This document shows positions 1 through 64,000 of a stretch of 64,000 bases of DNA, one piece after another. Both the position numbers and the translations under genes were made by a program. Origin of the DNA: Enterobacteria phage vB_EcoM_IME540; the sequence record MT150133.1; one strand, written 5' to 3'. The stretch's first letter is position 1; each line of letters begins with the position of its first letter. Under the pieces are notes generated by a model. It saw only the letters and a program-made list of their open reading frames with translations, searched no databases and had not been told where the DNA came from.

Positions 1-877
1 AGATTTTGATGTTATTTCTGAAGCTTTTATAACGTATATAAATTCTATACCGGCCAATAGAATAGTTTGTTTAGTATCTTCTGGTAGATTAAATGCTTCA
101 CAAAAACTTATCGATTGGTTCCGTGCAGCAGGAAGTACCGCATTCCCGACTAAATGGTTAATAGACCGGTTTGAGCCATCTTATTCTGCATTTTATGTTT
201 CAGGAAGGAATGCTATAGTAATGGAACATGTGCTTTATAATGATGGGGTGCTTGTCGAAGATGTTTCTACTCCATTAGAAGTGGTATTTGATGATATCAG
301 CGACGTCGGTGGTACAGGATATCCTGTCAGAATTGTTGAAGACGAAAGCACTTATCTAAGCAATGAGGGAGATGAAATTAAGCGATTTCCTACCGAATCT
401 CCTACCACCCCATTAACAGATTATAACATGAAGCCAGGTGAATTCTTTTACCTTAAGTTTCAATTAATGTGTGACCAAGCTTTAAAAGACGTCGGGACCT
501 CTCAGATGTCTGTTAGATTTTTTAATGCCTCAGGTGCTTTAACCGGGACAGTTAATATGGACGTTCCTTCCAACGTTCCTGCTGGTGCATGGATGACATT
601 TGAACGGGTAGTAATGGTTCCTGAAGGTACTACAGACTTTACCCTTTATGCCAGAAAAACAGCTTCGGCCGGACAAGGTGGAGTTCGAAATGTTATGTTC
701 GGTGAGATATCTGAATCAGAACCTCAGCCAAAACCCGCTGAATTTGGTGTTAACGGTATTCGTATGAACTTTGGTACGGAAACTAAAAATATGGGTACTA
801 CCATAGCCCAGCTATATGATAAAACAGGCACTAAACCCGGTCAGGTTTGGGTCGCTGAATTTAGAGAAAAATATTAA
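1..877 (+). CDS. 35: long tail fiber hinge protein gp35, C-terminal part (5' end lies outside window)
   Basis: Frame of track ORF 221..877 stays open back to position 2 with no stop; sits directly upstream of gp36-gp37-gp38 as in T4-like tail fiber operons; identity is by position only. Confidence 0.5.
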   Translation, partial: DFDVISEAFITYINSIPANRIVCLVSSGRLNASQKLIDWFRAAGSTAFPTKWLIDRFEPSYSAFYVSGRNAIVMEHVLYNDGVLVEDVSTPLEVVFDDISDVGGTGYPVRIVEDESTYLSNEGDEIKRFPTESPTTPLTDYNMKPGEFFYLKFQLMCDQALKDVGTSQMSVRFFNASGALTGTVNMDVPSNVPAGAWMTFERVVMVPEGTTDFTLYARKTASAGQGGVRNVMFGEISESEPQPKPAEFGVNGIRMNFGTETKNMGTTIAQLYDKTGTKPGQVWVAEFREKY

Positions 878-905
878 GGAACCTTCGGGTTCCTTTTTCG
901 TTTTT
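878..905 (+). terminator. intrinsic terminator (GGAACC-TTCG-GGTTCC hairpin plus T-run)
   Basis: Perfect 6-bp GC-rich stem with TTCG loop immediately after gp35 stop, followed by TTTTTCGTTTTT. Confidence 0.6.
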
Positions 906-951
906 ACGGCCATAAATATATAAAAGGCTATAACTCCCAAAGGAAACTCAA

Positions 952-1599
952 ATGGCAGATTTAAAATTAGGTTCTACAGCAGGAGGTTCGGTATTATGGC
1001 ACCAAGGTAATTTTCCCTTAACGCCTGTATCAAACGACCTTCTTTACAAAACATATAAAGTTTACACTGAATATAATAAACCACAAGCCGCTGATAACGA
1101 CTTTGTTTCAAAAGCAAACGGCGGCAATTATAAGAATAACGTGTATTTTGAAAAAGGTTTGACCTTTAATGATACCAATGGATATGGTATTAAATTAGGA
1201 GCAAGAACTGGCGGAGCCCCGTTCACAGCTTCTTTCCGTATTAAAGGTGCTTTTGGATATGAAACGGAAGATGGTACACCGTTCGTTATATTTGACCCAA
1301 GTACAGTAGTGGGTGCTAAACGCCTCACAGTAATGGGTGATTCATTATTCCGCCAAGTATATGACGAATCAGGTCGTGTATTCAGCCCAGGCAACACCCC
1401 TACTAAAGCCCAAGTAGGATTATCGTTAGTAGATAACGCAAAACAGGTCCAAATAAATAATACTAACATGCAAACAATGACCGGAGTACTTGCTGCTCCT
1501 AACTTTATTTCGCTGAATCCGGCCTCTGACGCAGGACACGTTCCTCGTTTTGACCAGATTGTTATTAAAGATTCTATTCAAGATTTTGGTTATTATTAA
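952..1599 (+). CDS. 36: long tail fiber distal subunit gp36
   Basis: N-terminus MADLK.GST.GGSV.WHQGNFPL and C-terminus HVPRFDQIVIKDS.QDFGYY match recalled T4 gp36; 215 aa; gene order 36-37. Confidence 0.9.
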   Translation: MADLKLGSTAGGSVLWHQGNFPLTPVSNDLLYKTYKVYTEYNKPQAADNDFVSKANGGNYKNNVYFEKGLTFNDTNGYGIKLGARTGGAPFTASFRIKGAFGYETEDGTPFVIFDPSTVVGAKRLTVMGDSLFRQVYDESGRVFSPGNTPTKAQVGLSLVDNAKQVQINNTNMQTMTGVLAAPNFISLNPASDAGHVPRFDQIVIKDSIQDFGYY

Positions 1600-1607
1600 G
1601 AGGCATT

Positions 1608-4600
1608 ATGGCTACTTTAAAGCAAATCCAATTTAAAAGAAGTAAAGTAGCCGGTGTACGTCCGACACCGGCCCAGTTGGCTGAAGGCGAACTGGCTATT
1701 AACTTAAAGGACCGATTACTTTTTACTAAAGACGATACCGGAGCGATTATCGACCTTGGCTTTGCTAAAGGTGGTAATATTGACGGCAATGTTATTCATA
1801 CCGGTAACTACAATCAAACCGGTGATTATACCCTAAATGGTACCTTTACCCAAACAGGTGATTTTAATTTAACCGGTATTGCTCGCGTAACTCGTGATAT
1901 TATTGCTGCAGGTCAGATAATGACTGAAGGCGGAGAACTTATTTCTAAGAGTGCTTCAACTTCTCATTTGAGATTCTTTGACGGTGCATCACGTGAACGT
2001 GGTATTATCTTTTCTCCTAATAATGCAGGGTTGACAACTCAGGTAGTTAATATCCGTGTTCAAGATTATGCCGCTGGTAGCGAAAGCACTTATGCATTTT
2101 CAGGCAATGGTCAATTTACTTCACCTGAAGTATCGGCATGGAAATCTATTTCATCCCCACAAATTCTGACCGATAAAGTTATTACAAATGGTAAGAAAGC
2201 TGGCGATTATGATATATCTTCATTAGCAAATAATAATTCTGCCACGGATAAAAACTATTTGCGCGTTGTACGTACCGACCCGGCGTCTGCAATGCTCCAT
2301 GAAATTTGTGAAAATAACGGTATCAGTTGGTATTCTGGTTCAACCCCTACTGATTATATGTTGTCTTTTGCTTATTCTGGCGGTTTTCAAGCTGGACATT
2401 CGATTGCAGTAGGTATGGAATCAGGGCCTATGACATATTCAGCCTTAGGTAAAGGTTCTATTGCTTTGGGTGATAATGATACCGGATTAAAATGGCATCA
2501 AGATGGATATTATTTCAGCGTTAATAACGGCACAAGAACTTTACTGTACGGCCCTGCAGAAACAACTAGCCTAAGAAAATTTGTGGCCGGTTATTCTGTA
2601 AACGGTACCGATTTAACCACTCCTCCGTCGGAAAACTATGCATTAGCCACTGTTGTTACTTACCATGATAATAACGCGTATGGTGATGGCCAAACTCTTT
2701 TAGGTTATTATCAAGGTGGTAATTATCACCACTATTTCCGTGGTAAGGGTACTACAAACGTTAACACTGCAGGTGGTCTGTTAGTTACTCCTGGTAATAT
2801 TGATGTTGTTGGTGGTTCGGTTAATATTGACGGCCGCAACAATGCTTCTACTCTGTTTTTCAGAGGAAATACTACAGGAAATAGTTCAGTTGATAACATG
2901 TCTATCAACGTTTGGGGTAACACCTTTAGTACAGTAGATGGCTTTCGTAAAAACGTGATGGAAATATCTGATGATATTAGTTGGATGCATTATATCCAGC
3001 GCAATAAAGATAATACCATTGAGGCTGTATTAAATGGGCAACAAACTATTAACGAAAATCTTGTTGTTAAAAAAGATATTTTGGTTGATAGAGCGGTCCA
3101 CACCGCTGGTGAAATTACTACAAATGCTGTTAACGGGCTCCGCATCTGGAACAACGATTACGGGGTCATTTTTAGACGTTCAGAAGGAAGTCTTCACATT
3201 ATTCCTACTGCATTTGGTGAAGGTAAAAATGGTGATATCGGACCACTTCGTCCATTTAGTTTGGCTTTAGATACCGGTAAGGTTGTTATTCCTGACTTGG
3301 ATTTGAGTTATGCTTCTTTTGCAGCAAACGGCTATATTAAATTCGGTGGACATGGTGCAGGTGCAGGCGGTTACGATATTCAATATGCACAAGCAGCTCC
3401 TGTTTTCCAAGAAATTGATGATGATGCTATAAACAAATATTATCCTATTGTTAAACAGAAGTTTTTAAACAGCAAAGCTGTTTGGTCTTTAGGTACTGAA
3501 ATTAATTCAGGTACATTTGTTTTACACCATATCAAAGAAGATGGTTCACAAGGCCATACATCAAGATTTAACGCTGATGGTACAGTTAACTTTCCGGATA
3601 ACGTTCTGGTCGATGGTGGTATTAACATGAAAGGCGTGATGACTTTTGACGCCGGACATTTAGGATCACAAGATTATTTTAAATTTAACCATTTGGGTGA
3701 TAGTAATAATGCTCGTGATAACATCATCCAGTTAGAAGATAGTCAAGGCGCTCATTTTTCCACTGAACGTACTTTAGCGACAGGTGCAATTAAAACTCGT
3801 TTCTTTGGCGAAACATCCACTGATGGTACATTATACCTAAATCAGATGAATAATAGCTCTGAACGATTCTCTATTAATAATTGGGGAAATTCAGAAGTTG
3901 GTCGCGCGGCAGTGATGGAAGTCAAAGATTCCAAAGGTTATCACTTCTATACTGAACGCAGGACAGATAACAGTTTGAATTTTGATGTTGGTGGCAATTT
4001 TACTGCGCATGGACCTTCCGGAATAACCATCAAAAACTCTGCTGGCGCTCGCCACATCTGGTTTAAAGATGATAGCGAATCGGAAAAGGCTGTTATCTGG
4101 GCTACAGATGAGGGTATTTTACATATACGAAATAATTATGGGGGTTCATTTAGTCATCACTTCCGGGGTGCAATGATTCTAGCGGAAGAGCGTGTTCCAT
4201 ATAATAGTGAATACGCTCTTATCCGTGGTAATATTTCCGGTGGTGCATGGGTAGACTGGCGAGATCGTCCGGCTGGATTGTTGGTAGACTGTCAGGACTC
4301 ACGAAATCAAGCATATAACATTTGGAAAGCTACTCATTGGGGCGAACAGCACATTGCGGCGATGGGTGTTCATGCCGGCGGTGGTAATCCTCATGTTGTA
4401 TTGCATGTGGGTGGGAGTGATTACGCATTTGGATTTAACGGTGATTTTACTGCTGGTGCTGCTGTATATTGTAACGACGTTTATATTCGTTCTGACCGTC
4501 GTCTGAAAATTAATGTTGAAGACTACGAAGAGAATGCGGTGGATAAGGTAAATAAACTCAAAGTTAAAACCTATGATAAAGTTAAATCTCTTTCTGACCG

Positions 4601-4844
4601 CGAAGTTATCGGCCATGAGATTGGTATTATCGCACAGGATTTGCAAGAAGTATTACCGGAAGCTGTTAGCACTTCTAGTGTCGGATCTCAGGATAACCCA
4701 GAAGAAATTTTAACAATTTCTAACTCCGCTGTGAATGCTCTTTTAATTAGGGCCATTCAGGAAATGAGTGAAGAAATTAAAGAATTGAAAACGCCTTTCT
4801 TCACTAAAATTGCTCGCAAAATTGGTAAATACTTTAAATTCTAA
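1608..4844 (+). CDS. 37: long tail fiber distal subunit gp37 with C-terminal intramolecular chaperone-like domain
   Basis: N-terminus MATLKQIQFKRSK.AG.RP...AEGELAINLKDR matches T4 gp37; 1078 aa; C-terminal ~120 aa (DRRLKINVEDY...IGHEIGIIAQDLQEVLPEAV) resembles the self-cleaving chaperone domain of fibers and endosialidases; SD AAGAGG. Confidence 0.93.
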   Translation: MATLKQIQFKRSKVAGVRPTPAQLAEGELAINLKDRLLFTKDDTGAIIDLGFAKGGNIDGNVIHTGNYNQTGDYTLNGTFTQTGDFNLTGIARVTRDIIAAGQIMTEGGELISKSASTSHLRFFDGASRERGIIFSPNNAGLTTQVVNIRVQDYAAGSESTYAFSGNGQFTSPEVSAWKSISSPQILTDKVITNGKKAGDYDISSLANNNSATDKNYLRVVRTDPASAMLHEICENNGISWYSGSTPTDYMLSFAYSGGFQAGHSIAVGMESGPMTYSALGKGSIALGDNDTGLKWHQDGYYFSVNNGTRTLLYGPAETTSLRKFVAGYSVNGTDLTTPPSENYALATVVTYHDNNAYGDGQTLLGYYQGGNYHHYFRGKGTTNVNTAGGLLVTPGNIDVVGGSVNIDGRNNASTLFFRGNTTGNSSVDNMSINVWGNTFSTVDGFRKNVMEISDDISWMHYIQRNKDNTIEAVLNGQQTINENLVVKKDILVDRAVHTAGEITTNAVNGLRIWNNDYGVIFRRSEGSLHIIPTAFGEGKNGDIGPLRPFSLALDTGKVVIPDLDLSYASFAANGYIKFGGHGAGAGGYDIQYAQAAPVFQEIDDDAINKYYPIVKQKFLNSKAVWSLGTEINSGTFVLHHIKEDGSQGHTSRFNADGTVNFPDNVLVDGGINMKGVMTFDAGHLGSQDYFKFNHLGDSNNARDNIIQLEDSQGAHFSTERTLATGAIKTRFFGETSTDGTLYLNQMNNSSERFSINNWGNSEVGRAAVMEVKDSKGYHFYTERRTDNSLNFDVGGNFTAHGPSGITIKNSAGARHIWFKDDSESEKAVIWATDEGILHIRNNYGGSFSHHFRGAMILAEERVPYNSEYALIRGNISGGAWVDWRDRPAGLLVDCQDSRNQAYNIWKATHWGEQHIAAMGVHAGGGNPHVVLHVGGSDYAFGFNGDFTAGAAVYCNDVYIRSDRRLKINVEDYEENAVDKVNKLKVKTYDKVKSLSDREVIGHEIGIIAQDLQEVLPEAVSTSSVGSQDNPEEILTISNSAVNALLIRAIQEMSEEIKELKTPFFTKIARKIGKYFKF

Positions 4845-4877
4845 TAACAAGGGGCAATGCCCCTTTGGAGATAAATT

Positions 4878-5681
4878 ATGGCAGTAGTTGGTGTTCCTGG
4901 TTGGATTGGAAGTTCAGCCGTAAATGAAACGGGCCAGCGCTGGATGAGTCAAGCGGCTGGTCAATTAAGATTAGGTGTTCCTTGCTGGATGAGTCAATTT
5001 GCAGGTCGCTCAAGAGAAATTATTCATACACTTGGAGCGGACCACAACTTTAACGGACAATGGTTTAGAGACCGTTGTTTTGAAGCCGGTGCTGCACCTA
5101 TTGTGTTTAATATTGTAGGCGATATAGTATCTTACGACCGTAACGTTCCGCTGTTCTTTATGAATGGTGATACTCCTAATGAATATGTTACTTTGAATAT
5201 TCATGGTGGGGTTCATATGTGGGGACGTGGTGGTCATGGCGGTTGGACCCACTCAGGTGGAGACGGTAACGGTCAATGGGGTGGCGATTGTATAGTCAAC
5301 CATATAGGTCATAGACTACGTATTTGGAACTATGGGGTTATCTGTGGCGGTGGCGGTGGTGGTGGTGGCATTGCGTATCGTCCTCACTCAGGTGCTAACT
5401 GGCAAGATATCGGTGGTGGTGGTGGACGTCCATTTGGTCCTGGTGGCGGTGGTGGATACTCCGGTGGTGGTGCTTCTTATGAAAGCCCTGGTGGTGGATA
5501 CGATTATGGTAATGCCCACTCAGGTCGTGGCGGTGATGCTGGCGGCGCTGGCGGCAACGCATGGAATGATGGTGGTAAAGTTCTTAAAGTTGGGGCTGGG
5601 GGCGGTTCTGGAGCTGCTGTTGCCATTTCTGCTCCTGCATGGGGCGCGACAGGTACGATTTACGGTCCTTGGCTTAGTTAA
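4878..5681 (+). CDS. 38: tail fiber tip adhesin gp38 (T2/T6-type, glycine-rich motifs)
   Basis: 267 aa directly after gp37; several poly-Gly stretches (GGGGGGGG, GGGGG) separated by short variable segments, as in T2-type receptor-binding gp38; SD GGAG. Confidence 0.8.
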
Positions 5682-5686
5682 GAAAT

Positions 5687-5694
5687 TATAAATA
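5687..5694 (+). promoter_or_regulatory. T4-type late promoter core TATAAATA
   Basis: Exact TATAAATA about 19 nt upstream of holin start, followed by SD AAGGAG. Confidence 0.55.
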
Positions 5695-5712
5695 TCTTTA
5701 AAGGAGAAAAGT

Positions 5713-6366
5713 ATGGAACCAAAAGTAGGAATATCATTATCAGACCTACTTTTTGGACTTCTTGATAGAATTTTTAAAGATACTTCTTCCGGGAAAGTAG
5801 TTTTTTCCCGGGTCCTAGTCGTGATATTATTGTTCTTTATGGCATTGGTTTGGTATAAAGGCGAGTATATTCTAAACTTTTATAAAGAGACAACTTATGC
5901 CTCTTATACTGAAATGATTAGACAAGACCAGGACAATAGATTTAAAATTGCGGCTATCGAGCAGCTCCGAATAGTGCATTCTTCTTCAGGCGCAGACTTC
6001 ACAGCAATATATTCTTTTAGACCAACCAACATGAATTATTTTGTGGATATGGTGGCTTACGAGGGTAAATTACCGGAAACGGTAGACGCAAAAAATACGG
6101 GAGGGTTTCCAATTGACAAAACGTCAGTAGAATATATGGTGGGAGTTAACGGGAACTATTTTGAATCAAGTACCGAAACTGTATTCCTTCCTACAAAGAA
6201 GAAAACACAATTCACGTATATGTTTTCGTGCCCGTTTTTTAATTTGGATAACGTCTACGCCGGCTCGATATCGTTGTACTGGTATGATATCAAACCGGAT
6301 TTAGGATTTCCTAGACTTTCGTCTATGTGCGGTCAGGCTGGGAGGACATTAGGTCGAACACGTTAG
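5713..6366 (+). CDS. t: holin T
   Basis: 217 aa; strong match to recalled T4 holin (LFG.LDR.FKD...GKV..SRV.VVILLF.MA.VWY, YSFRP.N.NYFVD..AYEGKLP, FLPTKK, YMFSCPFFNLDN.YAG). Confidence 0.95.
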   Translation: MEPKVGISLSDLLFGLLDRIFKDTSSGKVVFSRVLVVILLFFMALVWYKGEYILNFYKETTYASYTEMIRQDQDNRFKIAAIEQLRIVHSSSGADFTAIYSFRPTNMNYFVDMVAYEGKLPETVDAKNTGGFPIDKTSVEYMVGVNGNYFESSTETVFLPTKKKTQFTYMFSCPFFNLDNVYAGSISLYWYDIKPDLGFPRLSSMCGQAGRTLGRTR

Positions 6367-6638
6367 AAATTGGAGGTATACATCATTAAGTAACGGTGTA
6401 TATCTTCATACCCTTCATTAAATTGCTCAATAAGAGTGTCACGTTCATCTTCAGTTAATGACTTAAATAATTTGTTATAAGACAAACCATTAAGTTCCTT
6501 TCCATGTTCATTACGAATACCCAACTCATTCAAAAAGGCAATAAACTCATCACGACGTTGCATGATGTCTTCACAATCCGTTTTAATCAAAATGGAAACA
6601 ATAGTAGCAATTTCGGAAACAATTTCAATTTTAGTCAT
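6363..6638 (-). CDS. asiA: anti-sigma70 factor AsiA
   Basis: 91 aa; matches recalled T4 AsiA (ASILIK, FIAFLNE.G, LI.EFNEG.E...RYL.MYT); SD GAAGAGAA. Confidence 0.93.
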   Translation of the reverse strand: MTKIEIVSEIATIVSILIKTDCEDIMQRRDEFIAFLNELGIRNEHGKELNGLSYNKLFKSLTEDERDTLIEQFNEGYEDIHRYLMMYTSNF

Positions 6639-6681
6639 AATATTCTCTTCAATTCAGTACGTGTCATTATCTGATAGGGCT

Positions 6682-6710
6682 ATACTAACATATCCTTAGG
6701 GATTGTAAAC
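6682..6710 (-). promoter_or_regulatory. early sigma70-type promoter (-35 GTTTAC, 17-nt spacer, TGn-extended -10 TAGTAT)
   Basis: GTTTAC at 6705..6710 and TAGTAT at 6682..6687 on minus strand, 43 nt upstream of asiA ATG; leader starts AGCCCTATCA. Confidence 0.5.
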
Positions 6711-6854
6711 ATGTCCTTCGTTCTTTTTAACATATTCCTGATACATCTCTTCTATTGGTTCCTGGAACTTAAAATCAGCTCCCAGGAATTCCTCAAAGCA
6801 CTCCTGATCACGCGTACGCATGCCTGTTACGGTATTCTCTAAGTTATGACTCAT
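6696..6854 (-). CDS. hypothetical small protein (52 aa)
   Basis: Sub-threshold ORF MSHNLENTVTGMRTRDQECFEEFLGADFKFQEPIEEMYQEYVKKNEGHVYNP filling the gap between arn-region gene and asiA; SD-like AAGGGTAAAGG; speculative. Confidence 0.3.
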   Translation of the reverse strand: MSHNLENTVTGMRTRDQECFEEFLGADFKFQEPIEEMYQEYVKKNEGHVYNP

Positions 6855-6943
6855 AGCCTTTACCCTTATGTTTCTGTTTACGTTTAGACTCTTTAAAGTT
6901 TTTCTTCTTATCCTTATGGACAGAAGCCTTATTGAAATCGTGC

Positions 6944-7225
6944 TTAGCTACCAGATTGTTCACGTAATTTCCTTAATTGATATTCAAGAGAGCTGATAAT
7001 TTCTTTATTAGTTGCAATATACATATCACGTAGGAACGGCTTCAACCCTTCCATATTCCCATGGATTGTCTTGGAACTAATATTCTTTATATATTCATGG
7101 TCCAATGCATCCCAAGCTGGTTGGTTGACATAAGTTCCCCAGTTGTCTTCCACCATAACATTAAGACGTTTAATATGGTTAATATGGGCTTCGATTGCAT
7201 CAATCTGGAGTTGTTTAAGATTCAT
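6944..7225 (-). CDS. hypothetical protein (arn-region position)
   Basis: 93-aa ORF in gene string; start overlaps upstream stop (TAATG); T4 Arn is similar in size and position but sequence identity not verified. Confidence 0.6.
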   Translation of the reverse strand: MNLKQLQIDAIEAHINHIKRLNVMVEDNWGTYVNQPAWDALDHEYIKNISSKTIHGNMEGLKPFLRDMYIATNKEIISSLEYQLRKLREQSGS

Positions 7226-7713
7226 TAGTAAAGGTCCTCAGAGTAAAGTTCTTTTTCACTACCACCACGTTCAATACGTACTTGTCCGGCGTAAGTTGCA
7301 ATAATCATTGCTTCTTCACGGGTCCAATAGTTTGAATATTGGTCAATAAAGCCTTGGTCATCACCACAAACATGGTCTGATACAAGTTTATCACTTACCT
7401 GGTCAAGAACTTCAGCCATATCTTTAGAATAATGACGAGCGCCAGGAATAACCAGAGTCCCACCATCTTTTAACTTAAAGCGGTTGGCTGCACACACAAT
7501 TCGACGTTGATATTTTTCATTATTGTTCCAATAGGCAATCTGCCAACAGATTTCAGGAACCTCTTCTAAAACATCCTCTTCCGTATATTTGGTGTAGTCG
7601 CCATAGGCCTGTAATTTAGCTGCTAGACTTTCGGGCGTCTCACGAGAAAGAGCTTTATCTAATAAGGCCATTCGGTCTTTAAAGGATAATTCTTTACCTT
7701 TTAATGGATTCAT
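7225..7713 (-). CDS. hypothetical protein
   Basis: Track ORF begins at TTG; likely ATG start MNPLKGK at 7713 overlapping upstream stop (ATGA). Confidence 0.65.
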
Positions 7714-8039
7714 TTGAACCAACCTTTAACACGTTGCCACAGACTTTTCTGTTGAGCTTTATTAACACCAATTGAACGAATGACAGGTTGTGATTCCTGG
7801 TATTCTTTATAGTCTGCTTTATAAACTTCGTAAGCTGCGTCAACAAAGGAAGAAATAGCTGCCATATAATTTTTACGAATACCGAGTGGTGCTTTTCCAT
7901 CGTCACGATGAATAAAGTATGAACCGGCTTTAATCTTCACAATACTTCCGAGATAAGCACCATGATACCAAATGTCCCAACCTTCTTGAGTAGGTTCTGC
8001 ACAACGACGAAGTTCATTAACAATATTCAGCTTGTTCAT
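7710..8039 (-). CDS. hypothetical protein
   Basis: 109 aa; SD GAGGAAATT before ATG; co-directional in motA-asiA early cluster. Confidence 0.65.
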
Positions 8040-8049
8040 AATAATTTCC

Positions 8050-8682
8050 TCAGATTGCGTTAGTTACGGTTTTGATAACTTCAGATGATACATTTTGGAA
8101 GTCGATATAAGTATTCTTACCACCAGTCTTAATCTTAACATCAAGATTCAAGGAAGTAAACACTTGTTTTTCTTTATCAGTCATATTATAACCGAAGATA
8201 CGCATCATTCCGTCGCGACGGACTTCGATTTGACGAATACCATTGGTGCGTTTAGCGAATCGAACTTCAAGGTTGCTACGGTTTTCAGCAATTTCACGAA
8301 TCTCGATACGGTCTTCTAATAAAGCTTTAACTTCATCAGCCAGAGTTACCATTTCAGGAGTAACACCACGTGAACTGCGTGTTTTACGTTTTTCCAACAT
8401 CTCTGGAGCATTTTCAGAAGCGAACAGGTCGGCAGCTTTTTGAACTAGGTCCATTGCTTCACCTGTAGCCACTAAACCATCACCAGATTTTTCGATGAAT
8501 CCTTTCTTAATCAATACACCGATGTTAGAGTTAACTACCGCAGCACTAAATTGCTCACTCAGGGCTTCACGGACTTCGCCTGAAGTGATGAAGTTATGCT
8601 TGATGATATGTACTAAGATCGAAGCAGTTTTTTCATTCAGGACGTCTTCAGAAGCTTTGATGATATAAGTAATTTTAGACAT
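8050..8682 (-). CDS. motA: middle-transcription activator MotA
   Basis: Matches recalled T4 MotA (MSK.TYIIKAS.DVLNEKTA, VNSNIGVLIKKG..EKSGDGL..TGEA, KRTNGIR, MRIFGY.M); track start is GTG, true start ATG MSKITY with SD GGAGA. Confidence 0.93.
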   Translation of the reverse strand: MSKITYIIKASEDVLNEKTASILVHIIKHNFITSGEVREALSEQFSAAVVNSNIGVLIKKGFIEKSGDGLVATGEAMDLVQKAADLFASENAPEMLEKRKTRSSRGVTPEMVTLADEVKALLEDRIEIREIAENRSNLEVRFAKRTNGIRQIEVRRDGMMRIFGYNMTDKEKQVFTSLNLDVKIKTGGKNTYIDFQNVSSEVIKTVTNAI

Positions 8683-8720
8683 TTTGTATCTCCATTTCAC
8701 TCTATTGTTTTGATAGGTCT

Positions 8721-8749
8721 ATAGTATCATGTTTAAAGCAGAAGTAAAC
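8721..8749 (-). promoter_or_regulatory. early promoter (-35 GTTTAC, TGa-extended -10 TACTAT)
   Basis: Minus strand GTTTAC-TTCTGCTTTAAACATGA-TACTAT, then conserved leader AGACCTATCAA, 38 nt upstream of motA ATG. Confidence 0.6.
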
Positions 8750-8767
8750 ACTTTTTTCACTAAACCC

Positions 8768-8788
8768 AAAAAAGAACCCGAAGGTTCC
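8768..8788 (-). terminator. intrinsic terminator (GGAACC-TTCG-GGTTC hairpin plus TTTTTT)
   Basis: GC stem with TTCG loop and T-run on minus strand right after the micro-ORF that follows gene 52. Confidence 0.6.
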
Positions 8789-8893
8789 TTACTTTTTAAA
8801 GTGGGCCGCTATTAAACCTATAGCTAAGCCTGTCGCCAGGCCTAGAATAACAGCAAAGATACAGAGTAACAAGAACTCGACTCCAAGGCTCAT
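8789..8893 (-). CDS. small hydrophobic peptide (34 aa), translationally coupled to gp52
   Basis: ATG overlaps gp52 TGA stop (ATGA); sequence MSLGVEFLLLCIFAVILGLATGLAIGLIAAHFKK is a single predicted transmembrane helix; sub-threshold ORF. Confidence 0.45.
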   Translation of the reverse strand: MSLGVEFLLLCIFAVILGLATGLAIGLIAAHFKK

Positions 8894-10218
8894 AGAGCCT
8901 CCAAATCTTTAACATACTCAGTTACCACATCAGTGGTTTTCCAGTATTGATGCTCTTCTTTCTTAGCCTTGGCTTCGAGGGCCAGTTTCTTGGCTTCATC
9001 GGATGTGATATGGAAAATGTTCATGGCCACTAGTTTATCGGCATATTCGCCATAGACTTTATTACCAGCCAATTCCTCAGTTAAAACCTTACGGGTCTTA
9101 CCTTGGATAACTACAGTCCCATCAATAACATCTTTGATAAATGTAGCTTTAGCCAATGCTAGTTTAAAAGCTTCTTCGGTTTCGATGATTTTACCATCAA
9201 TACGTTTTTGTACAAAGGTCTTACGGACCTCAACGAAATCACGAATCAGTTCAACTGCATCTTCGTAAACCTTAAGCTTACCTTTTTCATTAATGACGGT
9301 CAGGTTTTGTGAACGACGTTCGATTAACCCGAAGTCCTTCATGAGTTTTTCGTGTTTCTTATCTTCATCAGTAGGCAATTCGTATTCTTTACGAATCTTA
9401 ACCTTGAAGCCAAAACCGTTCTCATCACAGTCATCATCATATGTGATATACCCTTTGTCTTCCAGAGGGTCTAATATCTTAGCCACATATGTTTCACGGT
9501 CATATTTGTACGGGATTTCCGTGATATGCATTTGGGTTCGGGATGTGAACTTATACGTTCCACGAATCTCATAACTACCAGGTTCAATCTCAACAACATC
9601 ACCGCGGAATTCAGGATAAGCCACTTTGGGTTTGGTTACTCGTTTTTCCTGAAGAATTTGCAGTACAGCTTTCTTAACAGAATCAAAACTATGAGGAAGA
9701 ATATTAGTTGCATAACCAGTTGCAATACCGGAAACGCCATTAAGAAGAACAGTAGGAATAATAGGCAGATAAAAAGCCGGTGGCTTATGTTCAACATCCG
9801 CATGAACCGGAGCATATTCTGTGTCCTTATAAACTTTTGCAAAGTTACTTCCAATACGAGCAAAAATATAACGAGAGGCTGCAGCTTTTTGAACCAATCG
9901 GGAACCAAAGTTACCTTGACCGTCTAACAATGGATAGTTGTTGTTCCATGTGTTAGCCATCAAAGCCCCTGCTTCCTGAGCAGAACCTTCACCGTGGTGA
10001 TATCCGAGGTCGGCTACACCACCAGCGATAGAAGCCAGTTTGTGGAATTTTTCTTTATTACCACGAGCCATATCAAGACAACGAGCCACTACAAAACGTT
10101 GTACAGGTTTAAAGCCATCAATCATATTTGGAATGGCTCGGTTTTCGACAGTATACATTGCATAAGCCAATGCTTCGTTGTCGATAATACTTTTTAAACC
10201 ACGAGATGTTAATTCCAT
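8890..10218 (-). CDS. 52: DNA topoisomerase II medium subunit gp52 (GyrA-like)
   Basis: 442 aa; near-identical over long stretches to recalled T4 gp52 (LKSIIDNEALAYAMYTVENRAIPNMIDGFKPVQRF, GNFGSR.VQKAAASRYIFAR). Confidence 0.97.
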   Translation of the reverse strand: MELTSRGLKSIIDNEALAYAMYTVENRAIPNMIDGFKPVQRFVVARCLDMARGNKEKFHKLASIAGGVADLGYHHGEGSAQEAGALMANTWNNNYPLLDGQGNFGSRLVQKAAASRYIFARIGSNFAKVYKDTEYAPVHADVEHKPPAFYLPIIPTVLLNGVSGIATGYATNILPHSFDSVKKAVLQILQEKRVTKPKVAYPEFRGDVVEIEPGSYEIRGTYKFTSRTQMHITEIPYKYDRETYVAKILDPLEDKGYITYDDDCDENGFGFKVKIRKEYELPTDEDKKHEKLMKDFGLIERRSQNLTVINEKGKLKVYEDAVELIRDFVEVRKTFVQKRIDGKIIETEEAFKLALAKATFIKDVIDGTVVIQGKTRKVLTEELAGNKVYGEYADKLVAMNIFHITSDEAKKLALEAKAKKEEHQYWKTTDVVTEYVKDLEAL

Positions 10219-10222
10219 AATT

Positions 10223-10363
10223 TTACCATACTAGTGAATGAATAGCCATAATAACATCGGAAATAAAAAGCACAACTTGGATAAGTCCGAACATTACTCC
10301 GTAATACAGCGCTACTAATAAAGCAGCAAGGGCTAACGAGTAGCCCAGGATTTTATTAATCAT
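10223..10363 (-). CDS. small membrane protein (46 aa)
   Basis: Track ORF starts at TTG; internal ATG gives MINKILGYSLALAALLVALYYGVMFGLIQVVLFISDVIMAIHSLVW, strongly hydrophobic; occupies the T4 ac/stp-like slot between 52 and ndd. Confidence 0.5.
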   Translation of the reverse strand: MINKILGYSLALAALLVALYYGVMFGLIQVVLFISDVIMAIHSLVW

Positions 10364-10517
10364 TTTTAATCGTCTTAAGTAAACCGACAAAAGTAGAAAG
10401 AACCCAACCAATAAGCAGAAAACTTAAGAATATCGGACCAGGGGTCCACACACCTAAAAAGAAGCAAACCGAACAGACTATAGCCGTAATAAGTTCAATA
10501 AAAACTACGATAATCAT
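10356..10517 (-). CDS. small membrane protein (53 aa)
   Basis: Sub-threshold ORF MIIVVFIELITAIVCSVCFFLGVWTPGPIFLSFLLIGWVLSTFVGLLKTIKND with SD GAGGAAAAT; stop overlaps next start (ATGATTAA); a GCGTC-TTCG-GACGC hairpin lies just upstream of its SD. Confidence 0.45.
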   Translation of the reverse strand: MIIVVFIELITAIVCSVCFFLGVWTPGPIFLSFLLIGWVLSTFVGLLKTIKND

Positions 10518-10604
10518 ATTTTCCTCATTAGCGTCCGAAGACGCCTTTAGTTTTAAGATTGTTACGATAGAACTGCATCACATGTTCGTTATGGAAATTA
10601 CTCA

Positions 10605-11054
10605 TTAGTAAGCCTGAAGGATGAATTTAAAGTTATCAGCCAACATACGGTTCATTTCTTCCAGTGTCTGGAGGTCGGAACTATGATTGCGAGTGAAAGC
10701 CATTGCAATTTGACCCTTACCAAAACCAGTAGTCAGAGGTTTCATCTTAGAAGCCGGTACATAAAGAACTTCATACACAACACCGTTCACTGCCATAGTG
10801 CGAGCTGATTGAGAACGTTTCTTACGAATGTTAGCCACGATACCATCGAGACCTTGAGCAGAACGTTGATTACCGACATAAAAACGAGCAGCTACGACAC
10901 GAGAATCAGCACCACCTTTAACAAAGAAGTAGAAGCCTGGTTGAGCAGAGATTTCTTTAGAAGGTTTACCATTTTGGTATTCACCGTTCTTAACATAAGC
11001 AACAGTAGTAGCACCAGCAGACAGAACGTTACGGCGAGTCATATAAGTATTCAT
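10605..11054 (-). CDS. ndd: nucleoid disruption protein Ndd
   Basis: 149 aa; matches recalled T4 Ndd ([52 protein letters not shown]); SD GAGGAAATT. Confidence 0.9.
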
Positions 11055-11103
11055 ATCAATTTCCTCAGTAGATTAATGTTTTGTTATCCGGTCAACGAGA
11101 ACC

Positions 11104-11132
11104 ATTATAACATGATTCTCGAGGTTGTAAAC
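11104..11132 (-). promoter_or_regulatory. early promoter (-35 GTTTAC, 17 nt, -10 TATAAT)
   Basis: Consensus hexamers on minus strand 49 nt upstream of ndd ATG; inverted repeat CGAGAA / TTCTCG brackets the -10. Confidence 0.65.
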
Positions 11133-11476
11133 TATTTTTGTAGCTGTTCTAAAATAAATCCGCTGGTGTAAAGGCTTGCATTATACAGGCGGTCAAGAGA
11201 TAACGAATCCAATCCATAAGCTTCACGAATTGCATTGATAGCACTCTCATAACTTGTATAATAAACATCGCGATAATCGCGGTCCATAGTCATGCGGAAC
11301 TTAATAAATTTGTAGAAACCAGTTTCAGGGTCCTGATAGAATGCAAATTCTGCAGACGCTAAATTTTTAAGGTTAACAGCTTTTGTGTCGCCTGAATAAC
11401 TTAAATCAAATGTTTCTGACATGCTAATCTGTTTAAAGAACATAATGTTGCGATTACCAAAAAATAATTTAGACAT
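11132..11476 (-). CDS. hypothetical protein
   Basis: Track ORF trimmed to ATG MSKLFFG with SD AAGGAAAAT. Confidence 0.6.
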   Translation of the reverse strand: MSKLFFGNRNIMFFKQISMSETFDLSYSGDTKAVNLKNLASAEFAFYQDPETGFYKFIKFRMTMDRDYRDVYYTSYESAINAIREAYGLDSLSLDRLYNASLYTSGFILEQLQK

Positions 11477-11486
11477 AATATTTTCC

Positions 11487-11699
11487 TTATTCAGCGTCAA
11501 CAGAAATAGCCATCAGTTCATCAACAGTAAGGCATTGCACACTAGGGCCTACACAAAAACGCTTAGTTGAATCATAAAGGTCTGTAGCATTAACAGGTTG
11601 TAATTCAGTCCCAACTTGCAAAGGAGAAATGCGAATCAGTTGTTGGCCATTATGCAATACAAAGCTCTCGCCGACTACCACATCTTTAAAAAGTTTCAT
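11487..11699 (-). CDS. hypothetical protein (70 aa)
   Basis: Track ORF starts at TTG; ATG MKLFKDVVV preceded by SD GAGGAAAAT. Confidence 0.55.
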   Translation of the reverse strand: MKLFKDVVVGESFVLHNGQQLIRISPLQVGTELQPVNATDLYDSTKRFCVGPSVQCLTVDELMAISVDAE

Positions 11700-11709
11700 A
11701 ATATTTTCC

Positions 11710-11820
11710 TCAGAAGTTAAAGAATACACGTACATGGTCAATCATAAAAACGATTGGGAAAATGCTCAATACCATTAACAACACAAACATGTTCCAAATT
11801 GCTTTAAGTAAGTTTTTCAT
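11710..11820 (-). CDS. small hydrophobic peptide (36 aa)
   Basis: Sub-threshold ORF MKNLLKAIWNMFVLLMVLSIFPIVFMIDHVRVFFNF directly downstream of an early promoter; SD GGAGA; its stop TGA forms part of the next gene's SD. Confidence 0.4.
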   Translation of the reverse strand: MKNLLKAIWNMFVLLMVLSIFPIVFMIDHVRVFFNF

Positions 11821-11846
11821 AATCATCTCCATTAGTTGATAGGTCT

Positions 11847-11875
11847 ATAATATCATGATTAATGGAGATGTATAC
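11847..11875 (-). promoter_or_regulatory. early promoter-like element (-35 GTATAC, -10 TATTAT with TGa)
   Basis: Same module and leader (AGACCTATCAACTAATGGAG) as other early promoters; spacer ATCTCCATTA is complementary to leader TAATGGAGAT. Confidence 0.5.
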
Positions 11876-11965
11876 TGATTTATGCCAATTTCCACAACAA
11901 TAAACTAAAACATACGCAAATCACTGGGATACAGGCCATCCAAATAAGGCACCACATTTTGCTAC

Positions 11966-12232
11966 TCAAAACACCACCTCTTTTATCTCAATTAATCCCC
12001 TGTGCAATGCAGTACGAAGGTCATAAAGAATATCTATGCCGTCAACATTATCCAGTTTTCCATCAATAAGCTTTTCTAAATCTTCCTTGGATGCGATTAA
12101 GGGGCGGAGAAATTTACATTCAGAAAGAGATAACTCTGTAGTAACATCATCACCTTCACCTGATGCATCATACATAGCGGCAACAACCATACCTGTAACT
12201 TTGTGTTTAGCGTAATATAATTTGATATCCAT
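11966..12232 (-). CDS. hypothetical protein (88 aa)
   Basis: Track ORF begins at GTG inside the promoter; ATG MDIKLYYAK follows SD GAGGAG in conserved leader. Confidence 0.6.
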   Translation of the reverse strand: MDIKLYYAKHKVTGMVVAAMYDASGEGDDVTTELSLSECKFLRPLIASKEDLEKLIDGKLDNVDGIDILYDLRTALHRGLIEIKEVVF

Positions 12233-12260
12233 TTTGTTCTCCTCATTAGTTGATAGGAAG

Positions 12261-12290
12261 ATAGTAACACCATCCATGGCGTATGTAAAC
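12261..12290 (-). promoter_or_regulatory. early promoter (-35 GTTTAC, 18 nt, -10 TACTAT)
   Basis: GTTTAC-ATACGCCATGGATGGTGT-TACTAT then leader CTTCCTATCAACTAATGAGGAG on minus strand. Confidence 0.55.
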
Positions 12291-12306
12291 ACCTATTTTA
12301 AAAAAA

Positions 12307-12864
12307 TTATAAGGCGAGATACCAGCCGTTGTAATTGCTCTTACGGACTAGCTTTGTGATGGCTTCTCTGTCACCAGAGAACTTAGGAGTGAACAGGACA
12401 TCGCCTGCCTCATTTACCGAAGTGTCGAATATAATTATACAATCTGCAACTTTATGATTCAAGAGCGGGCCCAGGTTAATCCCTGTTCCATAAGGGAAGT
12501 CACCGGAGTATCCTGTAGTGCAGGAAATCCACTTAGAATCCGACTGATGGGTCTTGACCTCTACGCGTAGTCCACAGTACATAGGATGAGCTAAAACATC
12601 CCATGCATAGGTATAAGGGTCGTCATGGTCTTCCAGACCACTGTTAACATATCCTTTCAACCAATCGGCAACCATGTACTCGGCGTACGTTGCAATGACA
12701 CACCGAGTCAATACTTCTTTCTTATCTTGGGACGGGTCTTGACTTAAGGAATACAATACGGTATCCTTAATCTTGACCTTCATTTCGCCTGTTAAATCAG
12801 ATGTCTTCAGGGTAAATGTCGGCATCGCTGCCAATCGGAGTAGTCCCGGGTTCGTCTTCACCAT
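12307..12864 (-). CDS. denB: putative endonuclease IV (DenB-like) by position and size
   Basis: From ATG with SD GAGG the product is 185 aa, the size of T4 DenB, and it lies between ndd and rIIB; sequence identity not recalled; start could also be 12825 or 12888. Confidence 0.5.
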   Translation of the reverse strand: MVKTNPGLLRLAAMPTFTLKTSDLTGEMKVKIKDTVLYSLSQDPSQDKKEVLTRCVIATYAEYMVADWLKGYVNSGLEDHDDPYTYAWDVLAHPMYCGLRVEVKTHQSDSKWISCTTGYSGDFPYGTGINLGPLLNHKVADCIIIFDTSVNEAGDVLFTPKFSGDREAITKLVRKSNYNGWYLAL

Positions 12865-13096
12865 AAATGCCTCGAATATGAAGTTCACCGTAATAAATTC
12901 GGTCGTCGGGTTCTAAAGTATCAGAATCTGCTAAAGGAAATTCGCCTTCGACCACCTCATCGCATTCTAGAAAAGCGTAATGAACATCACCCGGGTGTTT
13001 AACGAGCTTAGCACAATAAACAGTACCTGCTTTATGGAATCCACGCAAATTAGAAATCTTGATATCACGTTCACCGACATTCAGGTAATTAATCAT
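12797..13096 (-). CDS. hypothetical protein (99 aa)
   Basis: Track ORF starts at GTG; ATG MINYLNVG with SD GGTGAG; 3' end overlaps denB-like start. Confidence 0.5.
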   Translation of the reverse strand: MINYLNVGERDIKISNLRGFHKAGTVYCAKLVKHPGDVHYAFLECDEVVEGEFPLADSDTLEPDDRIYYGELHIRGIYGEDEPGTTPIGSDADIYPEDI

Positions 13097-13097
13097 T

Positions 13098-13295
13098 TTA
13101 CTCACCGAAATAAGAAATACGAACCTCTAAACAATGAGCATAAGCGCCCATCGCATCCAGTTGTGCAATCAGTAACCCTTGTTGACGGATATCAAGAGTT
13201 TCAAAAACACCACCTTCAATAAAGGTTTCTAGTGCGTTAATTTTAAGAACCAACTGGTCGTATTCTTCAACTACACGTGCTTGGTAACCTAACAT
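13098..13295 (-). CDS. hypothetical protein (65 aa)
   Basis: SD GAGGAATT before ATG; immediately downstream of rIIB. Confidence 0.5.
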   Translation of the reverse strand: MLGYQARVVEEYDQLVLKINALETFIEGGVFETLDIRQQGLLIAQLDAMGAYAHCLEVRISYFGE

Positions 13296-13307
13296 AATTC
13301 CTCATTA

Positions 13308-13323
13308 GGAGGCCGAAGCCTCC
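13308..13323 (-). other. RNA stem-loop (GGAGGC-TTCG-GCCTCC) abutting the next SD
   Basis: 6-bp GC stem with TTCG tetraloop between rIIB stop and downstream SD; no T-run, so more likely a processing or stability element than a terminator. Confidence 0.45.
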
Positions 13324-13332
13324 GTTATTGAT

Positions 13333-14301
13333 TTAGTATTTGTATTCGTTTGCGAACTGTTCGGTGACGTCTTCTAGAACTTCATAATAACATACACGCA
13401 TTTTAGCATCACCGTAATCGACCGGAATACTAACAACATCACGTGGGTTAACTTTACATGAAACCACTTTACAGCTTGAGTTACCAAAATGACCGATATA
13501 ACTACGAGAGCAAACGTGCAGACCACTTGAACAGGTTACTTCATCATCGTCATTTACACGAGAACGAGGCATTTTAACCGGTTTGCCTGGTGAGTTATCA
13601 AACGTACCGGTACGGCAGTCGGTGTAATCGGAGTTAACCACCTTCCACGTAATAAAGTGACCATCTTCAGTAATTTTGATGTCGTTTGCCACCAAGAAGT
13701 CGAACAAACGTTGTACAGCTTTTTCGCTTGGGTTTTCTAACAGGTTCTCAAGGAACGGCAGGTAGAATTCGAAGTCTTCACCGTTTTCCATTGAAGTGAT
13801 AATACGGTCAATCAACCCTGAACGCAATTCAATGCCTTGGTAAACCAGACGTCCACCTTCAATACGAACGTTGCCTTTAACAAAGGCCTTAACGGCTTCT
13901 TTAATGGAAATCAGTTTAATCGCGTCATCGAAACGAGATTCTTTAAGAGCCTGTACGATGGCATCAAAATGTTTGTTCTTATTAGTGGTGTTCCATACTG
14001 TACGACCTTCAGTGATGGATACGAATTTAGAACTCGCGTTCCAGATAATTTCAGGGCGAGAGCCGCCAATAGTAACTTCAACGGGAACTTCACGAGGCTC
14101 GTTAGGAACTGTTACTTTGATATTTCCGGTAATAACTACCTGGGCCTGTCCAGCTCCTTTAGCATTTTTCAGGACTTTACGGATTGTATCAACTGATACA
14201 CCGTACCAGTCAGCCAACTCATTCTGAGTATAATTACCAGAAATATATAACTTAACGATTTCAACTTGCTCAGCGGAGGTCAAACACTTAATATTGTACA
14301 T
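13333..14301 (-). CDS. rIIB: rIIB protein
   Basis: 322 aa; matches recalled T4 rIIB (MYNIKCLT..EQ.EIVKLY.SGNYTQ.ELADW.GVSVDTIR.VLKNA, SRLFDFLVANDI.ITEDG, CS.GLHVCS.SYI.HFG). Confidence 0.95.
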   Translation of the reverse strand: MYNIKCLTSAEQVEIVKLYISGNYTQNELADWYGVSVDTIRKVLKNAKGAGQAQVVITGNIKVTVPNEPREVPVEVTIGGSRPEIIWNASSKFVSITEGRTVWNTTNKNKHFDAIVQALKESRFDDAIKLISIKEAVKAFVKGNVRIEGGRLVYQGIELRSGLIDRIITSMENGEDFEFYLPFLENLLENPSEKAVQRLFDFLVANDIKITEDGHFITWKVVNSDYTDCRTGTFDNSPGKPVKMPRSRVNDDDEVTCSSGLHVCSRSYIGHFGNSSCKVVSCKVNPRDVVSIPVDYGDAKMRVCYYEVLEDVTEQFANEYKY

Positions 14302-14315
14302 AATATTTCCTTAGA

Positions 14316-16526
14316 TTAAGCCGCTTCCACGGCTTTCATGAATTTAACAATTTGAGCTACAGAAGCCTCGGTAATGGATGTTCCACGACGATACATGTAG
14401 TCCGAAACTAAATGGTAATCAGATTCAAACTGTACAGTCATTTTATCATTGTTGCTTGAAGCATTATCAGTCAACTTAAAAAAAGTATTGTTACAAATTT
14501 TCTTGATAACGGAAAGCTTATCATCAGTGATATAACCATGGAAATTCATATAACGGAATATATCATAGAAATTACTCAGACGAGTATATGCTTCAGTTAC
14601 CGGCTTATCACTGAAATACTTGGTCATGAAATTAAGCTGAGGGAACTTAGCAATGATTTCAAGGTAATACCTAGCTCGAGTATTGCTACCAAGGTAGTCA
14701 TCAACATCTACCGCGTCTAAGGCTTCAGCATAAGCTTCTAATGTAGCTTCCATCAAGCATTCGCATTGGCCTAACTTTTTAATCTTTTTGGCAATCTGAG
14801 GGCGAATGATATGGAATTCGGTAGAACCAATCAAATTAGCCATACGACACATGGTAGTGGTATTGATGTCAAAGATACCATAAGCTTCATCCATTCCCAT
14901 AATATCAGAACGACTGCCAAACAGAACATAACCTGTAATTTCTTCTGCTTCGGCAGCAGTCAAATACATGGTCTCTTGTTGCCAGCGCCCGTCTTTAATG
15001 AACCAACGATAAGCACTCGGTGTTTTAGGACGCGGTTCTGATGAACGGACAGTAACCGGAATCCATGGCTTAACAATTTTATTCAGTTCAGAGACTTTAT
15101 AAAAATGAATTGTGTCACCTTTAAAAAGTTCTTTAACCTTTTCAAGTTGTTGCATTTGCAACATTGAATTTGGGTCGACAAAAATAAGGTCAGTTCCGTA
15201 TTTAGGAATATTGTTCTCTTTAACAATTTTCTTAGCCGAAGCACTGTTGTCCATTGCCAGAGCCCAAAGACCTCGAACTAATGGCACACGACCTTTTTCA
15301 TCATCATAAACAACATGGATTTCTTTCTTATTAATGCCTAATAAATTACTAAGTCCTGCTACCGAAGAAGTATTACCACTTGACTTAATTCGTTTCAAAC
15401 GTGGGTCTGAAACGACTTCGTAAACCACACCTAAATTAATAAGGTCGTTTTGAAGGGTATAACGCTGGTATAATTTCTCATATGTCAATTTTTCTGTAGT
15501 AAACAGGCTAGTTCCACCTTTTTTGGTAAGATAGTCACGAGCACTGTAACCAAGGTTAGAAAGGTCACGATAAACATGGCGTGGATTATCAGATTCAACC
15601 CATTCCTGTGTATCGTTTTTAAAGACCACTGCATCCAGTGCTTCGATACGGGTTGCAATATTTTCCATCGTACGTTTATCAAGAGACAACACTTCACGAG
15701 AAGGAGCAATATCCAGTGAACCCATAGGGAACTTAATATAAACTACATCATGGCGAGTACGCATCCACGTGCCTTTATTATAGGCGGAATCCAATGGATA
15801 AACAATACCACCATAAACTGCATAAAGTCCTGAACGTTCGAAGCTGCCATAATTTGTAGTGGTTACAGGATGGTAATCGTCAAATTCAGGGAAATAATCA
15901 ACTTCAACACCGTCTACATCACCAAGACCAATGAAAGGCCGCATGATATAACGAACTTCAGTTTCAAACTTACGGAAATCTTCTTCATCAACAGGAACCG
16001 TGATTTCGATACCTGTTTTATCACCTGGCTGCATAGGTTCTACGAAAGTAGGTTTAATCTGCGGGCCATCACCATCCATATAAGCTACATAACCACGAAC
16101 TTCACCGTTATGCCATGAGGTGATATTAAACGTTTCGGTATAACTGAACGGAGATTTTGAACCAAGGCCAAAGCCACCGATGAAATCGTTAGAAGCCGTT
16201 TTGGATGATGCGAAATAAGAGTTGTACAAACCTGTTTCGTTTTCATCACCACGAATTTGGAAATCACTCATACCCGGACCGAAATCACGACATACAAAGC
16301 GAGGGTCTAGTTTACCAGGAACCTGTACTTTCCAACGTTCTTTATTACCATTTAGAATATGGGCATCAATCATGTTGGTAATTAGTTCACGAACTACGGC
16401 ACGTACTTTATTACTATAAAGGTCTGATGACAAAATTTTAAAGACCTTAGGCGATGCCTGAATAGTAAAGCCTGTGGACTTAGCACCATTACCAATGATT
16501 TGTTCTTTTTCGGTTTCAATAATCAT
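14316..16526 (-). CDS. rIIA: rIIA protein
   Basis: 736 aa immediately upstream of rIIB; GHKL-like N-terminus (VVRELITNMIDAH); conserved rIIA-rIIB arrangement. Confidence 0.93.
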   Translation of the reverse strand: MIIETEKEQIIGNGAKSTGFTIQASPKVFKILSSDLYSNKVRAVVRELITNMIDAHILNGNKERWKVQVPGKLDPRFVCRDFGPGMSDFQIRGDENETGLYNSYFASSKTASNDFIGGFGLGSKSPFSYTETFNITSWHNGEVRGYVAYMDGDGPQIKPTFVEPMQPGDKTGIEITVPVDEEDFRKFETEVRYIMRPFIGLGDVDGVEVDYFPEFDDYHPVTTTNYGSFERSGLYAVYGGIVYPLDSAYNKGTWMRTRHDVVYIKFPMGSLDIAPSREVLSLDKRTMENIATRIEALDAVVFKNDTQEWVESDNPRHVYRDLSNLGYSARDYLTKKGGTSLFTTEKLTYEKLYQRYTLQNDLINLGVVYEVVSDPRLKRIKSSGNTSSVAGLSNLLGINKKEIHVVYDDEKGRVPLVRGLWALAMDNSASAKKIVKENNIPKYGTDLIFVDPNSMLQMQQLEKVKELFKGDTIHFYKVSELNKIVKPWIPVTVRSSEPRPKTPSAYRWFIKDGRWQQETMYLTAAEAEEITGYVLFGSRSDIMGMDEAYGIFDINTTTMCRMANLIGSTEFHIIRPQIAKKIKKLGQCECLMEATLEAYAEALDAVDVDDYLGSNTRARYYLEIIAKFPQLNFMTKYFSDKPVTEAYTRLSNFYDIFRYMNFHGYITDDKLSVIKKICNNTFFKLTDNASSNNDKMTVQFESDYHLVSDYMYRRGTSITEASVAQIVKFMKAVEAA

Positions 16527-16533
16527 ATTTTTC

Positions 16534-16737
16534 TCAATTCAGGTTACGTTTAAAAATGTCTGCCACTTCAAGGAGCTCGTCCTTAGTAGCGATGTCGTTG
16601 AGTATTTTATATCTGATTTCTTTAAAGCGTTCTTTAAAATCCTCAGCCGCATTGATATCAAAAAATCGTTGGATTAACCGGAATTCTTTATGGACGGCTT
16701 TATCGAACAAATCAATATTCACTTTAAAGTTTGTCAT
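16534..16737 (-). CDS. hypothetical protein (rIIA.1-like position)
   Basis: 67 aa, SD GAGGTAG, directly upstream of rIIA. Confidence 0.55.
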   Translation of the reverse strand: MTNFKVNIDLFDKAVHKEFRLIQRFFDINAAEDFKERFKEIRYKILNDIATKDELLEVADIFKRNLN

Positions 16738-17047
16738 TTTTAACTACCTCATGTTGAACATATTCTCTGGTAGAACCTAGTTCAGCCAGAATTCTTCTCA
16801 TAGAACCCATTGTACTCTTGTGATCCCGATGGCGATACATTATCTCTAAAACCTTTTCCTGGACCACAGGAGAGAGCGCCTGGTTATCTTTAATCTTTAA
16901 GGCAATAGATTTTACAGCCTTAAGGTATTCAAGTCCCTTACCGCTTGTAGTCACTATTCCTTCGTCCTTACAATTTCGTATGGCTGTTTCCATAAAGGAT
17001 AGAGCCAGGTTGTCAGTGTTCACTATACTGTTATCTTGCATAATCAT
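16724..17047 (-). CDS. hypothetical protein (107 aa)
   Basis: Track ORF trimmed to ATG MIMQDNSIV after SD AGAGGTGAG. Confidence 0.55.
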   Translation of the reverse strand: MIMQDNSIVNTDNLALSFMETAIRNCKDEGIVTTSGKGLEYLKAVKSIALKIKDNQALSPVVQEKVLEIMYRHRDHKSTMGSMRRILAELGSTREYVQHEVVKNDKL

Positions 17048-17097
17048 ATTCTCACCTCTAGATAATCCTATCATAACCACGGGTCTTTGTAAACCCC

Positions 17098-17118
17098 GAA
17101 AAGGGCCCGAAGGCCCTT
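17098..17118 (-). terminator. intrinsic terminator (GGGCC-TTCG-GGCCC hairpin plus TTTT)
   Basis: GC-rich hairpin with TTCG loop just after the stop at 17125; a -35-like GTTTAC (17089..17094) follows. Confidence 0.6.
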
Positions 17119-17124
17119 ATTAGT

Positions 17125-17286
17125 TTAGTTACTTGAATCGACCTTATAGACTTGTCCGCGGGTTTGGTAAACTTCGCCGTCCCATGTCTCGACTGTAATA
17201 GTCACGTATTCTGCAAACTGAGGTCTAGTATCAGTCCAGATATAACCGTATTCACCGGTGACGAGCGTAACCCAGTACTTTCTCAT
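17125..17286 (-). CDS. hypothetical protein (53 aa)
   Basis: Track ORF trimmed to ATG MRKYWVTLV with SD AAGGAGA; directly downstream of gene 39. Confidence 0.5.
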   Translation of the reverse strand: MRKYWVTLVTGEYGYIWTDTRPQFAEYVTITVETWDGEVYQTRGQVYKVDSSN

Positions 17287-17330
17287 AAAGTCTCCTTTTG
17301 TATGGCACCAATTAGTACCATACATATTTA

Positions 17331-19148
17331 TTACGACATCCAGGCCTTACGGAGTTGAGGGTCATTACCAAGGAGCATTTCGAACTGTTCTTTCCAATCT
17401 TCAGGTAATTGAACAACATCAAATTTAGGGTCTTGAATCATTCGGCGGTATTCAGCTTTCTCAAGAGAACCTAGTCCTTTGATATACCGAATAGAATGTT
17501 TTGGTAGAGAGTCCTTAGCTTTGGTATAACTAGGAACATCATAGAACCATTCCTGTTCTTTACCGACCTGGGCAATAATTACCGGAGTTTTACAGAAACG
17601 TACTCGGCCTTGTTCGAACAATTCAGGCCATTGACTAAAGAAGGCTAGCAATGATGGATAAATCGAACCAGTACCATCCACATCGGCATCGGTCATAATA
17701 GCAATATTACGATAGTTGGTTTTCTCTGCGGGTTCACCAATAACCAATCCAGTGATTGCACAGATATCAAATAGTTCCTTGTTCTTCATGATATCTGTTG
17801 CTGTCATTCCCCAGGTATTCATAACCTTACCACGTAATGGATAGCCACCTTGAAGGTCTTTATTACGGACTTCAATGAAAGGACCCATAGCGGAATCACC
17901 TTCGGTTAGGAACAGGGTTGTATCAGCATCTTTGCCGTATAAGTTAGCTTTAATATGCTTATGGACCTTGGCTTTAGAAGCTTTCTTAGCGGCTTTAGTT
18001 TCAGCGGCCTTTTCAGCTGCTAATTTACGTGCTAAAGCAGCTTCAACGATAGGCATAATCAACCCATCGACCTTAAGAATAGCTGTGGCAATTTTCTTAG
18101 CATCAATTTGGATATGATTGCGAATCTCACCAAAAGGAGAGGTCAAACGTTCTTTAGTCTGTGAATCAAAACGCATGTTGCTCATATCACGAATGAACAT
18201 CACCATCGTAAGGCATTCTTTAACACGAGCTTTAGTTACTTCAATTCCACGGTATTTCTTTTTAATGCCTGGCAGAAGGTGTTCACAAATATCATCGAAT
18301 ACACATTCAACGTGGTGGCCACCATTCTTGGTGTGGATATTGTTTACATAAGTCAGTTGACGGAATCCATCCGGAGAAGGAGTGAACGCCATCGAAACAT
18401 TATCGGTTTCTTGGATTACAAAGTCTTCACCAAATTGCTTAGCATACTTTTTAAAGTTGCCATCTACTTTTTTACCATTAAAAGTAAATTGAATATCAGG
18501 ATAAACTACGGCCAGAGTTTGCAATCGGTCTAATGTAATATCCAGATAAATTTGTGACAGGCTATTTTCTTCGAAATGATTAAAGTCTGGGGTGAATATA
18601 ACCGAAGTACCCTTACCTTTAGATTTCTTAGTAGACCAACCTTTGTTTTCCATTCCGTTTGAACAGTTAACAGTAATCTCATTCTCACCATCAGAGGTGA
18701 TGCCTGTGAACAAAACAGAGAAGATATTAGTTAAACTACTACCGACACCATTCATGCCGCCTGTCTTACGCTCAGCGTCATCTCCAAAGTTACCACCTGC
18801 CTTTGGAATAGTCCATGCAGCTACAGGACCTGGAATCTGTTCACCATTTTGGTCGGTGACCATTGCTTGTGGAATACCACGACCATTATCAGAAACTGAA
18901 ACCTGGTTATTCTTAATTTGAACATCAATTTTATTTGCGAATTTAAAATTGGTACGAATAGCTTCATCGACAGAGTTATCAATGATTTCATCAATTAATT
19001 TAACCAGTCCAGGAACATAGTTTACCTGTGTAAAATTACCAAACAGGAATCGACCGTGAGCTTCATTAGCACTTGAGCCAATATACATCCCACTACGTTT
19101 TTTGATATGTTCAATGTCGGACAGTACTTTAATTTCATTCTTAATCAT
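17331..19148 (-). CDS. 39: DNA topoisomerase II large subunit, uninterrupted gp39+gp60 equivalent (GyrB-like)
   Basis: 605 aa with GHKL ATPase (NSVDEAI, DNGRGIP, GGMNGVGSS) and TOPRIM (LFLTEGDSA, IMTDADVDG) in one frame; SD GAGGAAATAAC. Confidence 0.95.
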   Translation of the reverse strand: MIKNEIKVLSDIEHIKKRSGMYIGSSANEAHGRFLFGNFTQVNYVPGLVKLIDEIIDNSVDEAIRTNFKFANKIDVQIKNNQVSVSDNGRGIPQAMVTDQNGEQIPGPVAAWTIPKAGGNFGDDAERKTGGMNGVGSSLTNIFSVLFTGITSDGENEITVNCSNGMENKGWSTKKSKGKGTSVIFTPDFNHFEENSLSQIYLDITLDRLQTLAVVYPDIQFTFNGKKVDGNFKKYAKQFGEDFVIQETDNVSMAFTPSPDGFRQLTYVNNIHTKNGGHHVECVFDDICEHLLPGIKKKYRGIEVTKARVKECLTMVMFIRDMSNMRFDSQTKERLTSPFGEIRNHIQIDAKKIATAILKVDGLIMPIVEAALARKLAAEKAAETKAAKKASKAKVHKHIKANLYGKDADTTLFLTEGDSAMGPFIEVRNKDLQGGYPLRGKVMNTWGMTATDIMKNKELFDICAITGLVIGEPAEKTNYRNIAIMTDADVDGTGSIYPSLLAFFSQWPELFEQGRVRFCKTPVIIAQVGKEQEWFYDVPSYTKAKDSLPKHSIRYIKGLGSLEKAEYRRMIQDPKFDVVQLPEDWKEQFEMLLGNDPQLRKAWMS

Positions 19149-19172
19149 GTTATTTCCTCATGTAGTAGGAGA

Positions 19173-19199
19173 ATATTATCCCATTTCACTTAAAGCATA
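19173..19199 (-). promoter_or_regulatory. MotA-dependent middle promoter (MotA box TATGCTTTA, 12 nt, -10 TAATAT)
   Basis: MotA-box consensus (a/t)(a/t)TGCTT(t/c)A at the expected distance from a TAnnnT -10, 24 nt upstream of gene 39 ATG. Confidence 0.55.
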
Positions 19200-19216
19200 A
19201 AAGGGCCGAAGCCCTT
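19199..19216 (-). terminator. intrinsic terminator (GGGC-TTCG-GCCC hairpin plus TTTT)
   Basis: Hairpin overlaps stop of lipoprotein gene; T-run merges into the MotA box. Confidence 0.5.
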
Positions 19217-19475
19217 AATCAAATCGAATGGTCGACTTTTTAAAGAATAAACCAGAACAAACAGTCCCTTCAACCCTTTTACCTGTCGGACCCACAGCAA
19301 TAAAGCCTGTACGTTGGAAATCATCTTCAGAACAGCCAAATAGGTTGTATCCTGTGATTTGGATTTGTTCGTAGCCATTTGCATCCAATACACGGGTAGC
19401 ATTATCGCCATCAGTACATCCAACCAACGAAACCGCTAATACGAGAGCTGCAATAGAACGATTAATATATTTCAT
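19215..19475 (-). CDS. predicted lipoprotein (86 aa)
   Basis: N-terminal signal MKYINRSIAALVLAVSLVGC with lipobox LVGC. Confidence 0.6.
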   Translation of the reverse strand: MKYINRSIAALVLAVSLVGCTDGDNATRVLDANGYEQIQITGYNLFGCSEDDFQRTGFIAVGPTGKRVEGTVCSGLFFKKSTIRFD

Positions 19476-19481
19476 AATTTC

Positions 19482-19658
19482 TCACTTAGTCAGCAGGTCG
19501 TAAAAACCGCCATTAACATGTTTAGGAGCCGAGACTAACCGAACAGCCAGCCGATGGCAATCAGGACAAACATCATTATCTCTTTCAGAGATTTTCTTGA
19601 TTTTTTCGTATTCTTTTGCACAGTCTTCAGATTGGCATTTGTAATCATAAAGTGGCAT
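19482..19658 (-). CDS. zinc-ribbon protein, FmdB-like (58 aa)
   Basis: Begins MPLYDYKCQSEDC ... CPDC, the FmdB-type MPxYxYxCxxC...CPxC signature; track ORF has an upstream alternative start. Confidence 0.55.
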   Translation of the reverse strand: MPLYDYKCQSEDCAKEYEKIKKISERDNDVCPDCHRLAVRLVSAPKHVNGGFYDLLTK

Positions 19659-19869
19659 TATAAGTTTCCTTCCAGAAGTCGGTGCCTTCAGCAGTGATTT
19701 CACGGAACACCGCATAGATAGGGTTTTTATCACCTTGATTTTCGTATACATAAACCGATGATAAATGAGAAAACATATCAGAATGTTCCTTTTGGACCAC
19801 GATTAAATCAGGGTTGAACAGAACATCTTCAAATTCTTCACGAGTCGAGTTCATAGTAACTTTAGCCAT
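19645..19869 (-). CDS. hypothetical protein (74 aa)
   Basis: ATG MAKVTMNST with SD GAGAGGAAAAT; downstream of an early promoter-like element. Confidence 0.6.
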   Translation of the reverse strand: MAKVTMNSTREEFEDVLFNPDLIVVQKEHSDMFSHLSSVYVYENQGDKNPIYAVFREITAEGTDFWKETYNATL

Positions 19870-19899
19870 TTTATTTTCCTCTCATTTGTTGATAGGGTA

Positions 19900-19929
19900 A
19901 TCTTATCACTACCCTACCATATTGTATAC
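19900..19929 (-). promoter_or_regulatory. early promoter-like element (-35 GTATAC, -10 TAAGAT, TGa)
   Basis: Weaker hexamers; inverted repeat GGTAGGGTA / TACCCTATC brackets the -10. Confidence 0.4.
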
Positions 19930-19942
19930 TGTTTTTTAAACT

Positions 19943-20509
19943 TTATGCAAAATGAATATCAGCATACTCAACGATAAAGCTCTCAGGAACAACCTTAAAG
20001 GTTCCAAGGAATACGATGTTATAGAGCTTAACGCCTTCTTCAACCCATTGGTCTGTGATGTAACCGGACATACTAGTGGTTTCATAAGTCGGACCATACT
20101 TGCAATTGTATTCAAACGGTTTAGGTGAAACGAAAAAGACACCTTTACCCAATTTCCATTTGAAATCAACACCAACATGAGATTGGTCAATAGTTTCAAC
20201 GTCTTGAGCTACTACGCCACGGATATCATTGCTTTCACATACATACCTATCATGGGATTCAACTTCTTCAACTACAGGAGCGATGTATCCGGTAAATTCA
20301 GTCGATTCCAAGAATTTAGCACGCACATAAGCGAATTGAGTTTCAGTCTGGCCATTTTTAGGAATGATACGCACTTTTACTTCAGAATTTTCTACACTGA
20401 CACCTTCTTTAAGTTGGATGCTAACAACTTCAACTAAACGGCCTGCAGCTTTTGAACGAGACTTTTTGGATACACGAACGATACCGCCGATATCGGAAAT
20501 AGTAATCAT
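19943..20509 (-). CDS. hypothetical protein, paralog of 20583..21338 (shared C-terminal domain)
   Basis: 188 aa; C-terminus GYITDQWVEEGVKLYNIVFLGTFKVVPESFIVEYADI aligns with CGWVTDQWVEDGVELLNVVHAGDFSVVPRSAVVNVLN of the upstream gene. Confidence 0.65.
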   Translation of the reverse strand: MITISDIGGIVRVSKKSRSKAAGRLVEVVSIQLKEGVSVENSEVKVRIIPKNGQTETQFAYVRAKFLESTEFTGYIAPVVEEVESHDRYVCESNDIRGVVAQDVETIDQSHVGVDFKWKLGKGVFFVSPKPFEYNCKYGPTYETTSMSGYITDQWVEEGVKLYNIVFLGTFKVVPESFIVEYADIHFA

Positions 20510-20551
20510 AATTTTTCTCTCTTGGTTAAAGGTTTATAATCCATGAGAGCC

Positions 20552-20580
20552 ATTATAACATGGCTCTCGATAAAGTAAAC
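20552..20580 (-). promoter_or_regulatory. early promoter (-35 GTTTAC, 17 nt, -10 TATAAT)
   Basis: Consensus hexamers; 7-bp inverted repeat GAGAGCC / GGCTCTC flanks the -10. Confidence 0.65.
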
Positions 20581-20582
20581 TA

Positions 20583-21338
20583 TTAATTCAATACATTAAC
20601 CACTGCACTACGAGGTACTACACTAAAATCACCAGCATGGACAACGTTCAGGAGCTCAACACCATCTTCAACCCACTGGTCTGTTACCCAACCACAGATA
20701 GGATTATCAAAAGGACGACGGATAGACACAGCAGCACACAACAGGTCGGTAGGGTCTTGTTCTTCAACTTCTTGGAACAGGATTAACTCTGCTTCATAAA
20801 CCAGGTTTTTCTCTACTTTGTTATTATCTAACCGGCGACCGTGGATGACATAAGATTTGGCAAACCAGTCACTTTTGGCAAATTCTTCAACAATAAATTC
20901 GCCTTCGCCAAAAACAGCAGTCAGAGTTTTATAACCAGAAATCAAGGCCTTAGTTTTAATTTCAGGTTCAACCAGTTTGTAGGTTTTGCCGATTTCGATA
21001 GTCTGAGTAGTCATAGGTGATTCCTTAATTTCCAGTGGTTTAACAGGGCATACATAAGTGCTTAAAACATCAAAATCAATTAGCTGGCTTGCCATTGGGG
21101 CCAAACGAATAAATGAATCAATTTCCCGTTGTGACAAGCGAATGGTGTGGATTTCCGGGACACCGCATTCTTGAACTGTTACAGATTTAATATTATCAAA
21201 CTCATCAGGTTCAATAGAAAGAATACGGAACTCGGTACCTTTAGTCATCTTTTTAAGGATGTCATAAGCTTGGTTGTGGAGCTTAAGGGCTGAAAACGGC
21301 GTAACAATATATTTGGCATTCGGATCAAAAGTGTTCAT
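20583..21338 (-). CDS. hypothetical protein, paralog of 19943..20509
   Basis: 251 aa; start overlaps upstream stop (ATGA); shared C-terminal motif TDQWVE.GV.L.N.V..G.F.VVP. Confidence 0.7.
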   Translation of the reverse strand: MNTFDPNAKYIVTPFSALKLHNQAYDILKKMTKGTEFRILSIEPDEFDNIKSVTVQECGVPEIHTIRLSQREIDSFIRLAPMASQLIDFDVLSTYVCPVKPLEIKESPMTTQTIEIGKTYKLVEPEIKTKALISGYKTLTAVFGEGEFIVEEFAKSDWFAKSYVIHGRRLDNNKVEKNLVYEAELILFQEVEEQDPTDLLCAAVSIRRPFDNPICGWVTDQWVEDGVELLNVVHAGDFSVVPRSAVVNVLN

Positions 21339-21844
21339 AATTTTCTCATTTCAATAAAATCTACAAGTTCGGCATGGGATTTGCGGAACATTACTTGGCG
21401 GCCGCCGATGACAACCTCATCTTCTGGTATTTCGTAAACAGCGAGGTAAAATCCTTTAGAAGATAATTCTTCACGCTCTTCACGAGTGAACCAGCGCATC
21501 ATATCATACTCGCTGGCAAAAGCAAAATGGTAGAGGTTAACAAACCAACCTGGAATATAATCATCAGAGCCTTCATAATCAGACCGTTTCCACTTGGTTC
21601 TAATGGCTTTATTAGAATTTTCTACCAACAACTTATCTTGACCTGGTAGCGGAATATTTTTATTAATGCTATGATGATGCCTAAAATTAGGTCTGTTGAA
21701 ACCTACTTCCAATAACCAACCTTCACTCCACGGGTCCATTGTACTTCTATATGGAGTCATTTGGATACAGAGGTCTCGACGTATTGTTACAGCATCTTCA
21801 TAATCTAGGATACTGAACGATGACTCCACTCGATAAATTTTCAT
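21335..21844 (-). CDS. hypothetical protein (169 aa)
   Basis: ATG MKIYRVESS after SD GAGGAG in conserved leader. Confidence 0.7.
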   Translation of the reverse strand: MKIYRVESSFSILDYEDAVTIRRDLCIQMTPYRSTMDPWSEGWLLEVGFNRPNFRHHHSINKNIPLPGQDKLLVENSNKAIRTKWKRSDYEGSDDYIPGWFVNLYHFAFASEYDMMRWFTREEREELSSKGFYLAVYEIPEDEVVIGGRQVMFRKSHAELVDFIEMRKL

Positions 21845-21871
21845 TTTGTTCTCCTCATGTTGATAGGGTAG

Positions 21872-21900
21872 ATAATATCATGTCATGAGGAGAAGTAAAC
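21872..21900 (-). promoter_or_regulatory. early promoter (-35 GTTTAC, TGa-extended -10 TATTAT)
   Basis: Spacer TTCTCCTCATG is the reverse complement of leader CATGAGGAGAA, which contains the SD. Confidence 0.6.
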
Positions 21901-21904
21901 ATTT

Positions 21905-22579
21905 TTATCGATTTTTTATACTTAATGGGTCAGGATTCTCAGGGACATCTTCCAGGCCCAAAGCGTATCGTTGGGCATATTTAAGCATCAGGATATCCTT
22001 AGCACAGTCATGGATGGAGTCATGGGCAACAAAGCCATTCAATGTTCCGTTAGGCAGAGGACACATGCTCAATCCACGAGTTAGTGAATATGCTTCAATA
22101 GCCGTACGGATATCGCGTTGGTTCCAGAATTTAACCGGTTCTAATTTACTGGTATCAATTTCATTCTCGGGAACACCTTCAGAACGATAAGCATCACGAA
22201 TAAGGTCGACTAAGATAGGAAAGTCAAATGACATTCCACGGCACCACATCTGTGATTTCCATTGGTCTACTTCGTTTTTACGGCAGTATTCCAGGAAATT
22301 GCCAAGGCCGATAGAAGTGGACACATCAATTTCGGATGGCGCCAGGTTTTTACGTGCTTCAGGCCCTTGCTCTTTCCACCACTGCAACGTGCTTTTAGAA
22401 AACAGTCGTCTATCACGTTGAGAAGCGAGGTCAAATTTAATACGAAGGCCTCGTTGAGTAAGCTCTTCAAACGTTTCTACAACCTCTGGATTAGGGTCAT
22501 AAGCAATTACCGCGAGGTCAATAACCGCCGCATTTTGGGTTGTGGCAAAGGTTTCGAAGTCGATAATTATATCTTTCAT
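21905..22579 (-). CDS. dexA: exonuclease A (DexA), DEDDh 3'-5' exonuclease
   Basis: Matches recalled T4 DexA (IIIDFET, AVIDLAVIA.DPNPEVVETF.EL, WCRGMSFDFPILVDLIRD, FVAHDSIHDCAKDILM.KYA). Confidence 0.9.
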   Translation of the reverse strand: MKDIIIDFETFATTQNAAVIDLAVIAYDPNPEVVETFEELTQRGLRIKFDLASQRDRRLFSKSTLQWWKEQGPEARKNLAPSEIDVSTSIGLGNFLEYCRKNEVDQWKSQMWCRGMSFDFPILVDLIRDAYRSEGVPENEIDTSKLEPVKFWNQRDIRTAIEAYSLTRGLSMCPLPNGTLNGFVAHDSIHDCAKDILMLKYAQRYALGLEDVPENPDPLSIKNR

Positions 22580-22815
22580 TTAACATACCTCATAAGGTCA
22601 CGGATTTGACCGACGGTGTAGTCTTCAATATAAACCGAAGAGATATTGTCGTCCATCAGTTTTTGTACAGCAATAAAATCACTTTCAATCTCTTTAAGAG
22701 AATGCAAGACCTTATGAGCCTTGCCACGAATATTTGTATCGTCTTGGTTGACCTTAATAATATATTCGGTTTCAAATTTCAACTTATAAAATTGGTCTTT
22801 AGTTACTTTAATCAT
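22576..22815 (-). CDS. hypothetical protein (79 aa, dda.1-like position)
   Basis: Track ORF trimmed to ATG MIKVTKDQ after SD GAGGAAAAT; stop overlaps dexA start (ATGA). Confidence 0.6.
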   Translation of the reverse strand: MIKVTKDQFYKLKFETEYIIKVNQDDTNIRGKAHKVLHSLKEIESDFIAVQKLMDDNISSVYIEDYTVGQIRDLMRYVK

Positions 22816-22822
22816 ATTTTCC

Positions 22823-24154
22823 TCAAACGTAATAAGCGTCAGTACGAGCACGAGTAATACTAACATAAGCCAGCTGTGAAGCTAAATTCACATCAGCCAT
22901 GTGCATACACGGGGTATAGATGAAACTGTTCTGGACTGTGAGGCCTTGTGATTTATGGACCGTGCTTACAGGAAGAGCTCGAACCTTAGTAAACATTCTC
23001 TTAGCTTTCCAAAAATCAGCCCACTTAGGTTTCTTACCCGTTCCACGCATGGCTTTGTACTCAGTAGCAACCTTAGCCAAGAAATAATGAAACTTCTCAA
23101 CTGAAGCCTCATCGATAACCTTTAAATGCTCTACGTAATACTCATCATCTTCATCGACGGATTCTACTTGAAGGTCCCAGTAATTAATCATTTGACGGGT
23201 GCCTACATCCTTAGCAGACAAGAACAATGAGGTGTGGTTCACATCCAGAATACGAACCATTTGTCCGTTATTAAAAATGGTTTCAGAGAATTTCTTACCG
23301 TCGTATTCAAGTTCCTTCATAAAAGGCTCTTGCATCACTAGGATTTCGCCCTTGATATAAGGCGCATCGGTTTCATAAAGCTTTTTACGAATAATACTAT
23401 TCAGCTTTTCAACCGATTTATTTGTATAAGCAAACATCCTATTTTCAAATAAGGCATCCGCGTCTTTTACGATGGAAAAATAATTCATCATAAAATCTTT
23501 TAAAGCAGTTTGAGATTTAAAGCCATGGACACCATGTCCTTCGAATACACAATCTCTAAACCATCCGCCATTACGGATTTCGGTAGCCACCTCAATGATA
23601 GGAGCATTACTACGCATTACTTCAGTCAAATGCAATTGCTTGATTTTTGGATGAGTAAAGAACGGAGACAACTGTGGACTACCATCACTTCCAGGTTCCA
23701 CTGGCTGTAGCTGAGCTCTGTCGCCAATCCCTAATACAGTACACCATGGCGGCACAGAAGATTCGATAATCTTAAACAGCTTACCGTCAATCATCGAGCC
23801 TTCATCAACGACCAGCACATTACATTTGCTCAAGTCAGGAGCTTCGCGTTGTTCAAAGATGTCCTGGTCTTCGTATGTGGTAGGGTTAATCTTTAAGATT
23901 CTATGGATTGTTGATGCTTCTTGACCTGCGAGTTTCGACAACACCTTTTTGGCCGCATGAGTAGGTGCAGTCAAAATAACTCCGAGTTCACCATTCTTGA
24001 CTAGATGGTCAAGAATAAATTTGGTAAGGGTTGTTTTACCCGTACCGGCAGGGCCATTCAATGTAATCCATTCGCCCTTACGTCGTTTAATGGCTTCAAT
24101 GATTTCTTTAAAAGCCGTCCTCTGGCCGATATTCAAGTCTTCAAATGTAATCAT
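22823..24154 (-). CDS. dda: Dda DNA helicase (SF1B)
   Basis: 443 aa; matches recalled T4 Dda (INGPAGTGKTTLTKFI, ILAAPTHAAKK.LSKL.G.EASTIH, NGQ.VRI, ALP.ST.HK.QG); Walker A present. Confidence 0.95.
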   Translation of the reverse strand: MITFEDLNIGQRTAFKEIIEAIKRRKGEWITLNGPAGTGKTTLTKFILDHLVKNGELGVILTAPTHAAKKVLSKLAGQEASTIHRILKINPTTYEDQDIFEQREAPDLSKCNVLVVDEGSMIDGKLFKIIESSVPPWCTVLGIGDRAQLQPVEPGSDGSPQLSPFFTHPKIKQLHLTEVMRSNAPIIEVATEIRNGGWFRDCVFEGHGVHGFKSQTALKDFMMNYFSIVKDADALFENRMFAYTNKSVEKLNSIIRKKLYETDAPYIKGEILVMQEPFMKELEYDGKKFSETIFNNGQMVRILDVNHTSLFLSAKDVGTRQMINYWDLQVESVDEDDEYYVEHLKVIDEASVEKFHYFLAKVATEYKAMRGTGKKPKWADFWKAKRMFTKVRALPVSTVHKSQGLTVQNSFIYTPCMHMADVNLASQLAYVSITRARTDAYYV

Positions 24155-24450
24155 GCCAATTTTACTCGCTTAACATATAAAGTGTCTAAAACTAATTTAA
24201 GTTCTCGGGCCCGTTCTTCAGTAGGATATACGGTTTTAGTTTCCCGCTTATCAAACCACCATTTTCTAGGTGTGTACACTGTTTCAATGCGTCCCTTACT
24301 TAAATATAGTTTTGTAGTGTATGAATACCCAGCGCATTCTAAATCAGCAGCGGCTTTTGTGGAATATAAGGTCACCTTTCCTTCATATTCCAATGGAATT
24401 TCGTACCCATCTTTGTCCTTGTGAACTAATACGTATGCATAGTACATCAC
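24151..24450 (-). CDS. hypothetical protein (99 aa)
   Basis: SD GAGGT before ATG; stop overlaps dda start (ATGA). Confidence 0.65.
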   Translation of the reverse strand: MMYYAYVLVHKDKDGYEIPLEYEGKVTLYSTKAAADLECAGYSYTTKLYLSKGRIETVYTPRKWWFDKRETKTVYPTEERARELKLVLDTLYVKRVKLA

Positions 24451-24451
24451 G

Positions 24452-25186
24452 TTAACCTCTAATCAGTGAAAAAATTGAAGCATTCAGCGGAAGACCTTTT
24501 TTCAACTTCATTTTGTCAATAAAAGAAAGGTGTTCTAAACGCTCCAGACCTTGAATAATTTTATCATACATATCGTAACGCGTTTCTGCTTCAGACAATT
24601 TAAACTTGACACGCCAATCAGGCCCACCAATTAAAGATTTAAGACCCTTTTCCATAGTACCTATTGAAGCGTTAGAACCGTGGATACGAGCTTTAACCGC
24701 GATAACAGAAGGGGTCTTATCAGTAGCTCCTGATTTAATAAGGTCTTTAAGACGTTTTTCACGCTTTTTAAGACCTCTTTGGGTATCTTTAATATTTTTA
24801 ACGATTTTACGAATTTTATAATAATTATCGGGGGTAACTTTAAAACTATTAGGCATTTTAGAACTACCTGAAATACGGACCGCTAAACGGGTCTGGGCTC
24901 GTTTCAATTCATCTAGAGACAAATCGGCACGTAAACTGTTGTACTTAACTTTAACTGGGATTACATTACCTTCAATATAACCAATATCGTTATTAAAACG
25001 TTCAAATGAAATCTTATCATTAACTGAATTCTCATCAAAGCACTCGCCTGAATAAGCACACACTTTTTGTTCGAGAAGTCTACGAACATACTTACTAGAT
25101 AGGTTGAAGTCCTTACCGCGTTTATAAGCAGAAGCTTTGGTGTGTTTGCGGCGGTTGTAAACCTTTAACTCAAATTCAGTAGTCAT
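24452..25186 (-). CDS. hypothetical protein (Srd-like position, 244-248 aa)
   Basis: Basic, K/R-rich protein downstream of an early promoter; T4 has srd between dda and modA but sequence identity not verified; start 25186 or 25198. Confidence 0.6.
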   Translation of the reverse strand: MTTEFELKVYNRRKHTKASAYKRGKDFNLSSKYVRRLLEQKVCAYSGECFDENSVNDKISFERFNNDIGYIEGNVIPVKVKYNSLRADLSLDELKRAQTRLAVRISGSSKMPNSFKVTPDNYYKIRKIVKNIKDTQRGLKKREKRLKDLIKSGATDKTPSVIAVKARIHGSNASIGTMEKGLKSLIGGPDWRVKFKLSEAETRYDMYDKIIQGLERLEHLSFIDKMKLKKGLPLNASIFSLIRG

Positions 25187-25224
25187 GATTTTTCTCATCT
25201 TACGGACGATTAGTTGATAGGTCT

Positions 25225-25253
25225 ATAGTATCATGTTGCTAGGTAAAGTAAAC
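25225..25253 (-). promoter_or_regulatory. early promoter (-35 GTTTAC, TGa-extended -10 TACTAT)
   Basis: Same module and leader AGACCTATCAACTAA as other early promoters. Confidence 0.6.
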
Positions 25254-25322
25254 ACTTTTTTGCTTTAAATTTTCGACGGTATAATGAATCAAGGACTTTG
25301 CCTTTCAATTAAACCGGGTGGT

Positions 25323-25937
25323 TCAGTAAGAAAGAACGGAAAGATTCCAAATGGTGTAATTATTCCATTTAGGATTTCTCTCAATAGAGTCTATGCGCAG
25401 CGTAGTTCCCGCAGGGAACATCATCTCATCTTCATCATTGATTAATTGTAAGTTTGCTACACGGGTAGATTCAGGAAATGCACCTGGGAACTCTTCAGGG
25501 GGCGCGGCACATAACATTTTAAAGATTTCTTCCTGATAATTGTACACAAATGGTGCATCATTAATACAAAAGATATTAAATGTGCCGTAGAAGTTATAAG
25601 ATGCGAAGTTACGAGCTACATTGAAATCTTTTGAGAAGCTCATTACTCGGTCGAATTCAATTACGGCACCTACACACATAGTAGATTCAAGATATGCCAT
25701 AGTCTTCTTAGAAATCCCACGGTACAACTTGTCAGGCACTGCAGAAGTCAGGTTCTTACGAATAATTTTGTTCAGAGTTTCCTGGATATTATCTGGTTTA
25801 TTTTCCATGCACTGCCAGAGGGTACTCTGTTCTAAATCAGAATACACCTCATCAATTTCTATCTGAGTATTCTCACGGAAATCATCGCATTTGGCATTGT
25901 TGATAAATTCTGCTAATTTATGGCTTGGATATAACAT
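25323..25937 (-). CDS. modA: ADP-ribosyltransferase, ModA-like
   Basis: 204 aa with R-S-E ART signature in order (LYRGIS ... MSFSKD ... YQEEIF); tandem with a second ART as in T4 modA-modB. Confidence 0.7.
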   Translation of the reverse strand: MLYPSHKLAEFINNAKCDDFRENTQIEIDEVYSDLEQSTLWQCMENKPDNIQETLNKIIRKNLTSAVPDKLYRGISKKTMAYLESTMCVGAVIEFDRVMSFSKDFNVARNFASYNFYGTFNIFCINDAPFVYNYQEEIFKMLCAAPPEEFPGAFPESTRVANLQLINDEDEMMFPAGTTLRIDSIERNPKWNNYTIWNLSVLSY

Positions 25938-25962
25938 ATTATTCTCCTCAGTTGGTAGAAAG

Positions 25963-25992
25963 ATAGTACCACAAGCTTCCTTGCCTGTAAAC
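25963..25992 (-). promoter_or_regulatory. early promoter (-35 GTTTAC, 18 nt, -10 TACTAT)
   Basis: Hexamers on minus strand 25 nt upstream of the modA-like ATG; SD GAGGAG. Confidence 0.55.
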
Positions 25993-26561
25993 TAAAAATC
26001 CAACATTTTTAAATGAATTGTTTTATACTCGATTTCGTACGGGTCTCTTTTGACGGTTTCGATTGCAACAATCTCAAATCGCGATTGGCTGGAGACCATG
26101 AACTCACATTCAGTTTCAACCATATCATAGAGGTCAATACGAGTTTCATCAATTTCAAGGTCGTCTACATTCCCTGCAAGAACAAGGTCGATAGCATGGT
26201 TGTAGTAGTCGAAAATGAACGGTGCATTCCTGAGACTTAAAATGGTTTTGGTTCCGTATTCCCATGCCCCTGCAAACTGACGAGCCTGAGAGTATTGTGT
26301 ACTAAAAGAAGTAACGCGACCAGGAGACCATTGACACCCAACAGAAAGAACTTCAAGTTGCTCAAGTTCTCTGGTGGTAATCCCACGATAAAGCTCTACC
26401 GGAACCGCTGAAGTAACATGCTTACGAACTAGCTTATCAAGGTCGTAATGTAAGTTAGGGTCTTTTTTGGCATCTAGACATTTTTCTAAAAGATTCTGTT
26501 CGTGTTTTGAGAATTTGGAATTGATTCGGTCTTGATAAAGACATTTTTGTTCGATGTTCAT
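25992..26561 (-). CDS. modB: ADP-ribosyltransferase, ModB-like
   Basis: 189 aa with R-S-E signature (LYRGIT ... TSFSTQ ... ETECEF); paralog of the downstream ART. Confidence 0.7.
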   Translation of the reverse strand: MNIEQKCLYQDRINSKFSKHEQNLLEKCLDAKKDPNLHYDLDKLVRKHVTSAVPVELYRGITTRELEQLEVLSVGCQWSPGRVTSFSTQYSQARQFAGAWEYGTKTILSLRNAPFIFDYYNHAIDLVLAGNVDDLEIDETRIDLYDMVETECEFMVSSQSRFEIVAIETVKRDPYEIEYKTIHLKMLDF

Positions 26562-26585
26562 ATGACCTCCAGTGATTTAGAGGTC

Positions 26586-26614
26586 ATTATAACATGAAGG
26601 GAGGAGGTGTAAAA
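26586..26614 (-). promoter_or_regulatory. early promoter-like element (-35 TTTTAC, -10 TATAAT)
   Basis: Spacer ACCTCC is complementary to the SD GGAGGT of the downstream gene. Confidence 0.5.
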
Positions 26615-26616
26615 CT

Positions 26617-26805
26617 TTATTTTACCCAAGGAGCCCAGGGTGGAGGGTCTAAGTAATAAGAAGCTAGGTCACTAAGAACATCTTTAGGCAACTTAAAACC
26701 ATGCTTCTGTATAATCATATCAAGTTCGTTGACGAGGTCAACAGGCGGCTCCTGAGTTGTTTCAGGCTCAGGGTCCGGAATGACAAACATATCAAATAAG
26801 TCCAT
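26617..26805 (-). CDS. hypothetical acidic protein (62 aa)
   Basis: ORF in gene string, start abuts upstream stop. Confidence 0.5.
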   Translation of the reverse strand: MDLFDMFVIPDPEPETTQEPPVDLVNELDMIIQKHGFKLPKDVLSDLASYYLDPPPWAPWVK

Positions 26806-27296
26806 TAGTAACCACCGATAGGACCGTAGCCATACATACGAGCTCGCGCCTTAGCATCGCAAATAGCGTCTTCAGTCATGGTAAAGCGCAATCCAATATC
26901 AAAGTGTTTCCAAATCTGACGTTCGACTTCAGTAAGGTCTTCGGTGGTGGAAATCAAATATGTATGACCTTTAAGACGCTCATTTGCCATTTTATCTCTA
27001 TCTTTATAGAAAATGTCCATTGTTCCTTCAGCATAAGGGTCTGCCGGATAACGATAACCCTTGATATGTAATGCTTCGGCCAGGCTAAAAGGACAACCTT
27101 CAGCAACATCAACATTTTTATTATGATACGCCTTCATTAGAATATTTTCTGGCGGCTTAATATCTTTTAATCGTGTTTCTAACTGGGTTATAGAATTCGT
27201 GCCATTATCGACAAGGATAAGACATGCCGTAGCATCATAAGGTCGCGTTTGTCCGGCAGAATCACGTACATGGAATTCGAGTTCATAGACTTTCAT
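26805..27296 (-). CDS. hypothetical protein (163 aa)
   Basis: Co-directional ORF between modB and soc; no motif recognised. Confidence 0.65.
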
Positions 27297-27449
27297 TATA
27301 TTTTCCTCTTTTTAGTTTACCTACTAAAGGACCATCCGGAATTTTATTTTCTTGGATGTATTTCTCGTTTTCTTCCATCATTTTACTACCAATTTTAAGA
27401 AGCAAATCCAGTGCCTCTTTAGCTTGTTTTTCGGCCTCTTCAGTAGTCA
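27291..27449 (-). CDS. hypothetical small protein (about 52 aa)
   Basis: Sub-threshold [39 protein letters not shown]... whose ATG overlaps the upstream stop (ATGA); fills an otherwise non-coding gap; coordinates approximate. Confidence 0.35.
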
Positions 27450-27650
27450 TGATTTATCCCCATAGATGTCACGCATAATTCTAAGAGCTTCGCGTTCTAA
27501 TTTCTTTTCGCGTTCTTCACGGATACCTTTAAGAATCCATTCTTCGGACTCGCGTTTCATTTCTGCATTAGCTTGGTCCAACCACCCGTCATCAAGATAA
27601 TCACCAGGACGGTCTAGCCAATCTTTAAGCCATGATAAAGGTTTCATCAA
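27447..27650 (-). CDS. hypothetical protein (67 aa)
   Basis: ATGA overlap with upstream gene. Confidence 0.55.
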
Positions 27651-27964
27651 TCACACGAGCCGGACGATGAGCCACAGCTTCCTGAGTCAGAATAAGACGA
27701 ATCGCCGGTCCATGAACTAACAGCAGCCGCAACCATAATAGGAGTACTATCAATATGGCTTGTGCGACGAGCTTCTAAATGTTCTTTAAACTTTTTAGAA
27801 TTCAAAGGAAGGGCACCCAGGCCCACATTACCTGCTTTTTCAGGTTGCCGTATAACTTCTTCCATCATACCATCGCCCACATAAACATATTCCTTCAGAC
27901 CTGAGATAGGAACCACCCCTTCACCAGGTTTGGTCTTGAAAAAATTCTTAAGCCAACGAATCAT
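27647..27964 (-). CDS. hypothetical protein (105 aa)
   Basis: ATGA overlap with upstream gene; Ser/Gly/Cys-rich C-terminus. Confidence 0.6.
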   Translation of the reverse strand: MIRWLKNFFKTKPGEGVVPISGLKEYVYVGDGMMEEVIRQPEKAGNVGLGALPLNSKKFKEHLEARRTSHIDSTPIMVAAAVSSWTGDSSYSDSGSCGSSSGSCD

Positions 27965-28170
27965 AGGAAACCTCGTTTAAATTCAACTTTATCAATATCA
28001 TCAGTCTCGTGACGGATTTCGGCATTAAATTCGATAGAACCGTCTTCATGCATCATAAATGAATGGACAATAACTTCGGTATACCAAGGCGTATAGAAGT
28101 ACTTTTTCAATACATGATTAGCGATAATTTCATCTAAAGTTTTATTTGGTTTAATCCAACGATTTAACAT
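27961..28170 (-). CDS. hypothetical protein (69 aa)
   Basis: Track ORF start lies inside the promoter; ATG MLNRWIKPN follows SD GAGGAG. Confidence 0.55.
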   Translation of the reverse strand: MLNRWIKPNKTLDEIIANHVLKKYFYTPWYTEVIVHSFMMHEDGSIEFNAEIRHETDDIDKVEFKRGFL

Positions 28171-28196
28171 AGCATTCTCCTCTATAAGATAAGACC

Positions 28197-28226
28197 ATCT
28201 TAACATAACCTTCTTAGAAAGTAAAC
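28197..28226 (-). promoter_or_regulatory. early promoter-like element (-35 GTTTAC, 18 nt, -10 TAAGAT)
   Basis: Immediately downstream of the soc terminator. Confidence 0.5.
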
Positions 28227-28236
28227 CCTTAAAACC

Positions 28237-28258
28237 AAAAAAGGAACCCGAAGGTTCC
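28237..28258 (-). terminator. intrinsic terminator (GGAACC-TTCG-GGTTCC plus TTTTTT)
   Basis: Same hairpin sequence as at 878 and 62683; directly after soc stop. Confidence 0.65.
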
Positions 28259-28264
28259 TTATAA

Positions 28265-28498
28265 TTAAACTACTGGGGTAGGCGTAAACATCGCCGCGTT
28301 CTTAGTTCGCCAATCGGCTGCATCAGTTACTACAGTAGTGTATGCCGCCTTTTCAGAAGGAAATGTCTGATAGTGTGCATTCGCAATACGATGCTCGTTT
28401 GAATAGATTTCAAACGGAACAGATACTTCAACACCTTTAACTTCTTTACCTTCACCAGCCGGATGCGTAAAGGTTTTGATATTAACGAAACCACCCAT
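28265..28498 (-). CDS. soc: small outer capsid protein Soc
   Basis: 77 aa; matches recalled T4 Soc (G.VNIKTF, AHYQTFPSEKAAY.TV); SD AAGGAG. Confidence 0.9.
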   Translation of the reverse strand: MGGFVNIKTFTHPAGEGKEVKGVEVSVPFEIYSNEHRIANAHYQTFPSEKAAYTTVVTDAADWRTKNAAMFTPTPVV

Positions 28499-28529
28499 AA
28501 TTAACTCCTTTGTTGTTTAATTACAGGTG

Positions 28530-28537
28530 TATTTATA
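28530..28537 (-). promoter_or_regulatory. late promoter core TATAAATA
   Basis: Exact TATAAATA on minus strand 31 nt upstream of soc ATG; soc is a late gene in T4. Confidence 0.6.
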
Positions 28538-28539
28538 AC

Positions 28540-29058
28540 TTAATAACCTCGGTCCTGGCGAGCAAAGTTCTCGGCATTTTTCAGATAATACAGTTTAAAG
28601 ATTTCTTCAGCAGTCAGACCAAGACCTTGGAACATATTCAGAACGAAATGGAGAATATCGATCATTTCAAATTTAATTTCGAGCTGGTCTTCAGGAGACA
28701 AATCGTTAATCAAGGTTTCACGACGTTCAGCATGCTGAGCTTTCCAAGGCTTCCATACTGCTGATGCATCTTTTTCACCATTGCTCATACCACCAAGAGA
28801 AGTCAGAAGTTCACGGAATTCATCATCAATATAATCTTTCTGATTACGCAGCCAATCAACAACTTCACCTGCAGTAGCCAAATCATCAGGATGACGGTTG
28901 TATTCAGGTTTATCTTTAGATAAACGGACCTGTAATGATTTCTGCATATCAAGCATAACCTGCAGAGGGTCTTTATCTTCATGAATCAGAGCATTAAAAT
29001 AAGCTTCCTCAGCTTTATCAACACCAGCAATTAGGTTTGCGCATTCGTTAAAGTGTGC
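28540..29058 (-). CDS. 56: dCTPase/dUTPase gp56 (MazG-like)
   Basis: Matches recalled T4 gp56 (MAHFNECA.LI.GVDKA, DPLQVMLDMQ, CIDDEFRELLTSLG, EEIFKLYYLKN.ENFARQDRGY); track ORF has an upstream alternative start. Confidence 0.92.
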   Translation of the reverse strand, partial: AHFNECANLIAGVDKAEEAYFNALIHEDKDPLQVMLDMQKSLQVRLSKDKPEYNRHPDDLATAGEVVDWLRNQKDYIDDEFRELLTSLGGMSNGEKDASAVWKPWKAQHAERRETLINDLSPEDQLEIKFEMIDILHFVLNMFQGLGLTAEEIFKLYYLKNAENFARQDRGY

Positions 29059-29151
29059 CATTATATTTTTCCTTTTCAATTCATTAGTAAGTTAGATAAT
29101 TATAAACTGTTAGATTAAAGCGAATAAATATTAATTTAACAGGAGGATAAC

Positions 29152-29352
29152 ATGGGCAGTATTTTTTACCAAATCTGGAAATTGGCCGAAAAGAAAGACA
29201 AGAAAATGATGTTAGGTTTTCTTGCGCTAGACGTATTCCTTTGGAATCTTTTAGTAGTCCCTGTAGCCGCTAGCCAAGGGATAATTTTACCAGCGGTTAC
29301 AATGGAACACGTATTAAGCATAATTGGATTCTTTAGCGGAATTCCTGCCTAA
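29152..29352 (+). CDS. small membrane protein (66 aa) on the opposite strand
   Basis: Strong SD AGGAGG 5 nt before ATG; hydrophobic segments (MMLGFLALDVFLWNLLVVPVAA, VLSIIGFFSGIPA); late-promoter-like AATAAATA about 22 nt upstream; 3' end converges on the primase stop. Confidence 0.5.
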   Translation: MGSIFYQIWKLAEKKDKKMMLGFLALDVFLWNLLVVPVAASQGIILPAVTMEHVLSIIGFFSGIPA

Positions 29353-30377
29353 ATTTTGGAATATTTCGAAAGTCTCATTTTAGCCATTAGACCTTGGGCT
29401 ATATTAGCTTTCATATATGCCAGTACATCATTTATATCAGCTTTATCTTTCATAATCATATCATTTATATCTTTAGAAGGCCATGGAGCCTTGTCCCAGA
29501 ATAGAACCCTTTCGCCGGCATCAACTAATCGTTGCATACGCTTAATTGTGTCAGGATGGCGGGGTTCATTGTCCATTACCCAGGCACGAGTTTCTTTACA
29601 TGGAACCATAGCCAAGTCCAACGACCCGCCAGTAATTGCTATTGCATTCGGTACGAATAATGAATCGATAGGACCTTCCATTACCCACACCAACTGACGT
29701 TCGTCGACAGTATCCATTCCATATATTTTTGTAGCTTGGTCATGAGCTTTTATTGTAATATATTTTTGTGGAGCATCTTTACGTAAGGCTCGACCCTGAA
29801 AACTTTCTATTTGTTTATCCTTATTGAAAATAGGAATAACCAAACGAGGCTCAGGCATTTCTTTAGAATAGGTCCCTGGATTGACAGAGTTCACCAATGC
29901 CGGCCATTCTTTAGTAAACCATAAGCGATTCCATTTGTTTTCAGGAATGCAACGTAGTGTTACATATTTGATAATAGGATGGTCCTTCGGCATTCTATCT
30001 AATCGTTCGCAGAAATTAAGCTTTTCGATAACGGGCATCTTAGCTTTAATTTTTTCAGATATCTCCACCTTAGGTGCAGCTTGTCTCCCGAACGATTGCT
30101 CTTTATGTTTCTCAAGAATATATTCTCGATATAAATCCGGCTCGTATTCGTATAGATACTTCTTAATTCCTGCCGAATAGTCGCAGTTAAAACAGTGCAG
30201 CATTACGGAGCCATCATTAGCCGGATAGGCCCAAAAACGAGCTTTGTTCTCATCTTTTTGGGAGTCGCCACATACACGACAACGACAGTTTAATTTAAAA
30301 TCACTACCAGTTACTTGTCTGAATTTAGGTTGGTAATTCAAGGCACGTACAGCAAATTCTCTATCGACATATGACAT
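29349..30377 (-). CDS. 61: DNA primase gp61
   Basis: 342 aa; matches recalled T4 gp61 (zinc ribbon CRVCGDS...NK.R.W, EPRLVIPI.N, FQGRALKKDAPQKYITI, LDNEPRHPDTIKRM.KLVDAGERV.FWDK, NIAQGLMAKMRLSKY.KI). Confidence 0.95.
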   Translation of the reverse strand: MSYVDREFAVRALNYQPKFRQVTGSDFKLNCRCRVCGDSQKDENKARFWAYPANDGSVMLHCFNCDYSAGIKKYLYEYEPDLYREYILEKHKEQSFGRQAAPKVEISEKIKAKMPVIEKLNFCERLDRMPKDHPIIKYVTLRCIPENKWNRLWFTKEWPALVNSVNPGTYSKEMPEPRLVIPIFNKDKQIESFQGRALRKDAPQKYITIKAHDQATKIYGMDTVDERQLVWVMEGPIDSLFVPNAIAITGGSLDLAMVPCKETRAWVMDNEPRHPDTIKRMQRLVDAGERVLFWDKAPWPSKDINDMIMKDKADINDVLAYMKANIAQGLMAKMRLSKYSKI

Positions 30378-30389
30378 TATTTTTCCTTG

Positions 30390-30415
30390 GGCTCTAAATT
30401 AATAGAGCCATTATA
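30390..30415 (-). promoter_or_regulatory. TGa-extended -10 TATAAT followed by 7-bp hairpin in primase leader
   Basis: TATAAT 32 nt upstream of gene 61 ATG, then GGCTCTA-TTAATT-TAGAGCC and SD AAGGAAAAA; no good -35. Confidence 0.4.
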
Positions 30416-30577
30416 TCATTCGTTTTCGGATTTTTCTTTACGCTTTTTAGATGGGATTTGTTCAGGCCCTTTGTTGACGACCGCGCCTGAGGTAGTTCCG
30501 GAGGCAATATTAGATGGGTTACCACCTGCATCGCCTGCGACCATATCTTCGTTCATAACTTCTTTAAAAGATTTCAT
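30416..30577 (-). CDS. hypothetical small hydrophilic protein (53 aa)
   Basis: Sub-threshold ORF MKSFKEVMNEDMVAGDAGGNPSNIASGTTSGAVVNKGPEQIPSKKRKEKSENE with SD AGGAG and a late promoter TATAAATA just upstream; a TTG-initiated plus-strand track ORF overlaps antisense. Confidence 0.4.
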   Translation of the reverse strand: MKSFKEVMNEDMVAGDAGGNPSNIASGTTSGAVVNKGPEQIPSKKRKEKSENE

Positions 30578-30590
30578 AGGCTCCTGGCCT

Positions 30591-30598
30591 TATTTATA
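30591..30598 (-). promoter_or_regulatory. late promoter core TATAAATA
   Basis: Exact TATAAATA on minus strand overlapping the stop of ORF 30594..30785. Confidence 0.4.
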
Positions 30599-30785
30599 TT
30601 ACGAAAATAGCTTTATCACCATTCGCATCAGTGACTTCATAGGTATCTTCATGATACAGTGGGATAATCCAAGTCACACCATCACCGGCAATAATATGGA
30701 TAGCTTCTTGGTCCTTTGATACGATTTCATACTCTTCGAATAATTCGAATACAGAAATCTTAGAGCCCGTACACATTGCACTCAT
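30594..30785 (-). CDS. hypothetical protein (63 aa)
   Basis: Co-directional ORF in gene string. Confidence 0.5.
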   Translation of the reverse strand: MSAMCTGSKISVFELFEEYEIVSKDQEAIHIIAGDGVTWIIPLYHEDTYEVTDANGDKAIFVI

Positions 30786-30981
30786 ATTGTTCCCTTCTTT
30801 TAATCAGTTTACGATGAGCCTTTTTAAGTTTACGAAGCTGGCGTTTAGTTGGTCGCGCAACATAAGCTTGAGTAGTTACTCGTCCAAAAACACCGTACTT
30901 AGGTGAAGGAGAATCGATAAAGACTTCCCACTGACAAGAGTAACTATACACTGCTTTAGAGAATTGGGTTAAGACAAACAT
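30760..30981 (-). CDS. small basic protein, PTKRQ-motif paralog family (copy A)
   Basis: 73 aa; C-terminal motif ARPTKRQLRKLKK shared with ORFs at 31769, 55872 and 62703. Confidence 0.55.
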   Translation of the reverse strand: MFVLTQFSKAVYSYSCQWEVFIDSPSPKYGVFGRVTTQAYVARPTKRQLRKLKKAHRKLIKRREQYECNVYGL

Positions 30982-30982
30982 A

Positions 30983-31423
30983 TTAACCTCGATTCATAAA
31001 AGCATTAAAAATTTGGTCATCAATTGAATAAACCGGGGCTTCCAGAATTTTCAACAGACTATTTTTGATATACTTGCTAGGGATATCCATGTTAATGCCG
31101 TCATTCAATTCATTGTCCGGGAGGATATCTTTAAATTCAAACCCATCAAACTCAACCCTATCAGGAATACCATCAGCGAAAAAATAAACCAATTGGTGCA
31201 TTGCATTGCACGAAAATAATTTAGACTTGACCGCAATAAGTTCTTGCCAATGGTTTAATTCTCTGTTAAGGAGTTTACGAGCAAATATAATTCTATCATC
31301 ACTATCAACAAGAAAATAACCTAGGTATTGGTGGTCGTCGCTCCAATACATCCTGTATGCTTGCGCATTTGGATTTTTACAACGAAGTTTTTTGATAACT
31401 AAATTTCTGTTAATCTTATTCAC
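30983..31423 (-). CDS. hypothetical protein (146 aa)
   Basis: ORF in 61-to-41 intergenic gene set. Confidence 0.65.
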   Translation of the reverse strand: MNKINRNLVIKKLRCKNPNAQAYRMYWSDDHQYLGYFLVDSDDRIIFARKLLNRELNHWQELIAVKSKLFSCNAMHQLVYFFADGIPDRVEFDGFEFKDILPDNELNDGINMDIPSKYIKNSLLKILEAPVYSIDDQIFNAFMNRG

Positions 31424-31709
31424 CTGTCACCTCTTTAACGATATTTTTGTTATCGAAATTGGCATCGCAATACAAAACATAGTTATATTGCATAACACCG
31501 CCTGAAGCTAATTGGTCTGACACTTCTTTAGCCATATCAGGGCGGTCGCGTTTAGTGATGTTCATTATATCAGCATAAATCTGATGTTCGACTGATTCTT
31601 GGTCTGCAGTCATAGACCATTCACAAAGGTCTTTATCCAATCCAGCCGTAACTGGAGCGGTGCCACATGATGCTACTGTAAGGATTGCTGCGATTAATAA
31701 CTTTTTCAT
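31416..31709 (-). CDS. sp: spackle periplasmic protein Sp (superinfection exclusion, lysozyme inhibitor)
   Basis: Track ORF trimmed to ATG MKKLLIAAILTVASC; matches recalled T4 Sp (DKDLCEWSMTADQ, IMNI.KRDRP.M, GGVMQYNYVLYCD.NF.NKNI); 97 aa. Confidence 0.85.
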   Translation of the reverse strand: MKKLLIAAILTVASCGTAPVTAGLDKDLCEWSMTADQESVEHQIYADIMNITKRDRPDMAKEVSDQLASGGVMQYNYVLYCDANFDNKNIVKEVTGE

Positions 31710-31737
31710 TTTTAACTCCTCGTTAGTTGATAGGTCT

Positions 31738-31767
31738 ATAGTATCACTACCATAGACCGTTGTAAAC
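31738..31767 (-). promoter_or_regulatory. early promoter (-35 GTTTAC, 18 nt, TGa-extended -10 TACTAT)
   Basis: Followed by leader AGACCTATCAACTAACGAGGAG; spacer GGTCTAT is complementary to leader ATAGACC. Confidence 0.6.
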
Positions 31768-31768
31768 A

Positions 31769-32008
31769 CTATTTCAACGAATCTTCCAAATAAATTTTAC
31801 GGAATTTACGTTTTGTCTGACGAATCTGACGCTTAGTAGGTTTCACAGGAAAATCGAAGAACTCTACGTATTCTTGTTCATAATCGTTGTGACCGACTGA
31901 AAGAACCAGTTCCCAGTTGCTTACGGTACGTTGGATAAACATGTTATGCTTACCAAAAGATTTATTCCAAAAAGAACTAGGAGTTGGTTTCATTAAGGTA
32001 ATATTCAT
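31769..32008 (-). CDS. small basic protein, PTKRQ-motif paralog family (copy B)
   Basis: 79 aa; motif VKPTKRQIRQTKRKFRK. Confidence 0.6.
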   Translation of the reverse strand: MNITLMKPTPSSFWNKSFGKHNMFIQRTVSNWELVLSVGHNDYEQEYVEFFDFPVKPTKRQIRQTKRKFRKIYLEDSLK

Positions 32009-32149
32009 TTATTCCTCACCTTCATGTTTATGAGCAATTTCTTCGAATTCGCTGTCACAGTCTAAACAGGTTGCGTTATCCCAAGCATCAAATACCGCTT
32101 GGTCTTCATAGACTGAACAACCACATACTACACATTCAAATTCTTCCAT
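32009..32149 (-). CDS. hypothetical zinc-ribbon micro-protein (46 aa)
   Basis: Sub-threshold ORF MEEFECVVCGCSVYEDQAVFDAWDNATCLDCDSEFEEIAHKHEGEE with two CxxC pairs; ATG directly after dmd stop, using SD GAGGAAAT at the dmd 3' end. Confidence 0.4.
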   Translation of the reverse strand: MEEFECVVCGCSVYEDQAVFDAWDNATCLDCDSEFEEIAHKHEGEE

Positions 32150-32344
32150 TTAGATTTCCTCAATGCGAGCATCATGTTCATAAACTTCTACGTCGTCGAC
32201 ATAGGCCTTGACTAGAATACTATTGACTTCAGCGAATTGGGTAGCCACCCACACAATATCGTTTTCACGCACTGAAGCTTCTTTGGTAGCGGTATCACCG
32301 TTGGCGAAATGGCCGACAAATTTTACTTTAATTGATTCAGACAT
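32150..32344 (-). CDS. dmd: Dmd antitoxin (inhibitor of host RnlA/LsoA RNase toxins)
   Basis: 64 aa; matches recalled T4 Dmd (VWVATQFAEVN..LVKA..DD..V versus T4 VQWATTQYAEVNKALVKAFIDDKKV); located between 61 and 41. Confidence 0.8.
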   Translation of the reverse strand: MSESIKVKFVGHFANGDTATKEASVRENDIVWVATQFAEVNSILVKAYVDDVEVYEHDARIEEI

Positions 32345-32662
32345 TTAGATTTCCTCGCAGAAGGCCCATTCAGCATGATAAACCGTAGCGCCTTTAGTAT
32401 CATTTAAACAAACCACATCCACCGGAGCAATTACACGATAAAGACGGGGTTCTCCTCCCACTGAACGAGCTGCACGTCCAGCATAAATCTTAGCCAAACC
32501 GATATCTTCAGTAAAGAACACACGATTTAGGTTTTTCTTACGACCGGTTTCAGACAGAACTCCTGTTTCCTCAGGAGGACAAAGCATATTACCGATATTA
32601 GCGACACTACAACTTCCATGGTAATACACTTTATATTCTGCTTTACAGTCGATGGTTTTCAT
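32345..32662 (-). CDS. hypothetical protein (105 aa)
   Basis: Track ORF begins at TTG; ATG MKTIDCK after SD GGAGAA; contains YYHGS and RLYRV motifs of unknown significance. Confidence 0.6.
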   Translation of the reverse strand: MKTIDCKAEYKVYYHGSCSVANIGNMLCPPEETGVLSETGRKKNLNRVFFTEDIGLAKIYAGRAARSVGGEPRLYRVIAPVDVVCLNDTKGATVYHAEWAFCEEI

Positions 32663-32686
32663 TTTGTTCTCCAAGTTGATAGGTCT

Positions 32687-32715
32687 ATAGTATCACGCCT
32701 ACAGGAGATGTAAAC
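32687..32715 (-). promoter_or_regulatory. early promoter (-35 GTTTAC, TGa-extended -10 TACTAT)
   Basis: Immediately downstream of the gene 41 terminator; leader AGACCTATCAACTTGGAG. Confidence 0.6.
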
Positions 32716-32719
32716 CCTT

Positions 32720-32745
32720 AAAAACAAAAAAGGAGCCGAAGCTCC
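32720..32745 (-). terminator. intrinsic terminator (GGAGC-TTCG-GCTCC plus TTTTTTGTTTTT)
   Basis: Hairpin begins at the gene 41 stop codon and is followed by a long T-run. Confidence 0.65.
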
Positions 32746-34185
32746 TTAAAATTTGATAGATGCTGCTAAATCGTCCAAATCACTTCTATTAACACGCGTC
32801 TGTCGATTGACCTCGGCCTGGCGATTCATCTCACCTGTAGCCTCACGAACAGTGTTCACTGGGCCTGGGTTGGAATCATCTTCAACTTCGTACCAACGTT
32901 GATTTCCTTTCTTAACGCCAATCTTAAATTTGTTGTAGTAGCTCTTATCGCCATAACGAGATTTAAGCTGCTTAACCATCTGCATACCCATCTGAGCGAA
33001 CTCTTCTGTCTCGACCACACCCAACATGAAGTCTGCAGTATGTGCAATACCAAAGGATTCAGCAATATCGGCCATATCGATTTCGGCTGCAACGTTCGCA
33101 CCACGAGTAGTCTGGGCTGCAGTCCACAACAGTAATTTCTTCTCTACTGCAAGTCCACGTAGTTCTTCAGCAACCATCTTAATCAATCCGTAACTGTTTT
33201 CAGAGAAAACTTTCGTACGAGACGATGCACAGATAGCCAAGTAGTCAACGATAACGACCTGTGGGACAAAGTTTTGTTTGAGCTTGTATTCGTTTAATAA
33301 TGCACGGAATGTATCGGCATTAGCACCGCCAGTAGGATACTGTTTAATCTTTAAACGACCCAAGGTAGCAGTTGAACGCCATTTATCCATCTTAGCTTTA
33401 TATTCAGGCCAAGAGACGTGACCATCGTCAATATCGTCTAGTGATACATCCAGAAGGTTGGCATCGATACGCTTAGCACATACTTCCTCTGCCATCTCCA
33501 TGGAGATATAAAGAACATCGTAACCCGATTGAAGATAATCAGCAGCCAATGAACACAGACCCAGAGACTTACCTACGTTTGTTCCTGCCAACAATACGTT
33601 TTCAGTACCAAACTCAGCACCACCCTTGGTAATCTTATTCAGAATATTAAGACGGAATGGAACCTTACGTGCTTTATCAGAATAACTTTTGAATCGTTCT
33701 TCATAGTCATCCATCCAGTCATGACCTAATTCAGAATCGAAACAAATCGATAATGCATCACGCATGATATCTGGAATAGCACCAATACCTGGAAGTTTTC
33801 TATTTTGTTGCTCAACTGGAAGGTCGGCATTAGTTTGGATTTCAATGATTTTTGAAGTTGCATTATACATCGCTGCTTTCTGAACGTATTTCTCCGTCTC
33901 TTTAACCAACCATTCTTGGTCTTCAGGCCCGGAGTTCAGCGAACTTAAAAGCTCTTTAGCGCCTTGATGTTCAACTTCTGAAAGCGTACTGTTATCTAAT
34001 GCAATGCTCAATGCGTTCTTAGAAGGCACTGCATTATATTCATTGACGTGTTTTTTAATTTCTTTGAAAAGGGTCTTTGCAGGACCCTGGTCAAAATAAG
34101 AATCATTCATATAAGGCCAGACCTTAGTGAAATAATCACTATTGCCTAGCAGTTGAGCCAAAATAGTTTCTACCACTTCCACCAC
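32746..34185 (-). CDS. 41: replicative DNA helicase gp41 (DnaB-like)
   Basis: 479 aa; matches recalled T4 gp41 over long stretches (WLVKETEKYVQ, NATSKIIEIQTNA, KARKVPF.L.ILNKITKGGAE.GT, NVGKSLGLCSLAADYLQ, YISMEMAEEVCAKRIDAN). Confidence 0.97.
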   Translation of the reverse strand: MVEVVETILAQLLGNSDYFTKVWPYMNDSYFDQGPAKTLFKEIKKHVNEYNAVPSKNALSIALDNSTLSEVEHQGAKELLSSLNSGPEDQEWLVKETEKYVQKAAMYNATSKIIEIQTNADLPVEQQNRKLPGIGAIPDIMRDALSICFDSELGHDWMDDYEERFKSYSDKARKVPFRLNILNKITKGGAEFGTENVLLAGTNVGKSLGLCSLAADYLQSGYDVLYISMEMAEEVCAKRIDANLLDVSLDDIDDGHVSWPEYKAKMDKWRSTATLGRLKIKQYPTGGANADTFRALLNEYKLKQNFVPQVVIVDYLAICASSRTKVFSENSYGLIKMVAEELRGLAVEKKLLLWTAAQTTRGANVAAEIDMADIAESFGIAHTADFMLGVVETEEFAQMGMQMVKQLKSRYGDKSYYNKFKIGVKKGNQRWYEVEDDSNPGPVNTVREATGEMNRQAEVNRQTRVNRSDLDDLAASIKF

Positions 34186-34499
34186 CTCTTAGATTTAATT
34201 TTATCCAGTTCTTCTTGTATTTGCATTGTAACACATTTTTCTACATGAAGCGCTAGCTCTTCTTTTCGGTCTTCGGAAGGTGTTCCGAAATCAACCGACA
34301 CTTTTCCATCTTTCTCAATAACAATATTCATCACATAAACGATGTGAGCAGTGCCATCGGGTAAAGTAAGCATAATTTCCTGCTTAACCGATCCCATTGA
34401 CTTACGGATTATATCTAATGATTTCTCATAATAACGAGGGTCACTAGGACCCTCTTCGGTATCTTTAACGAAATTATCTAAATCAGATAAATCAGTCAT
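34170..34499 (-). CDS. 40: hypothetical protein in the gene 40 position
   Basis: 109 aa between uvsX and 41, the T4 uvsX-40-41 arrangement; sequence identity to T4 gp40 not verified. Confidence 0.55.
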   Translation of the reverse strand: MTDLSDLDNFVKDTEEGPSDPRYYEKSLDIIRKSMGSVKQEIMLTLPDGTAHIVYVMNIVIEKDGKVSVDFGTPSEDRKEELALHVEKCVTMQIQEELDKIKSKRWWKW

Positions 34500-35664
34500 C
34501 TAAATCCATCTCTTCCAAATCGTTTTCGATATCAGCGGCGCTTTGGGCATTACCACCTAATTTAACAGCAACGTTCTTAGAGACACGAGAGTTAATAAGG
34601 TCGTTCACTGCATCGTCAACTTCTTTAATAGAATTAATTGCACCGAGCTTATACTTATTCTCGATTGCTTCACGGAACGGGGCATGTTTAAACAGCGGTC
34701 CCCAGAACTCGACACAATCGGTAGCTTTAGCACGCCATGCTTTTTCTTCTTGAACCATTTCGCCTGTGGTTTCGTCAAGGAATGCACGATTATACCAGCC
34801 AGCTTTAGGTTTCACGACAAAGCCAATATCAGTAGCCATTTCAAGCAATCCACTGAATGGGTCGATACCACCTTCGAAGTTAACGGTGATAGGGAACGTT
34901 GATTTCTCTTTAACCGTACGAGATTTCTCAGCCTTCAGTGTGAAGTCATAACCAGTGAGCTCGGTACCATCTTTAACCTGACGTTTAGAGATAAAGAACA
35001 CGGTAGAAGCAGAGTACAGAATACCAGTACCACCACCCATAATCTCTTTAGGATACATTCCACCAATTTCCATAGCCGTGTGGTTGATTGCTACACAAGG
35101 GATATCTTTGATAGTCAGATAAGGTGTTACGATACGGAACAGAGATTTCAGTGACTTAGCACGGGTCATATCACCTACAACTTTCTCGTTCAAAGCATCT
35201 TCGGTTTCTTTCTTAGAAGCAGTGTTACCAATGGAGTCGATAAAGATAATAACCTTTTCGCCACGAGTAATTTCTTCTAACTGGTTGGTCATATCAACTT
35301 TAAGCTGTTCGACTGACTGGATTGGTGTATGAACCACACGTTCCAAATCAACACCCATCGAACGGAAATAAGATTCTGAAGCACCAAACTCAGAGTCATA
35401 GAACAAACAAATTGCGTCTGGATATTTCTTCATATATGCCGCAACCATGGTAAGTCCAAACAACGTTTTAAAGTGTTTAGATGGAGCAGCAAAGATTGTC
35501 AAACCTGATTGTAAGCCTGCATTCAACGCACCGCCTAATGCAATATTCAGCATAGGGATACGAGTAGGAACTTCGTCACGACCATTAAACAATTTAGATT
35601 TGGTCAGGTCGGCGGTCATTTTAGAAGTAGAAGCTTTAATCAAACGGGATTTTAAATCAGACAT
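34492..35664 (-). CDS. uvsX: UvsX recombinase (RecA-like)
   Basis: 390 aa; near-identical N-terminus to recalled T4 UvsX (MSDLKSRLIKASTSK), Walker A region, NEKVV.DMTRAK..KSLFRIVTPY. Confidence 0.97.
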   Translation of the reverse strand: MSDLKSRLIKASTSKMTADLTKSKLFNGRDEVPTRIPMLNIALGGALNAGLQSGLTIFAAPSKHFKTLFGLTMVAAYMKKYPDAICLFYDSEFGASESYFRSMGVDLERVVHTPIQSVEQLKVDMTNQLEEITRGEKVIIFIDSIGNTASKKETEDALNEKVVGDMTRAKSLKSLFRIVTPYLTIKDIPCVAINHTAMEIGGMYPKEIMGGGTGILYSASTVFFISKRQVKDGTELTGYDFTLKAEKSRTVKEKSTFPITVNFEGGIDPFSGLLEMATDIGFVVKPKAGWYNRAFLDETTGEMVQEEKAWRAKATDCVEFWGPLFKHAPFREAIENKYKLGAINSIKEVDDAVNDLINSRVSKNVAVKLGGNAQSAADIENDLEEMDLDD

Positions 35665-35741
35665 TATATTTTTCCATAGGCATCATTATATTTTACTCAC
35701 GTTTTAAGATAGGGTAATTATATCACTTCACATTTACAGCG

Positions 35742-36635
35742 TTAAAGGACCACGTCCTCATAACTTGGCATTTCGTGCTCAGAATGGATGTGGGCACCGA
35801 AATAAATGAATTCAGCCAGACCAGGATGGAATACTAAACTGGGATTCTCATGATAAATGATATGAGGTCTTGATTTCAGAATCTGATAATATTCAACCTT
35901 ACTCGGTTTGAATTTAATAATCTCTACATCAGGACGATGGTCTTCACGCTTAAATGAATCATTCGGATCGGTGATATAAAGGCGAGAACCTTCAGCCGCA
36001 GCTTGGTCTACAACTCTTTCGAATTGATAGCATTTATCTGAGATACGGAATGGATGGAAAATACCATCAATTTTAATAGGCGCTAGACCTTCAGAGTAAC
36101 GCTCAATTACTGCGGGATTAATTACCTTTTGGTCTACAAAAATCTTATCAGAGGACGCACCTCGTGACACCAGGACGTCTTTCTGACATTGATTCAAGAC
36201 TGTAGTATAAATCGAACGTTCAACTGAGGACACGTCGGTATCAATAAACTCGTCGATATAATAACGAGGAACTTCAGGGTCCATTGTAATGTTAAAGTTG
36301 AATTGTACAGTCTGAGTGCCATCATAACCTGTGATATCGGTTACCAATCCTGAGCAGTCATAGTATTCGATTAACGAATCAACAACGAACTCGTTTTCAG
36401 ACCAAAAATGTTTACGAGTTTCATAAGCATTTTCTTTATACCAAAGCGGTACAAAATTCAGTTCAGGAAATAATTCAATGCATTCTTTGATATCGCTCGA
36501 ATTTCTAGGATAAGCCAGATAATCACCTGGGCAAGCACGGTTTAAATGGAGTTGAAAATTACCGTCCTTAAGGACGGCATATTCACCTGTTTCGTAACTA
36601 CGCATACTGAAAATAGGAACGATAAACAAACTCAT
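35742..36635 (-). CDS. hypothetical protein in the beta-glucosyltransferase slot; candidate DNA-sugar transferase
   Basis: 297 aa between uvsX and 42 where T4 has bgt; no similarity to recalled T4 beta-GT; ATG overlaps gp42 stop (ATGA); function inferred from context only. Confidence 0.4.
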   Translation of the reverse strand: MSLFIVPIFSMRSYETGEYAVLKDGNFQLHLNRACPGDYLAYPRNSSDIKECIELFPELNFVPLWYKENAYETRKHFWSENEFVVDSLIEYYDCSGLVTDITGYDGTQTVQFNFNITMDPEVPRYYIDEFIDTDVSSVERSIYTTVLNQCQKDVLVSRGASSDKIFVDQKVINPAVIERYSEGLAPIKIDGIFHPFRISDKCYQFERVVDQAAAEGSRLYITDPNDSFKREDHRPDVEIIKFKPSKVEYYQILKSRPHIIYHENPSLVFHPGLAEFIYFGAHIHSEHEMPSYEDVVL

Positions 36636-37330
36636 TTCAGGAATCCTCGAACGTAGTCAAAATCACGTTCAAATACGTGTGCACTAACCATAGTATGGGA
36701 ATACGTACCCAGACCAACACCACACTGTTCAGCAATAAAGGCCATCAGTTTACCCTGCAGATAGAAATCCAGCTGCATAACAATAGCACAGTTCTGTGAA
36801 CGCATATGGGTATGTGCATAAAGACGTCCATCACGAATATAATATGTCACTGAATCAGTACATGGATATTCTAAGGATTCGTCAGAATCAAGGAGGGCTT
36901 GGTCTTGTTCTTGGAGAATTTGGAACACAACTCGTCTTGAGTTAGGCTTCTCTTTAAGCTCTTTAAGTAAGGCTGGGAGTTGGGCCACAATTCTAGGTCC
37001 ATAGAAAGTGTTGAAGTTTGCAGGCAATACGTCACTTTTCGGCTTATCAATGAACTTAGCAACATTAGGGTATTCCTTAAATGCTTCGGCGGCGTCAGTA
37101 CCACCAGAAATCATAAACTTCCAGAAAGATTCGGCATAATCATAGTTGATACGATTAATACGAGGGTCGGTGAATTTATAGGTGCTTGCATCCAGTACTT
37201 CTACCGAAGCAGAACCAATTTCATAACAACAGCCGATACGAGAATCAACTGCAAACTGTGGAGCTTCCAGGATTTCTTCGTTCATTTGCTTAAACGCGTT
37301 TTCAAAACTAACAGCGGTAATGTGTTTCAT
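36632..37330 (-). CDS. 42: dCMP hydroxymethylase gp42 (thymidylate-synthase fold)
   Basis: 232 aa; TS-family core PCTDSVTYYIRDGRLYAHTHMRSQNCAIVMQLDF parallels T4 gp42 MCTNTVQYLIRDKKINAVVNMRSNDVVFGFRND; SD AAGGTGA. Confidence 0.8.
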   Translation of the reverse strand: MKHITAVSFENAFKQMNEEILEAPQFAVDSRIGCCYEIGSASVEVLDASTYKFTDPRINRINYDYAESFWKFMISGGTDAAEAFKEYPNVAKFIDKPKSDVLPANFNTFYGPRIVAQLPALLKELKEKPNSRRVVFQILQEQDQALLDSDESLEYPCTDSVTYYIRDGRLYAHTHMRSQNCAIVMQLDFYLQGKLMAFIAEQCGVGLGTYSHTMVSAHVFERDFDYVRGFLK

Positions 37331-37863
37331 TTATTCACCTTATTTTCAATATATTCATTCAGACGTTTTAATTCTACCATATCGACGTTAAGCAAGTTAT
37401 TATGGCCGTCGTGATTTAAGATTTTAAACACGTTTTCAAAACATGTTTCATATTGCCGGATAGTTAGGTTGAACTCATCTTTGGTTAATTTAATAAGGTC
37501 ATCTTCAAAGTCTTTATCCAGTGGATTACGGGTTAAAATAACCTCAATAATATTGAATTCAGATTTAAACCCTTTCCAATCTTCCAGTTCTACATAAGGG
37601 TCCATTTCACCACGAAGGAATCCAGAGTAAACAATATTACTAGGATACCCACGGTCTAAGATGTAGACAAAATTAGGGTCTAAAAACTTATACAACGTCT
37701 CGACTAAAGCCTTGTCATTATCAGTCCCTAATGAAATGCATTTGCCATTAATCTTTTTAGGGAAATCAATAAGACGATATTTCTTATCAGATAAAAGTGA
37801 TTCAATTAAAGTAGACTTCCCGGAATTATCCGGGCCGTCGATAACAATGATTTTTGGTTTCAC
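37327..37863 (-). CDS. P-loop kinase, thymidylate-kinase-like
   Basis: 178 aa; Walker A IVIDGPDNSGKST and TMPK-like LDRGYPSNIVYSG; GTG start overlapping the upstream stop (GTGA); no early in-frame ATG. Confidence 0.65.
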   Translation of the reverse strand: MKPKIIVIDGPDNSGKSTLIESLLSDKKYRLIDFPKKINGKCISLGTDNDKALVETLYKFLDPNFVYILDRGYPSNIVYSGFLRGEMDPYVELEDWKGFKSEFNIIEVILTRNPLDKDFEDDLIKLTKDEFNLTIRQYETCFENVFKILNHDGHNNLLNVDMVELKRLNEYIENKVNK

Positions 37864-38219
37864 GGATGATATGCCTTATAGGTTTCAAGAGTTCCTTCAC
37901 GAACCATTTCTTTAAAGTGGTCAGGACGGATTGCTCGGTCATCGATGATAAAAGTATAACTCGGCTTATGTGTAAGCAGATTGTGATATTTCAATCCAAT
38001 CTTTTCAAGGTTCTTAACTAATGCAGGAACTACTTCAACCAAGATTCGACCTGGGCCGCATGAAGTCATACCACGGGCAGTGAACAAGGTAATCTCGTAC
38101 CCTTCATCATAAAGCTTATTAATCACGGACACCATTTCGGTGTCCGGTTTAAAGTTTTCGTAATCACGGTCATCTTGCCAGTGAGTAATGGTATTATCGA
38201 TATCAAAACACAGATGCAT
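37860..38219 (-). CDS. HAD-superfamily phosphatase
   Basis: 119 aa; HAD motif I FDIDNTIT near N-terminus; ATG overlaps upstream stop (TAATG). Confidence 0.65.
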   Translation of the reverse strand: MHLCFDIDNTITHWQDDRDYENFKPDTEMVSVINKLYDEGYEITLFTARGMTSCGPGRILVEVVPALVKNLEKIGLKYHNLLTHKPSYTFIIDDRAIRPDHFKEMVREGTLETYKAYHP

Positions 38220-39892
38220 TAAATTTTCTTCCATTGTTTGTGGAGTTCGGTAGAACCTGTAGGTTTATATTTTACACCAGTTTCCTGGTCAAGCAAAACC
38301 CACTTATCAGGACAACGAGTGATAATTTGAGCCGTGATAGGGTCGCGAACTTCATCAACGAATTCACCTGTGATAAGCTTACGCTTACGAGGATGCCGCT
38401 TCAGCAGCACACTCAGTTGATATAGCCCATTGTAATAAGCGCCCAGAGCTTTCAGAGGGTTATTTTTAAAGTAACCTGCCAATGCCATCCAGATAACAGC
38501 AATCCAGAGCTTGTGCTTAAATGTACACATCGGAATATCATCTAAAGGCATAACCTTTTCAATATCAACGAATACACGAGTTCCGTTACGAGTTAAGCCA
38601 CCCCATAGAGGGTCAGAGTTAAATTTGTCATAACCATCGATAGAATAAAGCACCTTAGCTTCATCATAAATCGCAGGGCCTTTAGAACTATTACCAAAAT
38701 AACCACGTGGGTCGATGATTTTAATATTACCTTCGTCCGACAACATAATATTACTGTAGTGCGGGTCGCCATGAATAAGTTGGTACGGTTCTTTATGTTC
38801 AGACAGAATTTCTAAGGCGTGACGAAGAAGTTTTTCTGGGTCGCCTACCTTGAAGTCGTTAACATGGGTAATACCCTGTGGAGCAAAGCCTTCAATCAAT
38901 CCGGCAATAGAAGCATTACGAATAAGGACCTTGTCCAATACTTCTTTCTTAACATCAGAATACCATTGCTCATCGGATGGATTATCGATAGTTCCACCGA
39001 ATGAACGTAATGCACTAATGACCTTATAAACCATGAGGACTTTAGTTTCTTTAGACATAAACCGATAGGCGTCTGCCATGGTGCGACCAAAGATACGTTC
39101 CATTTTAATGAATTCACCTGGAGCAAAGTCTACAATGCTAGGAACGAATTCAGAATCAATAGAATTGTACCAATTGATTTCTTTAGATTGGATTTCTTTA
39201 CCTAATTCGTTTGTAGGTACTTTAATAGCTAGATTCTCAGTGAACTCTAATTTATTAAATTCACGGTTAATTTCAGAATCTTCATGGGCCTTAGCCAGTT
39301 TCAGTTTGTCACCAACATCAACTACAAAGTCTAACTTACGTTCAGTCAAATGGACCATTGAATCCAGGTTGTCAGCAAGGTCTTCACCATAATTAGAACG
39401 GTCGAAACCTGTCCAATTAGCCACCTGATACAAGCCAACTACGCCACCACCGGTACCAATTTCACGCAAGTACGGTTCTTCAAATGTAAAACGACAGTCA
39501 GTCCCATAGGTATAACAGTAGTCGTTATCCCACTCAACTTTATGACCTTCAGGAATAATATCACACCAGTTAAACAAGACATTGTGCCCAATGATATCTT
39601 CGGCAATGCAATCGATAGCATGAGCCGAACCATTGGCAACATCAACGTTACGAATAGTGAATTTAGGCTTATCACTATTAATCATGTTAATGGATTTAAT
39701 ATAGCCTTTAACGAGGTCGTTAAATTTGCTGTGAATAACCAGAATAATTTCATCTGATTGATTACTATACAAATCATACAAATGTTTTAATACAGTATGT
39801 TGTTTGTAGTTAACCAGTACCTTCGGGATTTCGTTGGTAATTGGATACAACCGTGAGCCAAGACCCGCGCCTAAAATAACAACCTTTTTCAT
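38219..39892 (-). CDS. bifunctional protein: N-terminal sugar-phosphate nucleotidyltransferase, C-terminal APH/choline-kinase-like kinase
   Basis: N-terminus VVILGAGLGSRLYPITNEIPKVLV fits the G-x-G-x-R-x-P...PK signature; C-terminus LIHGDPHYSNIML ... IKIIDPRG fits a protein-kinase-like fold; start at ATG MKKVVIL after SD GAGGAA. Confidence 0.7.
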   Translation of the reverse strand: MKKVVILGAGLGSRLYPITNEIPKVLVNYKQHTVLKHLYDLYSNQSDEIILVIHSKFNDLVKGYIKSINMINSDKPKFTIRNVDVANGSAHAIDCIAEDIIGHNVLFNWCDIIPEGHKVEWDNDYCYTYGTDCRFTFEEPYLREIGTGGGVVGLYQVANWTGFDRSNYGEDLADNLDSMVHLTERKLDFVVDVGDKLKLAKAHEDSEINREFNKLEFTENLAIKVPTNELGKEIQSKEINWYNSIDSEFVPSIVDFAPGEFIKMERIFGRTMADAYRFMSKETKVLMVYKVISALRSFGGTIDNPSDEQWYSDVKKEVLDKVLIRNASIAGLIEGFAPQGITHVNDFKVGDPEKLLRHALEILSEHKEPYQLIHGDPHYSNIMLSDEGNIKIIDPRGYFGNSSKGPAIYDEAKVLYSIDGYDKFNSDPLWGGLTRNGTRVFVDIEKVMPLDDIPMCTFKHKLWIAVIWMALAGYFKNNPLKALGAYYNGLYQLSVLLKRHPRKRKLITGEFVDEVRDPITAQIITRCPDKWVLLDQETGVKYKPTGSTELHKQWKKI

Positions 39893-39952
39893 TATCTGTT
39901 CCTCAAGTGAATGTAGGTACATTATACACTATTTTTAATAAATTGGTATTGC

Positions 39953-40453
39953 TTAAATCTTATCTTTACCGATTTCAATACACTGTTCTATTGCCGCCGG
40001 TGCTTTGGTCTTGAGCTTATCGATTTGTTTCTTATAATCACGAGCTTTACCGAAGCTCTCGGTTTCGAGCATTTCGTAATAACGAGCCTCGTGGATGGAA
40101 ATCTGTAGATTGATATGGTTTACGCACATCGCATACAGTTTCTGCTTTTTGTACAAATCATCTTGACGCTTCATTTCTGCCTGGTGTTTGGCTAGTACCG
40201 CTTCACGCTTGGACTCTTGTTCACGTTGGAATTCGATTTCTTGTTGAGCATATTTTGCACAGTTATTACCGCATTGATTATTAGCTCGGGTGTACACAAG
40301 TCCAGAACCTGCACGGAATTTCATTTCGCCATCGAATTGTTTCTGTTCAGCTGCGATACGAGCTTTACCAACTTCATCGGCCGAAACTGTATCACCATAT
40401 TGGACCGCGCAACCTGATAGGAGCATACTCATTGCGATAATTAACTTTTTCAT
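39953..40453 (-). CDS. predicted lipoprotein (166 aa), coiled-coil rich
   Basis: Signal MKKLIIAMSMLLSGC with lipobox LLSGC; lies two genes downstream of imm; SD GAGGA. Confidence 0.65.
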   Translation of the reverse strand: MKKLIIAMSMLLSGCAVQYGDTVSADEVGKARIAAEQKQFDGEMKFRAGSGLVYTRANNQCGNNCAKYAQQEIEFQREQESKREAVLAKHQAEMKRQDDLYKKQKLYAMCVNHINLQISIHEARYYEMLETESFGKARDYKKQIDKLKTKAPAAIEQCIEIGKDKI

Positions 40454-40460
40454 AATATCC

Positions 40461-40598
40461 TCAATTAAAACAGTTATACTTAATTTGTGCTATAAGAATA
40501 ATCCATCCAATGATGAGTGTCGGAATCATTGGGGGAATTGCCACTGCCCAATAAATGGTAAAGGCAGTCATTATAAGAAATAAAATAATTATTTTCAT
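40461..40598 (-). CDS. small hydrophobic peptide (45 aa), translationally coupled to imm
   Basis: ATG overlaps imm TGA stop (ATGA); MKIIILFLIMTAFTIYWAVAIPPMIPTLIIGWIILIAQIKYNCFN; its stop sits within the lipoprotein SD. Confidence 0.45.
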   Translation of the reverse strand: MKIIILFLIMTAFTIYWAVAIPPMIPTLIIGWIILIAQIKYNCFN

Positions 40599-40831
40599 TG
40601 CTTAACAATAATGATTTGTGCGTTTGATTTACGTTCAGCGACGATAGCCCAGATTAAAGCCACTACCCAACCAATCATCGTCCAGCCTAACAGGAGATTA
40701 AGGAAGAAAATTCCGACATTACTACGAGTGCCTCGCAGAAGAGCCAGAATCCATGGTAAAAAGTAACCGATGAACATAATAACCAGAGAACCGAATCCTA
40801 AAACACCAGCACTAACGATTAAAGCTTCCAT
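40595..40831 (-). CDS. imm: superinfection immunity protein Imm-like membrane protein
   Basis: 78 aa, two predicted TM helices, motif LLGWTMIGWVVALIWA; located between 42 cluster and 43 as T4 imm; call rests on motif memory and position. Confidence 0.65.
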   Translation of the reverse strand: MEALIVSAGVLGFGSLVIMFIGYFLPWILALLRGTRSNVGIFFLNLLLGWTMIGWVVALIWAIVAERKSNAQIIIVKQ

Positions 40832-40861
40832 TGTAATTTCCTCATGTAGTTGATAGGAAGG

Positions 40862-40891
40862 ATACTACCACGTTCCTTGTGGTATGTAAAC
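40862..40891 (-). promoter_or_regulatory. early promoter (-35 GTTTAC, 18 nt, -10 TAGTAT)
   Basis: Overlaps the 3' end of gene 43; leader CCTTCCTATCAACTACATGAGGAAATT. Confidence 0.55.
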
Positions 40892-40893
40892 AC

Positions 40894-43605
40894 TTAAAAG
40901 TCGAACATATCAAATAATGTTGCTTTTTTCTCGTAGTCGATTTTAGCAGACTCAGTAAAACCGGTCAGAGGTTTGATAAAGGTCTTTTGGAACAGTACGT
41001 TGTAGTCCATCCAACGGAGGACTTGGTCACGAATCTGAACCGGAAGTTCAATACCTGACGGCCATGCCATACAAGCTTCACCAAACGGGTTGCCTTCTTT
41101 AAGTGGCAGTACATATACCTTTTCACCATCAACGATACGAGGCATAGTCAAATCACCTGCAGAAGCACGCATGTAAGCTAAGCAACCTTTGATGTGGTAT
41201 GGACATTTAGAACCCGGGAATCCACCTTCATTATATTTCTCGATGTTGTTAGCACTGGATACTGCTGCAATGCTTACATAATCGAGTTCGTTAAATTCCT
41301 TATTAAACTGTTTGAAATATTCTTGCAAAGATGCCTCGCCTTCCTGAAGCATACGACGGATACATTCCTTCAGAGCTTTCTGAACTGCTTTAGGTGTACT
41401 TGATTTCTGAGTTTCGAGACCCATGATTTTCAAGTGTGGTTCAGCATAACGAGTACCTTCCATGTCCCAAACGTTAAGTGCATAACGTTTCTTGCCTGTC
41501 CAGAATCCACCAAGGCCTTTAGAACCAAGTGGAGGACCTGCGATAGCTTCTCGGTCCATGAACATCAAGTGTTGTTTGTTGTTCATGTATTCGCACATCT
41601 CACGGAAGCCTGCATCAATAGCTGGTTCCATACGTTCACGTGCAAATTTATCTAAGAAGTCTACCCAGTGGTTAGTATCACGGAATTTATCTTCGCCTAC
41701 TTTATTGATGATTGCATCTGCCTTAACATAAATGGAGTCAGTATCACCGTAGAGCACGAACTTCTGGTTTTCAGTCTTACACACGCTATTCAGATATTCG
41801 TTAACCTTACGTTCAATCCATTGGAGGGCCATTTGACCAAACAATGTGATTGCAGTTGCGTTCCTGAGGTCATAGTAACGGAACCATACGTTACCAAGTG
41901 CACCATAAAGGGAGTTGATAAGCAACTTACGGTTAATCTGAGCAGTGTTACCTGCAACTTCAGTGAGCTCGGCTTTCTTCAACATTTCTCTTAAAGAAGG
42001 CGCTGACAGTGCTTTAATCTGGGCTTTTATTTCGTCAGAGAAGTCAAAACGATAATCGATATCCAGTGGACTATCAACTGAGAGATTAGGATTTTCCAAT
42101 GCTTCTTTAATTAACTCACCATTACGTTGAGCTGCAAGCATGTAACCTTTATGTTCTTTACGCTGCAAGAATACCTTGGTGATTTCTGTCGGAATCACAC
42201 CTTCACGGTCTTTATAGTACATCATGCCGTTAGGAGAGCAACTGTAGGTGTCGCTAGGACGCTGAGCAGTTCCGGCAATATATTCATGTATCGGTGCGTT
42301 AGCGAATGTCCCTGCGATGGTCTCTGGGCTTATATTCACTTGTCGAATGATACTCGGATACAGAGATGTAAGGTCGAAACTCATTACATATTTGTAAGCG
42401 TTAGGAATCGGTTCCTTAACGAAAGCACCAGGATAAGGTTGGACCACGTGCGAACGAGCTTGTGGAATTACCTTGCCTTGTTCTTTAAGGCTATTAAAGA
42501 TAATAGCGTCCCAAGTCTTAATTGGGCTGAACACCGACTGAATCTGCATCTTGGCATAATAACCCATGTCCAAACTCAGAAGAATGAACTGACGCTTCAT
42601 ATCAATCTGCACTACACGATATACGTCGATAATGTTATAGGAAATATATCGTTGGTGGTTCGTCTCACGTAACTTGGAGATTGGGCCATCATATTTCAAC
42701 TTACCTACTTTCAATTCATATTCAGAAACATAATCCAGAGAATAAGAAGGCTGGTTGGTGAAGCTGAATTTTTTATAGAGGTCGATATAATCCAGAACAG
42801 AGATACCGAACAATGTAATGATTTCACGAGCACCGTACATGTTCTCAATAACTTTAACACGAGTTTTACGATGTGGGCTTAATCGCTTAGCAGTGTTCTC
42901 ACCGAACAGATTTTTCAGACGGTTATAAACGTACGGTACGTCAAACGACTCAACGTTCCATCCAGTCAAAATCACAGGAGTTTTCTGTTGCCAGAAATTC
43001 AAGTACTCAAGCATCATTTCTTCTTCAGAATTAAACGGAAGATAAACGATTTTGTCAATGATTTCCTGTGGAACTTCGTCACCACCTTCGTCTTGGAGTT
43101 TCTCAGCGATTTTAATCGACCACTCTTCAACAGTACCATAAGGCGAAACTAAAAGGTCGAATACATAGAATTTATCGTCAATCGAGTCGTAGTGGGTAAT
43201 GGCATCGATAGGATGTTTAGCCTGAGCTGGTTCAGGGAATCCATCAGGAGATGTTACCTCGATGTCGAAGTTAGCAATACGAATCTTAGAAGAATCATAT
43301 TTGATTTCTTTACGATAGGTATCAGACAAATAGGCTAATTTATAGTCGTCCATACCCAGGGCTTCGAGACCCATATCATCCATACGTTTCATCCATTGGG
43401 ATGCATCACGCATAGAATCGAATTCTTTCTTAACACAACCCTTACCATAGATATCAATGTATTTTACGGCTTGCTCTGGATTAGCATGCATAAACATTGT
43501 AGGCTTGTATGGAACTTCACGACTACGTTCGTTACCATTTTTATCGATGTAACGTTCGAGAATATTATCACCGATTTGTTCGACTGTCAAATAGAATTCT
43601 TGCAT
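40894..43605 (-). CDS. 43: DNA polymerase gp43 (family B)
   Basis: From ATG MQEFYLTVEQIGDNILERY; long near-identical stretches to recalled RB69/T4 gp43 (FDIEVT exo motif, SLYPSIIRQVNISPETI, YGDTDS, KKRYALNVWDMEG); track ORF extends 20 codons further upstream. Confidence 0.97.
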   Translation of the reverse strand: MQEFYLTVEQIGDNILERYIDKNGNERSREVPYKPTMFMHANPEQAVKYIDIYGKGCVKKEFDSMRDASQWMKRMDDMGLEALGMDDYKLAYLSDTYRKEIKYDSSKIRIANFDIEVTSPDGFPEPAQAKHPIDAITHYDSIDDKFYVFDLLVSPYGTVEEWSIKIAEKLQDEGGDEVPQEIIDKIVYLPFNSEEEMMLEYLNFWQQKTPVILTGWNVESFDVPYVYNRLKNLFGENTAKRLSPHRKTRVKVIENMYGAREIITLFGISVLDYIDLYKKFSFTNQPSYSLDYVSEYELKVGKLKYDGPISKLRETNHQRYISYNIIDVYRVVQIDMKRQFILLSLDMGYYAKMQIQSVFSPIKTWDAIIFNSLKEQGKVIPQARSHVVQPYPGAFVKEPIPNAYKYVMSFDLTSLYPSIIRQVNISPETIAGTFANAPIHEYIAGTAQRPSDTYSCSPNGMMYYKDREGVIPTEITKVFLQRKEHKGYMLAAQRNGELIKEALENPNLSVDSPLDIDYRFDFSDEIKAQIKALSAPSLREMLKKAELTEVAGNTAQINRKLLINSLYGALGNVWFRYYDLRNATAITLFGQMALQWIERKVNEYLNSVCKTENQKFVLYGDTDSIYVKADAIINKVGEDKFRDTNHWVDFLDKFARERMEPAIDAGFREMCEYMNNKQHLMFMDREAIAGPPLGSKGLGGFWTGKKRYALNVWDMEGTRYAEPHLKIMGLETQKSSTPKAVQKALKECIRRMLQEGEASLQEYFKQFNKEFNELDYVSIAAVSSANNIEKYNEGGFPGSKCPYHIKGCLAYMRASAGDLTMPRIVDGEKVYVLPLKEGNPFGEACMAWPSGIELPVQIRDQVLRWMDYNVLFQKTFIKPLTGFTESAKIDYEKKATLFDMFDF

Positions 43606-43663
43606 TTCATTTCCTTTATAGACGAGTGATTGTCTTTTGTTTGTTGATGAATCATTATACTCC

Positions 43664-43681
43664 AAAAGGGACCGAAGTCCC
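43664..43681 (-). terminator. intrinsic terminator (GGGAC-TTCG-GTCCC plus TTTT)
   Basis: Hairpin after the small ORF downstream of regA; a TATAAT at 43654..43659 and a 48-nt leader precede the gene 43 ATG. Confidence 0.6.
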
Positions 43682-43686
43682 TTTGC

Positions 43687-43902
43687 TTAAATTTCTATTG
43701 TCTGACGTTTAATAGTTGAATTACCATCTTCGTCTTTAGTTTTAATCATAGCCTGGAAGACTTGCTGGCCAGGATGTAGTAACTTTTGGAGGTCCTTTTG
43801 AAATTCTATTTGGAGCTCTTCGGAAAGGTCAAAAATCGTTTGAGTTGGAGAAAGTCCGTATACCTCTTTAAGACGTTCACACGTTTCAATTTCAAGAATC
43901 AT
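43687..43902 (-). CDS. hypothetical protein (about 71 aa) between regA and 43
   Basis: Track ORF trimmed to ATG overlapping regA stop; no recalled T4 counterpart at this position. Confidence 0.4.
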   Translation of the reverse strand: MILEIETCERLKEVYGLSPTQTIFDLSEELQIEFQKDLQKLLHPGQQVFQAMIKTKDEDGNSTIKRQTIEI

Positions 43903-43903
43903 A

Positions 43904-44266
43904 TTAATTACCAATGGTATACTTAGACAGTAGTTCCCAGTCATTTTTCTGCTTAAAGGAAATGACACGGAAATTATTAGTGATTTCGAACAGCTCAGAG
44001 TCGTCTACTATATCAATCAGTCCCCACTCCTTAAGAAGCTGGGCAATTGAATCACGACGTTGGTAGTCTTCACCATCGATATCAACTTGGCGGCCATCCA
44101 TACGTAACATCTCTTTAAAGTGGACGATATAATATAGCCCTTGCTTTTGCAGAATGTGGCAGGATTGATATAGTTTCTTTTCTTTATTATTAGCGATACC
44201 CATACGAGTTAGGGTCTCTTTCACTTTCAAGAAGTCTTCAGGTTGTTTCAGAGTAATTTCAATCAT
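43904..44266 (-). CDS. regA: translational repressor RegA
   Basis: 120 aa; near-identical to recalled T4 RegA (MIEITLK.PEDFLKVKETLTRMGIANNK, LYQSCHILQK.GLYYIVHFKEMLRMDGRQV, NNFRVISFKQK). Confidence 0.95.
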   Translation of the reverse strand: MIEITLKQPEDFLKVKETLTRMGIANNKEKKLYQSCHILQKQGLYYIVHFKEMLRMDGRQVDIDGEDYQRRDSIAQLLKEWGLIDIVDDSELFEITNNFRVISFKQKNDWELLSKYTIGN

Positions 44267-44272
44267 TTTAAT

Positions 44273-44845
44273 TTACCATTCCAATGCTTTCTTTTTCAAG
44301 TCTTTTTGTTCTTTAACATTTTTGGTTACGGATTTCAGGAACTCGTCCGTAACCAACCCTTTCATCTTCTTAAGCATCGCCGGAAGATGGCCTTTAATTT
44401 TATAAGTCTCGAGATAACGATAAGCGTCATCATTATTAATTGAATGGTATTTCATCAATAAACGAGTAATAAAAACTACACTAACTTCATCATCATGGGC
44501 CTTAGCCCATTTACCAAATCTCTTACCCTTAGGAACCGCGTGTAAAAGATAGTTAAAATGACTTTGGTCATCAAGTTTCAAACAGTTAACCATTGCAGCT
44601 TGCATAATGCAATCCACATGTTGGCTCAAACTATTATCGAGCCAAAATTGATTGTAGTTTTCCGACTGAGCCAAGTTACGTTGGTTCTTACCATATGTGA
44701 TATCGTTCATAATGGCAAACAATTCGTTTTCAGCCTTTTCTTTAAATGAATCGGCCAAGGCTTGAATAGCGGCATCGTTACGTTGTTTCCAAGCAACTTC
44801 ATGTTCGTTCAGTTCGACGTCATCATCAAAAAGACTTATAGCCAT
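44273..44845 (-). CDS. 62: clamp loader small subunit gp62
   Basis: 190 aa; matches recalled T4 gp62 (LNEH.VAW, ADSFKEKAENE.F, GKR.GKWAK, LKGLVTD.FLK.VTKNVKEQK.LKK.ALEW). Confidence 0.93.
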   Translation of the reverse strand: MAISLFDDDVELNEHEVAWKQRNDAAIQALADSFKEKAENELFAIMNDITYGKNQRNLAQSENYNQFWLDNSLSQHVDCIMQAAMVNCLKLDDQSHFNYLLHAVPKGKRFGKWAKAHDDEVSVVFITRLLMKYHSINNDDAYRYLETYKIKGHLPAMLKKMKGLVTDEFLKSVTKNVKEQKDLKKKALEW

Positions 44846-45795
44846 TGGAGCTCCAGAGCAAGTTGGATGAACAGATAAGTCATGTGAATTTCTGGGTTAG
44901 CCGCAATACCGTGGTATTGGTTATTTTCACCGACAATTTCATACATTCTAACAATGCTTGGCCCAGGCAATTTACCATAGAGTTCGTTAGCCAGCGCCAT
45001 AATAAAGTTGGAATAGTCATTGACATGGCGTGGAGCTAATGCACGGAGTTCTTTAAAGTTTTTATCTTTAAGTGCAGCCACTACTTCATCAATAGGCGAA
45101 TTGGTATTCATTACAATACTCAAAATGCCTGTATCGATTTTACCACTGGATGAGTAACGGTCTAGTTGGTTAACTGTTTTACGGAAGTCAGGAAAGTTTT
45201 GTTTAACTAAGGCAGCAATAACTTTAAGGTCTTCGACTTCGATATTTTCGTTTTTACAGATTGCTACAGCACGATGAATCATTTCTTTCATCATGGATGT
45301 TTGGTCGGCCGGAGTGGCTTCACCAAATTTAATAACACGACAACGGGATTGAAGTGGACCGATAATACCATCAATATTGTTTGCTGTAATAATTACAGAA
45401 CAGTTTGAGGAATAGGCTTCTAAGAACGAACGAAGGTGACGTTGAGCTTCAGCAACACCGGCGCGGTCGAATTCGTCGATAACAATTACCTTACGCTTAC
45501 CTTCGATAGATTTGGAAGATGCAAAACGAGTAAGTTCATTACGAACGAAATCAATACGGCAGTCAGAACCGTTAACAAACAACATGTCTGAATTTGTATC
45601 AGCACACAATGCTTTAGCTACGGTAGTTTTACCTGTGCCTGGTGAAGCAGAGACTAGGATAATGTTAGGGATTAGGCCCTTATTAACAATGGCTTGGAGG
45701 GTTTCTTTATCATGCGCAGGCAGAATACACTCAGATAAAGTACCTGGACGATATTTCTGTTCGAACATGAATTCATTATTGTTTACTGTAAGCAT
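44836..45795 (-). CDS. 44: clamp loader large subunit gp44 (AAA+)
   Basis: 319 aa; matches recalled T4 gp44 (EQKYRP, SPGTGKTTVAKALC, KVIVIDEFDR, RSFMEAYSSNCS.IITANNIDGII.PLQSRCRVI, MYEIVGENNQYHGIAAN). Confidence 0.97.
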   Translation of the reverse strand: MLTVNNNEFMFEQKYRPGTLSECILPAHDKETLQAIVNKGLIPNIILVSASPGTGKTTVAKALCADTNSDMLFVNGSDCRIDFVRNELTRFASSKSIEGKRKVIVIDEFDRAGVAEAQRHLRSFLEAYSSNCSVIITANNIDGIIGPLQSRCRVIKFGEATPADQTSMMKEMIHRAVAICKNENIEVEDLKVIAALVKQNFPDFRKTVNQLDRYSSSGKIDTGILSIVMNTNSPIDEVVAALKDKNFKELRALAPRHVNDYSNFIMALANELYGKLPGPSIVRMYEIVGENNQYHGIAANPEIHMTYLFIQLALELQWL

Positions 45796-45857
45796 ATTAA
45801 TTTCCTCAGGTTTGTTTTTACATTATACTCCAAGGGAGGAATATTCCTCCCTATGCT

Positions 45858-46556
45858 TTAGAACGAGTGGCTTGAGCCTGCTTCCATAGCCAATACATAA
45901 GAAGCTTGTGAACCTTCAAACTTGGCTGCGAAACGAGCGTCCTGGCCTTCACCACGGGCCCATAACAATACATGGTAATCGGCAGGCATCATTTTCATAT
46001 TAGTTTTGTTGATAATGAATTTGAATTCAGGGCCATCATGGTCTGCAACCACTAAGGAATACAATGGACGGGCCAGGTCCTTATCATCAACTTGTTTGTA
46101 GCCATTGATTACAATTTTACCATTGTCTACAGTAATAGCAAATGTATCAATACTCAGTCCAGAGGACACACGCATCAACTGTTGGTAATCTTCGGCTTTA
46201 AGGTCAAAAATAACTTCAGCCACCGGGAACGGAATAGCTTTGCTTGGGAATGCAATTGTACTTGGGTCGGCAATAGGCCACTTAATAGTTGAACGTTGGT
46301 CTTTAATAATTAGAGTGGTTTGGTCTTCACTTACCGAAACTTCAGCACTATCAGATACCAATGACAGAATACTTAAGAAGCCGTTCAAATCATAGATTGC
46401 GGCTTCGATATCAAAGGTATCACTTACAGTAGCTTCACCATAACTTGCACCCGTTACTGAACGAGTTAGAATAGTGTTACCAGGCTTAAGCATGATACCT
46501 GGGTTAATACTGGAGAAGTTTTTCAGAATGTTCAGAGTTTCTTTAGAGAATTTCAT
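45858..46556 (-). CDS. 45: sliding clamp gp45
   Basis: 232 aa; matches recalled T4 gp45 (AIYDLNGFL.ILSLV.D.AE.S, ST..WP.ADPST, LRVS.GL.IDT.AITV, FKF.INK.NMKM.P..Y.LLLWA). Confidence 0.95.
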   Translation of the reverse strand: MKFSKETLNILKNFSSINPGIMLKPGNTILTRSVTGASYGEATVSDTFDIEAAIYDLNGFLSILSLVSDSAEVSVSEDQTTLIIKDQRSTIKWPIADPSTIAFPSKAIPFPVAEVIFDLKAEDYQQLMRVSSGLSIDTFAITVDNGKIVINGYKQVDDKDLARPLYSLVVADHDGPEFKFIINKTNMKMMPADYHVLLWARGEGQDARFAAKFEGSQASYVLAMEAGSSHSF

Positions 46557-46580
46557 AATGTTTCCTTATCAAGTCAAAAA

Positions 46581-46994
46581 TTAAGCAATAACGATCATTT
46601 GTTTACGAATGGATTCAGGCAGAGATTCAATATACTCTGGAATCTGGGAAGCAACAATAGCACCAGCTTCAAGCAGTTGTTCGTCAAAATCTACACAATA
46701 ATCATCTTCGAGACGTTCAGAACCATCACGGTCGATAACCAGTTTAGCACCTGCGGCCAGTGAATCATTATAGTGGCGACGCATAATTTCTACCCACTTA
46801 TCGGATACGTCGTTATCAATGATACCGTAGAGCATGAACTTAGTTTCTTGTGGAAGAGACTGCAGACGACGTGCAGAGTCGGTATCAATATTCAGTACCC
46901 ATGATTTACGGATACGGTTTTGATTATGTGGGTTGGAATCAGTACGAATGGTTTTAACTTGGATATCTTTAACAGTAATAGCGTTAGCAAACAT
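46581..46994 (-). CDS. rpbA: hypothetical protein in the rpbA position (RNA polymerase binding protein A-like)
   Basis: Located between 45 and 46 as T4 rpbA; trimmed to ATG MFANAITVKD with SD-like AGAGA; sequence identity not verified. Confidence 0.5.
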   Translation of the reverse strand: MFANAITVKDIQVKTIRTDSNPHNQNRIRKSWVLNIDTDSARRLQSLPQETKFMLYGIIDNDVSDKWVEIMRRHYNDSLAAGAKLVIDRDGSERLEDDYCVDFDEQLLEAGAIVASQIPEYIESLPESIRKQMIVIA

Positions 46995-47024
46995 AATATT
47001 TTCTCTCATTTGGTTGGTAGATGT

Positions 47025-47050
47025 ATTATAAATCAATATTTTAAAGCACT
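47025..47050 (-). promoter_or_regulatory. candidate MotA-dependent middle promoter (MotA box AGTGCTTTA, 11 nt, -10 TATAAT)
   Basis: MotA-box-like 9-mer at the expected spacing from a consensus -10, 30 nt upstream of the rpbA-like ATG. Confidence 0.45.
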
Positions 47051-47054
47051 TAAT

Positions 47055-47246
47055 TTAATCAAAGTATTCATAAACGAACCAGGCAGGATTCCTGTTCGAC
47101 ATGATTCTATCATACTCTGACTTAAAAGCATTTCGGAGATAATCTTCAGTAACAAGATGTTCGTCTCCAGAGAAGTTATTAACTAAAACATACCGCTTTA
47201 GTTCAGGAACGGCCAACAAATGCTGGCCTGTTATAAAATCACTCAT
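47055..47246 (-). CDS. hypothetical protein (63 aa)
   Basis: ORF between 46 and rpbA-like gene. Confidence 0.55.
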   Translation of the reverse strand: MSDFITGQHLLAVPELKRYVLVNNFSGDEHLVTEDYLRNAFKSEYDRIMSNRNPAWFVYEYFD

Positions 47247-48925
47247 TCCAACACCGTGAATCGTCCAACTTTCTTCATTTGAAGATGTTGGCCATAAGCT
47301 TGTGGGTCATGGTCTCGGTGAGAGATAATGAACACGTTCGTATCCTCAAGGCTATTCAAGATGGTTGCAATGGTCTTAACGCCTTCAGCGTCAGTAGCAC
47401 TGTCAAATACCTCATCAAGAATTAACGTGCTGATATTAACACCTGATACCTTAGAAGCAATATCGCGCCATGTAAAAAGTAGTGCGATATCAATACGTGC
47501 TTTCTCACCCTGTGAAAATGAAGCATAACTAAAGTCTTCACGTCCACGTGATTTAATCGTCTCATTGAACTCTTCGTCTAGTGTAAAGACGTAGTCAGCT
47601 TCCATAATCTTCAAATAAGAATTTATCTGCTTATTAAAGATAGGAATGTATTTCTTAATAATGGAACCTTTAATACCAGTATCCTTCAACATTTCTGTCA
47701 GAATTCCACGATGATATTTTTCCATTACTAAGGACGATTTGGTAGAGACGATTTTATCAAGCTCTGCTTGAAGCGCGGCAATCTCTTCGGCATTACTTAC
47801 GAACTCAGCAGCTGCTTGGTCAATTAATACCTTAACTTTTTTGGCTTTCTCTACAGCAGTAATAGCTTGTTGCTTATGAGTAGCTATCTGAGATTTAATA
47901 GCCAGCGCTTTATTACGTTGTTCGGTTACTTGGTCCTTAATGAGCTTGAGTTCTTGGTACTGCTCATTAATCTTATCCAAAGATTTTTGAAGCTCAAAAT
48001 TCTTATCCTTAATTTTAGTAAGGATATTTCCATGCTCTTCCAATCCTTGCATACATGTAGGACAACTACCACCGGTTTCGTATAACTTAACAACCTTAGT
48101 AAAGGTCGCCATATCATTCTTGATTGCAAATCCTTTATTGCTCAGGTCACTCATAGAGTCGCTAGGGTCATCATCGACGATGACATTGAGTAATTCATCA
48201 GTTAGTTTTTCTATATTGCCCTTCGCAGTCCTGGCTTCTTTAACGAGCTCGTCATACATTACTTGTAGACGTGCTGCGTTCTCGCCGGATAATTTACGCT
48301 GTCGTTCTTCGTTATCATTATAAATTTTAATTTGCTGGGTAATAGAATCCTGTTTAACATCGATTACTTGGATTTGGCTATTAGTCTCACGAATCAAAGA
48401 TTTGTTCAACTTATCCATATCCGCTAATACAGAAACCTCTAAGAGGTCTTCGACGAGTTTTCTTCTTGCAGGAGTGGATAGGCCCATAAAAGGGGTATAT
48501 CCAGCTGTGCCGAGTACGACAATCTGTTTGAAGCTTGTGTAGGACATTCCGATAAGCTGTTCAAATTCCGCTTGGAAGTCTTTACTGCTGGCAGATTCAT
48601 CAAGACGTTCACCGTCACAAGAGATTTCAAAAACGTTGGGTTTTTGCCCGCGTTTGATGTAGTATTCTTTGCCATCATATTCCATCCACAGTTCGACCAA
48701 AAGGTCTTTCTTATTACTTGAGTTAATCAACTGCCCTTTCTTAACATCACGAAAAGGCTTACCGAACAGAGCAAATGTAACGGCTTCAAGGAACGTAGAT
48801 TTCCCTGCGCCGTTTTTACCCGTGACTAAGGTCTTTTGGACCTTATCAAGTTGGATTGTAATAGGTTGCTGGCCTACCGACATAATATTTTTATATGTTA
48901 CTTTCTTTAACTTAAAAGTCTTCAT
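47243..48925 (-). CDS. 46: recombination endonuclease subunit gp46 (Rad50/SbcC-like ATPase)
   Basis: Walker A TGKNGAGKST near N-terminus; matches recalled T4 gp46 (KYKNIMSVGQ, IQLDKVQKTL); start at ATG MKTFKLKK with SD AAGGA. Confidence 0.93.
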   Translation of the reverse strand: MKTFKLKKVTYKNIMSVGQQPITIQLDKVQKTLVTGKNGAGKSTFLEAVTFALFGKPFRDVKKGQLINSSNKKDLLVELWMEYDGKEYYIKRGQKPNVFEISCDGERLDESASSKDFQAEFEQLIGMSYTSFKQIVVLGTAGYTPFMGLSTPARRKLVEDLLEVSVLADMDKLNKSLIRETNSQIQVIDVKQDSITQQIKIYNDNEERQRKLSGENAARLQVMYDELVKEARTAKGNIEKLTDELLNVIVDDDPSDSMSDLSNKGFAIKNDMATFTKVVKLYETGGSCPTCMQGLEEHGNILTKIKDKNFELQKSLDKINEQYQELKLIKDQVTEQRNKALAIKSQIATHKQQAITAVEKAKKVKVLIDQAAAEFVSNAEEIAALQAELDKIVSTKSSLVMEKYHRGILTEMLKDTGIKGSIIKKYIPIFNKQINSYLKIMEADYVFTLDEEFNETIKSRGREDFSYASFSQGEKARIDIALLFTWRDIASKVSGVNISTLILDEVFDSATDAEGVKTIATILNSLEDTNVFIISHRDHDPQAYGQHLQMKKVGRFTVLE

Positions 48926-49175
48926 CGTTATAAGCATCCTTGATGCATGATTCAGCCATATGAATTAATGTTTCTGGAGTATCATCTACCATTACATTAA
49001 AGCTAAATTCCACAGCCCAATCGGTAGCAACATAGACTTTAATAAGCTCGTTGGTATCGCGAGTGCTCACGGCTTCAAACCAGAACTTGATTGTACTAGG
49101 CTGTCCATCGTCATCAATAACGATACAGTCGTGTTCTAGTTCGAGGCCTGATTTTTTGAATTCATCTAAAGTCAT
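48912..49175 (-). CDS. hypothetical protein (87 aa)
   Basis: ORF between 47 and 46. Confidence 0.6.
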   Translation of the reverse strand: MTLDEFKKSGLELEHDCIVIDDDGQPSTIKFWFEAVSTRDTNELIKVYVATDWAVEFSFNVMVDDTPETLIHMAESCIKDAYNDEDF

Positions 49176-50194
49176 CGTGTAACCTCATTATAAAGTTGTG
49201 CAGCCATGGTCTTAAGGGCTTTAACATCGTCTTCAGTGTGGCCGTCAGGAAGGGCATCGATATAATCATACATCATATCCAAGAGGGACTTGACTTCATC
49301 TTCCTCTTCAGAATCATCGATATCAACACTGTTATCTACCTTAGACACAATACGTAAAGAATGGACGACCTTTTCAAGCTCTGATTCGAACTTGGTAAGC
49401 CCGTCATCAATTTTATCGACTATAACACGAACCGCAATATTTGTAAAATCTTTGTAATCGATAGTCGCATTCGGATAATGAATCTTACGATGCCAACAAG
49501 TTTCATTGATGATGAAATCCATTTTATGGGTTTCTGTATCGAAAATCCAGAAGCCACGAGGGTCGTTCTCATCACCTGCAGTCAGGGTCCATGGCGTACC
49601 AATATACTTAACGTTTGCTGCATCAGAAATAGTGTGGAAGTGCCCAGACCATACCTGCTTATACTTCTTAAGGAAATCAGGTTCTAAACCATGAGATTTC
49701 ATTCCTTTATAGAAATAGAAACCATTTAATTCCCAGTGACCTATACAGAAATCTGCTGTGGTATTTTTGATATGGTCCATGATATCGGTCGTGTTTTCTT
49801 CACACATCCATGGAATCAAATCAATTTCGGTGCCATCAAAGTTAACCGTAGTGGGTTTCTCAATAACCTTGATATGGTCATATTTACCCAGAACTTCAGA
49901 AGCAGCGTTCGGTGTCAAGGTATTTTTGTAGTGGGCATCGTGGTTGCCTACGACAGTATACATGGTAATGCCGTTGGTTTTAAGCAAATCTGAAATATGT
50001 CTAGCAAATTCCATGCACTTATGAGTAATTGCTTTACGAACATCAAATATATCACCGTACTGAATCCATACAGTAATGCCATTTGCTTTAGAATAATTGA
50101 TGGCATCTTTGATGCCGGCCAATTGGATGTTTTGCACCCAAGGGTCGTCGTTCTTCACTCCAAGGTGCCAGTCACCCGTATTAAGAATTTTCAT
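49172..50194 (-). CDS. 47: recombination endonuclease subunit gp47 (Mre11/SbcD-like)
   Basis: Calcineurin-like phosphoesterase motifs (ILNTGDWHLG, GDIFD, VVGNHD, GHWE); track ORF extends 24 codons upstream of the likely ATG MKILNTGD. Confidence 0.92.
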   Translation of the reverse strand: MKILNTGDWHLGVKNDDPWVQNIQLAGIKDAINYSKANGITVWIQYGDIFDVRKAITHKCMEFARHISDLLKTNGITMYTVVGNHDAHYKNTLTPNAASEVLGKYDHIKVIEKPTTVNFDGTEIDLIPWMCEENTTDIMDHIKNTTADFCIGHWELNGFYFYKGMKSHGLEPDFLKKYKQVWSGHFHTISDAANVKYIGTPWTLTAGDENDPRGFWIFDTETHKMDFIINETCWHRKIHYPNATIDYKDFTNIAVRVIVDKIDDGLTKFESELEKVVHSLRIVSKVDNSVDIDDSEEEDEVKSLLDMMYDYIDALPDGHTEDDVKALKTMAAQLYNEVTR

Positions 50195-50798
50195 TACGTA
50201 TTCGTTCCCACATTTTGGAGGCTGCTTTAGAAGCAGAGCCAGGAAGTTTACCTTTGACCCACCCATCAGGAATATTAGATGGGTTAATCAGTTTATGTTC
50301 TATTCCGTTATTATACCACTTCCTGCCCTTATTATGACTAGATGCTTTATAATTAGGTGAACGACCTTCTACGTATCCTTCCGGGACTGTAGGTGCAAAG
50401 GTTTGTTCCAATGTAACAGGATTATAGGAATGAATATACCCTTTAGCATTATGAGAGCCGTAAAGAGGGTGTTGCTCTTTAGGTAGCGAAAGCCCAAAGA
50501 ATCCTTTAGGAGCTGCGACAGCCCTATTAAAGAATAGAGGATTTTGGGCCGCATCGGTTCTTAACTGGTACATTCTTTCAGCTTCTAAAGCCTCTTCTCT
50601 TGTAGGGTGTTCACTTACAATACACGAGTCAAATAATTCTGGATGCTCTAAAAGCTCATTTTTATAGATTTCTTTATATGCTTTAGAAAGGACACTCCCG
50701 TGATATCCTTTTAAATGCTTCTCTAAAGTGGTAGACCCTATATAAAACGGTGGAAGCTTAGTCCCGGAATATATTGTCAGGTATGTGATGTATTTCAT
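50181..50798 (-). CDS. GIY-YIG family homing endonuclease (Seg-like)
   Basis: N-terminal YITYLTIYSG...PFYIGST with downstream conserved R/E and N; C-terminal NUMOD3-like NKGRKWYNNGIEHKLINPSNIPDGWVKG. Confidence 0.65.
   Translation of the reverse strand: MKYITYLTIYSGTKLPPFYIGSTTLEKHLKGYHGSVLSKAYKEIYKNELLEHPELFDSCIVSEHPTREEALEAERMYQLRTDAAQNPLFFNRAVAAPKGFFGLSLPKEQHPLYGSHNAKGYIHSYNPVTLEQTFAPTVPEGYVEGRSPNYKASSHNKGRKWYNNGIEHKLINPSNIPDGWVKGKLPGSASKAASKMWERIRNENS
50181..50798 (-). mobile_element. free-standing homing endonuclease gene inserted between genes 47 and 55
   Basis: Seg-type endonuclease ORF at a locus that in T4 carries a-gt and mob/seg elements; bounded upstream by a terminator. Confidence 0.5.
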
Positions 50799-50826
50799 AG
50801 ATTTATTTTATCATCCATTCAGAAAG

Positions 50827-50847
50827 CAAAAAAGGAGCCTAAGCTCC
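50827..50847 (-). terminator. intrinsic terminator (GGAGC-TTAG-GCTCC plus TTTTTT)
   Basis: Hairpin with T-run upstream of the homing endonuclease gene; overlaps stop of a small ORF. Confidence 0.55.
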
Positions 50848-51012
50848 TTTACCAACTAATACACCATACAGAGGTTCATGAGAAGACCTGAACTTAATAG
50901 GCTTATATGTAATAGTACCTTCATTTTCTGCTTTAATACGAGCGGCTTCAAATTGAAGAATCATCTCGTTTTTGTCAGATTTAATCTTATCAAAATCCAT
51001 CGAATTCGTCAT
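50839..51012 (-). CDS. hypothetical small protein (57 aa)
   Basis: Sub-threshold ORF MTNSMDFDKIKSDKNEMILQFEAARIKAENEGTITYKPIKF... with SD AAGAGG; stop lies in terminator loop; coordinates approximate. Confidence 0.35.
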   Translation of the reverse strand: MTNSMDFDKIKSDKNEMILQFEAARIKAENEGTITYKPIKFRSSHEPLYGVLVGKGA

Positions 51013-51070
51013 TCATACAACCTCTTAAACTTTTTCGTATTCGTCTTTCATTAGCCGCCTGTCCACGTTA

Positions 51071-51271
51071 TCATCGTTGCCACCATTTCTTAAGTTGATG
51101 AGAATCTACCCAAACCTTGGCTACGGGCTCAATCCGAAAAATTCCATCGGAATACTGGCCGACCATTTTATATTCGGTTTCGGACTGCTTAATACAGATA
51201 TTACCGTATGAGCGAAGTCTAAAGGCGGCTCCAATAAGAAGCCGTTTAAAGGGTTTATTTACTAGGGCCAT
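51071..51271 (-). CDS. hypothetical protein (66 aa)
   Basis: Track ORF in gene string, overlaps 3' end of upstream ORF; weak support. Confidence 0.35.
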   Translation of the reverse strand: MALVNKPFKRLLIGAAFRLRSYGNICIKQSETEYKMVGQYSDGIFRIEPVAKVWVDSHQLKKWWQR

Positions 51272-51566
51272 TGACGATTTCCCAAATTTGTTTGCGGGTA
51301 GATTCCCACATCAATTGAACAAGTTCATCAGTAACAGGTTGACGGTAAATACCACGTAATTTAATTAAAGCGTACTTATATGCTTCAAAGTTGTTTTCAA
51401 GTACAGCGCCTTGGGCATGGAGATTTAAACGACGGATTTCACGAGCATTCTTCTTAAGAATCTTGGCCGCTTGAGAATTAGCTTCTTTAATATTGTGCTC
51501 TTCTAAACGTTGCTGGGCTTCTTCAATTTGCTCATCAGTCAATTGAGAAATGTCATGGCTTTGCAT
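51255..51566 (-). CDS. hypothetical protein (103 aa)
   Basis: ORF downstream of gene 55. Confidence 0.6.
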   Translation of the reverse strand: MQSHDISQLTDEQIEEAQQRLEEHNIKEANSQAAKILKKNAREIRRLNLHAQGAVLENNFEAYKYALIKLRGIYRQPVTDELVQLMWESTRKQIWEIVNGPSK

Positions 51567-51567
51567 A

Positions 51568-51798
51568 TTAATCCTTTGGAGTCAATTCAATAGTGAAGTA
51601 GAAATTAGCGTTCTCAACATGATAACGGTAATCTACGTTATTGTCAGGAGAAGTGAATTCAATATTCCTGACGTTAAGTGGGTCAATATCAATAGGAAGA
51701 CCTTTAACATCCCGTAATATCAATTTAATAAAATAAGGGAGTGCTTCAAAGTCTTCCATTCCATCTAAAAGTGGAGTGATATTAATCTGATGTTCCAT
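51568..51798 (-). CDS. hypothetical protein (76 aa)
   Basis: Track ORF trimmed to [11 protein letters not shown], which overlaps the gp55 3' end. Confidence 0.55.
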
Positions 51799-52339
51799 AT
51801 AAAAAATCCAGTTCACCAACTTTAGGTTCGGCACTCTTATCAGACCCTGGCGCTTTAGTTAAAGAGGTTTCATACTGTGTCATTTTATCGTAGATATCTT
51901 GGATAAAGGTTTCATCTGCAATACCTACCATATCGTCATCATTACTGTCATAGACATTATGGACGAAGTAGCTATATTTCTTTGCCATTTCTTTACGTTC
52001 TTTTTTGATACGCTGAACGAAGGCATTAAAACAAGCCATAGTGATATATGCATGCGGGTTGTCGTATTTTGTTTCGTCGAAGTTGTGAAGACCTTTAATC
52101 GAAGCTTCGATTCCATCAGCAATCATTTCTTGCTTCCAAGATTGGGTATATCCTGAGAAGTTGAAACGTTTACTTAGTCCTTCAGCAATGAGCATAATAG
52201 CCAAGCCGATAACGTCGTTCTGGCGAACTATTTTATTAGGATCGGTATTTTCTCTAAGCTCTGTTTTCCATTGGGTAATAGCTTTCAGAAGCTCCTTATT
52301 ATTTACATAGTTATTTTTAGTCAGTTTAATTTCGGTCAT
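51782..52339 (-). CDS. 55: late-transcription sigma factor gp55
   Basis: 185 aa; near-identical to recalled T4 gp55 ([81 protein letters not shown]); SD GAGGT. Confidence 0.95.
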
Positions 52340-52370
52340 TGTTACCTCAGATAACTCAAATCATAGGTCT

Positions 52371-52379
52371 ATTATATCA
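52371..52379 (-). promoter_or_regulatory. TGa-extended -10 TATAAT upstream of gene 55
   Basis: TGATATAAT followed by AGACCTATGA leader; no convincing -35 or correctly spaced MotA box. Confidence 0.35.
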
Positions 52380-52405
52380 TAGTATTTGAAGACCCTTTTA
52401 AAGCA

Positions 52406-52669
52406 TCAACGGAGTAAGCAATAAGCCTGAAATACGGTTTCAAGGATTTGTGTGAACTCGGAATAAGAAATTGTATCAGTACATCCATGTTCAGACATAT
52501 ATCCACAAAATTCTTTAAAAAGACCTGGATATTCGCGATGGTTGTATTTGGAAATATGAGACTTCCATACTAAAGAAGTCTCACCACAAACAAACTCAAC
52601 ATCCATACAGTTATCTATTAAGAAAAATCCGAGACCTTCGTAGGCGAGGGTGGTGGATATGGGTTTCAT
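52406..52669 (-). CDS. hypothetical protein (87 aa)
   Basis: ORF in small-gene array upstream of 55. Confidence 0.55.
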   Translation of the reverse strand: MKPISTTLAYEGLGFFLIDNCMDVEFVCGETSLVWKSHISKYNHREYPGLFKEFCGYMSEHGCTDTISYSEFTQILETVFQAYCLLR

Positions 52670-52932
52670 TGTAGGAATCGAGCTCCTTCCAAGGCATCAT
52701 CTAGGTTATCGAACTCGTCGACGTAATCAACACCGCCAACCTCATCTTTTGCATACAGCCAATACTGTTTAAACTCGTATTCAATAATAAAGTGGTCGCC
52801 TTCAATTTGAAGAACCCCATCACCATTAAATTGAACTGCATAACCTGTAAAGCGGACATCATTCAAGAGTTCTTCTTTCATAGCAATCATTTCCAAGTTT
52901 TTATCGTAATTAGAGAGTTTTATTTTAATCAT
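52666..52932 (-). CDS. hypothetical protein (88 aa)
   Basis: ATGA overlap with neighbours. Confidence 0.55.
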   Translation of the reverse strand: MIKIKLSNYDKNLEMIAMKEELLNDVRFTGYAVQFNGDGVLQIEGDHFIIEYEFKQYWLYAKDEVGGVDYVDEFDNLDDALEGARFLQ

Positions 52933-53258
52933 TTCGCTGCCTTAACAATTTTCAGGTCAACGAATTTTTTCTTACGTTGGTTTTTCATACGACGGATAGT
53001 TTTATCAGAGATTTCACCAGGGGCCCAAGCTTTAGATTCTACACCAAAGGCAGCGACATCGAATTCATCGAGGATATATTGAACCAGAATTTCACGAATA
53101 CCGTTCTTACCAATTTTCTGGTCTTTAGAGTGCATGATAGGTAACAGTTCAGCAACCCATTGGTCAAGAACCTGAGGAGTTACAAAACCAGTTTTCATCA
53201 GTTCGTTTACTTTATCGAAAGCGAAAGAGTTCAGTACGTTTTTAATAGCTTGTGACAT
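52929..53258 (-). CDS. hypothetical protein (109 aa)
   Basis: Track ORF start lies in the promoter -10; ATG MSQAIKNV follows SD GAGGAAATT. Confidence 0.6.
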   Translation of the reverse strand: MSQAIKNVLNSFAFDKVNELMKTGFVTPQVLDQWVAELLPIMHSKDQKIGKNGIREILVQYILDEFDVAAFGVESKAWAPGEISDKTIRRMKNQRKKKFVDLKIVKAAK

Positions 53259-53297
53259 AATAATTTCCTCAGTTTTAAATTTATAATCCGTAGGACC

Positions 53298-53327
53298 ATT
53301 ATACTCTGGTCCCAAGAGTTTGTAAAC
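53298..53327 (-). promoter_or_regulatory. early promoter (-35 GTTTAC, 18 nt, -10 TATAAT)
   Basis: Consensus hexamers; -35 overlaps upstream stop codon; inverted repeat GGACCA / TGGTCC brackets the -10. Confidence 0.65.
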
Positions 53328-53527
53328 TATTTTTGTGTTTTGGCGCCTTTCCAACCTTCATACATCATTGCTGCGGAAATTAACAAAGCACCTGAGCAAC
53401 TTGAATATTTGTGATTCCAAAACCAGTTCAGAAAAACTTCATCATCAATACCTTGGGCCATCATATTTTCAAAGAACTGACGACGGGCTTCAGCAATTCG
53501 CTGTGATAATTTAGATTCAGGATTCAT
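53327..53527 (-). CDS. hypothetical protein (66 aa)
   Basis: ORF in gene string. Confidence 0.5.
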   Translation of the reverse strand: MNPESKLSQRIAEARRQFFENMMAQGIDDEVFLNWFWNHKYSSCSGALLISAAMMYEGWKGAKTQK

Positions 53528-53659
53528 TTAAATTTTCCAATTGCCATTTTCATCAATGAATTTAACCCAGTCATTTACTGACCACTTGGTTGTATCGCCT
53601 TTTGGAGCAGAATTTAAAGTATATAGTCCTTGCTTAAAAAGCATTCGTTTGATATTCAT
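53528..53659 (-). CDS. hypothetical protein (43 aa)
   Basis: Track ORF trimmed to ATG MNIKRMLF after SD GAGGAAAAT. Confidence 0.45.
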   Translation of the reverse strand: MNIKRMLFKQGLYTLNSAPKGDTTKWSVNDWVKFIDENGNWKI

Positions 53660-53666
53660 ATTTTCC

Positions 53667-53960
53667 TCAGCTGTAACGATAGCACTCGTTTGATTTACGT
53701 TTTGCAACTCGATGAGAAGTATTGTAATCAGGTTCATCATCGTTGTAAACATCTTTTTTCAGCTTTCTTACTTCTTTACGAAGCTGTCGATTCATTTCAT
53801 TCTTAACTTCAGAATCAACGCCTCTCATACGTTTCCACTTGTCAGAACGGAAGATATTTTCTTCAACCAAATCCTGACTTACGCCGTCTGGTGCTTTACG
53901 ACGTCCGGAATAATAAAAATCTTTTACAGACAATTCTTTACGACGGATAGTTTTACCCAT
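53667..53960 (-). CDS. hypothetical basic protein (97 aa)
   Basis: K/R-rich ORF in gene string. Confidence 0.55.
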   Translation of the reverse strand: MGKTIRRKELSVKDFYYSGRRKAPDGVSQDLVEENIFRSDKWKRMRGVDSEVKNEMNRQLRKEVRKLKKDVYNDDEPDYNTSHRVAKRKSNECYRYS

Positions 53961-53962
53961 AG

Positions 53963-54217
53963 TTACCTCAGCAGTTTGTATCCAATAAGATTTTTAATGT
54001 ATTGGACATCTTTGACATCCAAATCCAACTTAATATCTTTCAGGCGTTCAGCCAGAGTAAGAAATGTTACACGTTTCCAATTCTTAACAGGACAGCAATA
54101 AGTTTTTGGGCCGTTAGCGATTTCAATATTTTTATCAGTGATGGTGAGAAAAATCAGGCGCTCATCATCCAGATTAAGGGTGACGATATTTTTCATTGAA
54201 TGTAATTTCAGGCTCAT
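53963..54217 (-). CDS. hypothetical protein (84 aa)
   Basis: SD AAGGAAAT; ATG overlaps upstream stop. Confidence 0.55.
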   Translation of the reverse strand: MSLKLHSMKNIVTLNLDDERLIFLTITDKNIEIANGPKTYCCPVKNWKRVTFLTLAERLKDIKLDLDVKDVQYIKNLIGYKLLR

Positions 54218-54390
54218 AATTTGATTTCCTTAGCTATCGAACAAAATACACCACGGTCACAAATCATTTTAATATTAAGATCAATTATGATATACCACAC
54301 ATCCAGGCTAGATATTTCAGTTACTAGAACAGCTTTGCCGTTGATTGAATAATACTGGTCGACTTTAATTTCTTTATCTTGGATAGTCAT
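54214..54390 (-). CDS. hypothetical small protein (58 aa)
   Basis: Sub-threshold ORF MTIQDKEIKVDQYYSINGKAVLVTEISSLDVWYIIIDLNIKM... after SD GAGGAG in conserved leader; stop overlaps next ATG (ATGA). Confidence 0.4.
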   Translation of the reverse strand: MTIQDKEIKVDQYYSINGKAVLVTEISSLDVWYIIIDLNIKMICDRGVFCSIAKEIKL

Positions 54391-54419
54391 AATGTTCTCC
54401 TCATGTGTTGATAGGATAG

Positions 54420-54448
54420 ACTATAACACATGAGGAGAGGAAGTAAAC
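54420..54448 (-). promoter_or_regulatory. early promoter (-35 GTTTAC, TGt-extended -10 TATAGT)
   Basis: Spacer CTCCTCATGTG is complementary to leader CACATGAGGAG, which contains the SD. Confidence 0.55.
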
Positions 54449-54449
54449 A

Positions 54450-54815
54450 CTAATCTTCAATTAAATCTCGGTCATAACCAAGTTCAATCAAAAGTGACTT
54501 AAAGGCAGGAATATTTTCTATTTTCTTATTATCGACAAAGATGACAGGATAGCGTATCGCTAAGCTCTTGAAACCGGCGCGTTTGGCCAATGATACTATA
54601 AGAGGCTTGTCATATACTGCGCCTGACGGCGTCTGGTTAATCACAGGATAGAAAGTATGTGGGATAGAAAGGGAATTTAGGAGCGATAGAACTGCAATGC
54701 ACCCTGGACAGCGCATGACTGTCTCAGGGATGCCATAGATTTCGATTTTAGTTAACTTTTGGTCCACAGGAAATAACTCCTTGGTAGTCCCAAGTTTTGA
54801 TAACTTCGTCTTCAT
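54450..54815 (-). CDS. thioredoxin-fold redox protein with CPGC active site (NrdH/glutaredoxin-like)
   Basis: KIEIYGIPETVMRCPGCIAV resembles a glutaredoxin-type beta1-CxxC-alpha1 start; start uncertain (ATG at 54815 without SD, or GTG at about 54767 after SD AAGGAG). Confidence 0.55.
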   Translation of the reverse strand: MKTKLSKLGTTKELFPVDQKLTKIEIYGIPETVMRCPGCIAVLSLLNSLSIPHTFYPVINQTPSGAVYDKPLIVSLAKRAGFKSLAIRYPVIFVDNKKIENIPAFKSLLIELGYDRDLIED

Positions 54816-55044
54816 TAGTTCTGTATGGGACGTAAATCTGTACAAGGAAACCTGTGTCATCAAAAGAGAAGTAGACAGTAGGTTTAATACCATGAATCTC
54901 TGACAGAGCATAGATGTCTTTAAGGTCTTCTTCCTTACCTTTAAAGAATTCAGGGTTCAGGTCACAGTCATGGAAGTACCAGTCATCACCGAACTTTTCC
55001 CAAGTGGTCCAATTCAAAGCTACATACTCTTCAAAACGTTTCAT
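54748..55044 (-). CDS. hypothetical protein (98 aa)
   Basis: ORF in gene string; 3' end overlaps next gene. Confidence 0.5.
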   Translation of the reverse strand: MKRFEEYVALNWTTWEKFGDDWYFHDCDLNPEFFKGKEEDLKDIYALSEIHGIKPTVYFSFDDTGFLVQIYVPYRTNEDEVIKTWDYQGVISCGPKVN

Positions 55045-55268
55045 TCTTTCACCTTCATCATTTTTGCAATAACACTATGAACAGCCTGGATTCGTTTGTC
55101 GAACTCGGCCCCTTCAAGACCTTTTTCAGTACTCAGAGCACCAATAATCATGAACAGCAATCCAAACGGAATAGCCAGGATTAAAAGGCATACGATAAAC
55201 AGAACCAATGTTATATTAGCCAGGATATCAGAAACAGCATTACGAAATTTATTCATACGATAGTCCAT
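55041..55268 (-). CDS. hypothetical membrane protein (75 aa)
   Basis: Central hydrophobic stretch ITLVLFIVCLLILAIPFGLLFMIIGAL. Confidence 0.55.
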   Translation of the reverse strand: MDYRMNKFRNAVSDILANITLVLFIVCLLILAIPFGLLFMIIGALSTEKGLEGAEFDKRIQAVHSVIAKMMKVKE

Positions 55269-55362
55269 GTATTAGTTACAACAAATAACCATTGAGCAGG
55301 ATACTCAACACCCATGCGCCGGATAATATCATTCATAGATTCGGTTAAGCCATAAAAATTAA

Positions 55363-55836
55363 TCATTTAAGCGATTTCCTCAGTTGTTTTTTGAATGAAT
55401 CCACCATTTGTTTCTTAGTGTCAGATTCATTATAAGTCATTCCATGTGAAAGCATTTCAGCAATCATTTCTTCCTTACCCAACCTGCTGAACTCTTTGGT
55501 TTTATCAGGAACGAAATTAGGATGAATATTGTTTTCAGTATAATCAGCTTTCAGATAGACCAGCAAATTCTCTAACCATTCGAGGTAGTCAACGTTTTGA
55601 CCTTTAAGACCAGAACGGTTGAACTTATGCTTCATTTGTCCTTCTGCAGCATTGCACAGGTTACATAGTAAACCACGAACCTTACCGGCTTTTGGCCCGT
55701 TTAACTCGTGGTCGTGGTCAAGGTGGTTACTTTGAACATCAGGGTTTAATTCACGTTTACAAATCAAACACTTACCACATTGTGCATCATAAAGTTTTTG
55801 TTTTTCTTCTTTGTATAATTTGCCGGTCAACAACAT
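55363..55836 (-). CDS. 49: endonuclease VII gp49 (Holliday junction resolvase)
   Basis: 157 aa; near-identical to recalled T4 gp49 (MLLTGKLYKEEKQK.YDAQ.GKCLIC.RELNPDVQ.NHLDHDHELNGPKAGKVRGLLCNLCNAAEGQMKHKFNRSGLKGQ). Confidence 0.95.
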   Translation of the reverse strand: MLLTGKLYKEEKQKLYDAQCGKCLICKRELNPDVQSNHLDHDHELNGPKAGKVRGLLCNLCNAAEGQMKHKFNRSGLKGQNVDYLEWLENLLVYLKADYTENNIHPNFVPDKTKEFSRLGKEEMIAEMLSHGMTYNESDTKKQMVDSFKKQLRKSLK

Positions 55837-55841
55837 AATAA

Positions 55842-55873
55842 ACCCTTACCATTATTAGATAAGGGTATTTATT
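55842..55873 (-). promoter_or_regulatory. gene 49 leader: late-promoter-like AATAAATA abutting a hairpin that contains the SD
   Basis: Minus strand AATAAATA then ACCCTTA-(11 nt)-TAAGGGT; the 3' arm includes the SD; resembles the T4 gene 49 early-versus-late translational control. Confidence 0.4.
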
Positions 55874-56057
55874 ATTTTTCAAATGTACTATAAAACGAGC
55901 GATGCAACCGTTTAAATTGTCGAAGCATCTTTTTAGTAGGACGGGTGTATAATCCTACACAGGTGGCCATAAACTGGTCGGTAGGACTTCCTTTAATAAG
56001 AAGTTTCCAGACCTTACCACCGTTTAACTTTTCGGTATAAATCAATTCAGTTTTCAT
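55872..56057 (-). CDS. small basic protein, PTKRQ-motif paralog family (copy C)
   Basis: Track ORF begins at TTG; ATG MKTELIY; motif TRPTKKMLRQFKRLHR. Confidence 0.55.
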   Translation of the reverse strand: MKTELIYTEKLNGGKVWKLLIKGSPTDQFMATCVGLYTRPTKKMLRQFKRLHRSFYSTFEK

Positions 56058-56103
56058 AGTAAAACCCAAACTCCATATCAATTAAATCATTGTTTGAAGG
56101 TTC

Positions 56104-56133
56104 ATTATACTCTATTTCGGAATCGTTGTAAAC
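56104..56133 (-). promoter_or_regulatory. early promoter (-35 GTTTAC, 18 nt, -10 TATAAT)
   Basis: Consensus hexamers upstream of paralog copy C. Confidence 0.6.
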
Positions 56134-56179
56134 AGGTTCCTCTGGCTCGACAGTTTCCCATCGAGCGGTATACCATGGC

Positions 56180-56488
56180 TTAACGGTCACACCACCAACT
56201 ACTTACTTCAAAATCAGGTTCACCGTGTTCCCAGTACCAAGGGCCGACTGGATGCCAATCACCGTGTTCATCTTCTTCAAATTCTTCAGATTCAAGCCCA
56301 ACGTATTGCCATTGGACTTCATAAGCAGTACCACCGATTACAACGGTGTTCTCGCCATATGGATGGGCTACAACAAAGTCAATACCTTCTGCTTTGGCTA
56401 ACCAAACCATATATTCGTATAGTTTATATTCCAGGTCATCTTCGGTGCCATCACCTAGAAAAATGGTTTGTTCGTTTAATTCAATCAT
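56180..56488 (-). CDS. hypothetical acidic protein (102 aa)
   Basis: ATGA overlap with upstream ORF; Trp- and acid-rich. Confidence 0.55.
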   Translation of the reverse strand: MIELNEQTIFLGDGTEDDLEYKLYEYMVWLAKAEGIDFVVAHPYGENTVVIGGTAYEVQWQYVGLESEEFEEDEHGDWHPVGPWYWEHGEPDFEVSSWWCDR

Positions 56489-56673
56489 AACTCCACCATA
56501 AATTCAAATAGCTGGCCATGTACACAGGTATCAGTCCAACCCCATTCGTTGGCTTCTTCTTTTAACCAATCCGGGAGATTTGCCAATACGGTTTCTTTAC
56601 TAGGCGCAGGAGTATTAAACTCACTTGCAAACTCTCTTGCGCAGGTTTCATAAGCTGTATCAAATTCGGTCAT
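56485..56673 (-). CDS. hypothetical protein (62 aa)
   Basis: ATG overlaps stop of upstream micro-ORF (ATGA). Confidence 0.55.
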   Translation of the reverse strand: MTEFDTAYETCAREFASEFNTPAPSKETVLANLPDWLKEEANEWGWTDTCVHGQLFEFMVEL

Positions 56674-56831
56674 TTAAAGTTCCAGAATGAAGCACCAACC
56701 AGAAATAAAGGCCAACAAATCATAGACGTCAGCCACCAACAAAAATCACCGGAATCATCTAATTTAGCTAGGGTCTTAGCATAACCAATACCGATGATAA
56801 GATACAAAACAACCAACATTAATTCAATCAT
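56670..56831 (-). CDS. small membrane peptide (53 aa), translationally coupled to nrdC
   Basis: ATG overlaps nrdC TGA stop; MIELMLVVLYLIIGIGYAKTLAKLDDSGDFCWWLTSMICWPLFLVGASFWNFK with two hydrophobic segments; sub-threshold ORF. Confidence 0.45.
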   Translation of the reverse strand: MIELMLVVLYLIIGIGYAKTLAKLDDSGDFCWWLTSMICWPLFLVGASFWNFK

Positions 56832-57091
56832 TTGAAATAAGCTCGCAGTCGGTCAAAGCCACCAATAGAAGTTCCGTCCGGAGCAAATACCTGAGGCATA
56901 GTCAAACCTACCTGAGATTCGCGACCAAGAGCAGTCAAGAGTTCAGCAATCTTCTCATCATCAAATACACCTTTTTCCGGCATCACGTTAATGAATTCGT
57001 AAGGTTGTTTCTTAACATCAAGCAGACGTTTGGCATTATCACAGAAAACACAACGGTGGATATTTGAATCGTAACCATAAACTTTAAACAT
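56828..57091 (-). CDS. nrdC: glutaredoxin NrdC (T4 thioredoxin)
   Basis: 87 aa; near-identical to recalled T4 NrdC (MFKVYGYDSNIH.CV.CDNAKRLL.VKKQP.EFIN.MPEKGVFDDEKIAELLT.LGR, GLTMPQVFAPDG); CxxC = CVFC. Confidence 0.88.
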   Translation of the reverse strand: MFKVYGYDSNIHRCVFCDNAKRLLDVKKQPYEFINVMPEKGVFDDEKIAELLTALGRESQVGLTMPQVFAPDGTSIGGFDRLRAYFK

Positions 57092-57092
57092 T

Positions 57093-57332
57093 TTAAATTC
57101 CTAATATTTGTTTGAATGCTTCAGAACGGTCGAGTTCTGTTCCATATTTTTCCATGTGCTCATATTTTAAATTATACACATCAGATAGTATATTATTATA
57201 CGAGCGAGTTAAAGCAGATTTTAAAACTGAATAACTGTCTGGGAATTTACCATGCTCTTTATAATAAGCTAGGGTAAGTTCGCGGACCGCCTTATCGGCC
57301 GCCTCTACATATTCTTTGCGCTTTGCCATTTT
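57093..57332 (-). CDS. hypothetical protein (80 aa)
   Basis: Track ORF trimmed to ATG MAKRKEY; still overlaps the upstream ORF by about 40 nt, so one of the two boundaries is uncertain. Confidence 0.45.
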
Positions 57333-57627
57333 CGTCTCGCTCAAATCGGTGTTTACAATGACGGCATTTGTAACGAAGATTACTAGTCTGCCAATGGACC
57401 AATTGGACCTGTTCTGTACCGCACTCAGGACAGTTAGGAACATCCTTAGAAGCTTGTTCTCGTCGTGCGACCATAGCCATTACAGCATCCCAATTAACGG
57501 CATCACCATAATCATCACAACCATGAATTTTACCAACCAATTCAACTTCAACATCCTCGGCTTTAATAAATTTCAATAAACCAGTATTAGATGCTGAAGC
57601 AATATCTTCAGCTAAACGTTGTTTCAT
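57292..57627 (-). CDS. hypothetical zinc-ribbon protein (111 aa)
   Basis: C-terminal CPECG ... CRHC cysteine pairs; ATG overlaps upstream stop (ATGA). Confidence 0.5.
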
Positions 57628-58634
57628 TTCAGCAGCTCCAGAGCCTGTTCAAGACGGTCTAAACGATTGGTAGACTCTTCCCAAAGTTTCTTGGCGGCGG
57701 TATATTGGCCAGTCAGTTTTTTGTTGATAGCAAGGGCGTCTTTATACGCTTTTTCCAAGGCAACGACTTCCGGTAACTTGGATTTAGTAATTGGTGTAGG
57801 GGCCATGATAGGGCTGTTCAAGTCGTTAATCAAGTCTTCTAATGTAGCAGGCTCTTTATCAGTGTTCACAATTTCCTCACATTTTTCTTTGTAAATTTCA
57901 GCATCAGTTTTTGGAACGGTACATTTGATTTCACGGACTGTTACTAAGACCTCATATCCTTTCCAGCCTAAGTGGTGTTTAACTTCTTGGGTCTCATATT
58001 TCTCTACGGTATCCATCAGAGCTAAAGCTTGTTCGATAGTATTCAAGGTATCGTAAGCAATATCTTGATACTTTACAACTTCCGCATCATCTTTAGGTTT
58101 CCTATTAGGTGACCAAATAACAGAAATAATAGCTTTTCCTTTATAACTATTTGTTTTAATCATGCAATTAGCCATCGGGTGAATAGTACGACAATCACCG
58201 GAAACTATAGTTTTAGAGGCCGCTTTGAGAATTAATGCAGAGTTAGCCTTGAATTCGCTAACCCAACGTTGCGGAAATAAACTATTAGGGTCCATACCTT
58301 TAATTTTGATATAACCTTTTATGGTATCACCAAACCATTTGTAGCTAACAACACGGTTGGAACCTGGATATTTCTCTTTACCGAACTCAGAAAGGATGTC
58401 CTTATTGACCAGGCGCGAAAGCAGTCGAGAACCTTTAAATGTTTTAATGATATCATGAATGCACAAACGGCCTGCAATCTTTTCGATTTCAGCTTTGAAA
58501 CAGCGCGATAATGCATCATCAATTTGGTCGACCCATTTATTGATATTAGAAACTATTACCTCGTATGGGGTTAACGGAGGGGTGTTGGTAGTGATATACG
58601 TAGTAAAGGCATTGATGTATTCAGTACGAGTCAT
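57624..58634 (-). CDS. hypothetical protein (336 aa)
   Basis: Track ORF start lies in the promoter -10; ATG MTRTEYINAF follows SD GAGGAG; no motif recognised. Confidence 0.7.
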   Translation of the reverse strand: MTRTEYINAFTTYITTNTPPLTPYEVIVSNINKWVDQIDDALSRCFKAEIEKIAGRLCIHDIIKTFKGSRLLSRLVNKDILSEFGKEKYPGSNRVVSYKWFGDTIKGYIKIKGMDPNSLFPQRWVSEFKANSALILKAASKTIVSGDCRTIHPMANCMIKTNSYKGKAIISVIWSPNRKPKDDAEVVKYQDIAYDTLNTIEQALALMDTVEKYETQEVKHHLGWKGYEVLVTVREIKCTVPKTDAEIYKEKCEEIVNTDKEPATLEDLINDLNSPIMAPTPITKSKLPEVVALEKAYKDALAINKKLTGQYTAAKKLWEESTNRLDRLEQALELLK

Positions 58635-58661
58635 GATATTCTCCTCAGTAGATTTAAAAAG

Positions 58662-58691
58662 ATTATACTCCATCCGTCCTTGGATGTAAAC
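58662..58691 (-). promoter_or_regulatory. early promoter (-35 GTTTAC, 18 nt, -10 TATAAT)
   Basis: Consensus hexamers; leader CTTTTTAAATCTACTGAGGAG. Confidence 0.6.
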
Positions 58692-58692
58692 A

Positions 58693-59574
58693 TTATTTTA
58701 GAGCTAATACTGCCGCGCTAAGCTTGTCACGCTGGATTTCCATGTTCTTGATGCGAATCAATACGTCTTGAATACTCTTTTTCTCATCTTCGATCTGGCC
58801 GTTTAAACGGTGGATTGATTCCTGGAGGTGGTCCTCATGATACTTCTCGATAGGTTTCATCGTAGGGTTAGTAACAACCAAAGAATTATCAGGTTTAATT
58901 TTCCAATGATACGGTTCAGAATTGAATGGACTCGGTACAGCCGTGGTTTTGAATCTGTCATAGGCTGCATACTGGCCTACGCTGTCACATGATACTGCAG
59001 AGATACGTCGTTCCATTTCCGGTTCCTTTTGTTGGGATTGATAAGGGGCATAAGACAAAAGATATTCACGAGTTAGTTTAACATTAAAATACACTGCATC
59101 GGGCCGTCCGGAACAATCAGCATATTCATCTGTTGTAACCTTATATGATTCTACAGCCTTAATACGGGTCATTGCTTCCCTGAATAAGGTTTCAAATGCT
59201 TCACGAAGGGCCTTATTACCTTTTGAGGTAGGACGGAAACGAACTTGAATGCCGTCATTCAGAATATTAATGACTAGGTTACGAGCCGTAAAATTAATAT
59301 TCTTGATATTGACAGGAACCGTAGAAATACGTCCCGCGGTAGCCAAGAGGTCTTTGATATTAGCTCGCAATGTTACACCAAACAGGTGGGCTGGGCCACG
59401 GCAATAATCGTTCAAAGAACTAATATAAGTCCCTTTACGACCTACACCATAAGTATAATTACCATTACAAATATGGCCGAAGTCGGCCAGCCGATCGATA
59501 GCGATACGCTTGGTTACACCAAAATCATATCGGGAATATTCTTTACGTGTTTTAATGTTCATATTAAAGTCCAA
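58693..59574 (-). CDS. hypothetical protein (293 aa)
   Basis: Co-directional ORF with C-terminal coiled-coil-like region. Confidence 0.7.
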   Translation of the reverse strand: MDFNMNIKTRKEYSRYDFGVTKRIAIDRLADFGHICNGNYTYGVGRKGTYISSLNDYCRGPAHLFGVTLRANIKDLLATAGRISTVPVNIKNINFTARNLVINILNDGIQVRFRPTSKGNKALREAFETLFREAMTRIKAVESYKVTTDEYADCSGRPDAVYFNVKLTREYLLSYAPYQSQQKEPEMERRISAVSCDSVGQYAAYDRFKTTAVPSPFNSEPYHWKIKPDNSLVVTNPTMKPIEKYHEDHLQESIHRLNGQIEDEKKSIQDVLIRIKNMEIQRDKLSAAVLALK

Positions 59575-59779
59575 ATAATTTTTTATAGAATTTAGCCATA
59601 GGCCACACTATAGCCAGAACAATACCTGTAACCCAGAATATAGGCCAGGCGAGAGTAGTGAACACTGCATCATACTCATCACCTTTTTCAAAACAGCTGT
59701 CAAATTTGTGGATTAATACAGTAGTAATGAATCCTATCACAAGGTATCCAAAAATAGAACCAATAATTAAAGTAGCCAT
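59564..59779 (-). CDS. hypothetical membrane protein (71 aa)
   Basis: Two hydrophobic segments (LIIGSIFGYLVIGFITTVLI, AWPIFWVTGIVLAIVW). Confidence 0.6.
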   Translation of the reverse strand: MATLIIGSIFGYLVIGFITTVLIHKFDSCFEKGDEYDAVFTTLAWPIFWVTGIVLAIVWPMAKFYKKLFGL

Positions 59780-59780
59780 A

Positions 59781-60620
59781 TTAATCCTTAAGAAGATTTA
59801 GGATATCGATATATTTCTGGCGTTCAGCCTTGGCTTTAGCATTCAAACCAGAGAGTCGGAAAATCTCATCATCTTGTTGCTGAATTGTAACATTCAAGCA
59901 AGTAAGCAAATTGCTAAAATACTCGATTTGAGCTTGATGCTTCTCATTGCTGCGCACTGGTACAGGTTCCGGTTTAGGAGCTTCTGAATGACTCTTAACT
60001 TCATTACCTGGCTTAACAAGTTTAATACGCCAGCCTGTACTGGTATTAACATTATCGAAGGTAAGAATACCGCTACGTTCGAGTTCAGACAAAGCCAATC
60101 GAAGATGGAATTTCCAGTTGTCATATTGACAACCACTAAAAGTTGAAGTAAGATACTCGTTTTCGTTACCTGGTTGGTTGACAATATTAAAGATAATCCA
60201 ATCGCCTGAACCATTAGTCTTAAATGGCATTTGCTTATCTTTACCTAAAGCTAGACGAGCACCCAGTGCTAGTAAACGTCGTTGGTTAGTACGAAGGTCT
60301 TTAACAACTTCATCAAATGACATCGCCGGGATTAAACGACCATAGAGGTCATAGCCTTTGTTATAATTTCTAAGAATAATTCTGGCGTTAGCACGAGTCA
60401 ACATACCGGCCCTGTGAAGAGATTTCATGACTCGGTCTTCTAACGTAAACATCCTAGTCTTGTCAAAGATTTTAGTGAATTCATCTACAGAAATACAAAC
60501 TTCAAACTTTTCCCACATCATGGCCAAAACCTTTTCAACCACTTCTTTAGAACTCGGAATACGTCCGAATTTAACAACTTTTTTAACTTCAGAACGAATT
60601 TGATTAATTGCCTGTGACAT
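59781..60620 (-). CDS. hypothetical protein (279 aa)
   Basis: Co-directional ORF; no motif recognised. Confidence 0.7.
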   Translation of the reverse strand: MSQAINQIRSEVKKVVKFGRIPSSKEVVEKVLAMMWEKFEVCISVDEFTKIFDKTRMFTLEDRVMKSLHRAGMLTRANARIILRNYNKGYDLYGRLIPAMSFDEVVKDLRTNQRRLLALGARLALGKDKQMPFKTNGSGDWIIFNIVNQPGNENEYLTSTFSGCQYDNWKFHLRLALSELERSGILTFDNVNTSTGWRIKLVKPGNEVKSHSEAPKPEPVPVRSNEKHQAQIEYFSNLLTCLNVTIQQQDDEIFRLSGLNAKAKAERQKYIDILNLLKD

Positions 60621-60683
60621 AATAATTTCCTCAGTAAGTAATTAAGAACCTAGAACCATTATACCATCCTTGGTATAAAGCGT

Positions 60684-61208
60684 TTATGCGAGAACCGTCT
60701 TTAAACGCTCTTCAAATTTCTGAAGCAGAGCTTGGCGTTCAGCTCGTTGTGATTTGTACTGCTCGATACGACCTGAAGTGAGGGCGTACTGTTCGTTTAC
60801 TGATTCCCGCATGAATTCAGGAATCTCTTTACAAGCTTTGATTTCGTCAAACTTATCAATAACAGCTTGTTGTTCAGCAATCAGATTATCGAAATAAGCG
60901 ATATCAGATTTAACGTTTGCCAGGTCGGATTCGGTAGGCATTAAACGTTTGTTACGTTCAGCTTGATAAGCTTGATTGGTTTCACGGCTCCAGTGAAGAG
61001 TACGTTTTTTGTTGGTGTTTTTATAGAGCTCTACAATACCAACTGAATCGATGATAACAATCCAGTTCCAACGGCTTTTGTAAATCTCTCCTCCAGATAC
61101 AGTAATCTCATTACCACAAGCAACGTCGTTAAAGAACTTGCTTTGTTTTTCAGATTTGAAATTACCGTTGTTGAAATTAATCAGTGAAAAAATATCTTTA
61201 GCGTTCAT
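60684..61208 (-). CDS. hypothetical protein (174 aa)
   Basis: ATG after SD GGAGG in conserved leader. Confidence 0.7.
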   Translation of the reverse strand: MNAKDIFSLINFNNGNFKSEKQSKFFNDVACGNEITVSGGEIYKSRWNWIVIIDSVGIVELYKNTNKKRTLHWSRETNQAYQAERNKRLMPTESDLANVKSDIAYFDNLIAEQQAVIDKFDEIKACKEIPEFMRESVNEQYALTSGRIEQYKSQRAERQALLQKFEERLKTVLA

Positions 61209-61234
61209 GATAACCTCCAGTAGTTGATATGTCT

Positions 61235-61263
61235 ATAGTATCATTTCTACTGGAGATGTAAAC
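61235..61263 (-). promoter_or_regulatory. early promoter (-35 GTTTAC, TGa-extended -10 TACTAT)
   Basis: Spacer CTCCAGTAG is complementary to leader CTACTGGAG, which contains the SD. Confidence 0.6.
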
Positions 61264-61265
61264 AA

Positions 61266-61607
61266 CTAATAGAAACTTTTTTCACCTGCTTGTCCACTAA
61301 ACCACGCTGATTGGGTCACAGTTTTCCTTTGTTGAGCGATACGCTCTTGATAATCACTACGAATGGCGCGCTGCTTATCTCTGAAGTCGCCTGCCAACTT
61401 TACCTGCTTGCGGTCTAGATTTATTAAGGCCTGGGTCTTCGCGGCCAAGAGCAATCTCCTGTAGTCTCCTTCTTCGGATTCAGTTTTATAAACTCTATTA
61501 GTATATCCGTCGACAACTTCTTTATCATAGTCCTCGACGGACTGTTTCATGGCATCACGATGGGCCAAACCTGCGTTATAAAGATTGTAAATAAATTGTT
61601 CGAACAT
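61266..61607 (-). CDS. hypothetical protein (113 aa)
   Basis: Co-directional ORF. Confidence 0.65.
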   Translation of the reverse strand: MFEQFIYNLYNAGLAHRDAMKQSVEDYDKEVVDGYTNRVYKTESEEGDYRRLLLAAKTQALINLDRKQVKLAGDFRDKQRAIRSDYQERIAQQRKTVTQSAWFSGQAGEKSFY

Positions 61608-61616
61608 AATTTATCC

Positions 61617-62597
61617 TTATTTCAGAAGTGTAACTTCAGAGATTTCACCCCAGTCATTTTTATCGGTGGCAATGAAATCCGCCAGATAAAGAGCTGTACG
61701 TAATGATACGTTACGAAGACGAGATACATTAGCCTTCATCCATGCTAAAGCTTGGTAAGTCTCGGCGTCAGTCAGACCACGGTTTTGCATCATATCAGTG
61801 GACAGGATAACGTCTTCAACACGAACCATAATCTCTTCGTTCGAGTGAACTCCGAGGTCTAAGTAAACTGAACGCGATACTAAAGCCTGGAGGTGTGGAG
61901 CAAGTTTAGTTCCACGCTCTAATTCACGGTCGATATCAACGTTGGTGATGAACACGATGGTGCCTTCGTATTCGAATTCTTTATCGATGTTTTTATCATC
62001 GAGATAAGAACTTGAAGTGCTCCAGCACACCTTACGTTTTTCACCGGTATCCAATGCCGCTTTCAGAAGGTTCAGGATATCCATATCAGAGAATACATCA
62101 ACATCATCGATAAGAAGAACACTATTAGGGCCGCGGTTATTCCAAAGCTGCTCGTAAAGACCGATTCCACTAATCTTTCCGTTGATTGATTTATATTCGA
62201 TAGTTTCATTTTCGTGGGCATTCTGTAATGCTTTATCCAAAGAATACGTTTTACCAATACCTGCGGCACCAGAGATGATAAGGGAACGAATTTTACCATC
62301 GATGATTCCGTTGGTCATCATGTTCATTACTTTAAAACGTTTGTTGATGCGATGTTTCATTTCTTCAGCGGATTCAGTAACAACTGCAGGAGCTTCAGCA
62401 CCTTCGGTTTCGATATCACATTTGAACACCCATACACCACGTTCAACACCATCAATCTGTACGAATACCTTGCCATCACCGAGGTGAGCTTCGGATTCAT
62501 GAATTTTATTAGGGAACCAGGTTTTACCTGAACTCATGAACGTACCAGAGATTACATTACCGCGATAGATACCTTTGTTGATTTTGATAGTTAACAT
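61617..62597 (-). CDS. AAA+ family ATPase (327 aa)
   Basis: Walker A GAAGIGKT and Walker B LLIDDVD; track ORF extends upstream through the promoter, true start ATG MLTIKINKG after SD GGAGAA. Confidence 0.7.
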   Translation of the reverse strand: MLTIKINKGIYRGNVISGTFMSSGKTWFPNKIHESEAHLGDGKVFVQIDGVERGVWVFKCDIETEGAEAPAVVTESAEEMKHRINKRFKVMNMMTNGIIDGKIRSLIISGAAGIGKTYSLDKALQNAHENETIEYKSINGKISGIGLYEQLWNNRGPNSVLLIDDVDVFSDMDILNLLKAALDTGEKRKVCWSTSSSYLDDKNIDKEFEYEGTIVFITNVDIDRELERGTKLAPHLQALVSRSVYLDLGVHSNEEIMVRVEDVILSTDMMQNRGLTDAETYQALAWMKANVSRLRNVSLRTALYLADFIATDKNDWGEISEVTLLK

Positions 62598-62634
62598 TAT
62601 ATTCTCCATTTCACTCAGTAGATTTGATAGGTCC

Positions 62635-62663
62635 ATAATAACATGCTCTACGAGAGTGTAAAC
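62635..62663 (-). promoter_or_regulatory. early promoter (-35 GTTTAC, 17 nt, -10 TATTAT)
   Basis: Directly downstream of terminator at 62683; leader GGACCTATCAAATCTACTGAG. Confidence 0.6.
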
Positions 62664-62682
62664 TCTTTTTTGCACTAAACCC

Positions 62683-62703
62683 AAAAAGGAACCCGAAGGT
62701 TCC
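62683..62703 (-). terminator. intrinsic terminator (GGAACC-TTCG-GGTTCC plus TTTTT)
   Basis: Same hairpin sequence as at 878 and 28237; starts in the stop codon of the upstream gene. Confidence 0.65.
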
Positions 62704-62891
62704 TAAATTGCATTCCAATAATTATGGAAGCGGATATTATTAATGGCCCACTCAACAAATCGTCTTATCTGTTTAGGCGTTGGTTTACATACGTACTTGA
62801 TATTGCCGCGGCGTCCAGTTTCTTTACATACTGCTTCAAGATACCATCGGCGAGTTTTATGAGGCCTTCCATATGATAAAAAGACCTTCAT
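62703..62891 (-). CDS. small basic protein, PTKRQ-motif paralog family (copy D)
   Basis: Track ORF begins at TTG; ATG MKVFLSYGRPHK; motif CKPTPKQIRRF. Confidence 0.55.
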   Translation of the reverse strand: MKVFLSYGRPHKTRRWYLEAVCKETGRRGNIKYVCKPTPKQIRRFVEWAINNIRFHNYWNAI

Positions 62892-62898
62892 TTCTTCG

Positions 62899-63909
62899 TT
62901 ATCGATAATAAGCGTTGTGATTGTCAAGGTATACCTCTTCAACAAACTTGTCCCAGAACTTCATATCTACCTTCTCAGGCATACCGTTCTTAGCAGCCTG
63001 GATGGCTAGGACTTCAACCAAATCAACAGTATCTTCAAGAAGTTCTTGAACTTCTTTAAATGGTAATTCACCGGCTTTAATAAGCTTAATGATAGAGGCT
63101 TCGCGCAATGGGAACACCAGGTCGCCTGTTTGGTAGATTTCCAACAATTGATACCCTGCGCGATAAGCATGGCTCAGAGCTTTCCAGTCAATACCTTCGT
63201 TAGCTTCAGCTTTACGGGCCCGTTCACCATATTCCGCATCGAGCTTATTCAGAGATTGCTTGAGCTCGATTAAAGATAAAGTAGTTTGGTACTTACGTCC
63301 GAGAACAGTATAGAACGTTTGAGGGCCTGTTTTCTCATGGTTATGGAATACCCATTCACAGAACTCGTTTTCAGGGAGTCGATGTTTAATATCTTCTACA
63401 CGAGTACGACGTTGCTTAGTCGAACCATCTTCTTGATAATCGACCCACTGTTCAGGAATCTGGTTGACTATTGCCAATACACCACGCAGAGCAGCCAGAC
63501 GAGAACCCTTAACACCATATTTAGAAGCTTGCTTGCGGACGTACCCTAAATAGGCTTTCATGTTGGTTGTATAGAACCGTGAACGGTTGTCTTGGATAAA
63601 TTTCCATACATCAGGTAAATCAGATTTAACCACCATTTCGGGTGGAGTGTGGAGCATATCCAGAGCAACGGTTTCGCCATCAGCAGCCAGTTTAAAGAAA
63701 TATTTCAGGCTATAAAGCTCATGGTCAACATCATCTTTAGTGTTTTTGGAAGCAGTGTTATTCGTGTTCAGGTTGGTATGGTTCATAGCCGTACCTAACA
63801 GAATATCACGCGGATGCGGAACAAAGATTTCTTTAAAATCGACATCAGATTCCGGAGTACTTGTTCCATAAAGGTGGCTACCGAAGTAGCCCTTCATAAT
63901 TGTTCTCAT
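62899..63909 (-). CDS. Pol-beta-superfamily nucleotidyltransferase of unknown substrate
   Basis: N-terminal GS-x(10)-DVD motif (YFGSHLYGTSTPESDVDF) with a later acidic residue (VALDML); track ORF begins at GTG at 63939, likely ATG at 63909 or 63897. Confidence 0.65.
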   Translation of the reverse strand: MRTIMKGYFGSHLYGTSTPESDVDFKEIFVPHPRDILLGTAMNHTNLNTNNTASKNTKDDVDHELYSLKYFFKLAADGETVALDMLHTPPEMVVKSDLPDVWKFIQDNRSRFYTTNMKAYLGYVRKQASKYGVKGSRLAALRGVLAIVNQIPEQWVDYQEDGSTKQRRTRVEDIKHRLPENEFCEWVFHNHEKTGPQTFYTVLGRKYQTTLSLIELKQSLNKLDAEYGERARKAEANEGIDWKALSHAYRAGYQLLEIYQTGDLVFPLREASIIKLIKAGELPFKEVQELLEDTVDLVEVLAIQAAKNGMPEKVDMKFWDKFVEEVYLDNHNAYYR

Positions 63910-64000
63910 TCTTTGTTCTCGAAGTGGATTACAGGACACATCTTAGATTTACGAGCTTTAATGTATTGAATAACGATATTTTCTTTAATTTCCTTTCCTT

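Follow-up and report, generated by a model that had tools for sequence, protein, structure and literature searches.

The repeated hairpins in this DNA, a 64,000-nucleotide stretch that we refer to as the window, are very probably ordinary c(UUCG)g transcription-terminator or RNA-stability elements of T4-like phages, mostly fused to promoters as in the published PeSL cassette. The evidence, all observed directly, consists of the anatomy of the sequences, their bias towards one strand, orthologues in T4, covariation and one indel flanked by repeats. The source phage is T4-like and belongs to the Bp7/JS98 (Dhakavirus) group, and its hairpins add one more example to biology that is already well described.

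Census and orientation of the UUCG hairpins

A pattern search of the window located the exact 16-mer GGAACCTTCGGGTTCC (GGAACC-UUCG-GGUUCC in RNA) at 878-893 (+), 28243-28258 (-) and 62688-62703 (-), together with a one-mismatch copy, GGAACCTTCGGGTTCT, at 8773-8788 (-), whose last pair is G.U in RNA. These correspond to the identical or near-identical hairpins that an earlier, sequence-only reading had placed at 878, 8768, 28237 and 62683. The 16-mer search it had proposed, run on the window, gave four matches against 0.01 expected from 100 dinucleotide shuffles; the three minus-strand starts were a few bases low, the T-run having been included. The full stems of these four copies, with flanking A:U pairs, are listed in Table 1. 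Related hairpins reported at 17098, 19199 and 43664 were found at 17101, 19201 and 43665, and one assigned to 32720 also exists, but 10 nt away, at 32730. Overlooked in that reading were the C(UUCG)G hairpins at 10531, 13308 and 63876, as well as a relative with a UUAG loop at 50831.

Counting perfect stems of 5 bp or more, the sense strand of the window carries 11 C(UUCG)G hairpins and the antisense strand none, while the same count in 200 dinucleotide shuffles had a mean of 0.27 and a maximum of 4. UUCG is the commonest tetraloop of sense-strand hairpins (11 versus 3 for the runner-up), closing pair and loop read C(UUCG)G in 11/11 copies, and predicted stabilities range from -8 to -12 kcal/mol. 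Seven hairpins (876, 8771, 17101, 19201, 28241, 32730 and 62687) lie just 3' of a stop codon and continue into a U-run of 4-6 U from the stem end, with the stop often within or abutting the stem. A generic terminator scan was noisy, yielding 67 sites against ~44 expected.

It had also been argued that the self-complementary stem allows the element to work in either orientation. Any hairpin stem is self-complementary, so this property is uninformative, and the claim is unsupported because loop and U-run matter, both of which are strand-specific. The loop on the sense strand is UUCG in 11/11 copies and CGAA in none; the antisense 3' flanks AUAAUUAAAC, AAAUUGCAUU, AAAAUUUGAU and AUUAGUUUAG contain no U-runs, and only the 876 copy (AAUAUUUUUC) passed a loose terminator scan of the antisense strand. 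Copies do occur on both strands, as had been stated, but this merely mirrors the block layout, a plus-strand late tail-fibre block (1-6366) and a minus-strand early/middle block from ~6363, with each copy 3' of its own transcription unit.

Hairpins joined to promoters

The interpretation of the hairpins as terminators held for the seven copies named above, which display full intrinsic-terminator anatomy: a GC-containing stem, a 4-nt loop, a U-run, a position after the upstream stop and co-orientation with transcription. It did not hold for some others, as 10531 and 13308 lack a U-run and 43665 has only UUUU. The promoters that follow the seven comprise five early ones (GTTTAC N16-17 TAnnAT, 6-24 nt on), one MotA middle promoter and one late-like ATAAATA (876, +). 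Compact terminator-promoter junctions had been proposed, and five hairpins indeed pass straight into an early promoter of the T4 type, the GTTTAC -35 element following after 6 nt (17101), 14 nt (28241, 32730) or 23-24 nt (62687, 8771/8774). The minus strand contains ~20 intergenic GTTTAC N16-18 TAnnnT sites, and a UUCG hairpin directly precedes five of them. As read from its sequence, 19173..19216 couples a predicted terminator to a middle promoter; its TGCTTTA N12 TAATAT matches the MotA box consensus and the spacing of 12 +/- 1 (PMC2988021). The 876 hairpin has an identical copy in Bp7. That at 8771 directly follows the TAA of a small membrane-protein ORF, itself downstream of gene 52, and forms a 112-nt cassette with the segment 8680..8770. 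The ORF upstream of the 32730 hairpin, gene 41 helicase, matches DnaB_C.

Table 1. Hairpins and associated signals in the window.
Feature	Position	Strand	Context
Gene 35 TAA stop	875-877	+	within 5' arm of 876 hairpin
Hairpin AAGGAACC-UUCG-GGUUCCUU	876..895	+	8 bp, -10.9 kcal/mol; U-run UUUUUCGUUUUU after
Late-promoter-like CATAAATATATAAAA (ATAAATA-type)	911..925	+	between gene 35 hairpin and gene 36 (start 952); read from sequence
U-run, GGGUUUAGUG, A6 tract, early promoter, AGACCTATCAA, 5' UTR, SD GGAG, motA ATG	8680..8770	-	
motA early promoter	-35 GTTTAC 8749-8744; -10 TACTAT 8726-8721	-	
Hairpin AAGGAACC-UUCG-GGUUCUUU + U-run	8771..8790	-	8 pairs including one G.U; -8.2 kcal/mol
Hairpin GCGUC-UUCG-GACGC	10531..10544	-	in 3' end of 26-aa stp ORF; no U-run; then UAAUGAGGA + AUG
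Hairpin GGAGGC-UUCG-GCCUCC	13308..13323	-	between rIIB and denB.1; no U-run; then UAAUGAGGA + AUG
Early promoter upstream of rIIA.1	-35 GTTTAC 17094-17089; -10 TAGGAT 17070-17065	-	element 17065..17118
Hairpin AAGGGCC-UUCG-GGCCCUU	17101-17118	-	-12.1 kcal/mol; then UUUUCGGG; Bp7 identical
Second TAA of tandem TAATAA, end of 66-aa ORF	17125..17127	-	overlaps base of 17101 hairpin region
Middle promoter upstream of gene 39	MotA box TGCTTTA 19197-19191; 12-nt spacer; -10 TAATAT 19178-19173	-	element 19173..19216
Hairpin AAGGGC-UUCG-GCCCUU	19201-19216	-	stem holds TAA of 39.1-like ORF; UUUUA next
Early promoter downstream of soc	-35 GTTTAC 28226-28221; -10 TAAGAT 28202-28197	-	element 28197..28260
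Hairpin AAGGAACC-UUCG-GGUUCCUU	28241-28260	-	downstream of soc; then UUUUGGUUUUAAGG
Early promoter after gene 41	-35 32715-32710; -10 TACTAT 32692-32687	-	element 32687..32747
Hairpin AAGGAGC-UUCG-GCUCCUU	32730-32747	-	gene 41 helicase TAA in stem; then UUUUGUUUUUAAGG
Hairpin AAAGGGAC-TTCG-GTCCCTTT (RNA AAAGGGAC-UUCG-GUCCCUUU)	43665..43684	-	after small ORF downstream of regA
MotA-box-like TTGCTTTC, 11-nt spacer, TAAAAT after UUAG hairpin	50788..50850 (whole element)	-	
UUAG-loop relative AAAGGAGC-UUAG-GCUCCUUU	50831-50850	-	UUU next
Early promoter upstream of nrdC.10 homologue	-35 GTTTAC 62663-62658; -10 TATTAT 62640-62635	-	element 62635..62704
Hairpin AGGAACC-UUCG-GGUUCCU	62687-62704	-	stem holds TAG of 80-aa DUF7279 ORF; then UUUUGGGUUUAGUGC, A6 tract
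Hairpin GGCUAC-UUCG-GUAGCC	63876..63891	-	5' end of nrdC.11 homologue, between two candidate AUGs; no U-run

From this anatomy, together with the precedents in T4 and RB49, we infer termination in this phage; termination efficiency, 3'-end protection and promoter use of the T-run are presumptive. The seven U-run hairpins and the UUAG variant at 50831 would serve as factor-independent terminators or attenuators that end transcription units. The U-runs at 17101 (UUUUCGGGG) and 19201 (UUUUAUGCUUU) are short or interrupted, and these two may therefore be weak attenuators. A hairpin remaining at the RNA 3' end would also shield the message from 3' exonucleases. Each U-run hairpin sits 6-24 nt from the predicted promoter of the next unit (early at five, MotA middle at 19201 and 50831, late-like at 876), whose -40 to -60 (UP-element) zone would be filled by the terminator T-run and the next A/T tract. 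Such a composite is the published PeSL (promoter-early stem-loop) or PmSL (promoter-middle stem-loop) cassette. Being repeated, the cassettes would also provide homologous stretches at which recombination could insert, delete or exchange small genes.

Downstream of the hairpins at 10531 and 13308, uaaugAGGA and an AUG follow directly. The hairpin at 43665 has a short U-run, just UUUU before GGAG, then UGGAGUAUAAUG, and gene 43 starts ~75 nt further downstream. For 10531, 13308 and probably 43665, a role between cistrons in RNA stability or in the context of translation initiation is more likely than termination, and the three hairpins without a U-run are probably not terminators.

Orthologues, copied cassettes and alternative explanations

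T4 bears C(UUCG)G hairpins with other stems at the same junctions: 35/36, after soc, 39.1/39, regA/43 and in stp. At 35/36, GGGACCC-UUCG-GGUUCCC precedes a U-run and TATAAATA, which is the T4 late promoter consensus. The hairpin after soc, at 15303, is accompanied by GTTTAC N17 TATAAT, and that at 39.1/39 (5381), AAAGGCC-UUCG-GGCCUUU, by AGCTTTA N12 TATAAT (MotA box). The regA/43 junction (29952-29969) has AAGGGGC-UUCG-GCCCCUU with AUUUGGAGUAUAAU, and the stp hairpin at 165510-165525 is the orthologue of 10531. For the soc site, orthologues from T4 and 17 viral contigs provided 13 distinct sequences, in which 94% of stem cells are paired versus 79% in shuffles and 5/9 pairs show compensatory changes on both sides. 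The covariation score of 0.419 versus 0.165 was reached by 0/500 shuffles, slid registers scored lower, and the UUCG loop is retained in 12/13 distinct sequences.

The cassettes at 8771/8774 and 62687, 54 kb apart, are 80% identical over 112 nt. In Bp7, an extra ORF is bracketed by a duplicated 8749 promoter and 5' UTR. This is the only clear indel with flanking repeats, and the repeat that recombines there consists of promoter plus 5' UTR and excludes the hairpin. The 62687 promoter is shared by Bp7, where it stands behind another UUCG stem (AAAGGCC/GGCCUUU) and the 80-aa ORF is absent; in other phages homology ends cluster at the hairpin borders of this site. The link between hairpins and indels is no stronger than intergenic placement predicts, as 5 of ~15 Bp7/window junctions touch a cassette versus ~4 expected.

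One could regard the hairpins chiefly as RNA-stability or processing barriers, that is, 3'-exonuclease blocks or RBS-opening folding nuclei with little or no termination. The copies at 10531, 13308 and 43665, with SD and AUG directly after them in place of a proper U-run, would suit such a role, as would a c(UUCG)g loop that is more stable than a terminator requires. Work by Tuerk et al. from 1988 (PNAS 85:1364) reportedly tied such hairpins to several processes. We nevertheless consider this rather unlikely, as a stability-only element has no need of a U-run, while seven copies possess one of 4-6 U and each is then followed by a fresh promoter, the layout expected if upstream transcription stops; moreover, PeSL stem-loops of RB49 caused termination when placed in a reporter (PMC2839356). 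For the 43665 hairpin, situated between regA and gene 43 and upstream of the latter, a part in a translational operator for gp43 DNA polymerase or RegA, instead of termination, is also conceivable, given that the operator hairpin bound by gp43 in T4 is ~40 nt ahead of the gene's own start codon (PMC3014915). This is quite improbable, however: the T4/RB69 operator hairpin is a separate structure with a -UAAC- loop (PMC3014915), and the T4 operator (GAGCCUAAUAACUCGGGCUA) lies downstream of the T4 UUCG hairpin, so that the latter comes in addition to the operator. The window has no obvious counterpart of that operator.

Among very diverse viral contigs, at least 120 stretches contain the exact 16-mer, and 77/121 of the matches listed have 6 or more T among the 8 bases after it; being so widespread and often T-followed, the 16-mer is a generic, repeatedly used terminator sequence. 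This, and the variation of the soc-site stem among relatives (GGAACC, GGAAUCC, GGACUCC, GGGAACC), would agree with the four identical GGAACC stems having converged independently on a favoured terminator design. We find it doubtful that this happened without copying between sites, since the identity of 8771/8774 and 62687 extends far past the hairpin and 28241 and 32730 have the common tail UUUUG(G/U)UUUUAAGG-GTTTAC; these shared flanks suggest that entire cassettes have a common origin or underwent gene conversion. With ~1024 (4^5) possible 6-bp stems closed by C-G, four identical stems among eight U-run hairpins are also unlikely by independent drift. A function mainly as DNA (cruciforms, recombination or packaging signals, nuclease targets), with the RNA structure incidental, might explain why homology breakpoints of relatives cluster at the 62687 hairpin borders and why several Bp7 indels adjoin hairpins, and PeSLs have been proposed as recombination substrates (PMC4122927, PMC2839356). 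Yet a cruciform is symmetric, whereas UUCG is on the transcribed strand in 11/11 copies and the U-run is always transcriptionally 3'. G.U-compatible pairs, which work in RNA and not in duplex DNA, are kept (GGUUCU at 8771; G.U in the sequence L130), and the coincidence with junctions does not exceed that predicted from intergenic placement, making a mainly DNA-level function very unlikely.

Comparison with known systems

As probable terminators of the T4 type, the hairpins can be compared with several described elements. T4 intrinsic terminators have been reviewed (PMC2988022). Like the C(UUCG)G mRNA hairpins of T4, those in the window are intercistronic, co-oriented and mostly followed by poly(U), with GC-rich stems of 5-8 bp; they differ in stem sequences changed by compensatory substitutions. 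One GGAACC stem is common to four sites here, whereas the T4 stems found all differ, and two UUCG hairpins, one following gene 41 and one preceding motA, occupy sites at which T4 has none with a perfect stem.

In PeSL/PmSL cassettes of PST/T4, a stem-loop lies just upstream of a promoter with the consensus TTTACW N17 TAYWAT (Comeau et al. 2014, PMC4122927), and a PeSL stem-loop terminated on par with rrnB T1 in a reporter (Arbiol et al. 2010, PMC2839356). The order of stem-loop, A/T-rich zone, early promoter, SD and start codon is shared, as are the fit to the PST/T4 promoter consensus, repetition across the early region, middle-promoter versions and ORF indels between close relatives, one with duplicated cassette flanks. 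By contrast, stems in the window follow the consensus AAGG(A/G)(A/G)CC-UUCG and not the RB49 poly-G/poly-C or PST AGNA type, just 5/~20 early promoters bear a hairpin, and one hairpin is joined to a late-type promoter (876). For JS98, the literature mentions PeSL-like sequences only for the g43 region (PMC2839356).

In bacterial promoter-coupled terminators, the stem-loop DNA is the -35 element, the T-tract forms the spacer and termination occurs ~10 bp from the start site (Fletcher et al. 2026, bioRxiv 10.64898/2026.08.19.745784). There, too, a terminator and the next same-strand promoter share a short intergenic stretch, with the terminator within the promoter footprint. In our phage, however, the hairpin is upstream of the -35 element and the T-run in the UP-element zone; termination is therefore predicted ~35-60 nt before the start site. 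The bypass hairpin of T4 gene 60 (GAUAGCC-UUCG-GGCUAUC, T4 2837-2854) has the same C(UUCG)G cap and a short stem, but acts on the ribosome within a coding gap, whereas gene 39 of this phage, at 605 aa, is unsplit and has no such gap.

Repeated UUCG hairpins and their orientation

The 16-mer GGAACC-UUCG-GGUUCC (GGAACCTTCGGGTTCC) is reused at several sites on both strands, as a sequence-only reading had proposed: exact copies lie at 878 (plus strand), 28243 and 62688 (both minus strand), and a one-mismatch copy lies at 8773 (minus strand), where the RNA stem is kept because the mismatch converts the outer G-C pair to G.U. Four related hairpins listed in the same reading are also present, and to these we add three perfect C(UUCG)G hairpins and a relative with a UUAG loop (Table; hairpins are named by the lower start coordinate of their stem, and 8771, 8773 and 8774 denote one site). 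A chance origin of the repeat is ruled out by the match count, four in the window against 0.01 expected, and by a tetraloop census: among perfect stems 5 bp or longer, UUCG-loop hairpins number 11 on the transcribed strand and 0 antisense, compared to a mean of 0.27 and a maximum of 4 in dinucleotide shuffles. Every other tetraloop occurs at most three times among the counted hairpins, and the loop with its closing pair, C-TTCG-G, is on the sense strand in all 11.

The further suggestion that the self-complementary stem allows function in either orientation did not hold. In addition to the 11 to 0 strand count, the antisense loop is CGAA, and U-runs are missing from the 3' flanks on the antisense strand, with a weak exception in the antisense tail of 876 (AAUAUUUUUC), which passes a loose scan. 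Every hairpin site sits between co-directional genes. The combination typical of a bidirectional terminator, a 5' A-run and a 3' U-run under convergent transcription, was not found; the sole convergent junction in the window, t/asiA (~6363-6366), carries no such hairpin. Both the bias towards one strand and the tolerance of G.U pairs argue for an element that acts as RNA rather than as a DNA cruciform.

With 5-8 bp, 3-5 G:C pairs, a 4-nt loop and predicted stabilities of about -6.7 to -12.1 kcal/mol, the stems have the make-up of terminator stems, and they are placed like terminators, with a stop codon within or beside the 5' arm and in the orientation of their transcription unit. They fall into two classes. 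In class 1, the stem begins in or right after the upstream stop codon and is followed by a U-run, which at its best holds at least 5-6 U in the 8 nt directly 3' of the stem. In class 2, a Shine-Dalgarno sequence and start codon follow directly; no proper U-run was found on the transcribed strand 3' of stems 10531, 13308 and 63876, and the probable role of the U-less hairpins is to stabilise or insulate RNA between cistrons. Hairpin 10531 has the same place as its T4 counterpart, within the closing codons of the 26-aa stp gene. This gene (10518-10604, minus strand; T4 165505-165585) ends in codons for G V F G R that encode GCGUC-UUCG-GACGC, conserved with T4, where stp is an activator of the host PrrC anticodon nuclease.

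Hairpins and associated features in the window and in T4
Feature	Position	Strand	Details
Hairpin 876	876-895	+	16-mer copy, stem incl. flanking A:U pairs; class 1, U-run; stop/stem overlap TAAGGAACC
Hairpin 8771	8771-8790	-	One-mismatch 16-mer copy, stem incl. flanking A:U pairs; class 1, U-run; stem to -35, 23-24 nt
Hairpin 10531	10531-10544	-	Perfect C(UUCG)G; class 2
Hairpin 13308	13308-13323		Perfect C(UUCG)G; class 2
Hairpin 17101	17101-17118	-	Class 1, weaker U-run; stem to -35, 6 nt
Hairpin 19201	19201-19216	-	Class 1, weaker U-run; stop/stem overlap TAAGGGC
Hairpin 28241	28241-28260	-	16-mer copy, stem incl. flanking A:U pairs; class 1, U-run; stem to -35, 14 nt
Hairpin 32730	32730-32747	-	Class 1, U-run; stop/stem overlap TAAGGAGC; stem to -35, 14 nt
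Hairpin 43665	43665-43684	-	Arguably class 2, marginal U-run
Hairpin 50831	50831-50850		UUAG loop; class 1, U-run
Hairpin 62687	62687-62704	-	16-mer copy, stem incl. flanking A:U pairs; class 1, U-run; stop/stem overlap TAGGAACC; stem to -35, 23-24 nt
Hairpin 63876	63876-63891		Perfect C(UUCG)G; class 2
Conserved post -10 block, examples	8710-8757, 25214-25261, 31707-31769, 32676-32723, 61224-61271		
-10-spanning inverted repeats	21860-21900, 54390-54448, 20545-20568, 11092-11136, 53293-53312	-	e.g. CTCCTCATG...CATGAGGAG, or GAGAGCCAT-GTTATA-ATGGCTCTC
Late tail-fibre block	1-6366	+	Genes 35, 36, 37, 38, t (Bp7/T4 annotation)
Early/middle block	from ~6363	-	asiA, motA, 52, ndd, stp, denB, rIIB, rIIA, 39, ... 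soc, ... 41, ... 43, regA, 62, 44, 45, ... nrdC.10, nrdC.11 (Bp7/T4 annotation)
T4, after gene 35	35/36 junction		GGGACCC-UUCG-GGUUCCC, one C.U mismatch, then U-run and TATAAATA
T4, 39.1/39	5381		AAAGGCC-UUCG-GGCCUUU, then AGCTTTA N12 TATAAT
T4, after soc	15303		AAGGACUCC-UUCG-GGAGUCCUU, then U-run and GTTTAC N17 TATAAT
T4, regA/43	29952		Hairpin, then GGAGUAUAAU, as in the window
T4, inside stp	165510		C(UUCG)G hairpin

Promoters joined to the hairpins

A generic promoter/terminator scan was too noisy for counting terminators and returned promoter-like sites at or below shuffle expectation, because T4 early promoters use GTTTAC, not TTGACA. A dedicated search (GT[TA]TAC N16-18 TAnnnT) yielded about 20 intergenic T4-type early promoter sites on the minus strand, five of which are directly preceded by a UUCG hairpin (8774, 17101, 28241, 32730 and 62687). 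The ~20 sites make up the largest repeat families in the window (D1, D2, D3, D6 and D10), with the common block TAtacTAT-AGACCTATCAA. The block, written as TA(t/c)(a/t)AT-AGACCTATCAA and conserved just downstream of the -10 element at at least 10 sites, takes in the start site with the earliest transcribed nucleotides and extends past the usual -35/-10 consensus. Many early promoters also carry a second inverted repeat across the -10 element, with the next gene's Shine-Dalgarno sequence in its 3' arm; this repeat could sequester the ribosome-binding site in read-through transcripts, but not in promoter-started ones.

Two hairpins lead into middle-type promoters. At 19201, the stem is followed by TTATGCTTTA, 12 nt and TAATAT, a tail that fits the MotA-box consensus (a/t)(a/t)(a/t)TGCTTtA at 12 +/- 1 bp from the -10 element (PMC2988021), and hairpin 50831 is followed by TTGCTTTC, 11 nt and TAAAAT. 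Hairpin 876 on the plus strand is followed by CATAAATAT, for which the T4 equivalent at the 35/36 junction is TATAAATA. As hairpins precede early, middle and late-type promoters, one terminator module is joined to all three. At 43665, we asked whether the CUUCG of the loop could also act as a MotA box of degenerate sequence (core CTT(t/c)), serving the -10-like TATAAT behind it, and rejected this, since a suitable spacer is present in the window (13 nt) but that of T4 (15 nt) does not fit. An identical 12-mer, UGGAGUAUAAUG, follows two minus-strand hairpins, at 43653-43664 after 43665 and at 45821-45832 after 45833, an AUAU-loop hairpin between genes 45 and 44; the T4 regA/43 hairpin is also followed by GGAGUAUAAU (T4 about 29940-29950). 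The 12-mer could be a Shine-Dalgarno sequence plus AUG, or a -10 element.

The earlier proposal of terminators in compact junctions with promoters is largely right, and the junctions are confirmed for the early class, with GTTTAC 6-24 nt after the stem at its five sites. In the mechanism we propose, a polymerase on an early, middle or late unit would transcribe a c(UUCG)g hairpin that forms right after the stop codon, and the transcript would be released in the U-run, retaining at its 3' end a hairpin that may shield it against exonucleases. A fresh promoter 6-24 nt downstream would then restart transcription with its own timing class. The T-run and A-tract lie in the zone of alpha-CTD UP elements, at -40 to -60. 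Because the stop codon lies within the stem, a terminating ribosome could interfere for a short time with hairpin formation and thereby modulate read-through.

Counterparts in T4 and other viruses

In a megablast search with the first 20 kb of the window, the matches were T4-like coliphages, the best being Shigella phage PSD9, Escherichia phages LHE83 and E33, and Bp7 (genus Dhakavirus, Tevenvirinae), at 94-96% identity over ~90% of the query; gene names follow the annotations of Bp7 and T4. At these junctions T4, too, has C(UUCG)G hairpins, with stems of other sequence (Table). The T4 RefSeq record lists no promoter or terminator features that could serve as evidence. The whole window matched no Rfam family at gathering thresholds, as expected, since terminators are not curated families.

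With Soc as a probe, we found a hairpin right after soc in all cases, that is, in 17 viral contigs and T4. Its stems are GGAACC, GGGAACC, GGAAUCC or GGACUCC, each with a complementary 3' arm, and the UUCG loop is retained in 12 of 13 distinct sequences. In the helix of nine pairs, pairing holds in 94% of cells compared to 79% in shuffles, five of the nine pairs show two-sided changes, and the covariation score of 0.419 (versus 0.165) was reached by none of 500 shuffles, slid registers being clearly worse. In this small sample of related sequences, the pattern is supportive of selection for pairing. The promoter behind the hairpin alternates among phages, being either early (GTTTAC...) or middle (TGCTTTTAA N12 TATAAT).

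The exact 16-mer also occurs in at least 120 stretches of very diverse IMG/VR contigs, and among the matches listed, 77 of 121 occurrences have 6 or more T within the 8 bases that follow. The diversity of contigs and the frequent T-run therefore mark it as a generic design for phage terminators and not, taken alone, as a lineage marker or a mobile element. In a subset of contigs (including L012, L014, L027, L043, L068, L071, L073 and L077), the T-run is missing and the 16-mer sits in the common context GGT-16mer-AAGCAGGC, which suggests a conserved element, structured or coding, from a different group of viruses.

Cassettes, gene gain or loss and known systems

In T4-type phages, the published PeSL (promoter-early stem-loop) cassettes combine a stem-loop terminator with an early promoter, an A/T-rich zone, a Shine-Dalgarno sequence and a start codon; they are repeated in plastic regions and have been proposed to mediate modular shuffling (Arbiol 2010, PMC2839356; Comeau 2014, PMC4122927). 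Cassettes in the window are likewise repeated at several intergenic sites and conserved over tens of nucleotides (repeat families D1-D4). Those at 8774 and 62687 share 80% identity over 112 nt, spanning hairpin, U-run, A-tract, -35, -10, 5' UTR and Shine-Dalgarno sequence, though they lie 54 kb apart.

The clearest difference from Bp7 lies between 52 and motA, where Bp7 has an extra 71-aa ORF, F392_gp092, ending with its own non-UUCG hairpin (AGAGCUCUU-GAAAA-AGAGCUC). In Bp7, this ORF is flanked by two near-identical copies of early promoter plus 5' UTR, and the window holds one copy (Bp7 locus L001 15500-15800 versus window 8680-8757); judged by this arrangement, the difference is a signature of direct-repeat recombination, a clean repeat-mediated gain or loss of a cassette. 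Further sites with a suggestive link to indels are 62687, 19201 and 45852. At 62687, an 80-aa ORF (62706-62945, minus strand; Pfam DUF7279, E = 1.6e-10), found between nrdC.11 and nrdC.10 in some relatives only, arrives with the GGAACC hairpin, whereas Bp7 has at the same spot only an AAAGGCC-UUCG-GGCCUUU hairpin before the same promoter. In other phages, homology to this region begins or ends at query 392-432, the borders of hairpin and U-run.

We also considered the hairpin itself as the crossover site for indels. We rejected this, because hairpin cassettes are involved in five of ~15 Bp7/window indel junctions, roughly the number expected from an intergenic position by itself, and because the repeat at the clean indel consists of promoter and 5' UTR. 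Several other junctions are homing-endonuclease insertions. It is a tentative and rather unlikely extension that the GGAACC-stem hairpin-promoter cassettes of the Bp7/JS98 (Dhakavirus) lineage are actively homogenised or exchanged, by gene conversion or by PeSL-type excision and integration of mini-circles, with the hairpin/T-run border as preferred crossover, moving small ORFs with their own terminator and swapping promoters of the early, middle and late types while the terminator module stays constant; the early-to-middle promoter swap among relatives at the soc site is cited with this reading.

Between the 50831 hairpin with its middle promoter and gene 47, the window has a 205-aa ORF (50184-50798, minus strand) without counterpart in Bp7; a weak, below-threshold GIY-YIG match (E = 0.0078) suggests that it is probably a seg-like homing endonuclease. 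Annotated Bp7 endonucleases missing from the window are an HNH enzyme at 39.1/39 and homing endonucleases beside genes 61 and 46; a further hypothetical ORF of Bp7, gp157, is located between its genes 45 and 44.

Such elements are well known from T4-type phages and have direct orthologues in T4, and as a discovery they carry little weight: this Dhakavirus-like genome shares the T4 punctuation, in which c(UUCG)g hairpins for termination and stability are fused to a promoter of the early, middle or late type. Together, hairpins and promoters reliably mark the boundaries of transcription units, which helps in annotating the genome, and the repeated cassettes mark sites of gain and loss of small accessory genes, an aid to reading the mosaicism of therapeutic coliphages. 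GGAACC-UUCG-GGUUCC with a U-run, a compact terminator of many unrelated phages, is useful in synthetic biology.

In structure, the bypass hairpin of T4 gene 60 falls into one class with the other C(UUCG)G hairpins. T4 has its topoisomerase large subunit split into 39 and 60; gene 39 of the window is one 605-aa ORF (17331-19148, minus strand) and, being unsplit, has no translational-bypass gap. PeSL stem-loops of the PST/T4 type lie just upstream of a promoter with the consensus TTTACW N17 TAYWAT, and middle versions (PmSL) exist (Arbiol 2010, PMC2839356; Comeau 2014, PMC4122927); in a reporter, a PeSL stem-loop terminated transcription about as well as rrnB T1 (PMC2839356). The composites of the window fit this description, five being early-type (8774, 17101, 28241, 32730 and 62687) and two middle-type (19201 and 50831). 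The inverted repeats spanning the -10 element share the geometry of RB49-type PeSLs, in which the stem-loop overlaps the -10.

Follow-up and report, generated by a model that had tools for sequence, protein, structure and literature searches.

A predicted T2/S16-type receptor-binding module of mosaic make-up at the long tail fiber tip locus of Enterobacteria phage vB_EcoM_IME540

Salmonella phage S16, a member of the genus Gelderlandvirus and not of Dhakavirus, the genus dealt with here, binds Salmonella OmpC. In its tip complex (PDB 6F45; Dunne et al. 2018), which has the same two-gene architecture as our locus, three conserved Trp residues of gp38 dock in pockets of gp37, and the (gp37)3-gp38 structure joins this docking to a polyglycine-II sandwich (PMC6851490). 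The gp38 receptor-binding domain (RBD) of PP01 (PDB 9V85; PMC12892980), a phage that binds OmpC of E. coli O157, also carries such a sandwich next to a beta-helix. In T2 and T6, gp37 is cleaved and then capped by gp38, whose N-terminal domain anchors it to gp37 without setting the receptor (PMC3157838). The role of gp38 in adsorption was further underlined by T6 g38 amber mutants (PMC3157838) and by antibody blocking of LHE83 GP213, which confirmed this protein as the receptor-binding protein (PMC10987938). The receptors themselves differ: T6 uses Tsx, LHE83 (PMC10987938) as well as AV119 and FL08 (PMC12032242) use OmpA, and RB32 needs both OmpA and LPS (PMC3157838). Moreover, a gp38 swap turned a phage from Tsx to OmpA, and a one-residue change in a variable loop (Q206L) moved the receptor from OmpF to OmpW (bioRxiv 10.64898/2026.04.02.716166). 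The architecture of the module has been known from T2 since the 1980s and from S16 since 2018, gp38 swaps have already been published, and this receptor-binding end of a phage is ordinary and well studied; what the present locus adds is a mosaic member.

The window analysed here is a stretch of 64,000 nt from Enterobacteria phage vB_EcoM_IME540 (MT150133.1), a genome that its sequence places in the T-even-like genus Dhakavirus. Pfam and PHROG calls around the fiber tip locus give the gene order gp35-gp36-gp37-gp38-t, and the two open reading frames that an earlier sequence-only reading had assigned to gp37 and gp38 were recovered at exactly the positions it gave (Table 1). The upstream gp36 is 92-99% identical in DNA to that of the Dhakaviruses MX01, WG01, LHE83, and QL01. 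Spacers of 33 nt (gp37 to gp38) and 31 nt (gp38 to t) separate the genes, and gp38 directly 3' of gene 37 and 5' of t occupies the position of a T2/T6/S16-type adhesin gene.

Table 1. Features of the gp37-gp38 locus and its neighbours (positions in the window)
Feature	Position (nt)	Strand	Basis or remark
gp36, long tail fiber distal hinge connector	952..1599	+	PHROG 1425, E 8.2e-58; upstream neighbour
gp37, long tail fiber distal subunit precursor, 1078 aa + stop	1608..4844	+	PHROG 1699, E 0, aa 1-1072
Predicted mature gp37, aa 1-961	1608..4490	+	analogy with T5 pb1; part that would stay fiber-bound once the precursor has cut itself ahead of Ser962
Gp34_trimer-like shaft domain, gp37 aa 446-550	2943..3257	+	Pfam PF21446, E 1.7e-07
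C-terminal intramolecular chaperone/putative self-cleaving domain, gp37 aa 962-1078, 117 aa	4491..4841	+	PF13884, fold matches
SDRRLK motif, putative catalytic Ser962 + Lys967 (Ser-x4-Lys)	4491..4508	+	conservation, T5 pb1 spacing
IGIIAQDLQEVLPEAV, gp37 aa 1005-1020	4620..4667	+	inside Peptidase_S74 match
Short G+C-rich hairpin, gp37-gp38 spacer	4849..4865	+	sequence; fold -11.9 kcal/mol
gp38 adhesin (predicted), 267 aa + stop	4878..5681	+	PF05268, PF21721, PHROG 2056 'host specificity' E 3.7e-106
gp38 N-terminal attachment domain (predicted), aa 1-46, Trp9/Trp22/Trp37	4878..5015	+	PF21721, Trp conservation
gp38 central beta-helix region, aa 47-115	5016..5222	+	AF2 beta strands, pLDDT 86-95
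gp38 receptor-binding region (predicted), aa 116-267: glycine-rich motifs (polyglycine-II sandwich) + variable loops	5223..5678	+	model, identity
V1, gp38 aa 122-134	5241..5279	+	entropy over 111 gp38; identity 100% LHE83, 92% AV119/FL08, 15% T6
G8 run, gp38 aa 157-164	5346..5369	+	equivalent to S16 GRM3 151-GGGGGGGG-158 (alignment; PMC6851490)
V2, gp38 aa 165-178, most variable stretch, holds Arg168	5370..5411	+	mean entropy 2.73 bits
V3, gp38 aa 188-203	5439..5486	+	entropy profile, segment identity
V4, gp38 aa 208-215	5499..5522	+	entropy profile, segment identity
V5, gp38 aa 226-240	5553..5597	+	entropy profile, segment identity
TATAAATA, putative T4-type late-promoter consensus	5687..5694	+	19 nt 5' of t start codon
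Holin t, downstream neighbour	5713..6366	+	PF11031, E 2.4e-66

With high confidence, we read gp37 and gp38 as a T2/S16-type module for receptor binding at the distal end of a Dhakavirus long tail fiber. In this module, gp37 would be synthesized as a 1078-aa precursor whose C-terminal chaperone aids the folding of three chains into the distal beta-helical tip, after which cleavage by the Ser962/Lys967 pair, directly in front of Ser962, would set the chaperone free. A single gp38 would then cap the exposed trimeric tip, docking on gp37 with its helical N-terminal domain through Trp9, Trp22, and Trp37. The C-terminal region of gp38 would fold its conserved glycine-rich motifs into a polyglycine-II sandwich, and the five variable loops that it presents at the outermost point of the fiber would bind an outer-membrane protein, likely OmpA.

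The chaperone-like end of about 120 aa that the sequence-only reading had seen in gp37 corresponds to a Peptidase_S74 match (PF13884, 'chaperone of endosialidase') at aa 962-1020 (E 1.2e-14; 54.7 bits, with a Pfam cut-off of 22 bits), which spans profile positions 1-57 of 58. From Ser962 to the extreme C-terminus of this gp37 homologue, the domain measures 117 aa, and the motif singled out by that reading, IGIIAQDLQEVLPEAV, falls within the match. Among 29 diverse homologues, down to 30% identity, Ser962, Asp963, and Lys967 are invariant, as are Gly1006 and Ala1009 in the IGIIAQDLQEVLPEAV region, where Gln1010 and L-P-E-A-V (1016-1020) are nearly so. Ser962 and Lys967 have the same spacing as Ser1264 and Lys1269 of T5 pb1, which serve self-cleavage there; the cut lies between Thr1263 and Ser1264, and the Ser departs with the chaperone (PMC4690869). 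From this likeness we infer self-cleavage of gp37 before Ser962 and release of the chaperone, by which the fiber protein would probably rid itself of its folding helper.

The AF2 model of the chaperone part (pLDDT 80-95 over most of it) has the characteristic CIMCD/ICA fold, an alpha/beta body with a long C-terminal coiled-coil helix, and matches the folds of MyRF ICA (7dc3), endoNF (3gw6), GA-1 (3gud), and T5 pb1 (4uw8). At the sequence level, the CIMCDs of endosialidase K1F (3GW6), the GA-1 neck appendage (3GUD), T5 pb1 (4UW8), and MyRF (7DC3) are 9-22% identical to that of gp37. Unlike in this set, the gp37 tip, once exposed, would not itself be the binding site but would be capped by a separate adhesin. 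The last 18 aa of gp37 (KTPFFTKIARKIGKYFKF, net charge +6) differ from those of most close homologues. A PDB sequence search with gp37 returned S16 gp37 (6f45_A, aligned over aa 916-1062) and, for the Gp34_trimer-like region, the C-terminal structures of T4 gp34 (4uxe, 5nxf, and 5nxh, E ~1e-13); the monomer model of the tip (aa 860-950) is of low confidence (pLDDT 36-64).

Family and structure matches alike identify gp38 as a predicted T2/S16-type adhesin. PF05268 covers aa 47-266 (211.9 bits, E 1.4e-62) and PF21721 aa 1-42 (72.4 bits, E 2.9e-20), E-values that argue against chance resemblance. PDB sequence matches are 9v85_A (E 8.7e-60) and 6f45_D (E 1.7e-47), the gp38 proteins of PP01 and S16, and the fold matches of the gp38 model (pLDDT 84.9) in the PDB are these two and none else (9v85_C, E 2.9e-24, TM 0.84 normalised to target; 6f45_D, E 2.1e-20). 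PP01 gp38, the best structural match, is 57% identical and shares the beta-helix and the polyglycine-II sandwich, whereas its loop sequences differ. S16 gp38 aligns end to end, with the three docking Trp residues and the G8 motif kept, yet it is just 44% identical and its variable loops are unlike ours.

The individual domains follow the same pattern. Trp9, Trp22, and Trp37 are invariant or at least 90% conserved in sets of 20 and 111 homologues, and the N-terminal domain that carries them (100% identical to MX01, 98% to T6) is helical; by analogy with S16, this domain would dock on gp37 through these residues, with one single gp38 per trimeric gp37 tip. Residues 47-115 are the counterpart of the beta-helix domain in gp38 of S16 and PP01 (PMC6851490, PMC12892980). 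Glycine makes up 26.6% of gp38 overall and 37.6% of aa 110-267, where a G8 run (157-164), two G5 runs (179-183 and 189-193), and three G3 runs are found. These poly-glycine runs had been described from the sequence as parted by variable segments, and the alignment of 111 homologues bears this out: variability is highest in the columns between the glycine blocks, which are themselves conserved.

DNA identity along the locus indicates that it is a cross-genus recombinant. The stretch 3652-5000, i.e., gp37 aa ~680-1078 plus gp38 aa 1-40, is 93-100% identical to Bas46 (ChristianSchoenbein), which belongs to another genus, Mosigvirus; for the C-terminal 219 aa of gp37, the identity is 98.6%. From nt 5150 onward, in the receptor-binding domain of gp38, identity to Bas46 falls to 52-68%, and over nt 5302-6366 the DNA matches WG01 and QL01 at 98-100% identity. 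The distal half of gp37, its chaperone, and the attachment domain of gp38 thus appear as one cassette common to a Mosigvirus, and the receptor-binding domain of gp38 as a separate cassette, common to other Dhakaviruses (protein identity 99% to WG01/QL01, 97% to MX01, 85% to LHE83, and 48% to T6). WG01, QL01, MX01, and LHE83 have the same genus backbone as our phage. However, in WG01, QL01, and LHE83 the gp38 N-terminal domain differs (57-80% identity) and the distal half of gp37 with its chaperone shows no sequence relationship (10-36% identity in bins of 50 aa), whereas MX01 shares the gp38 N-terminal domain, yet its gp37 is just 77% identical.

Per-column entropy over the 111 gp38 proteins defined five variable segments, V1-V5. 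The idea that such segments are specificity determinants, raised by the sequence-only reading as a candidate, is experimentally established in relatives (PMC3157838, PMC12032242, bioRxiv 10.64898/2026.04.02.716166). Across V1-V5, identity is 81-100% with LHE83, AV119, and FL08 and 12-38% with T6; for the 'type 1' OmpA-binding gp38 of AV119/FL08 (PMC12032242) and the gp38 of RB32 (PMC3157838), the values are 81-93%, although these phages have Tequatrovirus backbones, another gp38 N-terminal domain, and C-terminal 22 aa that are just 50% identical. Arg168 and Asp220 align with AV119 Arg165 and Asp217, which are predicted OmpA contacts, Arg165 being a key one (PMC12032242). Given loops that hardly differ from those of phages with OmpA dependence shown by experiment, E. 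coli OmpA is most likely the receptor, by homology of the variable segments. The 'T2/T6-style' recognition proposed earlier hence holds for the architecture but not for the receptor, as the RBD falls in the OmpA-type group and not with T2/T6. Both this group and the cross-genus mosaic lie beyond what the single sequence showed.

We consider it possible, if doubtful, that gp38 makes the terminal contact while host range comes mainly from the mosaic gp37 shaft, through secondary contacts or glycan reach. WG01, QL01, and our phage share a 99%-identical gp38 RBD, and their gp37 proteins are just 45-59% identical overall and 10-30% in the distal half. In the study of WG01/QL01 recombinants, the original paper reportedly placed the exchanged segments in gp37. 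WG01 recombinants with QL01 receptor-binding-protein segments gained wider host ranges, and since exchanges in this tail-fiber region altered host range (PMC13517834), gp38 is probably not the sole determinant. Against a leading part for the shaft stands that no gp37 shaft domain of a gp38-bearing fiber is known to have a binding function, and that much of the distal divergence of gp37 goes along with that of the domain by which gp38 attaches, so that it may reflect mere interface compatibility. A contribution of the shaft is compatible with the T2/S16-type module and not exclusive of it.

A receptor other than OmpA (e.g., Tsx, OmpC, OmpF, FadL, or LPS), or OmpA together with LPS as in RB32, is unlikely within the same architecture. 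Over its last 22 residues, gp38 is just 50-64% identical to OmpA-tested adhesins, and AV119 Arg262, a reported OmpA contact, is replaced by Trp265. Since a single loop residue can switch the receptor (bioRxiv 10.64898/2026.04.02.716166), 80-85% identity to tested adhesins is no guarantee of a shared one, and for the 99%-identical adhesins of WG01 and QL01 no receptor data were found in the literature. The near identity of the N-terminal domain to Tsx-binding T6 loses its weight as this domain serves gp37 attachment and has no role in receptor choice (PMC3157838), whereas V1-V5 side with three OmpA-dependent adhesins over T6, and adhesins alike in sequence share their receptor in tested collections (PMC12032242). 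OmpA therefore stays our preferred receptor.

The needle tip of T4 gp37 is formed by its C-terminal region (aa ~785-1026) with HxH metal-binding repeats. That our fiber is T4-style, with the gp37 C-terminus as receptor-binding needle and gp38 as an assembly chaperone absent from the virion, is highly improbable: the genes do hold the T4 37/38 positions, our gp37 is homologous to that of T4 over its first 641 aa, and the label 'distal long tail fiber assembly catalyst' stands on several database records of homologues (inherited annotations), but the BLASTP match to T4 gp37 is limited to those 641 aa (33% identity, ending at T4 743), our gp37 has none of the eight HxH motifs of T4 gp37 and ends in a predicted self-cleaving chaperone domain with no counterpart in T4 gp37, its PDB sequence matches at E <= 0.01 include no tip chain of the T4 protein, and T4 gp38 yields a best BLASTP E of 7.5 over 7 residues where adhesin families and solved adhesin structures match instead. 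Both a needle tip of the PDB 2XGF type and a T4-type gp38 were rejected on these grounds.

Two smaller elements flank gp38. Downstream, TATAAATA is an octamer that we take, from established T4 knowledge, to be a late promoter; it has 3 copies in the whole window, with no enrichment over chance. Upstream, the spacer hairpin is not significantly stable (z-score -1.13), and it is followed by GGAG at 4867-4870, 7 nt ahead of the gp38 ATG.

The source phage can be assigned by its sequence to the genus Dhakavirus (Straboviridae, Tevenvirinae), since the replication module in the window shares 95-97% DNA identity with the Dhakaviruses QL01, vB_EcoM_FB, and WG01, and MX01 is classified as a Dhakavirus as well. 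The ORF calls reproduce exactly the coordinates of the sequence-only reading. Scans of the whole 64-kb window for tRNA genes and for Rfam families (at the gathering threshold) gave no match.

Genes of the long tail fiber locus and the adjoining holin gene
Feature	Coordinates	Strand	Basis
gp35, C-terminal part	221-877	+	ORF call
gp36	952-1599	+	ORF call
gp37, 1078 aa, long tail fiber distal subunit	1608-4844	+	PHROG 1699, E 0
gp38, 267 aa, "tail fiber protein; host specificity"	4878-5681	+	PHROG 2056, E 3.7e-106; PF05268, E 1.4e-62; PF21721, E 2.9e-20
Holin T, 217 aa	5713-6366	+	PF11031

A T4-type organization, with a T4-style gp37 tip and gp38, is rejected by direct comparison with the two T4 proteins: this gp38 and that of T4 are dissimilar (best E 7.5), the T4 gp37 alignment is limited to aa 1-641 of this gp37 (33% identity) with the T4 needle tip unaligned, and T4 gp37 carries eight HxH motifs versus none here. 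With both the T4-type tip and the T4-type gp38 absent, the T2-type reading proposed earlier holds. For annotation, the phage recognizes its host via gp38 and not via the gp37 tip, and gp37 is best described as a precursor with a removable chaperone, predicted to be cut before Ser962.

The chaperone-like domain that had been expected at the gp37 C-terminus is indeed found there. The Pfam family Peptidase_S74 ("chaperone of endosialidase") matches aa 962-1020 with 54.7 bits (cut-off 22) and encloses the motif on which the expectation was based, IGIIAQDLQEVLPEAV (aa 1005-1020, nt 4620-4667). The domain starts with S962-D-R-R-L-K967, and Ser962, Asp963, Lys967, Gly1006, and Ala1009 are invariant across 29 aligned homologues, an alignment that took in some sequences of only ~30% identity from metagenomes. 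In T5 pb1, where Ser1264 and Lys1269 correspond to Ser962 and Lys967, this pair drives a self-cleavage that separates Thr1263 from Ser1264, and the serine departs with the chaperone (PMC4690869). By this analogy, gp37 is predicted to be cut between Arg961 and Ser962, which would free a 117-aa fragment and keep a 961-aa mature gp37.

An AlphaFold2 monomer model of aa 860-1078 reaches pLDDT 80-95 across most of the chaperone and 36-64 in the tip upstream of it, the low values being expected because an interdigitated trimer was modelled as a monomer. Foldseek searches against the PDB matched the gp37 model to the MyRF ICA (7dc3, E 2.8e-5), the GA-1 neck appendage chaperone (3gud), and the endosialidase chaperone (3gw6). 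The solved chain nearest in sequence is that of S16 gp37 (6f45_A), which aligns over aa 916-1062; this chain is missing from both fold searches of the low-confidence tip model. The terminal 18 chaperone residues (aa 1061-1078, 4788-4841), KTPFFTKIARKIGKYFKF, form an amphipathic, strongly basic segment (net +6), an end common to MX01, Bas46, and Shigella phage CT01, while most other close gp37 homologues end in an acidic coiled coil (LRERLAAIEAKLG or similar).

The adhesin gp38 is 26.6% glycine overall and 37.6% glycine in aa 110-267, with a G8 run at aa 157-164 plus G5 and G3 runs. By sequence, it matches the receptor-binding domain of PP01 gp38 (9v85, E 8.7e-60) and S16 gp38 (6f45_D, E 1.7e-47). 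A gp38 model based on 20 homologues (pLDDT 84.9) and searched against the whole PDB retrieved the same two structures (9v85, E 2.9e-24, target-normalised TM 0.84; 6f45_D, E 2.1e-20) and no others, the third-best match reaching merely E 1.7. In S16, one gp38 caps the gp37 trimer: three conserved Trp of its N-terminal helical domain fit into pockets of gp37, and a polyglycine-II sandwich made of ten glycine-rich motifs presents hypervariable loops at the distal end (PMC6851490). In the present gp38, each of Trp9, Trp22, and Trp37 is either invariant or at least 90% conserved among homologues. A weighted entropy profile of 111 gp38 proteins bears out the anticipated poly-glycine motifs with variable segments between them: conserved glycine blocks at aa 116-121, 135-136, 157-164, 179-187, 204-207, 216-225, and 241-245 are separated by variable segments at 122-134, 165-178, 188-203, 208-215, and 226-240, with the highest variability at 165-178 (2.73 bits).

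The glycine-rich part of gp38 coincides with a composition anomaly at 5001-5500 (G+C up to 0.488 versus about 0.39, GC skew 0.295). Foreign DNA is rejected as its source, since GGN glycine codons account for the rise. The tandem-repeat search gave no slippage-prone long array; it listed only the GGT/GGC stretch at 5344-5368, a duplicated 9-nt unit at 5538-5555, and, towards the N-terminus of gp37, a repeat of 18 nt. Alternative-frame and antisense ORFs in the region found no support, among them a Val/Ala-rich 119-aa ORF at 5332-5691 (+), which is the +1 frame of the GGT/GGC glycine codons, and a 115-aa antisense ORF at 4299-4646 (-).

The origin of these parts was followed in a mosaic map, i.e., a sliding DNA identity profile across the compared phages. 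Over 952-1700, other Dhakaviruses match at 92-99% identity, and 1850-3650 is a patchwork (e.g., LHE83 100% at 3052-3201 and QL01 96% at 2302-2451). From 3652 to 5000, covering gp37 aa ~680-1078 and gp38 aa 1-40, identity is 93-100% to Bas46 (ChristianSchoenbein), a Mosigvirus, and 74-97% to MX01. The pattern resembles that of a cassette recently exchanged between genera, since the match is to a phage of another genus and the flanks are far less similar to Bas46 (44-89% upstream, 47-76% downstream). After a transition zone in gp38 (aa ~42-141) where every compared phage stays at or below 87%, the receptor-binding domain and t (5302-6366) are 98-100% identical to WG01 and QL01. WG01, QL01, and LHE83 carry a receptor-binding domain essentially like the one here, yet differ in the gp38 N-terminal domain (57-80% identical) and in the gp37 distal half, which is unrelated (10-36% identity per bin). 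The gp38 attachment domain thus co-segregates with the gp37 tip and chaperone, the receptor-binding domain being exchanged independently, a pattern consistent with the modular model that Trojet et al. put forward (PMC3157838). The map also gives natural breakpoints for engineering: the attachment domain has to be kept together with the gp37 tip that it fits, and the receptor-binding domain is exchangeable.

The variable segments also point to a receptor. Overall, gp38 is 96% identical to that of MX01, and its receptor-binding region (aa 116-267) shares 99% identity with WG01 and QL01, 97% with MX01, 85% with LHE83, 80% with AV119 and FL08, and 48% with T6; over the five variable segments, identity is 81-100% to LHE83, AV119, and FL08 and 12-38% to T6. 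The Dhakavirus LHE83 uses OmpA, with GP213 confirmed as its receptor-binding protein by antibody blocking (PMC10987938), AV119 and FL08 belong to the OmpA-dependent phages of "type 1" (PMC12032242), and the related adhesin of RB32 relies on both OmpA and LPS (PMC3157838). Among the predicted OmpA-contact residues of AV119, Arg165 and Asp217 are kept here as Arg168 and Asp220; Arg262 is changed to Trp265. Given these near-matches and the two conserved residues, OmpA is probably the receptor. Our confidence is moderate because single substitutions can switch receptor (Q206L, from OmpF to OmpW; bioRxiv 10.64898/2026.04.02.716166) and the terminal 22 gp38 residues diverge from tested adhesins. A likely OmpA receptor is useful in phage cocktail design and in foreseeing resistance by ompA loss.

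A bolder and rather doubtful reading starts from the near-identical (99%) gp38 receptor-binding domains of WG01, QL01, and this phage, which are paired with very different gp37 distal halves. The module would be an inter-genus recombinant: the gp37 distal half, chaperone, and gp38 attachment domain would have travelled jointly as a co-adapted cassette, which Bas46 also carries, and the OmpA-type receptor-binding domain would have remained with the Dhakavirus lineage. Host-range differences of the group would then be set by gp37 shaft or tip domains, not gp38, via secondary contacts unreported for gp38-capped fibers. In WG01 and QL01, swapping receptor-binding-protein segments widened host range (PMC13517834).

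Sequence or predicted fold shows the domain identities, the conserved Ser/Lys pair and Trp residues, the mosaic, and the way in which glycine blocks alternate with variable segments. Going by the homologues, the chaperone would assist folding of the gp37 trimer, gp37 would cleave itself before Ser962, a single gp38 would cap it, and the gp38 loops would bind OmpA; judging from the WG01/QL01 swaps, other fiber parts probably contribute to host range. A module of this kind is already fully known from relatives, through studies of the gp38 adhesin and of how gp37 is cleaved in T2 and T6 (PMC3157838 and the 1980s papers that it cites), the structures of S16 (2018; PMC6851490) and PP01 (2026; PMC12892980), and large-scale receptor mapping with gp38 swaps (2026; bioRxiv 10.64898/2026.04.02.716166). 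The variable-loop swap proposed by the sequence-only reading has already been carried out in relatives; architecture, variable-loop role, and swap experiments are all published, and current understanding is unchanged. Particular to this locus is only the cassette combination: in the phage collection, no record covers the whole 4074-nt region above 90.2% identity, the best being LQ5 (95% of the query covered).

Some smaller elements lie between the genes. A perfect 8-bp hairpin at 876-895, between gp35 and gp36 (AAGGAACC-TTCG-GGTTCCTT, then a T-rich tract), is terminator-like on the + strand and was flagged on the - strand too. Directly 3' of the gp37 double stop TAATAA and just 5' of the gp38 ribosome-binding site GGAG lies a G+C-rich hairpin, AAGGGGC-AAT-GCCCCTT (4849-4865), for which we claim no function because its folding energy shows no significant gain over shuffles (z -1.13). 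The sequence TATAAATA (5687-5694), the T4 late-promoter consensus, stands 19 nt 5' of the holin t start and occurs three times in the 64-kb window, below the shuffled expectation of 6.9.

Near the N-terminal end of gp37, an imperfect 18-nt (6-aa) tandem repeat of 2.9 copies at 1815-1866 (aa ~70-87) encodes repeats of the QTGDYT/NGTFTQTGDFNLTG type. Further along gp37, at 2439-2528 (aa 278-307), SALGKGSIALGDNDTGLKWHQDGYYFSVNN is similar to residues 21-50 of the tip construct of S16 gp37 (6f45_A); its position here, mid-shaft and ~650 aa away from the tip, suggests that shaft modules may have been shuffled. Finally, gp37 contains at 2943-3257 (aa 446-550) a homologue of the C-terminal trimerization domain of gp34, the proximal fiber subunit (PF21446; T4 gp34 structures 4uxe and 5nxf).
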